A stretch of 64,000 bases of DNA from an uncultured Spirochaetota bacterium (lineage in GTDB: Bacteria; Spirochaetota; UBA4802; UBA5550): the NCBI GenBank assembly GCA_963827275.1, contig CAWHAA010000008.1:32001-96000 (forward strand), read 5' to 3'. Below the pieces are notes generated by a model that worked only from the letters and a program-made list of their open reading frames with translations, did no database searches and had not been told where the DNA came from. This document shows positions 1 to 64,000 of the stretch, one piece after another. Made by a program: the position numbers and the translations under genes. Position 1 is the stretch's first letter; each line of letters starts with the position of its first letter.

Positions 1-288
1 ACTCCGATGTAAAAAATCGTCTTATTTGAATAAAAATATACACTGGAAGTTTTTTGTCAATCCTAATTTTATGTCTCATTAGAAAGTAGTAATATTGTGC
101 GCAGGCGGGAGTGCGCGCGGCAAGGCCGCGGAACTGATGCGTCCGGTGCGCACTGCCGGGCCAGTTTTTTTATTAATCTTATTGACAAAAATCGATTCTT
201 TTTAAAATAGTACATTCACTCTTTTCTGACCATGTTTCTGTTTTTAATCAGGAATGTAACTGACGTTTATATATACGAGGTAATGCAC

Positions 289-447
289 ATGAAGAGGACA
301 TTTCAACCAAGCACAGTAAAAAAGTACAGGACCCATGGCTTCCGGGAGCGTATGAGCACCGCGGAAGGCAGAAAGGTCCTGAGCAGGAGAAGGAGAAAAG
401 GGCGGTACAAGTTAACCGTGTCCGATGAGCGGAGATTACCCAAGTAA
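289..447 (+). CDS. rpmH: 50S ribosomal protein L34
   Basis: MKRTFQPS...[22 protein letters not shown]; start moved to ATG 289 after GAGG; precedes rnpA-yidD-yidC. Confidence 0.97.
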
Positions 448-455
448 TTGTTATC

Positions 456-851
456 GTGAAACATATCTATTCTTTAAAGGGAAGGAATTTATTTAAGGAA
501 GTTTATCAAAAGGGCAGGAGAACACAGGGGACGGGTATCCGGATATATACCCTGAAATATAACAACAGTGAATATGTAAAACCTGGCAATAGCATTCAAT
601 CGTCGGAAAAAATAAAAAATATCAAAATCGCAATTGCTCTTACAAAATCATTCGGGAAAGCATATACAAGGAATCTGGCAAAAAGAAGAATACGCGCGAT
701 CTGCACCGGACTGTTCAATGAATTACGTGAAGGGTTTTGCATAATAATCAGGATCGATAGCAGCTTCAGGGACCTGTCGTATGAGGATCAGAAACGGGTC
801 GTTATATCGTTGTTTCAAAAAGCGGGATTATTGAATAGTGATGCGCATTAA
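456..851 (+). CDS. rnpA: Ribonuclease P protein component
   Basis: Basic protein with K.FGKA..RN.AKRRIR (RNR-like) motif; canonical position after rpmH. Confidence 0.9.
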   Translation: MKHIYSLKGRNLFKEVYQKGRRTQGTGIRIYTLKYNNSEYVKPGNSIQSSEKIKNIKIAIALTKSFGKAYTRNLAKRRIRAICTGLFNELREGFCIIIRIDSSFRDLSYEDQKRVVISLFQKAGLLNSDAH

Positions 852-1110
852 TCAGTATAATATAACTATTGGCACTATATGTTCAACTATCATTATACTT
901 ATAATTAATTGTTACCGTTATTTACTATCACCGATAGTACCGCGTTCATGTCGATTCTATCCATCCTGCTCGGCCTATGCGATTGGCGCAGTGAAAAAGC
1001 ACGGGCCCGTCAAAGGCTCGTATCTCGCGGCGCGGCGGATCGTTCGCTGCAATCCCTTCAATGAAGGCGGCGTTGACCCCGTGCCCGAAGCGTTCCACTT
1101 CTTTAAATAA
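838..1110 (+). CDS. yidD: Membrane protein insertion efficiency factor
   Basis: CRFYPSCSAYA...RCNPF..GG.DPVP signature. Confidence 0.95.
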   Translation: MMRINQYNITIGTICSTIIILIINCYRYLLSPIVPRSCRFYPSCSAYAIGAVKKHGPVKGSYLAARRIVRCNPFNEGGVDPVPEAFHFFK

Positions 1111-1227
1111 CATTCCATCCCGTTAAAGAATGCCGCGCGGGCCGTGTCATGTGTGCTGACAGGTGCCGTGCAAGCATGACATGCGATTATAATCGCATTC
1201 GTGAGATTATCACAAAGGAAAATGGCC

Positions 1228-2880
1228 ATGGATAAAAAAAGTTTAATTGCAATATTGCTCATCGGCGTGCTGTGGGGCGGGTATTTCATCATCTTCAAGC
1301 CGGACCAGCCGGTGAAAAAGCCCGCGGCAGTGACAACTGAAGCGGTGAATAATAAGGCGGCGGATAAAACCGCTAAAAGCCCTGTGCCGGTTACCATTAT
1401 GCCGATCAGCGCGGGCGGGACCGAAAAACAGATCACGGTGAAGACGAAAAAGTTCGCGTTTACGCTGTCCACGAAAGGCGCGGCCATCACCGCCTGTACC
1501 TATTTAGAGAGAAATATAGATCTCACCGTCGGGAAAAATCCCTTCGGCGCGAAGGGAACGCTTGATTTCGCGCTGCATTTTGACGACGACGAGTTCCTGG
1601 CGGGAAACAGCCTCGACCAGGTCCTCTGGATGTACCGCCAGGACGGGAACAATGTCATTTTTTTCAGCGATATACGGATGGGCAGGAATCCTGTCAGGAT
1701 CGAAAAAGCGTATATCTTCCCCGATGACGGGTTCGGGTTCAGGGTCGAGTACCGGATCAAGAATAACGGCGGGGACGCCGTCGCGTTCAAAAACGGGCAG
1801 GTCATATTCTCGCCCGGCGACCTTCTCGGTCCGGAGCTCGATTACACCAACACCTACAACAGGCTGCTGAGCGTCTACTCGGTAAACGGCAGCTTCGAGA
1901 AAGCGGACAAGGCCGGCGGCGGTTTCCTGGGGTGCGGCTCGTCTTCCGGCGGGGAGGCCTTGAAAAAAGAGGCCGGCACGATAAACTGGGCGGGGATCAT
2001 GAGCCGGTATTTTCTTGTCATCATGATACCTGAGAACGCCGCGGGCAAGGGCGTCGTCCACGACAACAGGAAACAGGCCGGCTTCCGTACCGGCATATAC
2101 ATGGACGCGGCGTCGCTCGCGCCCGGCAGGGAGATCAAGAGATCATTCAAGATATATCTGGGAGAAAAGGACAAGAAGATGCTCGCGGCCACGGACAAGT
2201 CGATCATCGACGCCGCCGACGTGAGCAAGTTGATTGAGCCGATACGGAATTTCGTGATCTGGTGCCTGATGGGGATCAACAAGTTTGTCGGCAACCTCGG
2301 CTGGGCCCTGGTGATTTTCTCGATTCTCACGAAGGTCGTGTTCATGCCGCTGACGATCAAGTCGACCGAGTCGATGAAAAAGATGCAGCAGCTCACGCCG
2401 AAGCTGAACGAGCTGAAGGTAAAATACAAGGACAAGCCGGACCAGTTGCAGAAGGAGATGATGAATCTCTACCGTGAGAACAAGGTGAATCCCATGGGCG
2501 GGTGTTTCCCGCTGCTGCTGCAGATGCCGTTTTTCTTTGCCCTGTACAGCGCCCTGATCGATTCAATTGACCTGTGGCGCGCGCCGTTCATCCTCTGGAT
2601 GAAAGACCTTTCAATGCCGGACACCGTCCTCACCGTGTCAGGGTTTGACCTGAACATACTGCCCATCATCATGACCGCGTCGACCTTTGTGCAGCAGAAA
2701 CTGACCACGGTGGATACCGGGGGACAGCAGAAAATCATGATGATGATGATGCCGCTGGTGTTCATCTTCATATTCTGGAGCATGCCGTCGGGCCTCGTTC
2801 TCTACTGGGCGCTGCAGAATATTTTCCAGATTGCCCAGCAGCTGTTCATCAATTACCGGTCAAAGGGTGAAAAAGCATGA
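1228..2880 (+). CDS. yidC: Membrane protein insertase YidC
   Basis: N-terminal TM, periplasmic domain, NPMGGCFPLLLQMPFF and SGLVLYW motifs; start 1228 chosen from RBS spacing. Confidence 0.96.
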   Translation: MDKKSLIAILLIGVLWGGYFIIFKPDQPVKKPAAVTTEAVNNKAADKTAKSPVPVTIMPISAGGTEKQITVKTKKFAFTLSTKGAAITACTYLERNIDLTVGKNPFGAKGTLDFALHFDDDEFLAGNSLDQVLWMYRQDGNNVIFFSDIRMGRNPVRIEKAYIFPDDGFGFRVEYRIKNNGGDAVAFKNGQVIFSPGDLLGPELDYTNTYNRLLSVYSVNGSFEKADKAGGGFLGCGSSSGGEALKKEAGTINWAGIMSRYFLVIMIPENAAGKGVVHDNRKQAGFRTGIYMDAASLAPGREIKRSFKIYLGEKDKKMLAATDKSIIDAADVSKLIEPIRNFVIWCLMGINKFVGNLGWALVIFSILTKVVFMPLTIKSTESMKKMQQLTPKLNELKVKYKDKPDQLQKEMMNLYRENKVNPMGGCFPLLLQMPFFFALYSALIDSIDLWRAPFILWMKDLSMPDTVLTVSGFDLNILPIIMTASTFVQQKLTTVDTGGQQKIMMMMMPLVFIFIFWSMPSGLVLYWALQNIFQIAQQLFINYRSKGEKA

Positions 2881-2986
2881 CAGACCCGCGCGGCGCCCTT
2901 CGCCGGGGGGGCGGGGCGCATAATGCGCGGCATAATTGGATAAGGAATACATGATTCAGATCGTTGCTTAAACAAGGAGACCGATT

Positions 2987-3625
2987 ATGAAAGTTATAGA
3001 AGTTGAGGGAAGGACCGCAGACGACGCAACAAAAAAAGCTATTGCAGAATTGGGAATTACCGACGCCTCAAAGATCAAGATAGAGGTTATCGACGAAGGG
3101 AAGAGCGGCATCTTCGGTTTTGGCGTCTCCCGCCCGGCCAAGATCCGGCTGTACTATAATATCGATACGAAGGACATCGCGGACGCGATCAGGGAAGTAA
3201 TCGGAGAGATGTTCACAAGGATGCAGATAGACTGCACCATCGCTGATATCAAGGAAGGCGAATCGAAAGTATACATAGAGCTGGACAGCAAGACCAGCTC
3301 GGGCCTGATAATCGGCAGGAAGGGCAAGACCCTCGAGTCACTGCAGTTCATGGTGAACCTGATCGTCAACCACAAGACCGGGAGCGACAAGAAAATCATC
3401 CTTGATATCGAATCGTACCGCGCCAAGCGGGAGCGGGCGCTGCGCAAGATGTCCAAGGACATCGCGTTCAAGGTCATCAAGTCCGGGAAGCCCTGGACCC
3501 TGGAGCCCATGAACCCGTTCGAGCGGAGGCTGATCCACCTGACGCTGCAGAACGATGCGCGGGTGACCACCAAGAGCGAGGGACAGGGTATTTACCGGAA
3601 AGTGACCATCATGCCGAAACAGTGA
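2987..3625 (+). CDS. jag: Jag/KhpB (EloR) RNA-binding protein, KH + R3H
   Basis: Jag_N, IIGRKGKTLESLQ (KH), PMNPFERRLIH (R3H). Confidence 0.95.
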   Translation: MKVIEVEGRTADDATKKAIAELGITDASKIKIEVIDEGKSGIFGFGVSRPAKIRLYYNIDTKDIADAIREVIGEMFTRMQIDCTIADIKEGESKVYIELDSKTSSGLIIGRKGKTLESLQFMVNLIVNHKTGSDKKIILDIESYRAKRERALRKMSKDIAFKVIKSGKPWTLEPMNPFERRLIHLTLQNDARVTTKSEGQGIYRKVTIMPKQ

Positions 3626-3634
3626 CCGGGACGT

Positions 3635-4990
3635 ATGACAGACGATACCATCTGCGCACCCGCCTCACCCCCCGTTACCGCACCCATCGCAATCATCCGG
3701 ATCAGCGGCCCCGACGCCATGCGGGCCGCGAATTCCCTGTTCCCCGATTTCTCTGAATTCAAGCCGCGGCACGCCCATTACGGCACCATCGTGGATGACG
3801 GAACGCCGGTCGACGACGCGGTCGTCGTCTGCTACCCTTCGCCGCGGAGCTACACCGGCGAGGACATGGCGGAGATATTCTGCCACGGGAACCCGATCAT
3901 CGTGCAGCGTATCATCATGCTGCTGACCGGGCGGGGGGTGCGCCTCGCGGAGCCGGGCGAATTCACCCGGCGCGCGTTCCTGAACGGGAAGATGGACCTC
4001 ACCGAGGCCGAGGCGGTGAACCATATCATCACGGCAAAAAGCGAGTGGGAGATCGAGACCTCGCTCAGGCAGATGCACGGCTCGCTCAGGGACATCATCC
4101 GCGAGATACGGGCCCGGATAATCGAATTCAAGGCGGACATCGAGGCGGTCATAGATTTTTCCGAAGAGGAGATGGAATTCATAACGGCGGGCGCGGCGTC
4201 CGGGGCGGCGGCGCGGATACGGGCCTCGATCGAGGACCTCCTGGGAAGGTGCAGGACCGGGGAGCAGCTGAGCCACGGGATCGATATCGCCATTATCGGC
4301 AAGCCGAACGTGGGGAAATCGAGCGTGCTGAACCTGCTTCTTAACAGGGAGCGCGCCATCGTGTCCAGCATCCCCGGCACCACGAGGGACATCATTCGGG
4401 AGCCGTTCCAGATCGGGGGCATTCATGTCAACCTGGTCGATACGGCCGGCATCGACACGCCGGGGGACGAGATCGAGAGGATGGGGATCGACCTGAGCCA
4501 CCGCAAGATAGCCTCATCGCCCTTCATCATCATGGTCCTGGACGGCGCGGCCGGCATGGCCGGGGACGACCGCAGCATACTCGAGACAATACGCGGCAAG
4601 AAACGGGTCATCATCATCAACAAGAGCGATATAGCGCGGCCCGAAGACATACGCGCGATGCAGGAGGAGGCAGGAGAAGAGGCGATCCCCTTCTCCGCCC
4701 GTACCGGAGCGGGGCTTGCGGAGCTGACCGGGGCCGTGTCGCGCCGGATCAAAAAGGATTTCGTTACGCTGGAGCATTCGTTCATTGCCGATATGCGGGT
4801 CATCACCCTCCTGGAGCGGGCGCGTGTAAATGCCGCGCGGATCGGGGAACTGGTGAACGGGCATGGGCCGGCTGAAATTGTGGCGTTTGAGCTGCAGGCC
4901 CTCATGGACACGCTCGGCGAGATAACCGGCGAGATAACCCCGGATGACATCCTTGACTCGATTTTCAGCAGGTTTTGCATTGGCAAATGA
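3635..4990 (+). CDS. mnmE: tRNA modification GTPase MnmE
   Basis: GKPNVGKSS, GTTRD, DTAG, C-terminal FCIGK. Confidence 0.98.
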   Translation: MTDDTICAPASPPVTAPIAIIRISGPDAMRAANSLFPDFSEFKPRHAHYGTIVDDGTPVDDAVVVCYPSPRSYTGEDMAEIFCHGNPIIVQRIIMLLTGRGVRLAEPGEFTRRAFLNGKMDLTEAEAVNHIITAKSEWEIETSLRQMHGSLRDIIREIRARIIEFKADIEAVIDFSEEEMEFITAGAASGAAARIRASIEDLLGRCRTGEQLSHGIDIAIIGKPNVGKSSVLNLLLNRERAIVSSIPGTTRDIIREPFQIGGIHVNLVDTAGIDTPGDEIERMGIDLSHRKIASSPFIIMVLDGAAGMAGDDRSILETIRGKKRVIIINKSDIARPEDIRAMQEEAGEEAIPFSARTGAGLAELTGAVSRRIKKDFVTLEHSFIADMRVITLLERARVNAARIGELVNGHGPAEIVAFELQALMDTLGEITGEITPDDILDSIFSRFCIGK

Positions 4991-5111
4991 CGGATTTGAC
5001 CCTGAATGTAAAATGAATTTTTTATTGTCCAATCCTTACAATATAATTGACATTTTTATTTTAATGCATTTGTTTAATAAGGTAACGTAGTGCAGATTTT
5101 TTCATTATACC

Positions 5112-6914
5112 GTGCGGTCGGCTACTATGGATAAGGACAGGTTAGATAAAACAAAGGACAACATCGGCGTTTCAAAGCTTGATGAGTCCACGAGAAAGAA
5201 GCTCTTCGAAAAATTCGTTGATGGCGGCGGACGTGTCATTGTCGAACGATCGAAGGGCCGGCGGCTTACCATCGACCGCGAAAAGCAGAAGCAGTTTCTA
5301 AAACATGTCGACCGCCATTCAACCAGGCAGGTCAAACGGGAGCGCCCCAGGCCGGAATCAACCCGCCGCGTCGCTGCTGCGAAGACGGCGGCCAGAGCTG
5401 AAAACAGGGCGATGGCGCTCTTCTTCGGCAGGCTGAAGCTGCGGTTCAAGCTGAAGCTGCTGGGAATCACCGGATTCAACGGGTATGCCTTTGACGGCCG
5501 CTTTTTCAGGAAATTCAACAACCACTACCGGCCGGCCCTCATGGAGCTGCAGATCATGTTTCTTGACATGTTCAAGAAAAACCTCTCCGTCGGATCAAGG
5601 ATCACCGACAAGCTCGACGAAATGAAGCCGCTCTACTATGAGCTCATCGAGATGGCAGGCAACCTGTTCGATAAAATGGAAGCCGACCAGGTCCTCGAAC
5701 AGTATATCAATTTCCCCGAGGTCCCGAAAAAGACGGCCGAATTGAAGGAGCAGGTCCTGTCATACTACAAAAAGCTGTATGTCCTCAGCCAGTATGAAAA
5801 TTCGATACTGACCGGGTTTGATCGCGCCATCGAGTTGTATTCTAAAATAGAAGAAAACCCGACCCAGTCGCGTTCCGCCATGAACCGGAGGATGAGGAAC
5901 GCGGTCTTCGTTCTCTTTCATAAGTTTTTCCCGCGTCTGCATCTTCTCTTCTGCCTGTACGATGGCAGGCTCCGCCCGATGTACGACCCGGATATTGAAA
6001 TGATGCTCGGGATTACAGAAGCTGATAAGCCGGGCAACCGCCAGCTCGCCAGGTATTTTGACGACATGGCCGTTGAGATGGAAGAGGAGGGTGGACAAAA
6101 GAGCGAAGAAAAAGAGGAGGTTGACGAGAACCGGCTGAAGATCATCAGGATAGGGCTCGAGATGATGGCGTCGCTCGACATGGCGAAGATGCGCATGCAT
6201 CACGACCGTCAGCGGCTCTTTGAAAACGTGAGCGACGCTGACAAGGTGTTCATCACCTATCTCCTGTTCAACGAGTTCGACTACGAGTATTCCTTCATCC
6301 TCACGACAAACAAGATAAAATTCAGGACGGATTTTGTCGCACGCACGAAGGTCGACTTCAGGGCGCGCCTCACCGACCTGTACGACAAGATGAGAAAGAG
6401 CACCGACATCCTGAGCGAGTACGCTGAGAACCTGGTTGATTATGAAAAATCAAGGCGCGAGAAGCCGACCGGGAGCTCCCAGTATATCGAATTCACCAAG
6501 CGGATGGAGTCGCTTGAGAAAAAGAAGAATGCCATCGGCAAGAGTGCGCGGGCTGTCGTGCGGGATTACATGCTGGAAATCGTCCAGGAACTGCAGGTGC
6601 TCCTCGATGACATGGACAGCCACCAGTTGTATATTGAAAATCCTCAAGAGGTGCTCACTTTTGATCCGCAGATTGAAGGCGAGAAGAAGATCAACGGGAA
6701 AAAGATCTACGAGGCGCTCTACCTCGTGTACTGCTACGCGTTCGCCTTCGCTTACCGGCTCAGCACGGGCGGCGACCTCTCGGGCGACCTGGAATTCAAC
6801 AAAGAGGAGCTGGAGCAGATGCGCCAGCAGTCAAAGGAGGCAGCTACCGCCACCGACCAGGCCGAAAAGAAGCCCGACAAGTCGGTCCTCGAAGAACTCG
6901 ATGACATGATTTGA
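5112..6914 (+). CDS. Hypothetical helical protein, ~600 aa (start may be 5127)
   Basis: Long ORF with host-like codon usage; no motif recognised. Confidence 0.75.
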   Translation: MRSATMDKDRLDKTKDNIGVSKLDESTRKKLFEKFVDGGGRVIVERSKGRRLTIDREKQKQFLKHVDRHSTRQVKRERPRPESTRRVAAAKTAARAENRAMALFFGRLKLRFKLKLLGITGFNGYAFDGRFFRKFNNHYRPALMELQIMFLDMFKKNLSVGSRITDKLDEMKPLYYELIEMAGNLFDKMEADQVLEQYINFPEVPKKTAELKEQVLSYYKKLYVLSQYENSILTGFDRAIELYSKIEENPTQSRSAMNRRMRNAVFVLFHKFFPRLHLLFCLYDGRLRPMYDPDIEMMLGITEADKPGNRQLARYFDDMAVEMEEEGGQKSEEKEEVDENRLKIIRIGLEMMASLDMAKMRMHHDRQRLFENVSDADKVFITYLLFNEFDYEYSFILTTNKIKFRTDFVARTKVDFRARLTDLYDKMRKSTDILSEYAENLVDYEKSRREKPTGSSQYIEFTKRMESLEKKKNAIGKSARAVVRDYMLEIVQELQVLLDDMDSHQLYIENPQEVLTFDPQIEGEKKINGKKIYEALYLVYCYAFAFAYRLSTGGDLSGDLEFNKEELEQMRQQSKEAATATDQAEKKPDKSVLEELDDMI

Positions 6915-6949
6915 GCAGCGCCTTTCCCGGCGCCGGCACGTTCCGCCCG

Positions 6950-7849
6950 CTACCGCTCCGCCCCCTTCCGCTGTTCCCTGAAAACGCCCATCTCCCTTTT
7001 CCTGCGCTCGAGAATTGCAGACGGCTCATCCCTGAGAAGCTCGTCCCGGTAGGGGACGGAACGGACGTTGCTTCTGAGCAGCGATAATTCTCCGGCCGCC
7101 AGGGGGAGTATGGCCCCGGTTTTTGAGGCCAGGGTCCCCTCCCGCTTGCCCCCGACGGAAGGCCCCCTGCCGACCATGAAGCCGGCCTCGATAAGCGCGC
7201 CGCGTACCTGGAGGGCGCTGGAATAGGTGGTCAGCACCGCGTCGTCTTTCATCACGCGCGACATCTCCCTGAAAAAATCAACCGACCAGAGCTCCGGGTT
7301 CCGTGAAGGGGAGAAGGGGTCGAAGAATACCGCGTCGAAATACCCGGAGGGGAGCGAACGCACTGACAGCCGGGCATCGCCGAACTTTACGTCAACGCGG
7401 GTCTGCCCGTGACGCACGGTGCCGTTCATGTACGCTTCCCGCACGAGGGAATAGGGGCCGTCCCGTCCGTCCGTAAAGCAGATGCTGCGAAGGGCGGGGA
7501 GGAGCGCCCTGTCCTTTTCGAAAGAGATGACGGAGATTCCGCCCGTATAACGCTGCTCATGTAAGGAAACAATGAGCGCAAGGATGTTGTATCCGAGCCC
7601 GAATCCGATATCAAGAACCGCAAGGCGGTCAGCCTGTTTTCCGAGCAGGCCGGAAGGACGTACATGCTTGAGAAGGGCTTCCTCGTAGGCGCCGGACAGA
7701 GAATGCATGTGCTCGTCGTATGCGGGAAGATAGAGGGTCTGGGATCCGTCCCCGGTCAGGACCAGCTGGTACACAGTGTCTGGTTGTTCCCCGCCCGCGG
7801 GCTGCTTTCCGCTGCTATCGTCCCGATTCATGGCTCCGTGCCGCCTCAA
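6950..7849 (-). CDS. MnmC/MnmD-type SAM-dependent methyltransferase (mnm5s2U34 family)
   Basis: TGDGSQTLY...EHMHS..GA.EE, LDIGFGLGYN, FFDPFSP.RNPELWS. Confidence 0.88.
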   Translation of the reverse strand: MRRHGAMNRDDSSGKQPAGGEQPDTVYQLVLTGDGSQTLYLPAYDEHMHSLSGAYEEALLKHVRPSGLLGKQADRLAVLDIGFGLGYNILALIVSLHEQRYTGGISVISFEKDRALLPALRSICFTDGRDGPYSLVREAYMNGTVRHGQTRVDVKFGDARLSVRSLPSGYFDAVFFDPFSPSRNPELWSVDFFREMSRVMKDDAVLTTYSSALQVRGALIEAGFMVGRGPSVGGKREGTLASKTGAILPLAAGELSLLRSNVRSVPYRDELLRDEPSAILERRKREMGVFREQRKGAER

Positions 7850-8270
7850 AAAATGTTTCTGCGTTAAAATCGAACACGGCGGTACACTCTTCCCCGGAAC
7901 AGTTCAGGTGACGAAGCGTCGCACGCGTGATGATCTCCGGTATCGACTGCCTGCAGGCCTCCAGGCACCGGCTGTCGGTGCAATGCACACGGGCGTAGCT
8001 CAGCAGGAGCGTTCCCGCCCTGTGTATTCCGGCACGAAGTACGGCGTCGCGGGCGCTGCCCCTGCTCTCACCGTTTTCGGGGTCAGGGGCGGTGTCAAGC
8101 GTGACTACGACCCGCAGGGTGGTGCCATGCATGCCTTCCCAGATTTCTCCCGGTGATAAGGTAGTGGAGCATGATACAATCGCCGCCAGGGCGCAGGATA
8201 ACGACAGGCAGATCGGCAGCGCCGTACACAGGATGGGCCGTATCATGTCATTCATTCGTTGTGCTGTCAT
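7815..8270 (-). CDS. Hypothetical exported/lipoprotein
   Basis: Hydrophobic N-terminus with AIVSC; co-oriented with and overlapping the methyltransferase. Confidence 0.55.
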   Translation of the reverse strand: MTAQRMNDMIRPILCTALPICLSLSCALAAIVSCSTTLSPGEIWEGMHGTTLRVVVTLDTAPDPENGESRGSARDAVLRAGIHRAGTLLLSYARVHCTDSRCLEACRQSIPEIITRATLRHLNCSGEECTAVFDFNAETFFEAARSHESGR

Positions 8271-8520
8271 TCTTTCATTTCAGAGCTTCATGGCAGATGC
8301 GCACAGATATGCATCTGCAGCGCGCCTGTACTCCGGCGATACTGATGATACAGTTACCGGCAGGATGTTTTTAAATTGCAACCATTTTTGTCCCCGCCGT
8401 CACCGGGTGGACCTCCCGGGAGGTTCCTGGCGACGGGCGAAAAAAAATCTTGCGGATTTAGCCTTGCTGCGATAGAATTTTGCCGCGCGAATCGTTACCA
8501 TAGGAGCGGGGGTGTCCGGT

Positions 8521-8796
8521 ATGGCAAAAAAGCTGATCATCCATGGCAGGGTCCAGGGAGTTTTCTGCCGCGCCTATTGCAGCAAGTACGCGCAGAAACG
8601 CCGCATCAGGGGGACCGCGTCAAATCTCGCAGACGGCACCGTCAGGGTGCTTCTCGACACGGATACCGTTCCGCTCGTTGAGCAGTTTGTTGCTGATATC
8701 AAGACGAACCCGGACGGGCTCATGTTCTACGGCACCATCGAATCGGTCGATGTAGAGGAGTACGCAGGCCCGTTAACCGGCGATTATCACTTTTAA
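8521..8796 (+). CDS. acyP: Acylphosphatase
   Basis: GRVQGVFCR...G...N..DGTV signature. Confidence 0.9.
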   Translation: MAKKLIIHGRVQGVFCRAYCSKYAQKRRIRGTASNLADGTVRVLLDTDTVPLVEQFVADIKTNPDGLMFYGTIESVDVEEYAGPLTGDYHF

Positions 8797-8832
8797 TATC
8801 GTTCCGTGTGAATCCCGGCAGTGAAGGCGCCG

Positions 8833-8868
8833 GCATTCTTCCCCCCTGCGATCAGGGGGGAAGAATGC
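8833..8868. terminator. 16-bp stem hairpin between convergent acyP and trpB2
   Basis: GCATTCTTCCCCCCTG-CGAT-CAGGGGGGAAGAATGC. Confidence 0.7.
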
Positions 8869-8878
8869 GCTGAATATC

Positions 8879-10269
8879 CTACCACTTGCCTGTCTTCGCG
8901 AGCGACGGCTTGGGCAGGTCCTTGAGCTCGGCGAGGGCGGCGTCCACTTCATCCTGGTGCAGCTCGTGGTCCGCCAGCCGGTGCTGCAGGAACAGGTCGT
9001 AGCCGTACAGGTCCATCAGGCCGTGGCCGCTCAGGTTGAAGATGATGACCTTCTCCTTTCCCTCTTCCTTCGCCTGCTTTGCCTTGCGGATCGTTGCCGC
9101 GATGGCGTGGCTGGTTTCGGGCGCGACGATGATCCCCTCGGTCCTGGCGAAGAGCATCGCGGCGTTGTAGCACTCGAGCTGCTGGATCGCCATGGGAGTG
9201 AAGAGGCCCTCGACGACCCCCGCGGAAACAAGGGGCGACATGCCGTGGTAGCGAAGGCCGCCGGCGTGGATCGCGTCAGGGATAAAGCTGTGGCCGAGCG
9301 AATGCATGGGAAGCAGCGGGGTCATCTTGGCGATATCGCCGTGATCATAGATAAAGGGCCCCTTGGTCAGTGTCGGGCATGACGCGGGCTCGACCGGTAT
9401 GATCTCTATCTGTGCGCCGTTGATCTTGTCGCTGGCAAAGGGGAAGGAGAGACCGGCAAAGTTGCTGCCGCCGCCCGCGCACCCGATCACGATGTCCACC
9501 TTCTTCTCTCCCGCTTTCTGGAGCTGTTTTTTCGCCTCAAGGCCGATGATGGTCTGGTGCAGCATGACGTGGTTCAGCACGCTTCCGAGGGCGTACCGGG
9601 TCTCGCCGGTGGGATCGGTCACCGCGGCCTCCACCGCCTCGCTGATGGCGATCCCGAGGCTCCCCGGGGTGTCGGGATGCGTCTCGAGGACGTCGCGGCC
9701 CGCCTTGCGTTTCCGGGCTCGGGCTCGGGATGCAGGTGGCGCCCCAGGTCTGCATCATCGTCTTCCGCATCGGCTTCTGCTCGAAGCTGATGCGCACCAT
9801 GAAGACCTTGCACTCGAGGCCGATCAGCGCGCAGGCGAACGCGAGGGCGCTTCCCCACTGGCCGGCGCCGGTCTCGGTGGTCAGCTTCTTGATGCCGAAC
9901 TGCTTGTTGTACCACGCCTGGGCAACGGCGGTATTCGGCTTGTGGCTTCCCGCCGGAGAGAGGCTCTCGTTTTTATAGTAGATGCGCGCCGGCGTCCCCA
10001 GGGCCTTTTCCAGGTGGATTGCCCTCTGGAGCGGCGACGGCCGCCACCGGTAGAGGAGGCTCGAGCACCTCTTCCGGTATGTCGATCCAGCGCTGCTGGC
10101 TCACTTCCTGCTCTATCAGGTTCATGGGAAAGACCGGGGCGAGCATCTCGGGGCTGATGGGTTTCCCGTCCGGCCCGAGGGGGGGCTGGAGCGGCGTCGG
10201 AAGGTCTGCGGCGATGTTGTACCACTGCCGCGGGATTTCACTTTCGGTAAGAAGTATCTTTGTATCCAT
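8879..10269 (-). CDS. trpB2: TrpB2-type (stand-alone) tryptophan synthase beta-like PLP enzyme, split over several frames (probable sequencing indels)
   Basis: N-term [13 protein letters not shown]; middle [18 protein letters not shown]-term [31 protein letters not shown]. Confidence 0.9.
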
Positions 10270-10300
10270 TCGTTTCTCCTTGTATTGTTAGCCGGTTGGG

Positions 10301-10591
10301 TTACACGGGCTTTTTTTCTATGACGGTCCTGTACTTTTCCACCATGGCCTTGAAGGACGAGTTTGATTTTTTAAGCTCCCGGGAGCCGCGGGTGATCTTG
10401 CACAGGCTTACGCCCATGCGCTCGGCGATCCTTCTCTGGCTCATGCCGTCGTAGAGCAGCTTCACGAGCTCCCAGCGGCCGGATATCTCGTCGATCTCGT
10501 TTTTTGTCAGGATGCTCTTCAGAAATCCCTCGATGGCGTCAGCATCGTGGGTAATCGATAGAACACCCGCTATCTCTTTCAATTTGTTCAT
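10301..10591 (-). CDS. trpR: Trp repressor family HTH protein
   Basis: LT..E...I..RW.LV..L..GMSQRRIA..MGVSL.KITRGSRELK; directly upstream of trpB2. Confidence 0.85.
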   Translation of the reverse strand: MNKLKEIAGVLSITHDADAIEGFLKSILTKNEIDEISGRWELVKLLYDGMSQRRIAERMGVSLCKITRGSRELKKSNSSFKAMVEKYRTVIEKKPV

Positions 10592-10605
10592 GGTTTCAGC
10601 ACAAT

Positions 10606-10623
10606 GTTACTATTTATAGTAAC
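10606..10623. promoter_or_regulatory. Candidate TrpR operator palindrome
   Basis: GTTACTAT-TT-ATAGTAAC, ~15 bp upstream of the trpR start; resembles the ACTAG-type trp operator. Confidence 0.6.
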
Positions 10624-10739
10624 GATTCTATTAGTAGAAACATAAACCGGGAAACGCCATGCCTGTCAAGTTTTTTTCAGAAAAATTTACATTAATGGCC
10701 GGTGTCGGGCCGGTGGGCTTTGTGCGGCCGGGAAGCTCC

Positions 10740-11336
10740 CTATGCGGTGATGACGACCGGGCGCGGGTGCTTCATCCGCACGGCGGTAACCTTGCGGTAG
10801 CGGCGGTAGAGGTCCGGGGAATCCATGGAGAGGAACGGGAGGTGGGGGGTCGCGTGGATATTGCCGATGAACGACCGGAGGTCGGCATCATAGAGGGTGT
10901 CAAAGTGCTTTTTGGAATGGCCGTGCGCTTTTTTAAACGCTCCCATGCGGCGGATGTCCCCGTCGAAGGCGGGACTTATGTGATAGAGTTCGTGGAATAT
11001 CACCCTGAGCTTCTCCTCCCACGCGAGATTGAAAAAACGCGGCATGTAAAAATAGATGATATAGAGGCAGGTCCGGCCGTTGTGGGATATTTCCGGAATG
11101 GTGTATACCCTGCCGCGGTAGCGGAGGAGCCGGGACCCGTTCTCGAAGCGGAGCGGGATGAGCTTGCCGTACAGCCCGCCGCGGCGCCCGCCCCTGTTTG
11201 AGCCGACGCACACCAGGGTGCTGTCAACATCGATATGGCTGAGCGATTGCGAGGACCGGACGATGTCATGTATGACGGCGGTCAGGGCCAGCGACAGGTT
11301 TATTTCATCGCCCGGGCGTGGCGGTTGCTTCGGCAT
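10740..11336 (-). CDS. Putative zinc metallopeptidase
   Basis: IFHELYHI (HExxH) motif; overlaps the 3' end of recN. Confidence 0.75.
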   Translation of the reverse strand: MPKQPPRPGDEINLSLALTAVIHDIVRSSQSLSHIDVDSTLVCVGSNRGGRRGGLYGKLIPLRFENGSRLLRYRGRVYTIPEISHNGRTCLYIIYFYMPRFFNLAWEEKLRVIFHELYHISPAFDGDIRRMGAFKKAHGHSKKHFDTLYDADLRSFIGNIHATPHLPFLSMDSPDLYRRYRKVTAVRMKHPRPVVITA

Positions 11337-13026
11337 TGCGCACCATCTCTTCGGCATGCTTCATGGAGAGGTCGGTGATCGTTTCGCCGGCCAGCATGCG
11401 CGCTATCTCCCTGATCTTTTCTTTCGGGGTGAGCTGCTTGACCAGGGTGGTGACCCGCTCCCCCGTCTTCCCCTTCTGCACCGAATAATGGGTGTCCGAC
11501 ATGGCCGCGATCTGGGGCAGGTGCGTGACGACGAGGACCTGGCGGTTTGCCGCGAGCAGCTTCAGCTTCTTTCCCACGATCTCGGCCACTTTGCCGCCGA
11601 TCCCGGCATCGACCTCGTCGAAGATCAGGCTCTCGACGAGGTCCGAGGAGAGGATGACGTTCTTGATGGCGAGCATGATCCGCGACATTTCACCGCCGGA
11701 CGCCACCTTCCGGAGCTGGCGCAGGTCTTCGCCCGCGTTCGCCGAGATGAGGAACTCGATCCGGTCCAGGCCGTGCGGGTAGAGGGCGTACCGCTTGTCG
11801 TCGGCCTCGATCTCGCCGAGGGGATTGACCTCGCGCTGGATGGAGACGCGGAACTGGGTGCCGGCCATGCCGAGATCGGCGAGCTCCTTCATGACGCGCG
11901 ATTCAAGGCGCTTCGCCGCCTCCCGGCGGCGCTCGGAAAGCCGAAGGGCGACCTCCTTCGCTTCCCTGACCGCCTGACGGTATTCGGCTTTCAGCCGCTC
12001 CGCCGCTTCGGCGCCGGAGTTGATGGTATCGAGCTCCTTGCGGGCCTTCTCCGCGTAGCTCAGGATGTCCTGCACGGTCTCGCCGTATTTTTTCTTGAAG
12101 CTCGATATCAGGGAGAGGCGCGCTTCCACATCGTTGATGCGCTCCGGCGAAAAATCGATGTTCTTCTCATAATCGCGCAGGTAAGCGGAGGCGTCCTCGA
12201 GGGAATAGAGCGACTGCTTGATCGAGTCGAGGACCCCCGCGATCTCCGGGTCGTACTGCGAAATCTTCGAGAGGCCCTGCTCCGCCATTTTGAGCTTCTG
12301 CAGAATACCGCCCTCGCCGCCCATGAGCCGCGAGGAGGAGTTGATCTCCCTGAAGAGCTTTTCCGAGTTCGCCAGGAGGACCGATTCGTTTTTCAGCTCT
12401 TCCTCCTCGCCGGTTTTCAGATGCGCTGCGTCGATTTCGCGGATGGCGAAGGTGTTGTATTCGATACGGCGCGCCTTTTCGCGCTCGTCAATCTCGAAGG
12501 AGCTGATGCGGTCTTTCAGGTCCTGGAGCCGGGCGTGGATGGCCCGGACCTTCACGACGTCGTCTTCCAGGCGCCCGAACCCGTCAAGGAGCTCCCGGTG
12601 GCGCGCGACTTTAACAATGTTCTGGTGTTCGTTCTGGCCGTGTATGTCCACCAGGTATTCGGAGAGCTCCTTGAGGCGGGAGGCGGGAATCTGCACGGCG
12701 TTGGCGAACGAGCGGCCCTTGCCGCTGGAATAGAGCTCGCGGCGGAGGATGAGGGTGTCTTCGTCGCAGTCAATGCCGGATTCGTCGAGCATCTGCTGTA
12801 CAATAGGAACGGCGGATATGTCGAAGCTCGCCTCGAGGGTCGCCTTTTCGAAGCCGGTCCGGATCATGTCGGTGGTCATTTTTTCGCCGAGAATGCCGGA
12901 GAGGGCGTCGATGAGGATCGATTTTCCCGCACCGGTTTCCCCGGTCAGGATGTTCAGCCCCCTGCCGAATTGTATGGTCAGGTCCTCAATGATGACGAAG
13001 TTCTTTATTTTCAGGTCGAGCAGCAT
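11305..13026 (-). CDS. recN: DNA repair protein RecN
   Basis: TGETGAGKS, DIHGQNEHQ, ASGGEMSR, FDEVDAGIGG, VTHLPQIAA. Confidence 0.98.
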   Translation of the reverse strand: MLLDLKIKNFVIIEDLTIQFGRGLNILTGETGAGKSILIDALSGILGEKMTTDMIRTGFEKATLEASFDISAVPIVQQMLDESGIDCDEDTLILRRELYSSGKGRSFANAVQIPASRLKELSEYLVDIHGQNEHQNIVKVARHRELLDGFGRLEDDVVKVRAIHARLQDLKDRISSFEIDEREKARRIEYNTFAIREIDAAHLKTGEEEELKNESVLLANSEKLFREINSSSRLMGGEGGILQKLKMAEQGLSKISQYDPEIAGVLDSIKQSLYSLEDASAYLRDYEKNIDFSPERINDVEARLSLISSFKKKYGETVQDILSYAEKARKELDTINSGAEAAERLKAEYRQAVREAKEVALRLSERRREAAKRLESRVMKELADLGMAGTQFRVSIQREVNPLGEIEADDKRYALYPHGLDRIEFLISANAGEDLRQLRKVASGGEMSRIMLAIKNVILSSDLVESLIFDEVDAGIGGKVAEIVGKKLKLLAANRQVLVVTHLPQIAAMSDTHYSVQKGKTGERVTTLVKQLTPKEKIREIARMLAGETITDLSMKHAEEMVRNAEATATPGR

Positions 13027-13047
13027 GGCATCATGTCCCGGTCCCGG

Positions 13048-13908
13048 TCATCCCCAGCCCAGCTTTTCGCGGAGTATGGAGTAGTAATTTTTTTCCGGGT
13101 GTGTTATCAGTCTGATGTTCTTGTTTGACTGGCGGATACAGATCTCGTCGTTTCCGTCGATGGTAATTACCTCCTGCCCGTCGATTGTCAATAATAAATT
13201 CTTGAAGTCGGAGATGATGCGGACACTGAAGGCCGAAGAGGCAGGGACGATCATGGGCCGCATGGCCAGGCTGTGCGGGCAGATGGGGCTCAGGAGAAAA
13301 ATTTTCGCCTCGGTGGGGGTGATGATGGGCCCCCCGGCCGAGAGGGAATACGCGGTCGATCCGGTGGGCGTCGAAATGATGAGGCCGTCACCGGTGTAGG
13401 TGCTCAAAAAATCGCCGTCGATTTTCATCTCGAGGCGGATGGGGCGGGAGACCGCGCCCTTGTGGATGACGGCGTCGTTGAGGAAACAGAGGCTCATTAT
13501 CTCCCCGCCGTCGCGGACCAGGGCGGCTTCCAGGACAAGCCGCTCGACCGCATGGTAGTCCCCGGACAGCACTTTTTTAAGGTGCCGCGGATACTCGTCC
13601 GGGCTGAATTCCGTCAGGAAGCCCAGGCGGCCGCGGTTGATGCCGAAGATCGGGGTGCCGGTGCCGCAGAAGAGGCGTGAGGTCCTGAGCACCGTGCCGT
13701 CTCCGCCGATGACGATGATCAGCTCCGGCGACGAAATGAACTGGTCATGCGGCACCGCCATTGAAAAGCATTCGTCGCCGCGGATAATGTCGTATTCGGG
13801 GAGCATGATCCTGACGTCTTCGTTGCGCAGGAACTCAATGACCTGACGCAGCAGAGGGAGACAGCTCTCATCGTCCGGGCGGAAATTGATTGAAACATTT
13901 TGTATCAT
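13048..13908 (-). CDS. nadK: NAD kinase
   Basis: GGDGT, GRLGFL, DGLIISTPTGSTAYSLSAGGP. Confidence 0.97.
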   Translation of the reverse strand: MIQNVSINFRPDDESCLPLLRQVIEFLRNEDVRIMLPEYDIIRGDECFSMAVPHDQFISSPELIIVIGGDGTVLRTSRLFCGTGTPIFGINRGRLGFLTEFSPDEYPRHLKKVLSGDYHAVERLVLEAALVRDGGEIMSLCFLNDAVIHKGAVSRPIRLEMKIDGDFLSTYTGDGLIISTPTGSTAYSLSAGGPIITPTEAKIFLLSPICPHSLAMRPMIVPASSAFSVRIISDFKNLLLTIDGQEVITIDGNDEICIRQSNKNIRLITHPEKNYYSILREKLGWG

Positions 13909-14181
13909 GTATACCCTGCTTGATTGCGCTACTATACCGGCCGTTGCCGGTGTCAGTCAATTAAAAAAGGTGCGCGGAGGGAGAATATCATGCCGCGATG
14001 CGGCCATGCAGTGTATACGAACGCAGCGGCAGGAAGGAGAATTTTTTATTCAGTCCCGGACGGATTTGTTGTAATTAAATGTTGACAACACCGAGATTCA
14101 AACATATAAGATGTGACCTGTTACAGGCGGGGATACGGTTGTCATAGACACGACACTGCACGGGGAGAGGAGAAACGGCCG

Positions 14182-14538
14182 ATGAAGCCCGAAGACTATA
14201 TAAATATCATGGCCCTGGAAGAGCGGCTGGGCGGAGACTTCGGATTTTTCAAGGAGCTGGCAGCGCTCTTCATCTCCGATTCCCCGCGCCTCATGGCTGC
14301 CATTGAAGAGGCGGTACAGAATAAAAACGGCGAAAAGATTGGAAAGACAGCCCATACCATGAAGGGGGCTGTGGCCAATTTTTCCGCCGAGCGGGCCTTT
14401 ATCGCGGCGCTCGCGCTTGAAAGAACCGGCAAGAACAACGAATTTGACATGGTTGACGCCGCTTATGACCGGCTCGCCGCTGAAATTACGGCGATGCGGG
14501 AGGCCCTGAAGCTGATGATGGAAAAGCAGGGGTTTTAG
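14182..14538 (+). CDS. Stand-alone Hpt (histidine phosphotransfer) protein
   Basis: AHTMKGAVANF motif; start after GAGGAG. Confidence 0.88.
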   Translation: MKPEDYINIMALEERLGGDFGFFKELAALFISDSPRLMAAIEEAVQNKNGEKIGKTAHTMKGAVANFSAERAFIAALALERTGKNNEFDMVDAAYDRLAAEITAMREALKLMMEKQGF

Positions 14539-14552
14539 GGAAAGAACCCCCG

Positions 14553-16742
14553 TTATTTTTTTCTCCGTATAATCGACTTTCCGAACGCAACGCACCCGCC
14601 GGAAGCTATCAATACCGTGCCGAGCCAGACCAGCCAGATGAGCCGCTTTTTGCTGACCGTGACGAGCACCGTATCGGCGGGGACAGTTATATGTTTCCCC
14701 GGCGTCACGTGGAGGTGTATCCTCTTGCTGTTCGCGTCAATCTGGCGGAGCGACACGGTGCGGTCGGTGCCGGGGACGTCCCGGTCAAGGTAGCGCACCC
14801 CTCCGGCGGTGAACTTGATCCCCGGCGCCATGGGGGCCCCGTTGACCGTGAGGTCGGCATAGGTGGAGGGCTCGCCCGAGGTCATGTGCTCAGTCCTGAA
14901 GCCGTTGAACCGGATCTTCAGCCCGCCGATCTCCTTTTCCTCCCCCTTTCCCAGCGCCAGGGTAGTCATCGAAGCGGCGCCTGATTCAAATTGCTCGGGC
15001 GCAATATAGATGTCGTTCAGTATGCCCGGGATGATATGGGGCTCCTTGTAGATCGATTCTGTTTTTTCGTCGAAGTAGTAGGCGGTCTTCGCCTGTATCG
15101 TGCTCGCACCGCTGGCAACGGTAAAGCTCAGGGAGGGCTCAGGCCCGTCCGCCATGCCGTTGAAGAGGACGCGCAGCGAGCCGAAAGCGGTTTCAGTCCC
15201 CTGCGTAAGTTTTTTCTGGACAGAATATTCGTGGAAATTCGACGTGATAACGCCCAGGACCAGAAGCCCCACGCCGATATGGGCGAGCCGCGAAGGAAGG
15301 GACGCGCGGGCTTTCGTCTCCCACAGGTCGATGAGCGCCCTCGCGACGAGGAACAGCGCAATCATTGATAACAGGTACGCGGCCGGGTTGCCGGTATGGC
15401 CCCGGTTGACGGCCGCACCGAGTACCACCGACAGGACTGCGGCGATGATGGTTTCTTTATTGATGATATTCCCCCGCCTGACGATCATGAGGGTCGTGGA
15501 GGCGAACATCAGGGTGAGTATCAGCGCGCCCAGAGGCTTGGAAAAATTATTATAAAACGCGGCGGTCACGTTTGATGGCCTCGCCATGAAGATCCCGGAG
15601 AGGATCGGCATCGATGTCCCGGTGAGAATGATGAGTGCATACACGATGAGCGCGATGATGCCGAACACGGCCATGGTCCTCCAGTCAAGGAGGCTGGTTT
15701 CAAGCCTCGGACCGGTGATATGCCGCACCCGCGCGAGGTAGAGTCCGAGACCGCCCGCAGCGTACACGGCGAGGAACAGGAGAAGATATGCTGCGATTTC
15801 GGAAGCGGAGAACGAGTGCACCGAGAAATTGGAGAGGACGCCGCTCCTGGTGAGCCAGGTGCTGTAAAAGACCATGATGAAGTAAAAGAGCGCGAGAAAG
15901 AGGTTGAGGCGCGCCAGGGAGCCGCTCCGGTTCTGTATGAGCGCGCCGTGCACCAGCGCGATCGCGATAAGCCAGGGTATGAGGGAAGAGTTTTCCACCG
16001 GGTCCCATCCCCAGTACCCGCCCCAGCCGAGCACTGAATAGGCCCAGTACCCGCCCAGGAAGATGCCGATGCCGAGGGTGATCATGCTGAAGAGGAGCCA
16101 GGGGTACGCGCCGGCGAGCCAGCGGTCCGCTTCTTTTTTCAGCAGGGCCGCGGCGGCATACCCGAAGGGGACGGTCGCCGACGCGTAGCCGAGGAAGAGA
16201 AGGGGCGGGTGGGCAACCATCCATGGATCTTTTAACAGGGGGTTCAGGCCCGCGCCGTCCGCCGGGAACATGCCGGGGCCGAAACTCTCAGGGTACTTGT
16301 CCCAGATATACATGAAAGGGCTCTCGACAAGGAGGAGAACCAGCATGAAGATCTGCGAAACCAGGATGACGGCGGATACGACCGGAGAGTAGTCGTCTTT
16401 TTGCCGCATGACGATCAGGCCGAACAGGCTGAGGAAAAAGAGCCAGAGGAGGAGGCTCCCCTCCTTCCCCGCCCAGAAGGCGGCGATGCGGTACGCGAGC
16501 GGCAGGTCACGGGAGGCGTTGTGATACACGTAGAGGAAACGGAAATCGCACGCGATAAAATAATAGAAGAGCAGGAGCACTGAGATGGAAATGCCGGCGC
16601 CCGCTGCAAGGGAGAGCGGCCCGCGCGGCAGGAGCGGCTGTTCCTTCCCCGCCGCTTCAAAGACCGCCGCGGCAGCGGCAACGAGCGAGAGGACGAGCGA
16701 CGCGATGATGAATATGTTCCCGGTGCTGGCGCTGAAATCCAT
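14553..16742 (-). CDS. ccmF: Cytochrome c biogenesis heme lyase CcmF
   Basis: WAGKEGSLLLW, HPPLLFLGY, WGGYWGWDPVENSS, TRSG..SVHSF. Confidence 0.96.
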   Translation of the reverse strand: MDFSASTGNIFIIASLVLSLVAAAAAVFEAAGKEQPLLPRGPLSLAAGAGISISVLLLFYYFIACDFRFLYVYHNASRDLPLAYRIAAFWAGKEGSLLLWLFFLSLFGLIVMRQKDDYSPVVSAVILVSQIFMLVLLLVESPFMYIWDKYPESFGPGMFPADGAGLNPLLKDPWMVAHPPLLFLGYASATVPFGYAAAALLKKEADRWLAGAYPWLLFSMITLGIGIFLGGYWAYSVLGWGGYWGWDPVENSSLIPWLIAIALVHGALIQNRSGSLARLNLFLALFYFIMVFYSTWLTRSGVLSNFSVHSFSASEIAAYLLLFLAVYAAGGLGLYLARVRHITGPRLETSLLDWRTMAVFGIIALIVYALIILTGTSMPILSGIFMARPSNVTAAFYNNFSKPLGALILTLMFASTTLMIVRRGNIINKETIIAAVLSVVLGAAVNRGHTGNPAAYLLSMIALFLVARALIDLWETKARASLPSRLAHIGVGLLVLGVITSNFHEYSVQKKLTQGTETAFGSLRVLFNGMADGPEPSLSFTVASGASTIQAKTAYYFDEKTESIYKEPHIIPGILNDIYIAPEQFESGAASMTTLALGKGEEKEIGGLKIRFNGFRTEHMTSGEPSTYADLTVNGAPMAPGIKFTAGGVRYLDRDVPGTDRTVSLRQIDANSKRIHLHVTPGKHITVPADTVLVTVSKKRLIWLVWLGTVLIASGGCVAFGKSIIRRKK

Positions 16743-16746
16743 GGTG

Positions 16747-17145
16747 CTATTTTCTCCTGTACTTTGATGGGCACTTCACGAGCACCTTGTCCGCTTCGAA
16801 GAAGTCGCCCCCGGCGCGGTACTTGCCGAGGATGACCGCCTGCTCGGCGTGCTCGAAATTCTGGGGCCTGGTGCCTTCGTGAACGACCTTCATTTTTGTG
16901 CCGTCCCTGTCGATGATGGTGAAGGCGTAGGAGCCCTCGGCGTGGGTGATCGGAACGGACCTGTCCAGGCTGCCGATGATCTGGACGTAGCGTTCCGGGT
17001 GAGACCTCGCCTCCCGGAACGGGACATAGGGCGAGAGGATGTCGTCGCTGAAGGAGAAGATCGCGATCACCAGAAGCGCGAGCCCGGCGATGAAGATGAG
17101 CATGTTGCGGTAGTTCATGTTGCCTCTCTTGTCCGCGCCGGTCAT
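16747..17145 (-). CDS. ccmE: Heme chaperone CcmE (CxxxY type)
   Basis: TM anchor, C-terminal VKCPSKY. Confidence 0.92.
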   Translation of the reverse strand: MTGADKRGNMNYRNMLIFIAGLALLVIAIFSFSDDILSPYVPFREARSHPERYVQIIGSLDRSVPITHAEGSYAFTIIDRDGTKMKVVHEGTRPQNFEHAEQAVILGKYRAGGDFFEADKVLVKCPSKYRRK

Positions 17146-17435
17146 TCGCGGAGACGCATATCCTTTTCAAGCGCGGCCACCCTGCGGTCGATCCTGAAGA
17201 GAAAAACAGCGAGGCCGGTCCAGACGAGAAGCACCACTCCCATGACCCGGTAGAGCACGGCGGCAGTGTCGCCCGATTGCGGTGACTGCGCCGGCGCTGT
17301 GTCAGGCGCAGGCGCTCCGGCCGCGTACGCGGCAGGGCCCGCCGGTTCCGGGGCGGCCGGGAGAAGGGCCGGCGCGGCGATTGTCAGCAATATCACAATC
17401 AATGCCAGGATGTTAATGGGCCGCATGGTGTTCAC
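17142..17435 (-). CDS. CcmD-like small membrane protein
   Basis: V.LVW.GL..FLFRIDRRV..LEK; located between ccmC and ccmE. Confidence 0.7.
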   Translation of the reverse strand: MNTMRPINILALIVILLTIAAPALLPAAPEPAGPAAYAAGAPAPDTAPAQSPQSGDTAAVLYRVMGVVLLVWTGLAVFLFRIDRRVAALEKDMRLRE

Positions 17436-18189
17436 CGATCCTTTTTTTTAGAATTGCCACCCTGTTCATGAGGGAGAGGAGATGCCCGTAGAGCAGGCTG
17501 AAGGCCAGTATCGCGACAATGAGGGTCGCGCGCATGCTGGCGTCGAGATACACCTTCCGGTCCGGGTTGATGATGGGGTCCGGGTGAAGGGACGGGTATA
17601 TCCGCGGCACGAGGAAGGCGAAAAAGGGGAGGGTGATCATCGCCAGGACCAGATAGGCCGAGCCGATCCTCCCCCTGTTTTCATTGCCTGCCAGCGCTCC
17701 CTCGAGGCTGAAGTAGGCGATATAAATGATGAGAACGATGATGATCGAGGTCTCCCGCGGGTCCCAGTTCCAGTATACGCCCCAGCTGATTTTCGCCCAT
17801 ATCGAACCGGTGATGACCGTGAGGATGGTGAAGACCAGCCCGATGACAGCGGAATCGTGCGAAAGCTCAACGAGACCGCCGGAGCGCCGCCTTGTATCAA
17901 TAAGAAAGATGACGGAGAGTATCCCGGAAACAATGAAGGCCAGGATCGAGACCCAGGCCAGCGGCACGTGGAAATACATGATGCGGCTCGAATCGCCCAG
18001 GATCTCCGCGGGCGGCGCCCAGAGAAATGCCATCACGATAGCCGCGGGCATTAATATATATACGCTTCGTAGTGCACCATTTATTATTTTCATACGCACC
18101 ATGACCGGCCCCGGCGGGGCGTTACTCGTCAAGCCACACTGCCCTGAACAGTAAAAAGGATATAACTGAAATGAAACCCGAAAATGCAA
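17413..18189 (-). CDS. ccmC: Heme exporter CcmC (true start probably ~18093-18102)
   Basis: YFHVPLAW, WGVYWNWDPRETS, LHP. Confidence 0.94.
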   Translation of the reverse strand: MHFRVSFQLYPFYCSGQCGLTSNAPPGPVMVRMKIINGALRSVYILMPAAIVMAFLWAPPAEILGDSSRIMYFHVPLAWVSILAFIVSGILSVIFLIDTRRRSGGLVELSHDSAVIGLVFTILTVITGSIWAKISWGVYWNWDPRETSIIIVLIIYIAYFSLEGALAGNENRGRIGSAYLVLAMITLPFFAFLVPRIYPSLHPDPIINPDRKVYLDASMRATLIVAILAFSLLYGHLLSLMNRVAILKKRIGEHHAAH

Positions 18190-18823
18190 GCAAAAAAACC
18201 ACGTTGCCGCAGGACGGCGCCGCCTCCCCGAGCGCGGCCGTCGTGGACGTGATCGACACCCAGAGGACCGGGAGGAGCACCGGGAAGGAGATGATGGTGA
18301 AGAGCGACGCCTTCCCCCCCGCCTTCGCCACCATGGCGGCGAGTATGGTCGTCGCCGCGGCGATCGCGGCGCCGCCCGCCGCCACCGTCAGTACGAAGGG
18401 GACGGCATGGCGCACGTTCACCTGTAAAAAAAAGAGAAAGAGGGGCGTGACCACGGCGCACAGGAGCATCATGAATGCCTGGTTGAAGATGAATTTCGCG
18501 ATGAAGACCGAGTCCGCCGTAACGCTGATGCGGAGAAAGAGCGCGGTCGCCTGGTCTTCCTCGCGCACAAAGATGTGCGAGAGGCCGTTCATGGCGCTGA
18601 AAAAAATCACCGTCCAGAGGAGGATCGACTGGACCGCCGGGGGAAAGGGGACGCCGCCGGCCGTCAGGCTCATGGCGATCGTCACGATGGCGGCGAACGA
18701 GAGCGCGATGTTCAGCGCGAACCGGCTCCTGAATTCGACCCTGAAGTCCTTGCGGAGGTTCCTGATAATATCGCTACCCAAGCCGGATGCCCCTGTCGCA
18801 GAGTGTTGCCTCGCGCGCGTCAT
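18122..18823 (-). CDS. ccmB: Heme exporter permease CcmB
   Basis: KDFRVEFRSR, hydrophobic helices, FPVLLPVL; operon position. Confidence 0.88.
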   Translation of the reverse strand: MTRARQHSATGASGLGSDIIRNLRKDFRVEFRSRFALNIALSFAAIVTIAMSLTAGGVPFPPAVQSILLWTVIFFSAMNGLSHIFVREEDQATALFLRISVTADSVFIAKFIFNQAFMMLLCAVVTPLFLFFLQVNVRHAVPFVLTVAAGGAAIAAATTILAAMVAKAGGKASLFTIISFPVLLPVLWVSITSTTAALGEAAPSCGNVVFLLAFSGFISVISFLLFRAVWLDE

Positions 18824-19397
18824 TGGTGGCCAGGAGTATGATCTTCCCCTTCCGCACCGACTCGATGCGGGAGGCGAGGAGCTCCCTGCCGGCGTCGTCG
18901 AGGTTGGTGCCCGGCTCGTCGAGAATCAGTACCGGCGGATCGTTCACGAGGGCCAGGACGATCTTCAGACGCTGCTTCATGCCCGAAGAATAATGCTTCA
19001 ATTTTTTTTCGGCGTGACGGGAGAGGTCAAAATCGTCGAGAAGGGCCCGGGCGCGCGCCGCGCCGGCCCGGTCACCGAGGGCAAACTCAATGTTTTCAAG
19101 CGCGGTCAGCTCGTCGTAGGGATGCACCATCGGGCCGGTATAGCCGATATGGGCGTGCCACCGGTCCCTGGGAATCCCGGCGCCCGCGGCATGGCCGACG
19201 CTCCCTCCGGTGGGCGCAAGCAGACCGGCGAGGATCATCAGCAGCGTGGATTTCCCTGACCCGTTGGGCCCGGTGACGCACAGGGATTCGCCCGTCTCCA
19301 GGGAGAGGTCGAGGCCCCTGAAGAGCTCGGTCCTGCCGAACGTCCTGGCGAGCCCCCTCGCCTGCAGTGTGTAACGGGCACCGTCCATTATGCTCAA
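18774..19397 (-). CDS. ccmA: Heme exporter ATPase CcmA
   Basis: GPNGSGKST, YSSGMKQR, LILDEP; operon position. Confidence 0.88.
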   Translation of the reverse strand: MSIMDGARYTLQARGLARTFGRTELFRGLDLSLETGESLCVTGPNGSGKSTLLMILAGLLAPTGGSVGHAAGAGIPRDRWHAHIGYTGPMVHPYDELTALENIEFALGDRAGAARARALLDDFDLSRHAEKKLKHYSSGMKQRLKIVLALVNDPPVLILDEPGTNLDDAGRELLASRIESVRKGKIILLATNDAREATLCDRGIRLG

Positions 19398-19398
19398 T

Positions 19399-20664
19399 CT
19401 ATTTTTTATTGATCAGCTTCGCTTCAAGGGCGACTCTGTTCGGGAAGTTCTCGGGGATATGGAATTCAAATCCCAGCCGCTCCGCCTTGGCCTTGAGCTC
19501 GTCGATGAATTCCCCGGTGGTGCCGGCGAAAATGACCTCGACGCGGGCCGCCCTGCCGACGCGGCCCTTCTCCAGCACCTGCCGGACGCCGCGCACCCTG
19601 TTTTCGACCTCGTTCCTGAATTTTTTCAGGCCGCTGTAGTCCAGGCCGGTGATGAAGACGCTGATCTGCCGCTGCGTGGCGGATTTCACGAACTGCTTGA
19701 TGATCTCTTCCATGAAGGGGCCGGGCTTGCTCGCGCCGGTCGACTCGTCCTTTCCTCCCAGGATTTTTTTCAGGACCGCCTCGATGGCGCGCTTTGACGC
19801 GGTGTCGGACTGTATGTGCACGCCGGGCGCGTCCTTGCTCGTGGTGGCGAGGATCCGGCCTGAATACACGTCAACGGCCTTGAGCCGAACGATGGCGGAT
19901 TTTGATTTCATGCTTGTCGTATAGGCGCGCAGGACCTCGGACTGGTCCCTGGTCTGCGCGGTCCCGATGATGAGGACCTCCGCGCCCGCGTCATTCAGGA
20001 GCATGCTCTGCACGTCCTCGGTGACCTGCCCGTTCATGGCCTTTGACATGCGGCCGTACTGCCGTTTCATCAGGTCCTGCACCGTCTGCATGTCCACGAA
20101 TTCGAAGCCCGCCCCGCCCATACGCTCCTGCATGAGGAGCTCGGTTTCCGTGAACCCGGGGGCGTTCATCTTCCGCTCGAAGGTCTCGCTGATCAGCACC
20201 ATGAATTTCGGCTTTCCGTACCGGTTCAGCGCGTCCTCGATAGCGTCCTCCACCACCGCCTGCTCGACGGTGCCCTCGATTTCCACCGAGTAGAGGTCGG
20301 CGTCGGCATGTTCTTCAATTATCTTTTCTTTTTTCACGAGGCCGTAAGACCGCGCCTGCACCAGGTGCTTCACCAGCTCGTAGTTTTCCATCACGCTTTC
20401 GCCTGTTATGCTCGTGCCAAGGACCTTCTCCACCAGCTTGTTCCGCGCGTCGTTGAGCGCCCGGTCGCGCGCCAGCGCCCGGTCGTTGTCGAATATGGCG
20501 GCGACCCCTTTTGCCCGGTCCCTGGCCGCGGTGGTGCTGCCCGGTTTTTCATCAAGGGCAAAGTCGCTTGAATTTTGTCCGTCTTTTACGCTTTTCCCGC
20601 CGCCGCAGGAGACAGCGCCGGCAAGAACAAGCACGCTGGCCAGGATCGCGATATTCTTTTTCAT
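19399..20664 (-). CDS. Lipoprotein, possibly FlgT-N-like domain
   Basis: Lipobox AVSC; ARDRAL.DA..K.VE.V.G pattern. Confidence 0.6.
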   Translation of the reverse strand: MKKNIAILASVLVLAGAVSCGGGKSVKDGQNSSDFALDEKPGSTTAARDRAKGVAAIFDNDRALARDRALNDARNKLVEKVLGTSITGESVMENYELVKHLVQARSYGLVKKEKIIEEHADADLYSVEIEGTVEQAVVEDAIEDALNRYGKPKFMVLISETFERKMNAPGFTETELLMQERMGGAGFEFVDMQTVQDLMKRQYGRMSKAMNGQVTEDVQSMLLNDAGAEVLIIGTAQTRDQSEVLRAYTTSMKSKSAIVRLKAVDVYSGRILATTSKDAPGVHIQSDTASKRAIEAVLKKILGGKDESTGASKPGPFMEEIIKQFVKSATQRQISVFITGLDYSGLKKFRNEVENRVRGVRQVLEKGRVGRAARVEVIFAGTTGEFIDELKAKAERLGFEFHIPENFPNRVALEAKLINKK

Positions 20665-20815
20665 GTTAAGGCTCCTCCCGGGAGTAACGACTGGTGGCTG
20701 GTGTTGACAGACAGTGCTCCGGCCGGCATGACGCGCGGTACGGTTCGTTGTGCTGCTCCAGGTGTGATATACTATGAGAATTATTTACTATTAGTCAAAT
20801 TGTTTTTTATATGCA

Positions 20816-22174
20816 TCACGGCCCGGCCGGCGTCGCGGCGCTGACGGTGCTGGAAAAATCGGACATCCCGTCGTTGTTGACCGCGGCGATGCGGTAGTAA
20901 TAGGTGGTGCCTGCGGTCAGGCCGGCGTCGGTGTAGGAAACCGCGTTCGCGCCGGTAATCGTGATCGATCTAAAGGCCGCTCCATCAGCTGAGCGCATGA
21001 TTTTATACCCGATTTCCAGCCTTGTCCGGTCCGACCACGCAAGGCGTATGCTGTGTGCCGTTTCCGCGGCCGCCTGCAGGCTGCCAGGCGCCATCAATGC
21101 CGTGTTGGACTGTGGCAGGGGTTCCGCGACCGCCGCTCCCCTGTTCTCGGTCTGCCCGGTGTCATTCAGGAAGATGTCCTGCCACAGCGCCCAGCCGGGG
21201 CCGTGTTCTACATACGCCAGCAATCCTGCCGAGTATGGATCAAGCCGGTTGTTTACCGCCCAGAAATGTCTTCCATAGCCGCCGTTGTCCCGCTCGATGA
21301 CCAGGGTATACCCGTACCCGGCAAGCAGATTTCCTTCAATGTAAATATTGTCCAGGAAACAGTCCTCCCATGTCGCCTGGAAAAAAATTGCGCCGGTGGC
21401 CGCGTGAGACGGTGGATTGGTAAGTATGCTGTTATTCCTGACCAGGGCCAGTGCCCCGCCGAAGTCTCTCATGGTAAATCCGTCCTGGTGGGACTGGCCG
21501 CTGCCCAGGAACCATTCCCCCTGGACCAGGTCGTGGATACAGGTGCCTTCCATTGTGACCGGGTCCTGCCCGTTGAACGCCACGCCGCTCGCAAGCCCGC
21601 TGATGTTGCAGAGCAGGACCTGGATGTTACCGCCGCTGATCGCGATGCTGCCGCATGCCGGGTTGGTGCCGTCGGCGTTCAAGGGGATGGCGCTCCCGTC
21701 GATATCGCAGCGCAGTATGTTGTTCGGCGATGCCCCGGTCCCGCGGAGGAGCGGCATTCCCCGGCCGATCGATTCAGGGCGGAACCAGCAGCGATCGAAG
21801 GTGATATCCCCCGCGGAAAGGTCGATGCCGCCCATGTTAATGCGCTGCCCGGTTATGACGCTGCCGGCGGGAACGTACCAGGTCTGGTACTGGACCTCTG
21901 CCGCCGGCGGTTCATACAGCGGCAGGGTATTTCTATCGATACCGGCCCCCGCAAGGCCGGTGTTGGTCCCGTTAAGCTGCCACCCTTTCAGGGGAGTGAC
22001 CGGCGGGGGCAGAGGCGGGGGCGTCGAAGGATCTGAGGGCGCTGGTTCTGACAGAGAGAACAGAAGGGCCGCACGCTTTGCGTGTCGCTCCCCATCGCCG
22101 CAGGACAGAGGCCCTGAGAGCAACAACAGACTGGTGATGAGGACGATCGGTTTTTTCATCTGGGGGCCTTGCAT
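20816..22174 (-). CDS. Lipoprotein with beta-helix-like region and C-terminal fibronectin type III domain
   Basis: PLSC lipobox, Pro-rich linker, L.WSD...YTD.GL..GTTYYYRI.AVN. Confidence 0.75.
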   Translation of the reverse strand: MQGPQMKKPIVLITSLLLLSGPLSCGDGERHAKRAALLFSLSEPAPSDPSTPPPLPPPVTPLKGWQLNGTNTGLAGAGIDRNTLPLYEPPAAEVQYQTWYVPAGSVITGQRINMGGIDLSAGDITFDRCWFRPESIGRGMPLLRGTGASPNNILRCDIDGSAIPLNADGTNPACGSIAISGGNIQVLLCNISGLASGVAFNGQDPVTMEGTCIHDLVQGEWFLGSGQSHQDGFTMRDFGGALALVRNNSILTNPPSHAATGAIFFQATWEDCFLDNIYIEGNLLAGYGYTLVIERDNGGYGRHFWAVNNRLDPYSAGLLAYVEHGPGWALWQDIFLNDTGQTENRGAAVAEPLPQSNTALMAPGSLQAAAETAHSIRLAWSDRTRLEIGYKIMRSADGAAFRSITITGANAVSYTDAGLTAGTTYYYRIAAVNNDGMSDFSSTVSAATPAGP

Positions 22175-22440
22175 GGGTCAATATTCTTTTTCAATAACAG
22201 CGCATGAATAGACTAAACAACCAGTGAGATGGGACCCCACCGTGTTGAGGCACCATGGTCATCTGCGTAATAGGATGTACGCGAATGGATGAATATATCA
22301 ACAAAAAATTGACGTAAATAAGAAATTTGCCTCTTTCCATCCCGTGTTACAGGATATATCTTGACGTTAAGAAACATCGTGCTATAGTTACGCCGTCTTT
22401 GAAGAAAGCTGCACGAGGAATCAATCCCGGAGGATGAAGT

Positions 22441-23391
22441 ATGAAACATGCCGTAATCGCGCTGACCGTTGTGTGTGCCGCAACCTTTTCATATGCCAGG
22501 ACCTCGCCGGAAGCGTACCTGACCCAGATCCCGGCCGCGCCCAAAAACGCCTGCGGACTTACAGCGGCGGAACAATCATCATACAGGCAATCAGTCCATG
22601 ATCTCAATAAAAAGATGGAGAAGGAGATACGGGAGAGAAAAAAAGAGTCGCAGGCCTATGCTGACACGAACAGGGAAGCGATAGCCTCCAGGATGATAAC
22701 CCTGCCGGAAAGGAGCACAAAGGCCGGGAAAAGCGGGAAGATGACCAGGGAAGAAAAACGGGCCAGGGCCGAGCAGATGATGCGGGAATACGGCGTTTCG
22801 CCGGACGATCCGAAGAAGCTCAAAAACATGAGCAAGGAAGAGCGGCTCGCATGGGCCCAATCATACAGCGGAACGGCGAGCAAGAAGCTGGCGTCCGATC
22901 AGAACTACCAGGAAGCAAAGAGCCAGGCGAAGCCCAACATGGCGCTGCTGGCGGAACAACAGGCCCTGATGAAAAAGATAGAGGACCGCATGGGGGGGTT
23001 CGGAAAAAAATTCGACACTCTGGACCAGGATGCCAAGGCCCTGGAAAATAGCGAACTGGGCCCTATCAGGAAAAAACTGGCTTCGTACGGCGATATTATA
23101 AGCAAAGAACAGGTGCCCCTCGTGGAAGAGGACATGAAGAGGCTGAAGGCCGCCCAGAAGCGCTGCTGTGAGGCGCTCTCGCCCCGGTATCGCGCGCTTC
23201 TTGATGAATACCTGTCCGCGGTTAAGGCCTCCCTGCCGGATTACAAAAGACTGGATGCGATAATAGCCAAAACGCAGCTGGGGCTTGACAGGCCGGTTGA
23301 GGCGAGTGACGGCCTTTCCGGAATCGAGGCGCTGCGCGGTTACCTCGGCCGGCTTGGCAACGTGTTTAAATATGATCACCAGGAGAAATAG
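22441..23391 (+). CDS. Hypothetical secreted helical protein
   Basis: Signal peptide, GGAGG RBS, 316-aa ORF. Confidence 0.75.
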   Translation: MKHAVIALTVVCAATFSYARTSPEAYLTQIPAAPKNACGLTAAEQSSYRQSVHDLNKKMEKEIRERKKESQAYADTNREAIASRMITLPERSTKAGKSGKMTREEKRARAEQMMREYGVSPDDPKKLKNMSKEERLAWAQSYSGTASKKLASDQNYQEAKSQAKPNMALLAEQQALMKKIEDRMGGFGKKFDTLDQDAKALENSELGPIRKKLASYGDIISKEQVPLVEEDMKRLKAAQKRCCEALSPRYRALLDEYLSAVKASLPDYKRLDAIIAKTQLGLDRPVEASDGLSGIEALRGYLGRLGNVFKYDHQEK

Positions 23392-23405
23392 CAGTTAAAG
23401 AGACG

Positions 23406-23873
23406 CTATACCAGATCGGCAAATTCCGCATTGACAATAATTTTCAGGTCAAACGGCGACAGCTTCACCTGCATCCCGCGCGCCCCCGGGCTGACATGTA
23501 TTTCATCGTACAGCTGCGCGGTCTCATCGATAAAAGTCGGGAAGGGCTTTTTCATCCCGATCGGAGAGCACCCGCCCCTGATGTAGCCCGTCGTCAGCAG
23601 CAGGTCTTTCATCTTTATCAATTCGATCTTTTTGTTCCCGCTGGCGTGAGCGGCTTTCTTGAGGTCCAGTTCGCAATTACCGGGAATGACGAATACAGTG
23701 TGCCCCGTTTTATCGCCTGTGGTGACAAGGGTTTTAAAAACCGTTTCCGGTGACGCGCCGATTTTTCGCGCGACACTGACCGCATCCAGCTCATCCTCGT
23801 TAACTTCGTATTCGGAAGTTGAATAGGGAATCCCTTTTGATTCAAGAATCCTTATTGCATTTGTCTTGGACAT
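23406..23873 (-). CDS. ybaK: Cys-tRNA(Pro) deacylase
   Basis: [29 protein letters not shown]. Confidence 0.93.
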
Positions 23874-24059
23874 TGTCGGCGGTTTTAATTTTCAATGATA
23901 GTGCCCTGAGGGCAGGTTGTGACCCGGTAGTATTCCCGTAAATCCTGTTATTATAATGGTATGTTTAGCAAGCAAAATTTGATACGGGAAGGAGGAGCGG
24001 CGGCATGCGTGATGGCGGCGCTCGTGAGGGCGCAATCGGCTATGCGGAGGGCCAGTCGA

Positions 24060-24899
24060 TTACTCACCCTGGCCCGGCGCTTCGGGATTGAGCCGCTTCT
24101 CGAGCTCCTGCCGGAGCTGTTCCTCCCGTTTCTGCGCGGTGGTCTCGCGCGAAATTGCGAGGATCATGGACAGGCCCTGCCCGCGGTCCTCGACCGGTAC
24201 GACCCGGACCTCCCACCATCGAGGGCCGCCGCAGGCGCTGCTGAAGGCATCGAACCGGCCGACGATGCCATTCCGGGCGAGGTGCACGGCCGCCCGCGCG
24301 GCAAGGCTGTTGGTGCCGTCCCACAGGTCGGCGTAATGGCAGCGGACCGCCGCGTGGGCACCTGATGCGCCGAGACCGGCGAGCCCCGCGCCGTTCATGA
24401 ACAGAACACGTCCGTCACGCTCCAGAAAAGCGATGGCGTCGGTGCTTTCGTCGATGACATGCCGGTAGAGCCCGTCATAGAGACGGGACGCTTCCGGCGG
24501 GATGCCGGGCTGGGTTATCTCCTCGATAACGAGTATGATGCAGAACAGCATGCCGGCGTCGTCTTCAACAAGATGGTGGTGGAACCGTCCCTGACGCAGC
24601 GAACCGTTTTTATGAATGAAATGCACGGTGATGACCGCATCCGCGTCAAGGTGCAGGCCCGCTTCCGTACGGTACATGGGGTGAACAATGTCAAGGACTG
24701 AAAGGCCGAGGAGATCGGCCTCGCTATAGCCGGTGACGCGGCAGAATTCCGCGTTGGCACGTAAAAATTCCAGGCCCGGGCTTATGACCGCCTGCGCCAT
24801 GTCCGAGAGGTCAAAGGCGGCGCGGTACACGTCCTTTTGCTTCATGATCGCTTCGAGGGCGATCTCATTGTAATTGGTCACGGTGTTCATGGGCATCAC
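24060..24899 (-). CDS. Tandem PAS-domain protein without output domain
   Basis: AN.EFC.VTGYSE.DL, DIVHP; second PAS D.I.FL..DG.V.FMN. Confidence 0.75.
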   Translation of the reverse strand: MMPMNTVTNYNEIALEAIMKQKDVYRAAFDLSDMAQAVISPGLEFLRANAEFCRVTGYSEADLLGLSVLDIVHPMYRTEAGLHLDADAVITVHFIHKNGSLRQGRFHHHLVEDDAGMLFCIILVIEEITQPGIPPEASRLYDGLYRHVIDESTDAIAFLERDGRVLFMNGAGLAGLGASGAHAAVRCHYADLWDGTNSLAARAAVHLARNGIVGRFDAFSSACGGPRWWEVRVVPVEDRGQGLSMILAISRETTAQKREEQLRQELEKRLNPEAPGQGE

Positions 24900-25084
24900 C
24901 TGCTTTCTTTCTCTCTACTGACAAGATAGGTGGTCGCGGCCCGTATGACAATGACCGGTTTTATGTGTTTGTCGTGCCGGGAATATGTTGCTGCGGTGTA
25001 GCGGAATCTGTCAGGGAGGGTAATGGCAGCCTATGAAACGCGGTTCCGTGGGCTGTGATGCGACATAACGGCGCGCCGGAGCTT

Positions 25085-27121
<2,037 letters not shown>

Positions 27122-27348
27122 GTTTTTCCGCCTTTCATAAAATATAGCACAATATCGTTACAAGCGCCATAGCCGACAGAAATAATAACGCACCGGGATA
27201 GTACGTCACAATACCGGCCGTTATTGTATAATTAATATTAAATTAATTCATATTTTTTATTGACAGAAAAGAGGGCGTATATATTTTAAATCTTCCTGTA
27301 ATTTTTTGCCATTTTTTTGGGAAAAATCATATAAAGTACGAGAAGATC

Positions 27349-27789
27349 ATGAAAGGCATACAGAAAACCTACTCAATGAAAGCGTCGGAAATCAATAAAA
27401 AGTGGTTTCTGATCGACGCCGACGGGAAAGTGCTCGGCAGGCTTGCTTCCGAAGTGGCGAGGATACTCCGGGGCAAAAACAAGCCGACCTTTACGCCGAA
27501 CCTTGACATGGGCGACAATGTCATCATCATAAACGCCGAGAAGATCGTCATGACCGGCACCAAGGGCGAGGACAAGGAATATTTCCGTCATTCCCAGTAC
27601 CCGGGCGGCATCAAGTTCGTGAATATCAAGAAGATTAAAAAAGAACGGCCCGAATACGTGATTGAGCATGCCGTGAAGCTCATGCTGCCGAAAAGCAGGA
27701 TGGGAAGGAAGATCTTCGGCAATTTGAAAGTTTACACCGGCAGCGAGCACCCGCACCAGTCGCAGAAGCCGGAACCACTTGATATATAG
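27349..27789 (+). CDS. rplM: 50S ribosomal protein L13
   Basis: DA.GKVLGRLAS, GKNKPTFTP, HPHQSQKP. Confidence 0.98.
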   Translation: MKGIQKTYSMKASEINKKWFLIDADGKVLGRLASEVARILRGKNKPTFTPNLDMGDNVIIINAEKIVMTGTKGEDKEYFRHSQYPGGIKFVNIKKIKKERPEYVIEHAVKLMLPKSRMGRKIFGNLKVYTGSEHPHQSQKPEPLDI

Positions 27790-27799
27790 GGGAGAGTCT

Positions 27800-28189
27800 A
27801 TGTCGAACCGTTATTACGCAACAGGAAGAAGAAAAACCTCCGTGGCCAGGGTATGGCTCGCGCCCGGCTCCGGGAAGATGATAATCAACAAACAGCCGAT
27901 AAACGAATACTTCAGGCGCCAGACCCTCGAGCTTATCGTGCGCCAGCCCCTCGAATTCGCGGGCATGCTGGACAAGTATGACGTGCTGGCGATCGTCGAC
28001 GGCGGCGGCTGGTCCGGCCAGGCCGGCGCGGTCAAGATGGGCATCGCCCGCTGTCTGGTGAAGTGCGACGAGAAATTCAAAAAGCAGATGCGCGACGGCG
28101 GGTTCCTGACCCGCGATTCCCGGGAAGTCGAGCGGAAGAAGCCGGGGCAAAAAAAGGCGAGAAAGAGGTTCCAGTTCTCGAAACGGTAA
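27800..28189 (+). CDS. rpsI: 30S ribosomal protein S9
   Basis: TGRRKTSVARV, ERKKPG.KKARKRFQFSKR. Confidence 0.98.
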   Translation: MSNRYYATGRRKTSVARVWLAPGSGKMIINKQPINEYFRRQTLELIVRQPLEFAGMLDKYDVLAIVDGGGWSGQAGAVKMGIARCLVKCDEKFKKQMRDGGFLTRDSREVERKKPGQKKARKRFQFSKR

Positions 28190-28210
28190 CAGTGTCTTAT
28201 ATCGCGCGGA

Positions 28211-28242
28211 AAAGAGGATGCCTGCTACGCATCCTCTTTTTA
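28211..28242 (+). terminator. Rho-independent terminator after rpsI
   Basis: GAGGATGC-CTGCTAC-GCATCCTC followed by a T run. Confidence 0.75.
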
Positions 28243-28258
28243 TTTTCAGGGGGCGGGT

Positions 28259-28882
28259 GTGGCCACGATCATCAAAACACGGCTGGCCGACGAATGCATC
28301 GCGGTCGAGTTCGACAGCGGCGAGGTCATGAAGATCCCGTGCGGGGCGGCGGGGCCGTTCCGTCTCGAGGCCGGGAAGACCGTGGACGCCGATGAATACA
28401 CGCAGATGAAGGCCGAATCACAGCGGCACCAGTCGAAAAAAAAAGCGCTCGACTACCTCGCGATATGCCCCCGCTCGGCGAAAGAGATGGAACGCTACCT
28501 GTCCCGGAAGGGCTTCGACCACGACCTGGTCCGCGAGATCGTGGAGGGGCTCAGGGGCGCCGGGTACCTCGACGACGCCGATTATGCGGCGCGCTATATA
28601 GCCAACCGCTGCGGGAAGAAGCTCATCGGGAAGAACCTCCTGACCAACGAGCTGCTGAAGCGGGGGGTGGCGCGGGACGTTATCAGGGACGCGCTCAGGG
28701 AGGCGGGACCGCTACTTTCATCTTTTGACGACGTGCTGGCGCTTGCGGAAAAAAAGTACGCGGGCATGAAGGACAAAAAGAACGGGCTCGCGAAGCTCGC
28801 GTATTTCCTCCGCGGCAGGGGCTTCGACCCGGAGCTGGTGGCCCGCGTCATCGACCGGGTCGGACGCGGCGATGAGGAGTGA
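28259..28882 (+). CDS. recX: Regulatory protein RecX
   Basis: ALDYL...RS..E...YL.RKG, GYLDD.DYA, L..RGF. Confidence 0.9.
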   Translation: MATIIKTRLADECIAVEFDSGEVMKIPCGAAGPFRLEAGKTVDADEYTQMKAESQRHQSKKKALDYLAICPRSAKEMERYLSRKGFDHDLVREIVEGLRGAGYLDDADYAARYIANRCGKKLIGKNLLTNELLKRGVARDVIRDALREAGPLLSSFDDVLALAEKKYAGMKDKKNGLAKLAYFLRGRGFDPELVARVIDRVGRGDEE

Positions 28883-28890
28883 GAAGAGGC

Positions 28891-29604
28891 CTACGGGATA
28901 AACCTGCCCCTGTCAGCCATGAAGTCGCGGTAAATGCGGAAGTGCTCGGTGTCTTCATACCGTATCGTGCCGATCGGCGCGCGGTCGAAGCTGAATATGG
29001 CCGCCCCCGGGAGGGCGAGCAGGATGGGCGAATGCGTGGCGATGATGAACTGCGCGTGCCCGCCGGCGGCGGTTTCACGGAGGAGCGCGAGGAGCTCGAT
29101 CTGCCGCGCCGGGGAGAGGGCGTTTTCCGGCTCGTCCAGGAGATACAGCCCCCTGCGGGCGAAGCGGCTCCTGAAGAACGCCATGTGGCCCTGGCCGTGC
29201 GACTGCTCCATGAGCGATTTTCCCCCGAAGTATTCCAGCGTGGCCGGCGACATCGAGGCCCACTCGTCGAGGTTCACCGCGAAATTCCTGAAGATCTCGG
29301 ACGCGAAGAAGGAGCCGGGCACCGGCCCGTCCGCCCATTCCGCGTCGATGTACCGGTGCAGCTCGCGCTCGTGCGGGTTATAGTGGGCGCGGGTCCGCTC
29401 CATGCCCTCCCATATGTGGATGCGGCATTTCATCGCTATGGCGCGGAGCAGGGTGGACTTGCCCGATCCGTTCTCGCCGATGAAGAACGTCACCGGCCCG
29501 GAAAAAGCGACGTCCTTCGTGGCCCTGAAAATCGCCAGGTTGAAGGGGTAGAGGTCGTCAGCCGGGTATTCGGCGGGTCTCAGTGTGATTCGTTTCAGGT
29601 GCAT
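28891..29604 (-). CDS. Predicted ABC/AAA-type ATPase
   Basis: GENGSGKST, QSHGQG, LLDEPENALSP, IATHSP. Confidence 0.88.
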   Translation of the reverse strand: MHLKRITLRPAEYPADDLYPFNLAIFRATKDVAFSGPVTFFIGENGSGKSTLLRAIAMKCRIHIWEGMERTRAHYNPHERELHRYIDAEWADGPVPGSFFASEIFRNFAVNLDEWASMSPATLEYFGGKSLMEQSHGQGHMAFFRSRFARRGLYLLDEPENALSPARQIELLALLRETAAGGHAQFIIATHSPILLALPGAAIFSFDRAPIGTIRYEDTEHFRIYRDFMADRGRFIP

Positions 29605-29808
29605 ATTTTTCCGCGCCTTCCAAGCCATGATGGGACATGGCGCATATATCATACCCTCAGAAAGAGAATGTTTTGTAAAGTATTCTTTTCTGTCGCACGA
29701 ACAGTGCGCGGGTCCTTCCCTGCCACCGCGTATAAAAATTCCGGGCACTATGCCCGCGAATTTTTTCAGACAGGCGAAATGATCAGGCGGCGGATTGCAT
29801 GCTCGTCG

Positions 29809-30283
29809 TTACTCCGGGTTCCCGTAATTATTGAACAGGAGGAACCGCCTCGCGAAGAAATTCCACAGGGAAACAAGAATGCCGGCGGCGATTTTCGAAG
29901 AGTAGATAGTGGAACCCCGTCCCCTCCGTGAACAGGAACATCAGAAGCTCGGTCAGCCCGAGCCCGATGAACCCGATTATTATGAAGACCGCGTATTCCG
30001 GCATGCTTTCATACCTGGGGATGTACGCGTTGAATACTATTCTTTTGCAAAGAAAATAATTTACCGTGGTGCCGGTTATGAAGGCAATTGCCGCAGAAAC
30101 AAGATACTGGAGCCCGAGCTCGGTGAAGATGAATAGCAGCAGATAGTCAACCGCGAAAGCGGCGATCCCGGCCAGGGGATTTCTCGCGAACTGGATGACG
30201 ATGTTGTCGGTTGGCCGCCTGAATACGCCGTCCCAGTCGCTGTCCCGTATCAGTCTTCCCAGCTCTCTGAATGTATCTCTCAT
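29809..30283 (-). CDS. GtrA-family membrane protein (frameshift near 3' end)
   Basis: GtrA-like helices; C-terminus SKIAAGILVSLWNFFARRFLLF continues in another frame. Confidence 0.75.
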
Positions 30284-30572
30284 CGCATGTATCACCGCCG
30301 CAGGGATTGCAAAGCCTTGCATGCGGGACGTACCCTGTCAATAGTTTAACGTTTACATGCTTGGAGCGTGTCATTCCTCTAACTATGAACATCCGGCAGA
30401 TTGATAACCGGGGTTTACTCCAAAATAGCTGGTTGTTTCACCTGCTTATTAGAATGATAATTCTAATTTACAAACACTTTCTGAGTAATTCTTTTTTTAT
30501 TATGCTTGTATGAATGGCAATATAATTATATAATTTATTACAGACCGTCTGCAAACAAGTGATTCATGGAGA

Positions 30573-33500
30573 GTGGAAATTATGAGGAACCTTGTTGGAT
30601 TTTTTATAAACAGGCCCATGTTAATCAACATTATTGTGTTAGCGATAATCGCGCTTGGAGTTAAAAGTGCAACAGAGATTCGCAAAGAAGGCTTTCCGGA
30701 AATTTCAATGAATAAAATTATTATACAAACAATATATCCGGGCTCCTCGGCTGGTGATGTTGAATTAAACGTTACGGTTCCAATAGAAGATGCACTTGAG
30801 GAAATCGAGGGGATAAAGGAAATATTATCTGTTTCGGAGGAGGGAGTTTCAAGAATTGAAATACAAGCGGACGACAACGCTTCTCCAGAAGAATTCAGGA
30901 AGCTCTATAACGATGCTGAAAGCGCGCTTGCGTCAATAAGCGATCTGCCGAAAGATATTGAAGGGAAACCCTCAATCCAGGAATTCACATCATCAGATGT
31001 TCCCGTAATGGAGATTTCCTATACTGGGGAATATAAAATTCTTAAACCTTATATAGACCGTCTTGAATTGAAGCTAAAAAAATTATCAGGGGTGTCCAAC
31101 GTTACAACAATTGGAATTCCTGATGAAGAAGTTCAAATTCTGGTGGATCCTGTCCGAGCCCGTGAACAAAAAATAGATTTGAAGATGATATTACGGGCCA
31201 TACAGAAAAGAAACCTTGAGGGCTCTGGCGGTACACTTGAATCATTTATCGGTGAAAAGAAAATTGTTTTTTTAAGCAAATTTGACCGTTATCAAGATGT
31301 CCTGGATACAAATATAATTATGAATAATGAGGGCTTCGGTACAAAACTAAAACAAATAGCGAACCTGAAAGTCATTCCCAAAGAGAGTAACCTTATTGTC
31401 AGAAACAATGGGGACAGAGGGGCAACTATTTCTATTAAAAAAACCGGATCAAGCGATCTTATTAAAACAGTTGATGGTATCAACAGTTTTCTTGAAAAGG
31501 AAACCCTTCCAGATGGAGTTGTATGCAAGGTGCTTTTCGACCAGTCGAGACTTACAAGAGACAGAATCAGTCTCCTCGCGGGGAACGCAGTTCTCGGTTT
31601 TATTCTTGTCGTTGCCGTTCTTCTCATGATATTCAACATCAAAACAGCTGTCTGGACCGCCTTCGGCATTCCATTCACCCTTTGTGGAATGTTTATCTTT
31701 ATGAAAATTTATGGCATTTCTCTGAATCTTATATCCCTTGGCGCTTTTATCATTATTCTCGGAATGCTGGTCGACGATGCCATCGTTATAGCAGAAGAGA
31801 TAAACAGTAATAAGGAACAAGGGATGGAACCTAAAGATGCGGCCGTTGAAGCTGTAAAAAAAATGTGGGTTCCAGTAGCTGCTTCTTCTCTTACAACCAT
31901 GGTGGCATTTTCTCCGTTATTTTCTCTCGGTGGCTTCCCCGGTAAATTTATATGGGCAATTCCTCTGATGGTGATTGTTGGTCTTTTAATATCACTTTTT
32001 GAAAGTTATTTTTTACTTCCTGGCCACATGAGTCACGGTAAGGTTAAAAAAACTTTAAAAAAACCCTTTGTGATAAAATTCGAAAATTTATATGAAAAAG
32101 CAATGGTCAAAGCAGTTAATCGTAAATATCTTTTTATTTCATTAATGGTTATTCTACTAATGGCTTCTGTAGTTCTCTTTGCCCGATTTGTCGATAAAGA
32201 CCCTTTTCCGCAGGATGCGGCTGAAGGTTTTAGCATAGCAGTCACTCTACCGAAAGGCTCGCCTCCTGAGGAAACAGAAAAATCAGTAATTGAAATGGAG
32301 CAACTGCTGAAAAAACTCCCCGAGAATGAGATTGTAGGATTCAGTTCGAGGATCGGCACCCAAAGCCTGTTAAGCGCCACCACAATGGGAACGCAAAACA
32401 ATATCGCGGTTATCTTTGTTTATTTAAAACCATTCTCTCAGCGGGACCGTACTGCAGATCAGATAATGGCAGCACTGAAAAAAGATATAACACGGGCTGC
32501 GGTCCAATCTCATTCACTTTTTGTAATGAATCTAAGCAGACTAGGGCCACCCATGGGACGCCCCTTTGAGATTAGAATAATTTCTAACGACAACGAACTT
32601 CGAGGAAATAAAGAAAGAGAAATCAGAAAATATTTAAAGACACTACCGGGGATATTTGATATTGAAAATGATGATATCGAGGGGAAAAATGAACTAAATC
32701 TTAAAATCAACCATGATATTCTTTCAAGAACCGGCCTTACTGTCGAGGATGTCCTGACAACTCTTCGTATCGCATTTGACGGAATGATAGTCACTAACCT
32801 GTCAACTGTAGACAAAACTATTGAATTCAGACTGCGTCTGAATGAACGCGCGAGAGCAGATAAGAATTTTATCGACAACCTGCCTATCGCAAACAGCATG
32901 GGAAATATAATAAATCTATCGATGTTTACATCTTTGGTGGAACAGCAATCACGCGCCGGAATTCATCATATAAACGGCATCAGGGCCACAACCATTTTCG
33001 GGAATACCGACCTGAAGAAAATATCCCCCGTTGAGGTAATGAACAAGGTGCGGTCATTATATCCTTCTGATGCAAATGTTGCTATAGAATACTCCGGCCA
33101 ACCTGTTGAAACAAATCAAATTTTTTCAGGGCTTGCCTCAGCCGCTCTGGCCGCCTTTGTCGGCATTTATCTTCTTATTTCGCTTATACTTAATTCTTTC
33201 TCAAAACCTTTGATAATAATGACTTCAATCCCCTTTCTTGTTATCGGGTTTGCTTTTGTTCTGATTACTCATGGCATACCCGCTTCGATGATGGGAGGTA
33301 TTGCTATGGTAGGTCTTATGGGGGTTATTGTTAACAACTCCATTATTATGGCTGATACAATCCGCGGGCTTTCGGGTGATCATCAAATTACTAAAAATAT
33401 TATTATTAAGGGCGCAGTCTCGCGTCTCAGGCCGGTTCTCCTGACTACAATAACAACTGTATTTGGAGTTCTTCCAACAGGTTACGGTATAGGCGGTTCT

Positions 33501-33683
33501 GACCCGTTCCTTGCGCATATGTCGCTTGTACTGGCCTACGGTTTGCTTTTTGGCACAGCTATTACACTTTTCATGGTTCCATTATTGTTTACTGCAAGTG
33601 TAGATATTTCCAATAGTGCAGTCAGAATAACTAAAAAATTTAACATTACCTTTCTTTCCAGGTATCTGCCTCCTCTCAGGTAA
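30573..33683 (+). CDS. RND efflux permease (AcrB/AcrD/AcrF family), AT-rich, no adjacent partner genes
   Basis: YPGSS..DVE..VT.PIE, GMLVDDAIV, GVIVNNSI, RLRPVLLTT. Confidence 0.93.
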   Translation: MEIMRNLVGFFINRPMLINIIVLAIIALGVKSATEIRKEGFPEISMNKIIIQTIYPGSSAGDVELNVTVPIEDALEEIEGIKEILSVSEEGVSRIEIQADDNASPEEFRKLYNDAESALASISDLPKDIEGKPSIQEFTSSDVPVMEISYTGEYKILKPYIDRLELKLKKLSGVSNVTTIGIPDEEVQILVDPVRAREQKIDLKMILRAIQKRNLEGSGGTLESFIGEKKIVFLSKFDRYQDVLDTNIIMNNEGFGTKLKQIANLKVIPKESNLIVRNNGDRGATISIKKTGSSDLIKTVDGINSFLEKETLPDGVVCKVLFDQSRLTRDRISLLAGNAVLGFILVVAVLLMIFNIKTAVWTAFGIPFTLCGMFIFMKIYGISLNLISLGAFIIILGMLVDDAIVIAEEINSNKEQGMEPKDAAVEAVKKMWVPVAASSLTTMVAFSPLFSLGGFPGKFIWAIPLMVIVGLLISLFESYFLLPGHMSHGKVKKTLKKPFVIKFENLYEKAMVKAVNRKYLFISLMVILLMASVVLFARFVDKDPFPQDAAEGFSIAVTLPKGSPPEETEKSVIEMEQLLKKLPENEIVGFSSRIGTQSLLSATTMGTQNNIAVIFVYLKPFSQRDRTADQIMAALKKDITRAAVQSHSLFVMNLSRLGPPMGRPFEIRIISNDNELRGNKEREIRKYLKTLPGIFDIENDDIEGKNELNLKINHDILSRTGLTVEDVLTTLRIAFDGMIVTNLSTVDKTIEFRLRLNERARADKNFIDNLPIANSMGNIINLSMFTSLVEQQSRAGIHHINGIRATTIFGNTDLKKISPVEVMNKVRSLYPSDANVAIEYSGQPVETNQIFSGLASAALAAFVGIYLLISLILNSFSKPLIIMTSIPFLVIGFAFVLITHGIPASMMGGIAMVGLMGVIVNNSIIMADTIRGLSGDHQITKNIIIKGAVSRLRPVLLTTITTVFGVLPTGYGIGGSDPFLAHMSLVLAYGLLFGTAITLFMVPLLFTASVDISNSAVRITKKFNITFLSRYLPPLR

Positions 33684-33717
33684 AGGCCCGGGGGACACAA
33701 TGAGCTTTATGTGAAGC
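33660..33717 (+). repeat. Degenerate partial copy of the 127-bp repeat
   Basis: AGGTATCTG...GCCCGGGGGACACAATG..CTTTATGTGAAGC aligns with AGGAATCTG...GCCCAGGGGACACAAAG..TTTATATGAAGC. Confidence 0.7.
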
Positions 33718-33748
33718 AAGTATGTGAGATCGTCCTGCAACTAATATA

Positions 33749-33795
33749 AATATATAGGAATCTGTTGCCTCATCAGTACAAGCCCAGGGGACACA
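33749..33795 (+). repeat. Partial (first 47 bp, exact) copy of the 127-bp repeat
   Basis: AATATATAGGAATCTGTTGCCTCATCAGTACAAGCCCAGGGGACACA. Confidence 0.95.
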
Positions 33796-33885
33796 TGGAG
33801 GGGCTTAATCTAAGAGGAAGTAATTGCTGATAAAAAGCATTCAGTCACATTGACCTGTACTGAATACGGAGCATTGTCCTATATA
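33796..33885 (-). repeat. Diverged, inverted partial copy of the repeat
   Basis: Reverse complement TATATAGGACAATG...TCAGTACAGG...GCTTTTTAT...CTTCCTCT...AAGCCCCTCCA is collinear with the canonical repeat. Confidence 0.8.
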
Positions 33886-34012
33886 AATATATAGGAATCT
33901 GTTGCCTCATCAGTACAAGCCCAGGGGACACAAAGCATTTTATATGAAGCTGCTTCCTCTCAAGTGAAGCCGCCTCCAACATAAAAAAGCGCTGGACAGG
34001 AGCTTAAAATTT
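33886..34012 (+). repeat. 127-bp direct repeat, copy 5 (most distal from transposase)
   Basis: Identical by eye to copies at 40246, 44240, 48140, 49864. Confidence 0.99.
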
Positions 34013-34792
34013 GTCCCAACAATGTATATTGGCCTTCTCAATCATCCCCGGATCGAATCACTCGATCTGTCTTTCGTGTCAGGGTGTTTCAGCGGCAGCG
34101 CTCCTCTGGCAGTGGAAATAATAAAGAAGTTCGAAGAAAAAACCGGGACCGTCATCTGCGAGGGCTTCGGGATGACCGAGTCATCACCCGTCACCCATAT
34201 CAATCCCTTTGCAAAAGGCAGGACCAAGCCCGGGAGTATCGGTATACCGATTCCCGATGTCGAATGCCGCATCGTGAGCATCGAAGACCAGAGTACCGAT
34301 GTCGAGCCCGGCGAACCCGGCGAGCTCATCATGCGTGGGCCACAGGTCATGAGGGGATACAAGGGGATGAGCGGTGAAACCGAGAATACCATTCGCGACG
34401 GATGGCTGCATACGGGCGATATAGCGCGGATGGACGATGAAGGCTATTTTTACATCGTCGACCGGTTAAAGGACATGATATTGTCCGGAGGGTACAACGT
34501 GTATCCGCGCGACATCGACGAGATACTGTATACGCACCCGAAGGTGCTCGAGGCCTGCTCGATCGGCGTACCGCATTTGAAGCGCGGTGAAGCCATCAAG
34601 GTGTTTGTCGTGCTCAAGCCTGGAGAAGAGGCCACCGTTCAGGAGATAATCGATTTCTGCAAAGACAAGCTCGCGGTGTACAAGCTGCCTGAGGAAGTCG
34701 AATTCAGGAATGACCTCCCGAAATCAACGGTCGGTAAAATCCTCAGGAAAGAGCTCAAGGCCGAAGAGATGAATAAAAGGAAGAATAAGTAG
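34013..34792 (+). pseudogene. 5'-truncated long-chain acyl-CoA synthetase (C-terminal part only)
   Basis: Begins VPTMY exactly at the repeat end; EGFGMTE, TGD, VDRLKD, GKILR present; N-terminal AMP-binding P-loop absent. Confidence 0.92.
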
Positions 34793-34800
34793 ATGAAGGA

Positions 34801-34830
34801 TTGCGCAGCTTGCCCGTGCAAGCTGCGCAA
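34801..34830. terminator. Perfect 13-bp stem hairpin between convergent genes
   Basis: TTGCGCAGCTTGC-CCGT-GCAAGCTGCGCAA. Confidence 0.6.
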
Positions 34831-34899
34831 TGACCGAATGACATTAACCGGTTGTCGACAAGGGACATTTTCCGGTGCCCCCGTTTTTTGACGATTGTA

Positions 34900-35778
34900 C
34901 TATAATTTATCTTTGACCCACTCCCATGTTTTCTCCCAGACTTCCATGCGGTTGACCTCGTTGAAGTTCTCATGGTAATTGGCGTGGTAGTAGATAACAT
35001 CGACCGGCTGGCGCTTGATCGATTTCAGCGCATTCTCGCTGTGTTCCGGGTCTGCCAGCATGTCCTGGCCGGCGATGATTCCGAGTATGGGTGATGCGTC
35101 CCATTGGGCTATATTGCCGAGCACGAACTTCTGGGCCTTTTCCGATGCGACGGCCAGACCCGCAGTGGCCGTTTTTCCACGCACGCCGCTTTTCTCATCG
35201 GCATGATGGCGCGCCGTGATTTCGGCGTCATGAGTCAGGTGATCGGTAACCGGCTGCGGAGTTACCTCGAACCTGGGGTTCATGAGGGATATGATTTTAG
35301 CCATGGCCCTCAATACGGGAGATACTTTCACCCTGTTGACAAGCCAGGGGGATGAAAGAATGGCCCCGGCTATGCCGGATCCCTTGCCGATAGTCAGGCC
35401 GTAGTAGAGGGATATGAGGGCGCCGTTTGAATGGGAAAGAAAGAAGACCGGTACCCCGCGGTGCTTCATCCTTACATCGCGTACATACTGATCAATGTCC
35501 CTGACGTAGGTGTCGTATGAGTCGATATGAAAGAAGTTTTTTTCCCCGGGATTATGCCGGGGAAAATCCCCGTGCCATCTCATGTCAGGGGCGTAAGTGG
35601 CGATCCCCTTGTTCCTGAAAAAAAGCGCCGTTTCCATCCAGTCTCCTGCATAGGCCATACCGCCGTGAACTGCAATGAAGACCGCGCGGGGTTTTTCCCT
35701 GGGGAGCCATACGTGTGACACCAGCTTTGCAGTGCTGTCAGGCTGAAAGATTTCACATTTTGTTTCTGAATACTTCAT
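34900..35778 (-). CDS. Lysophospholipase-like alpha/beta hydrolase
   Basis: VHGG, DMRWHG, SHSNG nucleophile elbow, D and YHE triad residues. Confidence 0.88.
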   Translation of the reverse strand: MKYSETKCEIFQPDSTAKLVSHVWLPREKPRAVFIAVHGGMAYAGDWMETALFFRNKGIATYAPDMRWHGDFPRHNPGEKNFFHIDSYDTYVRDIDQYVRDVRMKHRGVPVFFLSHSNGALISLYYGLTIGKGSGIAGAILSSPWLVNRVKVSPVLRAMAKIISLMNPRFEVTPQPVTDHLTHDAEITARHHADEKSGVRGKTATAGLAVASEKAQKFVLGNIAQWDASPILGIIAGQDMLADPEHSENALKSIKRQPVDVIYYHANYHENFNEVNRMEVWEKTWEWVKDKL

Positions 35779-35896
35779 CTCATACTCCTGCTGACTGTTG
35801 TATAAAAAAATGATACCGGCAGGGTTGTAACCCTGGCCGGCATAAGTGTACCCGGTTTTATTACAAGCGGGGAAGGATCCCCGCAGGTAAGCTTAT

Positions 35897-37675
35897 TTAC
35901 TTGACCGTGTTTTCGATCATGAAATCAATCATCGGCATGAATACCTCGTTTTCCCTGTCCGGGTTGTCGGTGGCGGCAGTGAGGGTGTCGAAGTGGTCGT
36001 ATCCTTCGGCCGTGACCTGTGAAACGTCAATGCCTGCGTTTTTCGCCGGTTCATAGAATGGACCGTCCCCTGCGAGCGACAGGAAAACATGCTGCTCTTC
36101 GAGCTTGGCATGATGGAAATAGTTCAGGCCGTATTTTTTACTCACTGGATAGGTTGCCATCAGCATGTCAATGACGATCCTGGTGGGGAAGTACCATTCC
36201 ATGAGATTCGACGGGCCCTTGTACATGGTAGCCGCGATCGTGTGCAGGTCGGTGACCTCGGCTTTCTGCGTGGTAAAGGCGAGCTCATCCTTGCCGAGCT
36301 CGTTGTAGTTTTTCCATGTATAAAGCACATTCTTGTCATCGGCGATATAGAGATTGTCCCCGGTAAAAAGAATACTGATGAGATCGGTCAGTGGAGGAAT
36401 TTCGGGAAGTCCGTCGGGAAGCGGGAAATTCTTTTTCACTATAGCCCCGCCGCTCAGCATCCCTATGCTGCCGTTACAGATCGATATTGGCATGAAGTTG
36501 TCGTCGAGGAATACGCCAAGCAGCGCCTCGTTGGTGAAACGGTAGTCCGCTATGGACGGGTCGGGCTGAAGAAACTGGACAAGGCTGCGGGAATGCACCA
36601 GCTTGAGCAGCGTTTCGACGCTGGCAGAGTAGGGGACTTTGCCGAGGAGAGTGGATTCCTCGTCGGGCCTGGTATCGGCCAGTATGCCGATGAGCTCGAG
36701 CAGCATGTATGTTTCGGAGTTAAACCCCATCGTTTTGATGGGCAGTATGCGCGGGAGGGTGCTGTTTTTCAGCCCGGCGACGATGATCGGGTAGGCGCCG
36801 CTCGCCATCCCCGGGACCATTGCCTGTATTGATCCGGGAAGCATTGCCATAATGGGATCGAAGAGATCGACGAAGGGAGACACGATCGTGTCGAGGCCCA
36901 CGATGCCGGCGCAGTTGTTGTATCCGGCGTCATTGGTGGTTGCGGGGTTGCCGTCAAAGTCCCATCCGCTGAAGAAAGCCGCAAGGAACCCGCCCAGTGA
37001 ATGGCCGCCCACGAATACTTTCTTCTTGCGGACTTTCTGGTCGGGGACCAGGGTCTTGATGAGAGTATAAACATCCTCCATGATGAGCTTGAGGCCCATA
37101 TCGGCAAGATAAGGGACATCCTTGTTAAGTAAATAGCCCTTGAACGTTTTACCGTTGATCGCCTTGCCTTTATAATAATAATCCAGGGCAACGTCGATAT
37201 TCCCGGTTCTCTCGGCCTCCTCGACGCCGGTGAGGTCCTCGAGGCTGTTGTATCTTCTGTCGGGGATCCATACTTCAAGCGCGATGCCGCGCTCCTTCTG
37301 GGCCATCGAAACCATTTCCCTGCCCAGGAATGACATGACGTTGTTGCTTACCAGTATGCCCGTCATGAGCACGAGCACCTGGTCTGCGTCTGAACCGTCG
37401 CCCTTTTTGCCCGCAAGACCGTAGCGGAGATACTTGATCTTCTGGCATTCAGCGGGAAGATTGGCAATACTGATCGGGGCGTTAATGCTTCTCATTTCGG
37501 AAACCACATCGACCGAAGCAACGGTCTCCAGCTGCATCGAGATAGTGTCTCCCGGGACTTCCGGCGATGTTCCATCCGTGAGGGAACCCGGGGAGGAAAG
37601 ATCATCACATCCTGAAAATAGTATGAGAGCGGTAATCGTGAAACATAAACCGAGTTTGTGGATCGTTGAAATCAT
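35897..37675 (-). CDS. Lipoprotein alpha/beta hydrolase
   Basis: LFSGC lipobox, GHSLG motif, C-terminal YDHFD. Confidence 0.75.
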   Translation of the reverse strand: MISTIHKLGLCFTITALILFSGCDDLSSPGSLTDGTSPEVPGDTISMQLETVASVDVVSEMRSINAPISIANLPAECQKIKYLRYGLAGKKGDGSDADQVLVLMTGILVSNNVMSFLGREMVSMAQKERGIALEVWIPDRRYNSLEDLTGVEEAERTGNIDVALDYYYKGKAINGKTFKGYLLNKDVPYLADMGLKLIMEDVYTLIKTLVPDQKVRKKKVFVGGHSLGGFLAAFFSGWDFDGNPATTNDAGYNNCAGIVGLDTIVSPFVDLFDPIMAMLPGSIQAMVPGMASGAYPIIVAGLKNSTLPRILPIKTMGFNSETYMLLELIGILADTRPDEESTLLGKVPYSASVETLLKLVHSRSLVQFLQPDPSIADYRFTNEALLGVFLDDNFMPISICNGSIGMLSGGAIVKKNFPLPDGLPEIPPLTDLISILFTGDNLYIADDKNVLYTWKNYNELGKDELAFTTQKAEVTDLHTIAATMYKGPSNLMEWYFPTRIVIDMLMATYPVSKKYGLNYFHHAKLEEQHVFLSLAGDGPFYEPAKNAGIDVSQVTAEGYDHFDTLTAATDNPDRENEVFMPMIDFMIENTVK

Positions 37676-37803
37676 GCTGCACCTCCATCTTCGTCTTTCT
37701 GAAACCATCTGGACGGTTTGATGGATTTAACGTAGCACAATGATTATTGGCTGTCTTATTAATTCACGACATGTCGGAAAATGTGAAGACTGAAGGGCGG
37801 TAT

Positions 37804-39378
37804 TTATTGCCCGGAATCGCTGTTTTTGCGGAAATCCGAGGGCGTCATCCCGGTTATTTTGAGAAAAACCCTGTTGAAGGTAGCGAGGTTTTCGTATCCG
37901 ACCGAAAACGCTATATCGATGATCCTGTTTTCGGGATTTTTCAGCTGGTCACGCGCGTCTGCTATCCTGCGCTCGTTGATGTAGTCCTGTATCTTTTTGC
38001 CGGTGTACGAGGTGAAGATGCGGCTCAGGTGGTCGGGGCTCATGCCGATCGAGCCGGCCAGGCCCTCGCGGGAGATGTCGGACCGGTAGTTTTCGTCGAG
38101 GAAGGCCATGATCCGCTTCAGCTTGTCTTCTGCCGAGGAGGTCACGGTGAAGCCCCTGGCCGGGGTATCCGGTTCGCTCAGCTTGCTGTAAAGCAGGGCA
38201 AGGGCGGTTTTACTGCTGATAAGGTCCCGGACGATGTATATGATGGCGAGCGTCGAGATGATCGGTATCGTATAGGTATGGGTCAGGGGAGGTGTATGGA
38301 TAAAGAACAGATAGCTTGTCACATCCCATAATATCAGCGAGCCCGGGAGAAACCCGAAAATGATGAACAGTGTAATGGACGCGTCTTTTTTGATTTTTTT
38401 GATCGTATACAGGACATGGCCCAGAACAAGGGCAGCTGCGAACATCGCTGACGTACCCAGTATCCTTCCGGGGTAATACGGGGATGTCGTATCGGGAAAG
38501 ATCCATATGACCACTGTGATAATTATGAACGCAGGAATGACGATCTTGTTGTGCCCGGAAAGGTAGCATTTATAGTACGCCTGGATGAAAAGCAGGTACA
38601 GGATTGAGAAAGAAGACGGGCACGACCAGAGAAACGTGACCCTCGCGTCGATCGAGAAAGGGAACCATGGAGAAAACAGGGACAGGATATACAGGCTCCA
38701 GCATATGAGGACGGATGCCGCGTACACGTTGACTTTTTCGGTCCGGTTGTAGTAAAACAGGGCCAGGTTGAACATGGCCTGCGCCACGAGGAAAATAACG
38801 ATGCCTATCGGGAGCTGGCCGTAGATGAAACTGTCGAGTATCGTCGTACGAATAAAGGTTTCCCCGGGCATGAGCGCGGGCGATCCTCTGACGCCGCCGT
38901 ATTCTTTTCCATAGATACCGAGATATACATGCACGGTATTCTTTCCCGCTTTAAGCGTCCCGCGCGGAATGGTGTAGTTCCTGGGCGTATGCACGGCCTG
39001 TATCTCCTCGGCGGTGTGGCTCCCGACCGGGATGCCGTTAATGAAGCTGCGGTCGGTGTAATATATCCTCCCGAGGTTGATGCCCGCAAACCGGTCCGGG
39101 TCTCCGGTGATGTCGACATCCCCCCTGAGCCATAAGTGGCTGTATTGACCCTTTCTCGTCACCGGATGACGGAACATCGCGGGCAGTGAAATCGGCTTCC
39201 ACAGAGCGTCGTCGCAGGGGATGGTTTCGGTTTCGCTGAAGATGACGGACCAATTCGTGACCGGCAGATCGTCCCGGGCTGGGGAACATCCCCCCAGGGT
39301 GATGACGAGCGCGGCCGCAAAAAACACGGGGATTCTCATCACCCGGCGTTTAATGGTATGTATTTTTAGTACTGACAT
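37804..39378 (-). CDS. Membrane-anchored AraC-family regulator (periplasmic + 7TM + HTH)
   Basis: C-terminal IIDIAFSVGYENLATFNRVF.K.TG.TPSDFR; multiple TM helices. Confidence 0.9.
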   Translation of the reverse strand: MSVLKIHTIKRRVMRIPVFFAAALVITLGGCSPARDDLPVTNWSVIFSETETIPCDDALWKPISLPAMFRHPVTRKGQYSHLWLRGDVDITGDPDRFAGINLGRIYYTDRSFINGIPVGSHTAEEIQAVHTPRNYTIPRGTLKAGKNTVHVYLGIYGKEYGGVRGSPALMPGETFIRTTILDSFIYGQLPIGIVIFLVAQAMFNLALFYYNRTEKVNVYAASVLICWSLYILSLFSPWFPFSIDARVTFLWSCPSSFSILYLLFIQAYYKCYLSGHNKIVIPAFIIITVVIWIFPDTTSPYYPGRILGTSAMFAAALVLGHVLYTIKKIKKDASITLFIIFGFLPGSLILWDVTSYLFFIHTPPLTHTYTIPIISTLAIIYIVRDLISSKTALALLYSKLSEPDTPARGFTVTSSAEDKLKRIMAFLDENYRSDISREGLAGSIGMSPDHLSRIFTSYTGKKIQDYINERRIADARDQLKNPENRIIDIAFSVGYENLATFNRVFLKITGMTPSDFRKNSDSGQ

Positions 39379-39419
39379 TTTTTTACGGTATAATCCGCCA
39401 GATCGTATTTTAAAAGATT

Positions 39420-39578
39420 GCCACTGCGGCGCAGAGACACAGAGGAAAATATGACAGAGCTAAGATTAAGATATAACTTCTTTATCCCACGACGGAGAAA
39501 AACTAGATGTTTAAATCTTTTATTAGACTTCTTCATTATAGTATATTGTTGTTCTCTGTGCCTCGGTGACTCTGTGGC
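39420..39578. repeat. Imperfect ~26-bp inverted repeats enclosing ~110 bp of AT-rich DNA
   Basis: GCCACTGCGGCGCAGAGACACAGAGG ... TCTCTGTGCCTCGGTGACTCTGTGGC. Confidence 0.55.
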
Positions 39579-39696
39579 CTTCTTAACATAGATGCTGCTG
39601 CCCGACATGTCAAGCGGAATGAGCCGGGCTGGCTGTCCGGAAAAAAATTTGTTGATTTAATAGGAGGGGAGTATTAGCTTTGGGACGAATCGTACA

Positions 39697-39770
39697 GGGC
39701 GATTAGCTCAGCTGGTTAGAGCGCCTGCCTCACATGCAGGAGGTCGTTGGTTCGAGTCCAATATCGCCCA
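39697..39770 (+). tRNA. tRNA-Val (anticodon CAC), CCA not encoded
   Basis: GGGCGAT/ATCGCCC acceptor stem, AGCTCAGCTGGTTAGAGC D arm, CCTGC-CTCACAT-GCAGG anticodon arm, GTTCGAG T loop. Confidence 0.96.
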
Positions 39771-39895
39771 AAAGAACTTCTGGAATATTCAGGAGTTAGA
39801 AAGCTACCGGACAACCGGCGCTTCTTAAAAATCCAAAAGTGTAGCACAAGTGTAGCATGAATTTGCACGGTGCTCACGATTGCAGGAGGCTTAAG

Positions 39896-40105
39896 ATGTC
39901 GTCGCACGGTAAACCCTACTCACTCTACAAACGAAATCGCACCTATTACGTCCGTTACAAACTCCCTGACAACCAATGGAGCACCGCAAAGAGCACCGGG
40001 GAAAGTTCCAGGAGCAAGGCCGAGCGCTGGGCTTTCGATTATCTCTCTGCAGGGAAGATCGTTACTAAAAAGAACGTTACCCTTGCCGAGTATGCACAGG
40101 GCTAC
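39896..40105 (+). pseudogene. N-terminal stub of a tyrosine recombinase/integrase
   Basis: AGGAGG RBS; PYSLYKR...YYVRY......STG..SR..AE.WA arm-binding-like N-terminus just after a tRNA; no catalytic domain follows. Confidence 0.65.
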
Positions 40106-40245
40106 AGTGTTGATTCAAGACCGCGGCGGCAATTCTTTCGCGGTCATGGTTGGGGAGGATGTGGGACTACCCTGCCCCGGAATACAGTATTACAATACCT
40201 ATTACGCGAAATAACTCAAATTGAATTAAAAACTTTTATATCATT

Positions 40246-40372
40246 AATATATAGGAATCTGTTGCCTCATCAGTACAAGCCCAGGGGACACAAAGCATTT
40301 TATATGAAGCTGCTTCCTCTCAAGTGAAGCCGCCTCCAACATAAAAAAGCGCTGGACAGGAGCTTAAAATTT
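40246..40372 (+). repeat. 127-bp direct repeat, copy 4
   Basis: Identical sequence AATATATAGGAATC...AGGAGCTTAAAATTT. Confidence 0.99.
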
Positions 40373-40433
40373 TCAGAACTGGATCGAGGTCTACGAGATG
40401 TTCGCGAAGCTGTACAAGTTTATCCCGTGGTAA
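40373..40433 (+). pseudogene. 3' end of an unknown gene cut at the repeat
   Basis: QNWIEVYEMFAKLYKFIPW-stop with host-like codons starting at the junction. Confidence 0.5.
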
Positions 40434-40451
40434 ACGGCTCAATCGCCCCCC

Positions 40452-40564
40452 GTCCAGCGCTTTTTTATGTTGAAAATATCAGGCTGATCTCCCATGATAG
40501 CTGCCGATATGGCCGATTCATTCGCATTGGCCTGTGCTGAATACAGAGCATTTTCTTAGATATT
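40452..40564 (-). repeat. Diverged inverted copy of the repeat
   Basis: Exact CAACATAAAAAAGCGCTGGAC on the - strand plus AATATCTAAGAAAATG...TCAGCACAGGCCAATG collinear with the repeat start. Confidence 0.75.
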
Positions 40565-40616
40565 GATATTTATTCATCTTTCGTGCCCCCTCCGGGGGCC
40601 AGGGGGGCGTTGCCGC

Positions 40617-41873
40617 ATGACATTCATGGACCCCAAACAGCCGGTAATATTAGGATATGACATGGTATCCCCCCTGGGGAGCGACCTGGCATCGCAGTGG
40701 GACCGGGCGGCGCGCGGCGAAAGCGGCGTGAAGGAGCTCACGCGCTTTACCATGGACGGCGGCTTCCCCGTGCGCATCGCGGGCCAGGTGGAGGAAATTG
40801 ACGTCGCGCCCTATCCCTTCCTTTCGCCGCGCGAAATGGCGCACTGGACATCTCCTATTTACAAGCATGCGATGCTGGTGGCGCACCGGGCGCTCGTCCG
40901 GAGCGGCGTGGACATCACGCCGGACCTGGCGCCGCGCGTCGGCATCACCTTCAGCACCGCGGTAGGCGGCCTGGACGCGGTCATAGCCGCTGACCGGCTC
41001 ATCGTGAAGGAAGGAAAGGCCCCCAATCCCTTCACCAATCCCAACTCCTGCATCAACATGGTGGGGGGGAAGATATCGATCCTGACAAAAGCGACCGGGC
41101 CCATCAGCGCGACCATCACCGCATGCGCGACCGGGGCCACCTCCATGATCATCGGCTCCATGTTCCTCCGTCAGGGGATCGCGGACGTCGTGATATGCGG
41201 CGCGGTGGACTTCCCCCTGGTCGAGCCCATTGTCGCGGGGTTCGCCTCCATGAACGGCGCGTTCAAGCACAAGAAGGACCAGCCGGAGGATCCCGCCGCG
41301 GCGAGCCGTCCCTTCTCCGCCAACCGACGCGGGTTTGTCGTTTCGGAAGGCGCGGCAAGCGTGATCATCGCCACCAGGGAATTCGCCGAAGCGCACGGGC
41401 TGGATTACAAGATAGGGATCGCCGGCTGGAGCATGACCTCAGACGCCTACCACTTCGTCGCGCCCAATCCCGAAACCGTGACCCGCTGCATCGCGGAGAG
41501 CGTCGCCGCTGCGGGCCTCGCGCCCGGCGACATTGACGCGGTGAACGCGCACGGGACATCGACAAAGATCGGCGACAAGGTGGAATACGACGCGCTCAAA
41601 AGCGTGTTCGGCGATTCGATACCGCCGGTGTCCGCGAACAAATCCCAGATCGGGCACGCCATGGGCGCGTCCAGCGGCATAGAGTCGGTCCTTGCCATGG
41701 AAGGGATGCTCAGGGGCGCGGTCCTCCCCACGATAAATTACACTCCCGATCCGGAGATTCCCCTTGACTGCGTGCATGAGGGCGCCCGTTCGCTTGAACA
41801 GGAATTCACCCTCAAAAACGCCTTCGGCTTCGGCGGCTGCAATTCCTGTATTGTTTTCAGGAGGGCTGGCTGA
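40617..41873 (+). CDS. fabF: Beta-ketoacyl-ACP synthase II family
   Basis: TACATG, NAHGTST, GHAMGA, FGFGG. Confidence 0.9.
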   Translation: MTFMDPKQPVILGYDMVSPLGSDLASQWDRAARGESGVKELTRFTMDGGFPVRIAGQVEEIDVAPYPFLSPREMAHWTSPIYKHAMLVAHRALVRSGVDITPDLAPRVGITFSTAVGGLDAVIAADRLIVKEGKAPNPFTNPNSCINMVGGKISILTKATGPISATITACATGATSMIIGSMFLRQGIADVVICGAVDFPLVEPIVAGFASMNGAFKHKKDQPEDPAAASRPFSANRRGFVVSEGAASVIIATREFAEAHGLDYKIGIAGWSMTSDAYHFVAPNPETVTRCIAESVAAAGLAPGDIDAVNAHGTSTKIGDKVEYDALKSVFGDSIPPVSANKSQIGHAMGASSGIESVLAMEGMLRGAVLPTINYTPDPEIPLDCVHEGARSLEQEFTLKNAFGFGGCNSCIVFRRAG

Positions 41874-41907
41874 TTCAGTGGTGGGTTTTTCCGGGGCTGG
41901 CGCGCGG

Positions 41908-44145
41908 TCAGTCGATCCGTTTCATGACCACCATGGTCAGATCATCATCATACTGGTACTCCCTGAGCTCCCGCAGTATGGAGTCCTTGATCACATCGGT
42001 GGATTCCTTTCCATTTTTCTCAAGCGTCCGTTCAAGCCGCTCCACGCCGAACATATCTTCTTCGAGACGCATGCCCGTCGTCTGAGGCGCGGAGCGGAGC
42101 CAGGCTTCGGTTATGCCGTCGGTATAGAGAAGGAGCACATCGCCGGATTCCATGCTGATGCTTGAGTTTTCACTCGGCGACCATTGCACGTCATTGAGGC
42201 CGAGCCATATCCCGTTGGTCACCACCTTGTCGACCTTTCTGCGGGCCGCGCGGTAAATCAGTATATCCTGGTGCAGGCCCGAATGATACAACCTGCCGTC
42301 CCGGAGGCAGGCAAGCACGGTTATGGTCATGTACTTGTCTTCATCAAGCAGTTCTATATTTTCCGAGATCACCTTGTTTACATGGGTGAGCAGCATGTTG
42401 GGCATAAGGCCGGGCGAGCCCTCCAGGACCGTATGGATGGACGTCTGCACCATCATCATGATAAGGCCCGCGGGCACCCCGTGGCCGGAAACATCCCCGA
42501 TCACCACCCAGTCCATGCCTTCCACGTTGATGATATCGTAATAATCGCCGCCCACCTCGTCCGCGGGCTGCATGAAAGCGGAAATCTCATAGCCGTTAAT
42601 CAGGGGGTGCTTCGGCAGAAGCATGGTCTGTATCTTTTTCGCGAGCTGCATCTCTCCCCAGAGCGAGTCCCTCGTTTTTACCAGGTTCTCGTTCATCACC
42701 GCCATCTCTTCATTGGCCGCCTGAAGCTCCGCCGTCCTCTCCATGACCTTTATCTCAAGGCTGTCCTTGAGCGTCGAGAGGTTGGTGTACAGGATTGAAT
42801 TACCCAGGGAGATGGACGTGGCGTTCCTCAGGTTGTTGATGAACTGAACCTCGTCGTCGGTGAGGGGCCGCAGGTCCGGCTTTTCCGACATCGCGATCAC
42901 GCCAAGCAGCTCGTTGTTGTTGACGAGCGGCACAAGGAAGTTCGCATCGTCCATGGCGAACAATCCGGCAAGGCCGCCGCGAACGTCCCGGTAATCCTCA
43001 TGTATATCAACCGTGCCTTTGTCGAGGAGCCCGTCATGGCCGGCAAGCCAGGGGATCAGCCCCGGATCGACGTCATGGTTAATTTTTTCCATACTCATGA
43101 ATACATTCGATTCCTTGTCGCGCAGATACACATCGACCATTTTTAACGAGAGGGATTTTTTGATTATGCCCCGCACCTGGACCAGCAACTCGCCCAGCGT
43201 TTTGAGAGATGAAATGTTGTTTATAAAATTCGATTCTATCGACCGGAGATCGTACTTCCTCCTGTTGAAAATTTCATTTATTAACGGTTGTACCAACCGT
43301 ATATACACAAGGTTTACCGCAAACCAGACCAGTATGATGAAGAACAGGAATGCCGGCACAATTTTTATAAGATATGAATACATGAAATAGAACAGCAGGA
43401 TATTGGGCACGAGTATGAGGGACGACGTTACCACCCATATGAACGTGACATGGAGCACGCTCCGTATATCCATAAGCCGGTGGCTGAGGATGCCGTACCC
43501 GAGAAACCCGAGGGGGATGAAGACCATGGTCCCGAAGGGGTAAAAGTCGATGCCGTTTATCGCCGGAATATTGGACACGGTAAGCAGGAATCCCATGATG
43601 AACGACATGTGGAGATATTTATATTTCAGCCTTATGACAGGGTTTTTTTCAGTCCTCATCTTTATTATAAAAAGAACGATAAAATGCAGGATGACAACCG
43701 TGCCGTAAAAACCAAATATCTGAAAGGCGATCCCGCCCTTCGCGATATATCCCCAGCTGTAGGTATACAGGCCGTTGAAGTAATAATCGGTCAGGGTGCT
43801 TAATGAGAGGATGAAACTCAATGCAAAAGTGAGAGGAACGACAAATCGTATTCTCGTGTTGGTTATTTTATAGAAATAGACTATATAGATCGGCGGCACA
43901 TACACATAGAAAAAATGTATGGCGCGTTCAATTTTCAGTATCAGCTCTTCATTTCCCTTGAGCAGGTGGTGGCAGATAAACGCCGGCGTGAGCAGGATCA
44001 TCCATATGACCACCACGGAAAACATGACATTTTCGAATTTCAGCTTCCCTCTGTAAATAGATATAAACGCGAGAGTAAGGCCGAAAATCAGTGAGAGAAG
44101 CGGAGGTATAATGTAGATGTTTAATCTTGACAGGAGTTCTTCCAA
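41908..44145 (-). CDS. 7TM + GAF-like + SpoIIE/PP2C phosphatase
   Basis: VGGDYYD, GDVSGHG, YTDGITEA, DDLT. Confidence 0.92.
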   Translation of the reverse strand: MEELLSRLNIYIIPPLLSLIFGLTLAFISIYRGKLKFENVMFSVVVIWMILLTPAFICHHLLKGNEELILKIERAIHFFYVYVPPIYIVYFYKITNTRIRFVVPLTFALSFILSLSTLTDYYFNGLYTYSWGYIAKGGIAFQIFGFYGTVVILHFIVLFIIKMRTEKNPVIRLKYKYLHMSFIMGFLLTVSNIPAINGIDFYPFGTMVFIPLGFLGYGILSHRLMDIRSVLHVTFIWVVTSSLILVPNILLFYFMYSYLIKIVPAFLFFIILVWFAVNLVYIRLVQPLINEIFNRRKYDLRSIESNFINNISSLKTLGELLVQVRGIIKKSLSLKMVDVYLRDKESNVFMSMEKINHDVDPGLIPWLAGHDGLLDKGTVDIHEDYRDVRGGLAGLFAMDDANFLVPLVNNNELLGVIAMSEKPDLRPLTDDEVQFINNLRNATSISLGNSILYTNLSTLKDSLEIKVMERTAELQAANEEMAVMNENLVKTRDSLWGEMQLAKKIQTMLLPKHPLINGYEISAFMQPADEVGGDYYDIINVEGMDWVVIGDVSGHGVPAGLIMMMVQTSIHTVLEGSPGLMPNMLLTHVNKVISENIELLDEDKYMTITVLACLRDGRLYHSGLHQDILIYRAARRKVDKVVTNGIWLGLNDVQWSPSENSSISMESGDVLLLYTDGITEAWLRSAPQTTGMRLEEDMFGVERLERTLEKNGKESTDVIKDSILRELREYQYDDDLTMVVMKRID

Positions 44146-44239
44146 ATTTCTTCTTACCTCCGTCGCAATACTATTACCGTTACATCGTCATTGCAAGTAT
44201 AATTTTCAAGCGTTTCGAAAATTGCGGCCCTTATCTCTT

Positions 44240-44366
44240 AATATATAGGAATCTGTTGCCTCATCAGTACAAGCCCAGGGGACACAAAGCATTTTATATG
44301 AAGCTGCTTCCTCTCAAGTGAAGCCGCCTCCAACATAAAAAAGCGCTGGACAGGAGCTTAAAATTT
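44240..44366 (+). repeat. 127-bp direct repeat, copy 3
   Basis: Identical sequence. Confidence 0.99.
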
Positions 44367-44367
44367 T

Positions 44368-44493
44368 AATACTCGGGGAAATACACCCTCATAGGTTGAG
44401 GCCCATGCGATTGAATGCATTTTATCAGCAATTACTTCCTCTTAGATTAAGCCCCCTCAGGCACAAAAAGCGCTGGACAGAGGCTTAATATTT
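44368..44493 (+). repeat. Full-length diverged copy of the repeat in tandem with copy 3
   Basis: Collinear with one 1-nt gap, about two-thirds identical by manual alignment; keeps GCATTTTAT, CTTCCTCT, AAAAAGCGCTGGACAG. Confidence 0.88.
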
Positions 44494-44549
44494 TTCTTTT
44501 ATTTTTCTGTTTTATCTGTTTCATATAAAAATTTTTCATAACCTCTTTT

Positions 44550-46184
44550 TCAGCGTATTATACACCTATAAACCATTAATCTCTCACAATCATCATCAAA
44601 CGCAACGACCGGCATATTGTCAGTCCCGACTGCTATAGAGCAATCATAGGCATAACCATAATCTATTATACCGATGGTTTGCCATGTGATTCCCGATACC
44701 CATTTCGCAACATGAACATCCGTATCAGAAATAGTATATTGCACGGTGGCAACCACCGGCCTGCCATCCGTACCAATAGCAATTGCTTTTCCGGATTCAT
44801 CATATATACTGGCAAGTCCGTAATCAATCAATGTTGAATCATCTCCACCCTTCATCACGTGGGCGCGATAATCGTTATCGCCATCGGTGAACATGAATAT
44901 CGGCAGGTTGTCCTGGCCCATCACAATAACCGGATTATATCCATTGGGAGTCAAATATCCTGGGTCTAACCAGGCAGTGCCGGAATCCCACATGAGCAAG
45001 CCCAATTTATAATCATTACTGTTATCCTGATATATCAGGGAAGGTTTATTGTTATTAGCCACAGCTAACGAGAAATGATTCATGGTGTAATCATCGAATA
45101 TACCCATGTCACTCCATGAAACACCGGATTCCCATTTAAAGGCTCTTATAAAATAACCCCAGTCCCAGTATTTAAGAAGGACGACGGGCCTGTCGTCAGG
45201 CCCGATGGCGATTTTCTTTTCCTGTAATTCGCCCCCCACAAGGCCAAGATCATCCCAGGAAGTGCCGGAATTCCATTTCATGACATGAGCCTTACCCCCA
45301 TTGGAACTATCCCTGTAAACGATGACTGGCTTACTGTCTGATCCAACCGCAAGTTCAGCCAAATAGTCATCGAAATAACCAAGATCATCCCAGGAATTTT
45401 CAGCATTCAATTTATACACGTGCATGCGCAATAAACCGTTTATCTCATCCTCGAAAGCTACAATCGGCCTATTATCCGGACCGATGAGTATTTTTTCATT
45501 CACGACATATTCCACATCCGGAAAGCCAAGATCCTCGAAAATGTTATAGCGGGCAATAGATATATCAGAATCGAATTTATCCTCTTTATACGCGTATGCC
45601 CTTACTTCCGTCATGGCATCAATTGTTGCAATATTTCCCGTTATCGCAGTGCTGCTCGTCTTCGGATCAGAGCCATCTGTTGTATATTTTATTGTGGCAC
45701 CTTCCGTTGAAGAAATTGTAACTTTCTGCGGTCCTACATATGAACCTGAAAGGGGATTGAATGCCGGAGTCGAACAGGCAGACCAGTTTATTGTATAGGC
45801 GGCTGTTGCAATTTCGCTTTCATGATGAAGCCGTGTTATCGCAATGGCCTTTATGGTGACCGATGTCCCATTTCCTGAAACCCGAATCGGTTCTTTGTAG
45901 ACCTTCGACCGAATATCCGGATCGCTCCCGTCAGTTGTGTAGTACACCGTAGCCCAATCGAGCATGCAATAAATTTCTACTTCCAGATCATGGTCATAGG
46001 TACCTGGCAAGGGGCTGAATTCCGGCGGGAATACATAGCCCGATTCGGAATAAGAAAAAAAGGGTCCACTATTGACTTTATTGGAATCGCGTTTGCAGCT
46101 GAAAGGGAAAATAGTTATGCATATGATTAATAACGCATAAAATGTATTTATATGTCGTATGTTTAATTTATTCGGCATGCCCAC
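44550..46184 (-). CDS. Lipoprotein with two chitobiase/FN3-associated (YTTDGSDP) domains and a repeat-rich C-terminus
   Basis: PFSC lipobox; P.FSP..G.Y...YYTTDGSDP twice; W..G.SW.D.G repeats. Confidence 0.8.
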   Translation of the reverse strand: MGMPNKLNIRHINTFYALLIICITIFPFSCKRDSNKVNSGPFFSYSESGYVFPPEFSPLPGTYDHDLEVEIYCMLDWATVYYTTDGSDPDIRSKVYKEPIRVSGNGTSVTIKAIAITRLHHESEIATAAYTINWSACSTPAFNPLSGSYVGPQKVTISSTEGATIKYTTDGSDPKTSSTAITGNIATIDAMTEVRAYAYKEDKFDSDISIARYNIFEDLGFPDVEYVVNEKILIGPDNRPIVAFEDEINGLLRMHVYKLNAENSWDDLGYFDDYLAELAVGSDSKPVIVYRDSSNGGKAHVMKWNSGTSWDDLGLVGGELQEKKIAIGPDDRPVVLLKYWDWGYFIRAFKWESGVSWSDMGIFDDYTMNHFSLAVANNNKPSLIYQDNSNDYKLGLLMWDSGTAWLDPGYLTPNGYNPVIVMGQDNLPIFMFTDGDNDYRAHVMKGGDDSTLIDYGLASIYDESGKAIAIGTDGRPVVATVQYTISDTDVHVAKWVSGITWQTIGIIDYGYAYDCSIAVGTDNMPVVAFDDDCERLMVYRCIIR

Positions 46185-46315
46185 CCCCCCAAAGGAATTG
46201 AATTATTAGACTTTTTATATGCTAATCCCCACAAGAGGTTTCTGTATATCTTGGATATCAATAATTAACTATTATTCAACAAGCATAATGATGGAAGAAT
46301 TTATGATTGTTCTTT

Positions 46316-46933
46316 TCATATAATCTCCCCGCTACTTGCTAAAGACGAGTATTCGTCTTTAACTCTGAAAAGAACGCCGAGGTTGACAAAGGGCTCGATT
46401 CTGGCCGTATATTTTCGGCCATCATTACCTTTCCATTCAAGCAATCCCACCCTGGCTCCACAATCAAGACTAAGAGTAATCAATTTCGCCATATTATAAT
46501 TGAACCCCCAAGCAAGCCCTAAATTGGTTCCAAAATGCTTATCATAAAAATCATATGAAAAATGTACATGTGGGCCGAGCCAGAACCTGAAATTTTGAAG
46601 TCGTACGATCCCGAAACCGAAGGAATTTTGCATATTTAGAAAATTATGATTCTCTTTAGCAACATAGAATTTTTTTTCATGAAGATAATTTTTCCTCTGC
46701 AAATTTGTGTAATCCAAATGCATACGATAATTGAACAGATTGTTTTTTGCAACAGTGGTGTCAATGATGAATCCCGCGCCAAGAAACATTCTATCACTGT
46801 ATTCATCTTCATGATATCCTCTATGGAACGTGGCCCCACCAGTGAGATGTACGCCGAGACCCACAGCATATGATTTTACTGTAATGAGCATAACAACGAA
46901 ACTCAAGAATAATACTAATGCATTTTTTTTCAT
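46316..46933 (-). CDS. Secreted/outer-membrane beta-barrel-like hypothetical protein
   Basis: Signal peptide (KSYA), alternating aromatic/Gly strands. Confidence 0.6.
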   Translation of the reverse strand: MKKNALVLFLSFVVMLITVKSYAVGLGVHLTGGATFHRGYHEDEYSDRMFLGAGFIIDTTVAKNNLFNYRMHLDYTNLQRKNYLHEKKFYVAKENHNFLNMQNSFGFGIVRLQNFRFWLGPHVHFSYDFYDKHFGTNLGLAWGFNYNMAKLITLSLDCGARVGLLEWKGNDGRKYTARIEPFVNLGVLFRVKDEYSSLASSGEII

Positions 46934-46955
46934 AAAGCATACTCCAATGCAGCAT

Positions 46956-47555
46956 TTACATATTGTTTTCAGCTGAGAGATCAATGAACCAAGCACTACC
47001 ACATCCTTCATTTAACATCTTCATGAGACTAAGCTTAACCACAAAGCCTTCTCTTTTCCAAATATAATTTTTTTCTCTTGGATCACCTGCTTGAAGATCA
47101 TAATGTATTATCGAGGATGATGCATCATACTCACCAATTTCATTTTTCAATTGCAAATAAATTTTATAAAAAAGTTTTTTATTGTATTTATAATCAATTT
47201 GATGGCATATTGAAGCATAACCTTTTTTCGAACAATAGATACATTCCTTTCTGAAATCAGTGGGTTGGATAATAATTTGTTTAATCTTATTTTTTTTTAT
47301 GTCAGATATTATTCTTATTCTTACACTTCCTATATCATGCCATCTACTATAGGAATAATTGATTATACCTTTTTCTTCAATTTTATTAATTAAATCATCA
47401 GTTGAAACTCTACTTTCATAAAAGTTAAATGGTTTAAATATCATAGGTAGATTCATCGAATTCTTACTAGTCACTTCAGTTGAATTTGAACAAAAAAGTG
47501 ATATAATAATCGATAAAAATGAAACAGTGAATAATTTATTAATTTTAATTCCCAT
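46956..47555 (-). CDS. AT-rich hypothetical lipoprotein, candidate immunity protein
   Basis: AGGAGA RBS, ISLFC lipobox, immediately after the M23 domain. Confidence 0.55.
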   Translation of the reverse strand: MGIKINKLFTVSFLSIIISLFCSNSTEVTSKNSMNLPMIFKPFNFYESRVSTDDLINKIEEKGIINYSYSRWHDIGSVRIRIISDIKKNKIKQIIIQPTDFRKECIYCSKKGYASICHQIDYKYNKKLFYKIYLQLKNEIGEYDASSSIIHYDLQAGDPREKNYIWKREGFVVKLSLMKMLNEGCGSAWFIDLSAENNM

Positions 47556-47567
47556 GATAATCTCCTA

Positions 47568-48137
47568 TTATTCTGGATCTGGATTCTCCCAAATCCTATT
47601 GTCAATCGGTTCGGTGTTAATATCCTGAAAAAAAGGAGCTGGATCAAGCCAGTTTGATGTTGGTTGGGCATTTGTACCTGGAGGATTATCAATATCACTT
47701 ATACCAAAATGAAGGTGATCTTCGCCTAGTTTTGTCAATCCTTCAGCTGAAGTATTACCTGTCCTGGCTATCTTTTGACCCTGTTTAACTGGATCTCCAA
47801 CTTTAACATCTCTCTCAATTAAATGAGAATTCCATGCATAAAACGTCTTTCCATCCATTTGCATTTTATATCTCATACCACCCCAATTTCCTGTAAAAAA
47901 ATCATATAATCTATTGCCAATTGTGTAATTATATGTAAATTTATAAACGACTAATTGGCCATAACCCTTAGTATTATACTCTGATCTAACAACAACACCA
48001 TTCCCAACAGCATAAACATTTTGACCTATATTGGCCCTTAAATCTACAGCACCATGACCATATAGCCCTGAATATCTATTATGTGTTCCAAACATATTCG
48101 AAATAGGATCGAATCGTCCACACTGATGGCTTCTTAT
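47568..48137 (-). pseudogene. 5'-truncated M23-family peptidase domain
   Basis: HGAVD (HxxxD), GYG, SHL, HLHF; frame stays open upstream of ATG 48095 up to the repeat junction. Confidence 0.82.
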
Positions 48138-48139
48138 TT

Positions 48140-48266
48140 AATATATAGGAATCTGTTGCCTCATCAGTACAAGCCCAGGGGACACAAAGCATTTTATATG
48201 AAGCTGCTTCCTCTCAAGTGAAGCCGCCTCCAACATAAAAAAGCGCTGGACAGGAGCTTAAAATTT
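48140..48266 (+). repeat. 127-bp direct repeat, copy 2
   Basis: Identical sequence. Confidence 0.99.
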
Positions 48267-48395
48267 AAGCCCGTGAAGACGAGGAACAAACAGCTCAAGC
48301 TTTTCAATGAATTTACCAGGCGATGGGTTTTCAATTCTCATGCGTATGATGCTGAACGCTACATTCAGGACCATGGCGATTTTCAATTATCCTAG
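48267..48395 (+). pseudogene. 3' end of an unknown gene cut at the repeat
   Basis: KPVKTRNKQLKLFNEFTRRWVFNSHAYDAERYIQDHGDFQLS-stop, open from the first base after the repeat. Confidence 0.45.
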
Positions 48396-49024
48396 GAGGT
48401 TTTCTTGTTAATTATTAGAGTTTTCATTCACCCTAAAGGGGTCGTTGGTTGGGCTACCTGGTCTCGAGGCAGCGCCGGATAGCGCACGGGGCCTGCTACC
48501 CTGCTCCTTCTCCGTGTTCCGAGCCTTTGGCTTGGTGAGTAGTGTTATGCTTTGTGTTCCGGTTCTCTGCCGGCCAAGGGATTAGTACTGGTTGTCGTGT
48601 GCAGGATTAGCGTCAGTTGGGCAGGGCCGACATGGTTTCCAGTAATAAAAAAACCGGGTCATACGAAAAACCAATCAATGAAAGAAATAAAATATGCTGA
48701 TATCAATATTGGGATATTTTCAAGTAAAAAGAAATAATATCTGAGGCCTTCTGCTGATTTAGGAAGTCTCAATACATTAAAATGATAAAATATTAATATA
48801 TATGGCTAAACCCAATAGAGGACTCAAATGGAATATTTAAAAACAGTGAATTTCCTTTAAATCCACTATTTATATCATAAAATCCATTTTGAAAGGTATT
48901 TAGAAATGGATTTGTGCCAGTCAACAGGCATAGTAAATGAACCACCTACACCTAAACCGAAACTTAAATTTATAGCCCAATGCCTATTCATTGAAACACC
49001 AAATCCACCACCCGCCCAAAGAAT

Positions 49025-49678
49025 TCAATGAATATGCATTGGCTCCCTTGCTCTACTTCTAATAAGTAAATAAAAAGCATCTTCTCTTTTATTTAAATTA
49101 TCATTGTCTTCAAAAAATAATGAATAATATTTATCCAAAGAAATCAATTCAATAGAAGAAATATCTTGAGGCCGTGATCTCCAAACAGTAGCAAAATGTA
49201 TATTACTAGATTGACCGCTACTATTTTTATAATATTCCTTATTACCCTCTTTAAATTTATCAATTAAAATTTTTAACACTGAGTTATAATAATTATTATA
49301 AAATTCAATTTCTATCTCAATACTATTATCCATTGGAGCGAAATGGTAAACTACTCTTGATATTTTATTTTTATCAAATCCAGAACCAATAAAATATTTT
49401 GTTTTGATACATATTGGAGCATTTAATAAATCATTTGTTTTTACAGAATCGCCATAGGGATTGAAACCACTAAATGGAATGCCTTTCCCCCTTAAAATCC
49501 GAACAACTTTTCTGCTTGTTAATTTGCTAATATCAATACCAAATATTATATCAGGAAAAGTAATATACATTTTCTGATTATCATCAGATAATCCACCTGA
49601 TTTCTTACAACTAAATATACTCAACAAAAAACATAAAATGAAAATCTTTGGCATACTATTTTTTATATTAATAACCAT
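49025..49678 (-). CDS. Very AT-rich hypothetical lipoprotein, candidate immunity protein
   Basis: IFSC lipobox; overlaps the stop of the upstream truncated ORF. Confidence 0.55.
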   Translation of the reverse strand: MVINIKNSMPKIFILCFLLSIFSCKKSGGLSDDNQKMYITFPDIIFGIDISKLTSRKVVRILRGKGIPFSGFNPYGDSVKTNDLLNAPICIKTKYFIGSGFDKNKISRVVYHFAPMDNSIEIEIEFYNNYYNSVLKILIDKFKEGNKEYYKNSSGQSSNIHFATVWRSRPQDISSIELISLDKYYSLFFEDNDNLNKREDAFYLLIRSRAREPMHIH

Positions 49679-49863
49679 AATCCCAACCCCAACTATACCT
49701 GAATATTATTGCATTTCCAAAGCCCCCGGTAGGACTTACATCTAAATAATCCCATAGAAGGTTAAAACTACTTCCAAAACCTGTAATACAACCCCATGAA
49801 CCACTATTATATAGTGACCCATCAGGATAGTAAGGACTACTTGTATCGTATGAGCCTATTCGA
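49668..49863 (-). pseudogene. 5'-truncated ORF, possible toxin C-terminus
   Basis: Open from the repeat junction; GSWGCI motif; translationally coupled to the lipoprotein. Confidence 0.45.
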
Positions 49864-49990
49864 AATATATAGGAATCTGTTGCCTCATCAGTACAAGCCC
49901 AGGGGACACAAAGCATTTTATATGAAGCTGCTTCCTCTCAAGTGAAGCCGCCTCCAACATAAAAAAGCGCTGGACAGGAGCTTAAAATTT
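49864..49990 (+). repeat. 127-bp direct repeat, copy 1 (transposase-proximal; oriIS-like end)
   Basis: Identical sequence; - strand ends ACAGATTCCTATATATT about 250 bp downstream of the transposase stop. Confidence 0.99.
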
Positions 49991-50116
49991 GGCGCGCGCT
50001 GCGAAAATTGAGAAAAATTTTTGAAAATGTGTAAAGAAAACCTACCCGCGAATAGTACAACAGCGGTTTGTCAAAATAGCAAGAAATTTTTGGGAATTAT
50101 TGAGAGAAATCAAGCA

Positions 50117-51349
50117 TCAAGGCCCCTTTTTCATCCTGAAATACCCGCCGACAAGAAGATGTGTCTTCCAGAGTTTCCTCCATTCCCTGTCGGCAAAATA
50201 CGCAAAAACAACTGATTCTGCCATGTATGCGCCACAGTCGGGGCAGATCTCAGGATTTGTGTCGAAAGAATGCTCTATGGCGTGCGCCCAGGTCTTTCGG
50301 GTTATCTGATCTAGCTTGTGTTTAATGCCATGCGCATATATCCCATAGTATCGTATCGCTTTGCGGTGCTTATCAGGCAGATAAAAGAGCATTCTTGCCA
50401 TGAATTCGTAAACGTCCAGGGTCATTTCAGAGTAGGTCTTTTCTTTCGTGTTACGGTCAACCCAGCTTTTATATCTGAACGTTATTTTCGCTTTATTATG
50501 GTTTATGCCTGTTATCATGCTGTTGTGGAAGTATCCGGCCGCGAGGTACTCGGCGGTGCGAAATAATACTTCGTTATTTGTGCCGATTACAGGCTGTAGA
50601 TGCACATGAAAGCCGTTTTTATATTTTTCCCTGATTATACGAACTTCTTCTTCGGATAGTATCCCGTTTTTCCCCAATAGGCGAAGTACGGCATTCATCC
50701 ATGAAAAGCGGATTCTTCGGTAGTTCAGGAGCGGTGAGCGGAGTATCTCTCCTGTTAATGTATTCACCAGCTCCCGCGTGCCGATCAGGTGCACATGCGG
50801 ATTGAAGTTCAGGGCATTGCCACACTTGTGCAGGGTGGCGATGCTGCCTGATTGCCATTCCCTGCCGGGATTACCCGTGCTTTTCAGGAGCTCCTTCCAG
50901 TACACGCCGGCCGCCGCGGTGATTAGGTCCTCGCACGGGAAGCGTCTTTCGAAGAGCGCCCGGGTCACCGGCCCGGGCAGGGTGAAGGTGACGTGGAAAT
51001 GAGTCAGGGTCGTGTGCATGACCTCCGACAGGTTCATGGACCAGCCGTACAGCTTTTTCCGGTGGCAGGAGAGGCAGAGACGGGATTTGCAGGTGAATGG
51101 TACCATGAGGACCGTGCCGCACTCAGGGCACACGTGCTTCCGGAACCCGTTTCGGTAGTCTCCGCACGAAAGGAGCTTCAACACCTCGGATATCTTCTCT
51201 TCGGTAAGATCGCCATAGAGGGGCGCAAAGTTTTTCTGATATTGCTCCCTGAATTCATGCCAGTATCGCTGCCATACTCCCTTGTATAGGGACTGCCTGT
51301 CCATCCCGGGCCGGTAGGGCGGCGTGATGTCGCTTGTGCGAAGGTACAT
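50117..51349 (-). CDS. IS91/ISCR-family HUH rolling-circle transposase
   Basis: Zn-binding CPECG...TCKSRLCLSC, H.TFTLP, NPHVHLI (HUH), RTAEY catalytic helix, IRYYGIYA, C-terminal CPDCG. Confidence 0.93.
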   Translation of the reverse strand: MYLRTSDITPPYRPGMDRQSLYKGVWQRYWHEFREQYQKNFAPLYGDLTEEKISEVLKLLSCGDYRNGFRKHVCPECGTVLMVPFTCKSRLCLSCHRKKLYGWSMNLSEVMHTTLTHFHVTFTLPGPVTRALFERRFPCEDLITAAAGVYWKELLKSTGNPGREWQSGSIATLHKCGNALNFNPHVHLIGTRELVNTLTGEILRSPLLNYRRIRFSWMNAVLRLLGKNGILSEEEVRIIREKYKNGFHVHLQPVIGTNNEVLFRTAEYLAAGYFHNSMITGINHNKAKITFRYKSWVDRNTKEKTYSEMTLDVYEFMARMLFYLPDKHRKAIRYYGIYAHGIKHKLDQITRKTWAHAIEHSFDTNPEICPDCGAYMAESVVFAYFADREWRKLWKTHLLVGGYFRMKKGP

Positions 51350-51591
51350 ACAGGGGGAACGGGCGGGTATATCGAAAGAGTAAAACTATTTTCACACGCG
51401 CCCCCTCCGGGGGGCGGGGGGCATGAAAATCTGGCAGGGCAAGCAAAGGCTACCTTCGTTTATGGGGTAGGCGGCCTCACGCCGCCGGCAGATTTGCCGC
51501 AAACAGAAATATTTCCTTGAAAATTAATCCCCTTTTTATAGATAGTGCATCATGCCCGCGGAAAACCGGGCGGCAAAGAAAGAGGTGCGCC

Positions 51592-54223
<2,632 letters not shown>

Positions 54224-54358
54224 TTGAGAAGGCGGGGCCGCGCGGTCCCGCCTTCATTCACGTAAATTATGAGACATAACGTGAAAAGGTATTGACAAAG
54301 CTAATTTTCCATTATTATTTGTTCCCATATCGTTACCACCCGGCGGCAGAGCCTACTC

Positions 54359-54829
54359 ATGGAGCAAGCGATGGGCGACTATGATCGGTATTCAAAGTAC
54401 CTTGTGCGGTCCGTTAACCATATATTCAAACATTTCCTCGATGACGCCTCGGTTGAGGAAGTGTACGAGACGCAGTCCCGGGTGAAGGACCCTCTCGTGG
54501 TCGTTGAGATCAACGGGACGATGAAGGGAGAGATCATCATCAACCTGCCGAAAAGGACCCTCGACCATATCACCGGCAAATTCGTGAATACCAGCGACGC
54601 GAAGACCATCAGGAAATACCACGGTGATGTCGCGGGCGAACTGGCGAACCTGATAACCGGGACCTTCGCGAACCAGATGCAGTTTCTGAAGCACGACATA
54701 AAGCTCAACGCTCCGGAATTCAATGACGACCCCCTGCTGGTCAAGACCCTGTATGAAAACATCAATCTCTCGTTCAGTTCGAAGTACGGCGGATTTGACA
54801 TCGATTTTTATTATAAAGATCTGCAATAA
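54359..54829 (+). CDS. cheX: CheX-family chemotaxis phosphatase
   Basis: G.MKGEIII.L, DVAGELANLITG (ExxN). Confidence 0.82.
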   Translation: MEQAMGDYDRYSKYLVRSVNHIFKHFLDDASVEEVYETQSRVKDPLVVVEINGTMKGEIIINLPKRTLDHITGKFVNTSDAKTIRKYHGDVAGELANLITGTFANQMQFLKHDIKLNAPEFNDDPLLVKTLYENINLSFSSKYGGFDIDFYYKDLQ

Positions 54830-54870
54830 GATCCACAACACACCTGCGGAGCGATTGCCGCGGGCAGGGC

Positions 54871-56625
54871 ATGTCCATGGCACCCATTGATACCATCCTT
54901 GTCATTTGTTACTTCTTCCTGAGCATCGCCGTCGCGCTGGTGATGCGAAAGCGGGCGGGCGGCAGCACCGAGGAATTCTTCCTGTCCGGGAGAAAGATGC
55001 CCTGGTGGCTGGCGGGCACGACCATGGTGGCGACGACCTTCGCTGCCGACACGCCCCTGGCGGTGACCGAGCTGGTGGCGAAAAACGGCATCGCGGGGAA
55101 CTGGCTCTGGTGGAACATGGTGGCGGGCACCGTGCTCACGGTGTTTTTCTTCGCGCGGCTGTGGCGAAGGGCCGATATCCTGACCGACGTTGAATTCATC
55201 GAGCTCCGCTATTCGGGACAGTCGGCCGCCTTTCTGCGCGGCTTCAAGGCGATATACCTCGGCGTGTTCATGAACGTCATCATCATGGGATGGGTGAACC
55301 TTGCCATGGCATCGATCCTTAAAGTCATGTTCGGGGTCAGCGATGACAACATCTTCTGGTTCATCGTCGGCGCCATGGTGATCACCGGCGTCTACTCGGC
55401 GGTCTCGGGCCTCTGGGGCGTCGCTTTCACCGACATGTTCCAGTTCTTCATCGCCATGGCGGGGTGCATCGTGCTCGCGGTCGTGGTCCTCGATCTGCCG
55501 GAGGTGGGCGGTATGCAGGGGCTCATGGCCCGGCTGCCGGAACATGTATTTAATTTCTTTCCCGACATATCCTTCGGCGCCTCGACCGCCGTGGCGGGGG
55601 TGATGACCCTCTCCGTGTCGGCGTTCGTCGCGCATATCGGCGTGCAGTGGTGGTCGTCCTGGTACCCCGGGAACGAGCCGGGGGGCGGGGGATACATCGC
55701 CCAGCGCATGATGTCGGCCAGGGATGAGCGGCATTCCCTCCTGGCGACCCTCTGGTTCGCCGTTGCGCATTACGCGGTGCGGCCATGGCCCTGGATCATC
55801 GTCGCCCTGGCGTCGCTCGTACTCTATCCTGACCTCGAATACCCCCGGGAGGGGTATATCCTTGCCATTCGCGACCATCTCCCCGACGGTCTCAGGGGCC
55901 TGCTCGTGGCGGCCTTCCTGGCTGCCTACATGTCCACCATCGCGACGCACCTGAACTGGGGGAGCTCATATATCATTAACGACCTGTACCGGCGCTTTAT
56001 CAAGAAGGACGGGGACGAACGGCACTATGTGCTTGTTTCGCGGATCATGACGCTCGCGCTGGTGGTGCTCTCAAGCATGATGATCAAGTTCATGGGCAGC
56101 ATCACGGGAGCGTGGGAATTCATCATCGAATGCGGCGCGGGACTGGGCCTGGTCCTGATCCTCCGCTGGTACTGGTGGCGGCTCAACGCATGGTCGGAGA
56201 TCGTGGCCATGGTGGTGCCGATACTGGCCTACGGCGTCCCGCGCCTTGTGTCGAAAGAACCGTTTGTCCGGTTTCCCGAGAGCCTGTTTTTCATTGCCGG
56301 GGTGACCACCTGCGCGTGGCTTGTCGTCACGTTCGCCACGAAGCCGGTGGAGGAGGAAAAGCTGGCCGCGTTCTGCCGGCGGGTGCGTCCGGGCGGGCCC
56401 GGGTGGAAGAGGTTCAGGCAGGGGAGCATTGATGACGGGAACGAATCCATGCCGCGTCTCCTGGTGAACTGGCTGCTCGGCATGGTGCTCGTGTACGCAT
56501 CGCTTTTTTCCATAGGGAAGCTCATCCTGGGAGCCTATCTCCAGGGGGCGGCCCTGCTTGCGGTGGCGGCGGCGCTTTTCCTGATCATGCTGCGCCGGCT
56601 GAAAATAATCGGGGATAAAACATAG
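54871..56625 (+). CDS. Sodium:solute symporter family protein
   Basis: FFLSGR.MPWW, TTFAADTP, QRMMSA, AAYMST. Confidence 0.92.
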   Translation: MSMAPIDTILVICYFFLSIAVALVMRKRAGGSTEEFFLSGRKMPWWLAGTTMVATTFAADTPLAVTELVAKNGIAGNWLWWNMVAGTVLTVFFFARLWRRADILTDVEFIELRYSGQSAAFLRGFKAIYLGVFMNVIIMGWVNLAMASILKVMFGVSDDNIFWFIVGAMVITGVYSAVSGLWGVAFTDMFQFFIAMAGCIVLAVVVLDLPEVGGMQGLMARLPEHVFNFFPDISFGASTAVAGVMTLSVSAFVAHIGVQWWSSWYPGNEPGGGGYIAQRMMSARDERHSLLATLWFAVAHYAVRPWPWIIVALASLVLYPDLEYPREGYILAIRDHLPDGLRGLLVAAFLAAYMSTIATHLNWGSSYIINDLYRRFIKKDGDERHYVLVSRIMTLALVVLSSMMIKFMGSITGAWEFIIECGAGLGLVLILRWYWWRLNAWSEIVAMVVPILAYGVPRLVSKEPFVRFPESLFFIAGVTTCAWLVVTFATKPVEEEKLAAFCRRVRPGGPGWKRFRQGSIDDGNESMPRLLVNWLLGMVLVYASLFSIGKLILGAYLQGAALLAVAAALFLIMLRRLKIIGDKT

Positions 56626-56662
56626 GGCCGCCGCGCCACGGCGGGCCGGGGGAGCGTACTCC

Positions 56663-58000
56663 ATGACGAATGCACGGGATGATGTGCGCGCGATCCTTGC
56701 CGCGTCGATTGCGGCCGTGGACCCCGCGGCGGCGGTGGCATCGCACGTACGCCGGGAAGGGGACCGCCTGCTCCTTTTTTCGCGCGGCAGCCTGCTGAAA
56801 GAGGTCGATCTCGGCGGGGTACGCAGGATCCTCGTGGTGGGGGCGGGCAAGGCGACGGCGTCGATGGCGCGCGCCGTTGAGCGCGTCCTCGGCGACCGGA
56901 TCGATGCTGGCTGCATCTGCGTCAAGGACGGCTACACCGAGCCCTTGACGAAGATAGAATGCATCGAGGCGTCGCACCCGGTGCCGGACGGGCGGGGCAT
57001 GGCCGGTGCGCGGAAGATACTCGGCCTGCTTGCCGGTGCGGGTGAGCGCGACCTGGTCATATCCCTCATCTCCGGGGGGGCCTCGGCGCTCATGCCCCTT
57101 CCCGCCGACCCGGTCACCCTTGAGGAAAAGCGCGCGACCACCGCGATACTGCTGAAAAGCGGCGCCGCAATTGACGAGATCAACACGGTGCGCAAGCACC
57201 TGTCGCTGGTGAAGGGCGGCATGCTTGCCAGGGCGCCGAAGGGCGCCGCGGTCGTCAACCTCATGGTCTCGGACGTGGTGGGCGATCATATCGACATCAT
57301 CGGGTCCGGGCCCTTTGCGCCGGACCGCTCGACCTTCAGGGGCGCCCTCGGCGTCCTCGAACGATACGGGATCGCCGCTGCCGTGCCTGCCGCGGTGGCA
57401 CGGCGCCTGCGGGACGGCGCGAACGGGACAATAGAAGAGAACCCCGGTCCGGACAGTCCCGTTTTTTCCAGGGTCACGAACCTTGTCATAGCGTCAAACA
57501 TCATGGCGCTGGAGGCGGCCCGGAAGGAAGCCGAGGGGAGGGGATACCATGCCATCATTCTCTCTTCCATGATAGAGGGCGACACAAAGGACGCCGCCTT
57601 CTGGCATTCGCGTATTGCGCGCGAGGTCGTTGTTTCGTCGAACCCGGTTCCGCCGCCGGCATGCGTCATAAGCGGCGGCGAGACAACGGTCACGGTGCGC
57701 GGCGACGGACTGGGCGGCAGGAACATGGAATTTGCCCTCCATGCCGCGCAGTTTATCGACGGGCTCGACGGATGCACCATCGCCAGCATCGGCACTGACG
57801 GCACTGACGGCCCGACGGACGCGGCCGGGGCGGTCATTGACGGCGCGACGGCGCGGGATGCGCGCGAACAGGGGATCGATATCCACGAGTATATCGCGCG
57901 CAACGATTCGTATCATTTTCATGACAGGCTGGGGAACCTGATCATTACAGGGCCAACGAACACCAATGTGATGGATGTGAGGATACTGCTCGTTAGATGA
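56663..58000 (+). CDS. Glycerate 2-kinase (MOFRL family)
   Basis: GAGKA, LISGGASAL, GGETTV, GGRNME, TDGTDGPTDAAG, TGPTNTNVMD. Confidence 0.94.
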   Translation: MTNARDDVRAILAASIAAVDPAAAVASHVRREGDRLLLFSRGSLLKEVDLGGVRRILVVGAGKATASMARAVERVLGDRIDAGCICVKDGYTEPLTKIECIEASHPVPDGRGMAGARKILGLLAGAGERDLVISLISGGASALMPLPADPVTLEEKRATTAILLKSGAAIDEINTVRKHLSLVKGGMLARAPKGAAVVNLMVSDVVGDHIDIIGSGPFAPDRSTFRGALGVLERYGIAAAVPAAVARRLRDGANGTIEENPGPDSPVFSRVTNLVIASNIMALEAARKEAEGRGYHAIILSSMIEGDTKDAAFWHSRIAREVVVSSNPVPPPACVISGGETTVTVRGDGLGGRNMEFALHAAQFIDGLDGCTIASIGTDGTDGPTDAAGAVIDGATARDAREQGIDIHEYIARNDSYHFHDRLGNLIITGPTNTNVMDVRILLVR

Positions 58001-58308
58001 CATAATTAATCCTTCCCCGGCCAGGGAGGAGTGGCAACCGAAGCAGGCGTGCGCAGGTTGTATTTATGAACAAAGATGCGCGCTGTCCATATCCCGGCAG
58101 GGGCATGTGCGAAATCGATCAAAAAGTCTTTTTTACCGCGTACCGAAATTAATAAATTAATTAAGTTCGGTGCAAATTAATACGATATATAAAAAAAGTG
58201 GTTGATAATTTATAATTTGTTATTATTAATATCATAACACTTTGAAATATGCAATTTTTCCCCGATGAATGAACAGGAAAAATATAGTTTTTTATGAGGA
58301 GATCTACT

Positions 58309-59091
58309 ATGACGATGAGAAAGTGTTCCAAAGTTATGTCGCTTGTGGTCATCAGCCTTTTCACGGTTTCACTCGCCTTTGCCCAGGAAAAATCGGGTGA
58401 AAAGAAGGATGATGGCATTAAAAAAATGCCCGACGGCTCCTACAGGAGCAAAGATTACGACGAATCAACAAGGCCCGAAGACGATTACCTCGCCAAATTT
58501 CATGCGAATGAAATTGTGGATAAATTAATGAAGCGCAACCTGGAAGAGATTTATATGATCAATATCATGGTGAAGAATAATTCCGGCAAGGGCTGGGACT
58601 CAAAATACCAGGATATCTATAATAAGTATAAAGAAGGGATGGAACTTTATTATAAGAGGAACACGGTCTATGCCAAGAAAAAGCTGGAAGAAAATCATGA
58701 GGCGATCAATGAACTGTTCAAGGTGATATACGAGGATTACCGGAAGCAGTGCGAGGACCTCTTGAATGAATGCGCGGGCAAGATCCTCCTCCTGCACCTG
58801 GACCTGGGATCACGGATCGACCCGGACAAGGCGGACCAGCTGAGCAATAATCACCTGCGGCTGCGCGTTGCGTACGGTCAGATGGATGACGCGCAATATT
58901 CGTTATCGCACAAGTACGGCCTCGGCTCACTCTACCACCTGAGGGCCGCACGGGCGTACGGTATCTCGATACTCGAAGCGCTCGCGAAGGATGAAAACGA
59001 GAAAAAGAGCGTCCATGACAAGTACAAGGTGGCCAAAGCCGACAACATGAACAGGATCTACGCGGACAAGGGCGGCGAGACGAAAAAATAA
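58309..59091 (+). CDS. Secreted helical hypothetical protein (possibly leptospiral OmpL37-like)
   Basis: Signal peptide LAFAQ, GAGGAG RBS; family resemblance is from memory only. Confidence 0.6.
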   Translation: MTMRKCSKVMSLVVISLFTVSLAFAQEKSGEKKDDGIKKMPDGSYRSKDYDESTRPEDDYLAKFHANEIVDKLMKRNLEEIYMINIMVKNNSGKGWDSKYQDIYNKYKEGMELYYKRNTVYAKKKLEENHEAINELFKVIYEDYRKQCEDLLNECAGKILLLHLDLGSRIDPDKADQLSNNHLRLRVAYGQMDDAQYSLSHKYGLGSLYHLRAARAYGISILEALAKDENEKKSVHDKYKVAKADNMNRIYADKGGETKK

Positions 59092-59118
59092 ATCATACTG
59101 CCATATCATTCTGTTCTG

Positions 59119-59147
59119 AAAAAAAGGGGAGCGATCCCCTTTTTTTT
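59119..59147. terminator. Bidirectional-type terminator
   Basis: A run-GGGGA-GCGA-TCCCC-T run. Confidence 0.75.
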
Positions 59148-59176
59148 GTTTTTAAAATTACAAGAATGTAGTAGCT

Positions 59177-60658
59177 TTGACTGATAGATCACCATTTCAT
59201 AATGTGACAGGTCGGCGAATATTCGCAGATTTTTATGATAACATGCTGAAGAGATCCGAAATCATCTCGTACCATGCGATAGAGTGCTATTATTTCGCGC
59301 TGGGCCTGCTCGCCAGGCGGGCGGTGCTGGTCCCCCTTGCCCTCGTCGCCCTGCTCCTTGCGCCGTCTGCGACGAACAGGGAAGAATTCCCGACCTTCAG
59401 GGTCGTCATCGACCCGGGGCACGGGGGAGTGGGGAAGCACCCGATGTCGGCGCACGGCGACCGCTATGACACCCTGAAGGGAAGATATCTCGACTTCTTT
59501 AAGGAAGGCGCATCGCGGAAAGACCTGAAAGAACGCGTCATCGTCTATTCGATAGCCCGGAAGGCCGAAAAGCTTCTGAAGCACCTCGCCCCGGGCGCGA
59601 ACCATGAAAAATTTTACCGGCTGCTCGAGAAATACGCGGACGGCGAGATTCCGAAGATCACCATCATCACGGCCATGAGCAGGGGAAAATCGATCACCGA
59701 GGAAGAAGCGGACGGCATGGAAGACCCCAATGCTTCCTTCAGGCTCTTTGACTATCCGGATCCGCAGGGGATCATCCGCCACGGCCGGATATCACGGATC
59801 AACGCGCTAAAGCCGCACCTCGTGGTTTCGCTCCATTGTGCCCGGTCAGCACCGCGCGATTTTGAGGGGATGAACCCTGTGGTAACGCCGCCGCATGATA
59901 TTCTCAGCGCCGGGCTTGACTACCTGAAGGGCGGCCGGGAGGAAAAAAAATTTTTAAGGAACAGCCCCTACCGGGAGTGGTTCATAGAGGAGACCACCAG
60001 GTCTGACTTTGACTGGTTCCTGAACGACGTCTCTCTGTATTTCACCGGGTATCCTCTCACCAAGGACCTGGAGCTTGACCGGGCGGGATTCAGGGGATAC
60101 CGCTTCAACATGGTCGACTGGTCTTATTCGTGTCCGCCGGGATGGGAGAACGCCGCGCGGCACCATATAGCACGTACCCGGTATGCGCCGACCCTGCGCG
60201 ACTTCGTCCCCGAGGGAACCTTCTGGGAGCGAGAGCGGTCGCAGTATGAACGCTACCGCAGGGACGGCGGTGAGGAAGGGTTCGGCGGTGACAACGCGTA
60301 CGCGTCGTATGAAATAATACGGTACATCTGCCATTCTCTCTACCTGCACGGCGATGACCACCGCTCCCAAAAGCCGGGGAAGAGCTACATCTCTGTCTGG
60401 ATCATGCCGCTTCATGTCAATGCGATCAACGCCTTCATTGAGCTTGGGTACCTGAACAGGAGCAGAGACCGGTTGTTGCTTACAAAAAAGCAGGATGAGA
60501 TCGCGGAAGGGATCGCGGTCGGGATATTCTCTCTCCTGACGGGGCTTGAACTGAAAGATAAAAATTACAAATTCGCGCCAAGGGGAAAAGCAATTGATTT
60601 TAAAAAATACAGGATGCCGGAAGGGACAAGCTATTTTGACGATGTTGTCGGCGATTAG
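59177..60658 (+). CDS. N-acetylmuramoyl-L-alanine amidase (Amidase_3) with large insertions
   Basis: VVIDPGHGG, E, VSLHC, FIELGYL. Confidence 0.82.
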   Translation: MTDRSPFHNVTGRRIFADFYDNMLKRSEIISYHAIECYYFALGLLARRAVLVPLALVALLLAPSATNREEFPTFRVVIDPGHGGVGKHPMSAHGDRYDTLKGRYLDFFKEGASRKDLKERVIVYSIARKAEKLLKHLAPGANHEKFYRLLEKYADGEIPKITIITAMSRGKSITEEEADGMEDPNASFRLFDYPDPQGIIRHGRISRINALKPHLVVSLHCARSAPRDFEGMNPVVTPPHDILSAGLDYLKGGREEKKFLRNSPYREWFIEETTRSDFDWFLNDVSLYFTGYPLTKDLELDRAGFRGYRFNMVDWSYSCPPGWENAARHHIARTRYAPTLRDFVPEGTFWERERSQYERYRRDGGEEGFGGDNAYASYEIIRYICHSLYLHGDDHRSQKPGKSYISVWIMPLHVNAINAFIELGYLNRSRDRLLLTKKQDEIAEGIAVGIFSLLTGLELKDKNYKFAPRGKAIDFKKYRMPEGTSYFDDVVGD

Positions 60659-61919
60659 CCTCGCATGCTGCCTCCTCCTGGGCGCGCGGGCATCTGCCGC
60701 ACCCGATGATTTCAACGCCCCCTTCATCCGCGCCGCCGGATTGGTAAAGAATTCGGTCGTGAGCATATCGATTTACGAACGAGGCCAGGCGAAAAGGAGC
60801 GACAGCTACAGCAAGATTGCCTATGCCTCGGGTACCGTCATCGAGGACGGGTATATCGTCACCAATTACCATGTTGTCATGAAGGGCGACTACTACCAGG
60901 TGCTGCACCACAACGGCGCTGCCATCGCCCTCGAGCGGTTTAAAAACGGGAAATTTTTCCTGGCCGACCCCAAAACCGACATCGCGCTCCTGAAAATACG
61001 CGATCCCGGCACTGTTCCCCTGAAGCCGGTGCCGTTTGAAGACTCGAACCGCCTCTCGGAGGGAGAATGGGTCCTCGCCGTAGGGAACCCCTACGGCCTG
61101 CGCCAGACCGTGACGGGCGGGATCGTCTCCTCCAAGGGACGGGACAATATCGGCTTCGCGGATATCGAGGACTTCATACAGACCGACGCGTCCATCAATC
61201 CGGGGAATTCGGGCGGGCCGCTTATCAACCTTGACGGGAAGCTCGTCGGGATAAACACCGCTATCCGCTCTGAATCCGGCGGGTTCCAGGGCATCAGCTT
61301 TTCCATCCCGTCGAACCTGGTGAAGCGTGTCTGCCGGGACCTGGTACGACACGGCAGGGTGCGGCGCGGATGGATAGGGTTCATGGTGAAAGAGACGCGG
61401 CACGGCATCGGCAGGGAGGACAGCACGCTGAAGGTGATCTCGGTCATACGGAATTCGCCGGCCGAATCGGCCGGGCTGGCCGTCGGGGACATCATTCGGT
61501 CGATTGACGGCGAGAGGATCACGACGCTGGGCGGCCTTATCAGATCGGTGGGGAACAAGCCGGTCGGGACCACGATCGACATCGCCGTGTCGCGCAACGG
61601 CCGCATCGAGAATGCCGAACTGGTACTGCGGGAGCGGACGGTGTATAAAAAGATCAGGAAGGGCATGAACAGGCTCCTCATGCTGTACGGGATCGAGATC
61701 GATGAGAATTCCCGGACCGGCAGCGTGGTCATTTCGGACGTATCACCCCGGAGCGTGATCTATAACCTTAAAAAGGGGGACATCATTCTTTCCGCGGACG
61801 GGAAAGAGGTGACCTCGCTCGAGTCATTCATAAAGGCCTTTGACCGGCAGGGCTCCCGACTTGGAAAAATTACGGTGGACAGGGACTCCCGGACACTGGA
61901 GATACGATTAACTGAGTAA
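60594..61919 (+). CDS. HtrA/DegP-family serine protease with PDZ domains
   Basis: VTNYHV, DIALL, QTDASINPGNSGGPL. Confidence 0.93.
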   Translation: MILKNTGCRKGQAILTMLSAISLACCLLLGARASAAPDDFNAPFIRAAGLVKNSVVSISIYERGQAKRSDSYSKIAYASGTVIEDGYIVTNYHVVMKGDYYQVLHHNGAAIALERFKNGKFFLADPKTDIALLKIRDPGTVPLKPVPFEDSNRLSEGEWVLAVGNPYGLRQTVTGGIVSSKGRDNIGFADIEDFIQTDASINPGNSGGPLINLDGKLVGINTAIRSESGGFQGISFSIPSNLVKRVCRDLVRHGRVRRGWIGFMVKETRHGIGREDSTLKVISVIRNSPAESAGLAVGDIIRSIDGERITTLGGLIRSVGNKPVGTTIDIAVSRNGRIENAELVLRERTVYKKIRKGMNRLLMLYGIEIDENSRTGSVVISDVSPRSVIYNLKKGDIILSADGKEVTSLESFIKAFDRQGSRLGKITVDRDSRTLEIRLTE

Positions 61920-61931
61920 GGCGGTAGCAGG

Positions 61932-62388
61932 ATGAAAAAAATAGTTGTCTTCATGATTTTCTGCCTCATCGCGGGGCTGCCCCTGCCCGCGCGCTCTGAA
62001 GAAGCGCCGCCCGCGCCCGCCCCGCTCCAGCTGAATGCCCAATTTTATGGCGGGCTCTTGCGGACACCGGCGATACTGCGGGATGAATACTTCAAGAAAA
62101 AAGCTTAACGCGGTGGTGCTGGGGCGCGGAATGATAACATCGATCATGAAGGCACAGCGGTACAAAAAGAACTTCCGCATCGACATGATCGACCATGAGG
62201 CCGGGCGGTTGAACATCAGGATCACCTACCGCCTTCACGTCGACAGCACGCATACGATTTCAATGCTTAAGGAGAAGGAACAGCTCGAGTTTACCGGCCA
62301 GCTCATCGGGTACACGCCGATGAATTCGAGGCGCGATGCGTATATACTGGATATATTACTTGAAAAGGGCGCGATGCTGATCGAATAG
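61932..62388 (+). CDS. Hypothetical exported protein (frameshift in an A run near 62100)
   Basis: MKKIVVFMIFCLIAG signal peptide; continues as KKLNAVVLGR in the 62035..62388 frame. Confidence 0.6.
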
Positions 62389-62448
62389 GGAGCGGAGCGG
62401 CCCCGGGAGCCAGCGGCCATGTCTTCAACGCGCACCCGGCAATCCATC

Positions 62449-64000
62449 ATGAAATTAATCTGCACATTATTAATTTTATTCTCTGCGGTGCTTGCGGCCG
62501 CACCTGCCGCCCCGGGTGCCGATTGTTCCGGCACGGTACAGCAGGAGGGCTCGGTGGTCCGGAGCTTCTCATCCGGGGACTATCCCCGCTACGCGAACTC
62601 GCTTGAAGCGTTGATCACCAGGCACCCGGCTGACCCGGTTTCAGTCCTTCACTACGGCGACCTTTTCCGCCTGGCTGACCATCTGGGGGCGGGGCGCATA
62701 GCAAAAATCGCAGAAAAAATCAGGGGGACATTGGCGGCGGGCGGTGACGACTGGGCGAATGCCTGCCTGATCAATTTCAACTGCCGGCTGGAGCAACTGC
62801 TCTACCGGTTCGATCCCGCCAGCGCGAAGAGGCTGACTGACGAGTTGAAGCCGGTGCGGTCGTGGACTCTGTACGGGCCGTACCGGAAGTACGGCCCCGC
62901 TGACCAGAGGTACCCGTTCCAGCCGGAAGTGGTCTCCGCTGCGAGCGAGATATATCCGCAAAAGAGGATACGGGTCAGCAGGGCAGACGGCTGGCTGGAC
63001 CCGGGCGACCATGTCTTTCCCGCCGAGGGCGTCGTGTACGCGAAGGCTTCGTTCCGGTGGCGGGGACCGCTGCGGCTCAGGGTCTTTTCCCGGAGCCTGT
63101 ACACGGTCTTTGTCAACGGGCGGGCGGTCGCACGCAATGCCGCCGGCTCCAGGCGGACCATGAGGAGCATCCGCGCTGATAGCGCGCGGGGGATTACCGT
63201 GATGGTGAAATTGTACGGCAGGCCCTTTGAACGGATGCGGATGCTTGTTACCGATACGCATGACGTGCCGGTTTCCCCGGAGATCGTTCCGGATGCCTCG
63301 TTTTCCGGTGACTGCGACGCATCGGAGGAGAGAGCGTTCCCCGGCGCGGCACCGGCCGCAGGGCGCGATGGCGATCCCCGGGCCGCTGCGCAGCTCGGCA
63401 GTTATTTTGACGATTGCGAGAGCGAAGAGGCTGAGGCCTGCTACAGGGACTCACTTGCCAAAAGGCCCGATCCGGGCGTGTCCTTCCGTCTCGCCAGGTC
63501 GCTGATGCATGCCGGACCCGCCGGAAGGCCGGCAGCGTACGCGGAAGGGCTTGGCATCATAACCGGCCTCATGAACCGCGAGCCCGCCTTCTTTCCCGCA
63601 CGGCTGCGATGGCTGGAACACCTGGTGGATGCGCGGGAGTACGCGAAGGCGCTCCGGGTGGCGGAAGACCTGTCTGCGGCAGCGCCGAATAACCCGTTCC
63701 CGGCGGTCATCTACCTTCGCCTGTGCACCCTGCGTGGGTATGAAAAAGAATTCACCGATGCAGCGGCGAAGGCGCGGGCGATGTATCCCGATTCCGTGCC
63801 TGTCATGGAAGAGGAGGCGGGCTTTTACGCGACGCGTGACCGGGGAAGGTTACTTGATAGTATGAAAGAGCTGCTGAAAAGGGACATTACACCGGACCGG
63901 GTCCGGCGTGTAATCAGGGAATACATCTCCCGGGGCGACTACAGAGCGGCACTGGATCTGATACGGGCCCATGATTCAAACAGCGCGTTCCTGGATGAGG
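62449..64000 (+). CDS. Large exported protein with TPR-like repeats, runs off window end
   Basis: Manually translated open frame MKLICTLLILFSAVLAAA...; helical AE.CY..SLA..P repeats; no stop before 64000. Confidence 0.7.
   Translation, partial: MKLICTLLILFSAVLAAAPAAPGADCSGTVQQEGSVVRSFSSGDYPRYANSLEALITRHPADPVSVLHYGDLFRLADHLGAGRIAKIAEKIRGTLAAGGDDWANACLINFNCRLEQLLYRFDPASAKRLTDELKPVRSWTLYGPYRKYGPADQRYPFQPEVVSAASEIYPQKRIRVSRADGWLDPGDHVFPAEGVVYAKASFRWRGPLRLRVFSRSLYTVFVNGRAVARNAAGSRRTMRSIRADSARGITVMVKLYGRPFERMRMLVTDTHDVPVSPEIVPDASFSGDCDASEERAFPGAAPAAGRDGDPRAAAQLGSYFDDCESEEAEACYRDSLAKRPDPGVSFRLARSLMHAGPAGRPAAYAEGLGIITGLMNREPAFFPARLRWLEHLVDAREYAKALRVAEDLSAAAPNNPFPAVIYLRLCTLRGYEKEFTDAAAKARAMYPDSVPVMEEEAGFYATRDRGRLLDSMKELLKRDITPDRVRRVIREYISRGDYRAALDLIRAHDSNSAFLDE

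What the first reader, a model, noticed from the sequence alone, without database searches (positions are those of the whole stretch)
33660..51486. Candidate DNA-capture system: HUH transposase followed by an array of identical 127-bp repeats spaced by kilobase DNA fragments
Seen: five identical 127-bp direct repeats (33886, 40246, 44240, 48140, 49864) separate segments of 6233, 3867, 3773 and 1597 bp. The segments are unrelated to each other and differ sharply in GC content. The array begins 126 bp past the stop of an intact IS91/ISCR-type transposase and ends in partial/degenerate repeats. All five copies share the same left and right boundary, with no target-site duplication. Known: ISCR elements mobilise neighbouring DNA from oriIS by rolling-circle read-through, normally carrying the transposase along. 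Inference: here only a fixed 127-bp ori-containing unit is duplicated with each new fragment. That would be sequential, CRISPR/integron-like acquisition of kb-sized DNA by a HUH enzyme rather than Cas1 or IntI. I do not recognise this architecture as a described system.
Basis: partly seen in the sequence, partly recalled or inferred. Interest (0 to 1): 0.95.

Follow-up and report, generated by a model that had tools for sequence, protein, structure and literature searches.

The report
Rolling-circle transposon building DNA cassette arrays
In a group of spirochaete bacteria, a rolling-circle jumping gene appears to copy out its last 127 bases, pick up kilobase pieces of unrelated DNA with them and stack the pieces one after another behind itself, giving an integron-like gene collection built with known transposon chemistry.

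Summary
Real. Five identical 127-bp repeats follow an intact IS91-family transposase (minus strand) and separate four unrelated segments, with no target duplication. The repeat's far end is an IS91-type oriIS; its near end is a fixed boundary behind a conserved GC-rich leader. The layout recurs behind related transposases (39-91% identity) across Spirochaetota: 21 of 31 and 15 of 26 loci, against 0 of 16 and 2 of 21 upstream controls. Segment ends often cut genes. 75 of 80 segments start with an IS91-like target base. Segments of one array map to separate loci in relatives. Spacer-less repeat tandems occur, and leader-proximal copies are the most similar. Best reading: the repeat moves as a mini-element, captures flanking DNA by one-ended rolling-circle transposition, and the unit re-inserts at an existing repeat's ori junction. 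Each chemical step has IS91/IS801 precedent; the fixed internal end and polar array were not found in ten literature searches. It is not CRISPR and not an integron by definition. About 60 decayed repeat relatives in this genome suggest a selfish element rather than a domesticated locus. The scan noted similar oriIS-end arrays on other DNA (unchecked notes). No activity was shown. New variant of a known kind.

The parts
50117..51349 (-). IS91-family HUH transposase, 410 aa, intact. HUH motif H185-x-H187; single conserved Tyr268 (the first Tyr of the IS91 YxxxY motif is Arg here)
51350..51430 (-). Probable 5' (ter) end of the whole element about 43 nt upstream of the ATG, AT-rich like the repeat's left end, preceded by a GC-rich palindrome that is also dispersed in the genome. 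Boundary inferred, not mapped
49991..50116 (-). Leader: 126 bp between the transposase stop and the first repeat, ending in a GC-rich motif conserved across the clade
49864..49990 (-). R1, leader-proximal 127-bp repeat. Fixed AT-rich left end; oriIS-type right end (TTCCT + 7 nt)
48267..49863 (.). Segment S1, 1597 bp, GC 0.34. One 217-aa ORF without a family; its far end cuts a sequence that continues with GAAC in five native contexts
48140..48266 (-). R2, identical repeat
44367..48139 (.). Segment S2, 3773 bp, GC 0.38. M23-domain ORF, two unknown ORFs, CHB_HEX_C/Fn3 protein, ending in a foreign repeat variant
44368..44494 (-). R', divergent full repeat (about 72% to R) whose ori end abuts R3 without a spacer
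44240..44366 (-). R3, identical repeat
40373..44239 (.). Segment S3, 3867 bp, GC 0.54. SpoIIE-domain protein, ketoacyl synthase (80% to two paralogues in this genome), and the last 60 bp of the gene that precedes it in relatives
40445..40563 (+). Inverted, left-truncated repeat relative lying alone between two genes that are neighbours in relatives
40246..40372 (-). R4, identical repeat
34013..40245 (.). Segment S4, 6233 bp, GC 0.52. tRNA-Val(CAC), AraC regulator, 603-aa unknown, alpha/beta hydrolase, 5'-truncated AMP-binding enzyme
33886..34012 (-). R5, identical repeat
33656..33885 (.). Distal remnants: inverted variant (33798-33885, +), an identical 47-bp ori half (33749-33795, -) and a degenerate ori half (33656-33726, -)
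29720..33683 (.). GtrA-family and AcrB-family genes beyond the last repeat. They belong to the same ~21.8-kb stretch that five relatives lack at this site; possibly older cargo (inferred)

Best explanation
An IS91-family rolling-circle element whose last ~127 bp (R) acts as a separate mini-element and builds cassette arrays behind the parent. (1) The transposase nicks the bottom strand at oriIS and often terminates at the leader|R boundary, releasing R alone. (2) R inserts at a weak IS91-like target (bottom strand W-T-N^) in other DNA, with no duplication. (3) Away from the leader, R's left end no longer terminates, so the next round reads through into 0.4-8 kb of flank and stops at another target-like site, giving a [segment+R] unit. 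(4) That unit joins preferentially at the ori junction of an existing R, mostly the leader-proximal one, by HUH ori-to-ori strand exchange or by homologous recombination in R. The array therefore grows next to the transposase. SHOWN from sequence: architecture, boundaries, motifs, conservation, unrelated origin of segments, tandems, polarity. INFERRED: all four steps, their order, and whether R passes through a free stage or capture is concerted.
For: R ends like an IS91-family right end fetched from plasmids (TTCCT + 6 nt + GAAC there; TTCCT + 7 nt + N-A-W here). The base at +2 after ori is A in 75 of 80 unique junctions against a 29% background, and native homologues align from the first segment base, so the motif comes from the donor. 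The native continuation of S1's other end is GAAC. A leader|R junction plus ori motif was called in 64 of 82 rows, R median 127.5 nt (at least 5 rows mis-called, 2 duplicated). Repeats lie downstream of the transposase in 21 of 31 and 15 of 26 loci, upstream in 0 of 16 and 2 of 21. Six spacer-less R|R junctions occur at five loci, including R-R/segment/R-R in L214, which fits copying from the leader-proximal unit. The nearest copy is at least 5 points more like R1 than the farthest in 8 of 18 arrays, the reverse in 0. Segments of the L109 array match four different contigs of G009, while the array's two flanks lie together on a fifth. Predicted intermediates are seen: one [~780 bp+R] unit at an intergenic site empty in G009, and a lone R relative between syntenic genes. 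Precedent: IS801 ori-end minis and one-ended capture ending at target tetramers (PMC3189936, PMC6354349); IS91 bottom-strand ssDNA circles insert (PMC13181058); relaxase integration at oriT (PMC5714925).
Against: No activity, circle or strain series was observed. 10 of 31 and 11 of 26 loci show no second copy (some have tandem copies inside the query window or short contigs). No lone, full-length R with both ends intact and contiguous flanks was demonstrated; the S3 example lacks the left end. S1 itself starts T-C-G and breaks the +2 A rule. Identical tandems could come from rolling twice round an R circle rather than from ori targeting. Polarity scores are inflated by partial distal copies (about 5 of the 8 cases rest on full-length copies), three arrays show none (L035, L048, L185), and kin are not independent. 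Mosaic repeats (L024, L033, L035) show that recombination inside R also shapes arrays. The transposase lacks the first Tyr of YxxxY, and both Tyr are needed in IS91 (PMC5714925), so its termination chemistry is unknown.
Confidence: 0.62

Rival explanations
1. Concerted in-cis capture. The transposase bound at R1 cuts foreign DNA at two target-like sites and stitches it in at the array head while R1 is copied by replication, as a CRISPR repeat is. R never travels as a free element.
For: The five copies are identical and no identical copy lies elsewhere in the genome. Each array tends to have its own R (between-locus median identity 53%). Polarity and the R-R/segment/R-R case also fit.
Against: Foreign repeat variants lie inside arrays (R' in S2; blocks with a different ori half in L035). 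Single units and lone repeats occur away from any leader. 13 leader hits against 62 repeat hits in the genome.
Confidence: 0.18
2. By-product without targeting. Ori-end stubs and one-ended units of an ordinary IS91-like element pile up in neutral AT-rich islands; ori-adjacent deletions and RecA recombination between stubs make flanks unrelated and homogenise the copies.
For: IS801 ori fragments are known to mediate deletions and recombination (PMC3189936, PMC6354349). Inter-repeat segments are AT-rich (median GC 0.44 against 0.57). Most clusters are decayed and many transposases broken. Gene orientation is unbiased (longest frame co-directional in 14 of 27, read). Earlier scan notes read similar arrays this way.
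Against: The left end is fixed at one clade-wide boundary, not ragged. Non-identical repeats abut exactly (R'|R3; L208). 27 of 31 adjacent pairs are co-oriented. The array starts at the transposase's own R in most loci. Segments map to separate loci in relatives.
Confidence: 0.17
3. Misassembly through a dispersed 127-bp repeat.
For: No raw reads spanning the junctions were available. Contigs of an independent run extend only 27-29 bases into the repeat at two junctions, below the tool's 31-base rule.
Against: The same architecture appears with different repeats in dozens of independent assemblies, including near-complete genomes. Junction motifs are non-random. No exact copy lies elsewhere in the genome to mis-join through.
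Confidence: 0.03

Closest known systems
IS801 (IS91 family) miniature right-end derivatives and one-ended transposition (PMC3189936, PMC6354349; passages read)
   Same: HUH transposase; ori end at the 3' side of the gene; no TSD; 229/360/679-nt ori-end fragments transpose; flanking DNA is captured and ends at target-like tetramers.
   Different: There the minis have several ends and land in a trap gene. Here one ~127-bp end is conserved across a clade, and units accumulate head-to-tail behind the parent's own ori as polar arrays with unrelated cargo.
IS91 / IS1294 (PMC13181058, PMC5714925; passages read)
   Same: Same transposase family (NF033538 passed); oriIS motif TTCCT; target with a conserved T on the bottom strand; ssDNA circles as the inserting form.
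   Different: Only 27% identity; one Tyr instead of YxxxY; no Orf121-like upstream gene noticed; AT-rich degenerate target instead of CTTG/GTTC; internal second end and arrays.
ISCR elements (ISCR1, ISCR2, ISCR8; PMC13393415, PMC9330008; passages read)
   Same: IS91-related elements with variable genes next to oriIS, regarded as gene-capture systems.
   Different: Fails the ISCR clade Ia model (32.5 bits, cut-off 925). The repeated unit is a 127-bp end, not the whole element with integron 3'-CS. No sigma70-type outward promoter was found in leader or R.
Integrons (IntI/attI/attC) and CALINs (definition recalled; PMC8618304 seen in a search listing only)
   Same: Enzyme gene heading a polar array of [DNA + recombination site] units; orphan clusters without the enzyme.
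   Different: HUH enzyme, not a tyrosine recombinase; no attC core; cargo is multi-gene, often cut mid-gene, and unoriented; the system seems to make its own cassettes.
CRISPR arrays / Cas1-Cas2 adaptation (recalled)
   Same: Leader, identical repeats, leader-proximal growth.
   Different: Repeats ~127 bp and segments 0.4-8 kb; no cas gene among the scanned neighbours; no Rfam match; cargo mostly ordinary spirochaete genes.
Helitrons (PMC4778049; abstract start in a search listing only)
   Same: Rolling-circle elements that capture gene fragments by terminator read-through.
   Different: Eukaryotic RepHel enzyme; captured DNA stays inside the element rather than in repeat-delimited arrays.

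Membership tests
IS91 family | HUH transposase of the Y2_Tnp/Zn_Tnp_IS91 type | tested here: met
   Pfam PF04986 and PF14319; NF033538 154.3 > 125; H185/H187 invariant
IS91 family | Two catalytic tyrosines YxxxY | tested here: not met
   Only Y268 aligns, with the second Tyr of YLGRY; the first position is Arg
IS91 family | oriIS downstream of the transposase gene | tested here: met
   TTCCT-containing end shared with plasmid IS91-family records L101 and L102; TTCCT in 44 of 58 first repeats, close variants in the rest
IS91 family | No terminal inverted repeats, no target duplication, short target motif next to ori | tested here: met
   TSD 0-1 nt at 5 of 5 copies; A at +2 in 75 of 80 junctions
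IS91 family | terIS with a subterminal palindrome upstream of the gene | tested here: inconclusive
   AT-rich shared boundary ~45 nt upstream of ATG; the adjacent hairpin (z -2.1) is also a dispersed genome repeat
IS91 family | Rolling-circle transposition through ssDNA circles | not testable with these tools
   needs experiment
ISCR | ISCR-clade transposase | tested here: not met
   NF052416 32.5 bits against a cut-off of 925; only clade Ia scored at all
ISCR | Outward promoter in oriIS | tested here: inconclusive
   No sigma70 consensus pointing into the array; spirochaete promoters may differ
Integron | IntI tyrosine recombinase heading the array | tested here: not met
   The head gene is an HUH transposase
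Integron | attC sites (RYYYAAC...GTTRRRY hairpin) | tested here: not met
   No core motif on either strand; R folds no better than shuffles, z +0.5
Integron | Single-gene, co-oriented cassettes | tested here: not met
   Multi-gene and truncated cargo; longest frame co-directional in 14 of 27 segments
CRISPR-Cas | Short repeats and spacers with cas genes | tested here: not met
   127-bp repeats, kb segments, no cas family among 35 window ORFs scanned, no Rfam hit except a tRNA; the whole genome was not searched for cas

The most novel reading that the evidence does not exclude
A dedicated HUH-driven 'integron': the clade's transposase, leader and 127-bp site together make gene cassettes de novo from any DNA and file them in order of acquisition at a specific site, the ori junction of the first repeat. 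Cassettes circulate between arrays and species of Spirochaetota. It would be a third chemistry for sequential DNA archiving besides Cas1-Cas2 and IntI, and one that shows how cassettes are born.
Probability: 0.4. Interest if true: 0.9.

Novelty: new variant of a known kind. Interest (0 to 1): 0.72.

Why it matters
If ori-junction targeting holds, one small enzyme and a 127-bp site both create kilobase cassettes from arbitrary DNA and stack them in time order. That would explain the co-oriented oriIS-end arrays that this scan keeps meeting in decayed form. It gives a testable, intact model for ISCR-like gene capture, whose mechanism PMC13393415 says is not experimentally proven. It offers a parallel to the open question of how integron cassettes originate, and suggests a single-protein tool for kilobase recording or site-directed insertion. 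In this genome the family accounts for 26 repeat clusters and a ~21.8-kb island.

Tried and rejected
Folding of R: no structure above shuffles (z +0.5); the second array's repeat does fold (z -2.6), so a conserved hairpin is not established. Promoter/terminator scan: nothing above chance. Rfam: only tRNA-Val. AlphaFold model pLDDT 63, with no PDB match at E<=0.001; HUH proteins appeared only among weak rows, so it is not used. Viral contigs: no relative. Phage and plasmid records: only distant 22-28% homologues. Sequencing runs: no RNA holder listed. All four laid runs were contigs; none spans the array. In run X2 both flanks have depth ~45-50 while most segment bins are under 4, but uncovered parts prove nothing, and the one joint across the array has a 24-base side. 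No sequence motif at segment right ends inside the array (max 0.28 bits, n=47), as expected if the motif stays in the donor. An early idea that the target motif is the last three bases of R was dropped when native homologues aligned from the next base. Phage-spacer or defence reading rejected: 74 of 90 extracted cargo frames were scanned and gave miscellaneous metabolic, surface and signalling families, with only isolated mobile-element genes; PADLOC was not run. Literature: ten full-text searches found no description of such arrays; subscription papers, ISfinder and supplements were not seen. Not tested: whether the 28-33% relatives outside this clade have arrays.
Full report
OBSERVATION. The five 127-bp copies are present at the stated positions and are identical. 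The four segments are 1597, 3773, 3867 and 6233 bp, GC 0.34, 0.38, 0.54 and 0.52, mutually unrelated, and no copy has a target duplication above 1 nt. The 1036-aa ORF next to copy 33886 is an AcrB pump. The transposase is ORF 50117-51349 on the minus strand, so the locus reads transposase - 126-bp leader - R1 - S1 - R2 - S2 - R3 - S3 - R4 - S4 - R5 - remnants. Related loci are named Spirochaetota MAGs. The stretch from about 29,720 to 51,500 is missing at the same site in 5 of the 5 relatives given, where the flanking matches lie 134-556 bp apart.

THE ENZYME. It passes the IS91-family model (154 bits, cut-off 125) and fails ISCR clade Ia. H185, H187 and Y268 are invariant in 15 aligned proteins (fragments included). 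Against a plasmid IS91-family protein (27% identity), Y268 matches the second Tyr of YxxxY and the first is Arg; IS91 needs both (PMC5714925, passages). It belongs to a distinct clade: full-length representatives at 45-53% identity, then a drop to about 30%. Matches at E<=0.001 were found in 41 of 61 related genomes including its own, and the clade profile hit 25 of 301 genomes of the phylum. These include 8 of 45 in family f15, probably Leptospiraceae, because one protein is 88% identical to a Turneriella sp. protein (inference). No relative was found in viral contigs. Upstream flanks differ between loci beyond about 45 nt, so the whole element is mobile. Many copies are fragments.

THE REPEAT. 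Plasmid IS91-family records end in TTCCT, six bases, then GAAC; R ends in TTCCT plus seven bases. The second base after that end is A in 75 of 80 unique junctions, against a 29% background. Where native homologues exist they align from the first segment base, mostly mid-gene, so this base belongs to the donor and matches the G-A-A-C / C-A-A-G target pattern (PMC13181058, passages). At the other end, first copies follow a GC-rich leader motif, while internal copies follow sequence with no motif (n=47, max 0.28 bits). The lost native continuation of S1 is GAAC (GAAA in a sixth homologue), and for S3 it is AAG, AAA, AGA or AGG in about 90-98% identical homologues. Contigs from runs X3 and X6 match 46431-48139 with 19 differences and stop aligning exactly at the S2|R2 boundary. 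R shows no attC core, no fold above shuffles and no Rfam match.

CONSERVATION. In a first set, 21 of 31 distinct transposase 3' ends with at least 4 kb downstream (12 shorter loci set aside; four loci are from this genome) had further direct copies of the sequence behind the gene; 0 of 16 upstream controls did. In a second set of metagenome and phylum loci it was 15 of 26 against 2 of 21; three of the 26 rows are fragments or non-clade hits, and two negatives have a tandem copy inside the query window. A leader|R junction plus ori motif was called in 64 of 82 rows, median length 127.5 nt (at least five rows mis-called, two duplicated). First repeats of different loci are only 53% identical at the median, while copies within young arrays are 97-100% identical. 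This genome has a second array with its own identical repeat and 62 repeat-like hits in 26 clusters. 52 of the 62 lie within 8 kb of another (random mean 13, maximum 26), and 27 of 31 adjacent pairs are co-oriented. Kin are not independent, so these counts are descriptive.

ORIGIN OF SEGMENTS. In the leader-headed array L109, the segments match G009 contigs C69, C115, C40 and C35, while the two flanks lie 0.7 kb apart on C98. In the window, S1|S2 and S3|S4 are not native neighbours. Inter-repeat segments are AT-rich (median GC 0.44 against 0.57; 14 of 27 below 0.45 against 5.6% of genome windows) and unoriented (longest frame co-directional in 14 of 27, my reading). Cargo families are miscellaneous (74 of 90 extracted frames scanned).

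ORDER AND TARGETING. Six spacer-less R|R junctions occur at five loci, among them the non-identical R'|R3 in the window and the pattern R-R / 7.8 kb / R-R in L214. The latter fits termination that needs the leader and copying from the leader-proximal unit. The nearest copy resembles R1 more than the farthest by at least 5 points in 8 of 18 arrays, never the reverse; about five of these rest on full-length copies, and several arrays are flat. One [~780 bp + R] unit sits alone at an intergenic site that is empty in G009, and a left-truncated repeat relative sits alone between two syntenic genes inside S3. Mosaic repeats show recombination within R.

MECHANISM. Most likely (0.62), R is released by ori nicking and termination at the leader boundary. 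It inserts at a W-T-N^ target, later reads through into its flank because the leader is absent, and returns as a [segment+R] unit to an existing ori junction. The steps are inferred; the junction anatomy is shown. Rivals: concerted in-cis capture (0.18), untargeted pile-up with deletions and recombination (0.17), misassembly (0.03). No raw reads were available; contigs of run X1 reach 29 and 27 bases into R at two junctions without mismatch, short of the 31-base rule.

KNOWN SYSTEMS. Ori-end minis of IS801 and one-ended capture ending at target tetramers are published (PMC3189936, PMC6354349; passages). Bottom-strand IS91 circles insert (PMC13181058). Relaxases integrate at their own oriT (PMC5714925). 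ISCR transposition is not experimentally proven (PMC13393415). Integron and CRISPR definitions are recalled, and both memberships fail. Ten searches of the held library found no account of fixed-ended, transposase-headed arrays; subscription journals and supplements were not seen. The scan's own notes list 15 findings in at least 14 genomes under these words, and the 8 shown describe co-oriented IS91/ISCR end arrays, mostly decayed or ragged. They are unchecked AI notes; they suggest the phenomenon is broad and lowered my novelty class. None matched this protein by sequence.

VERDICT. A real and conserved architecture, made of known chemistry in an arrangement I could not find described: a new variant of a known kind. 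Interest 0.72. The dedicated 'HUH integron' reading has probability 0.4 and is directly testable with one gene and 250 bp of DNA.

Noticed in passing
window 51641-53805: alaS is split into three overlapping ORFs; contigs of other runs differ by single-base indels at 51743, 51745 and 52011. Probably long-read assembly errors, so frameshifts in the second transposase copy may be artefacts too.
   Followed up: partly
G000:C8:153980-161807 (L113): Second array with three identical 125-bp repeats faces a leader-headed remnant in the opposite orientation. Cargo includes a Prim-Pol fragment and a Mutator-family transposase.
   Followed up: partly
window 46431: Contigs from three runs all stop matching S2 at this point inside ORF 46316-47011, with no repeat there: a possible hidden junction.
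   Followed up: no
L033, L087, G000 C1/C2/C4/C10 leaders: A short palindromic repeat has inserted exactly at the leader|R boundary in one sublineage; in L033 the copied unit's left end shifts by a few bases to a new N-A-W site.
   Followed up: partly
L032 / L020 and L029: Pieces of the transposase gene itself are cargo or are cut by R, which may explain the many fragments in these genomes.
   Followed up: partly
window 40582-40606 and 51397-51421: GC-rich REP-like palindrome, dispersed in the genome and often paired between the ketoacyl synthase gene and its upstream neighbour in relatives.
   Followed up: no
window 39697-39770: tRNA-Val(CAC) carried as cargo inside S4.
   Followed up: no
L103 (Trichlorobacter lovleyi plasmid): The search listed 12 matching places of a distant IS91-like transposase in this plasmid; two copies read have the same TTCCT-type end followed by different DNA.
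   Followed up: no
L087 (G012:C69): An 80% identical copy of the window's CHB_HEX_C gene is the first cargo behind leader+R in another species.
   Followed up: partly
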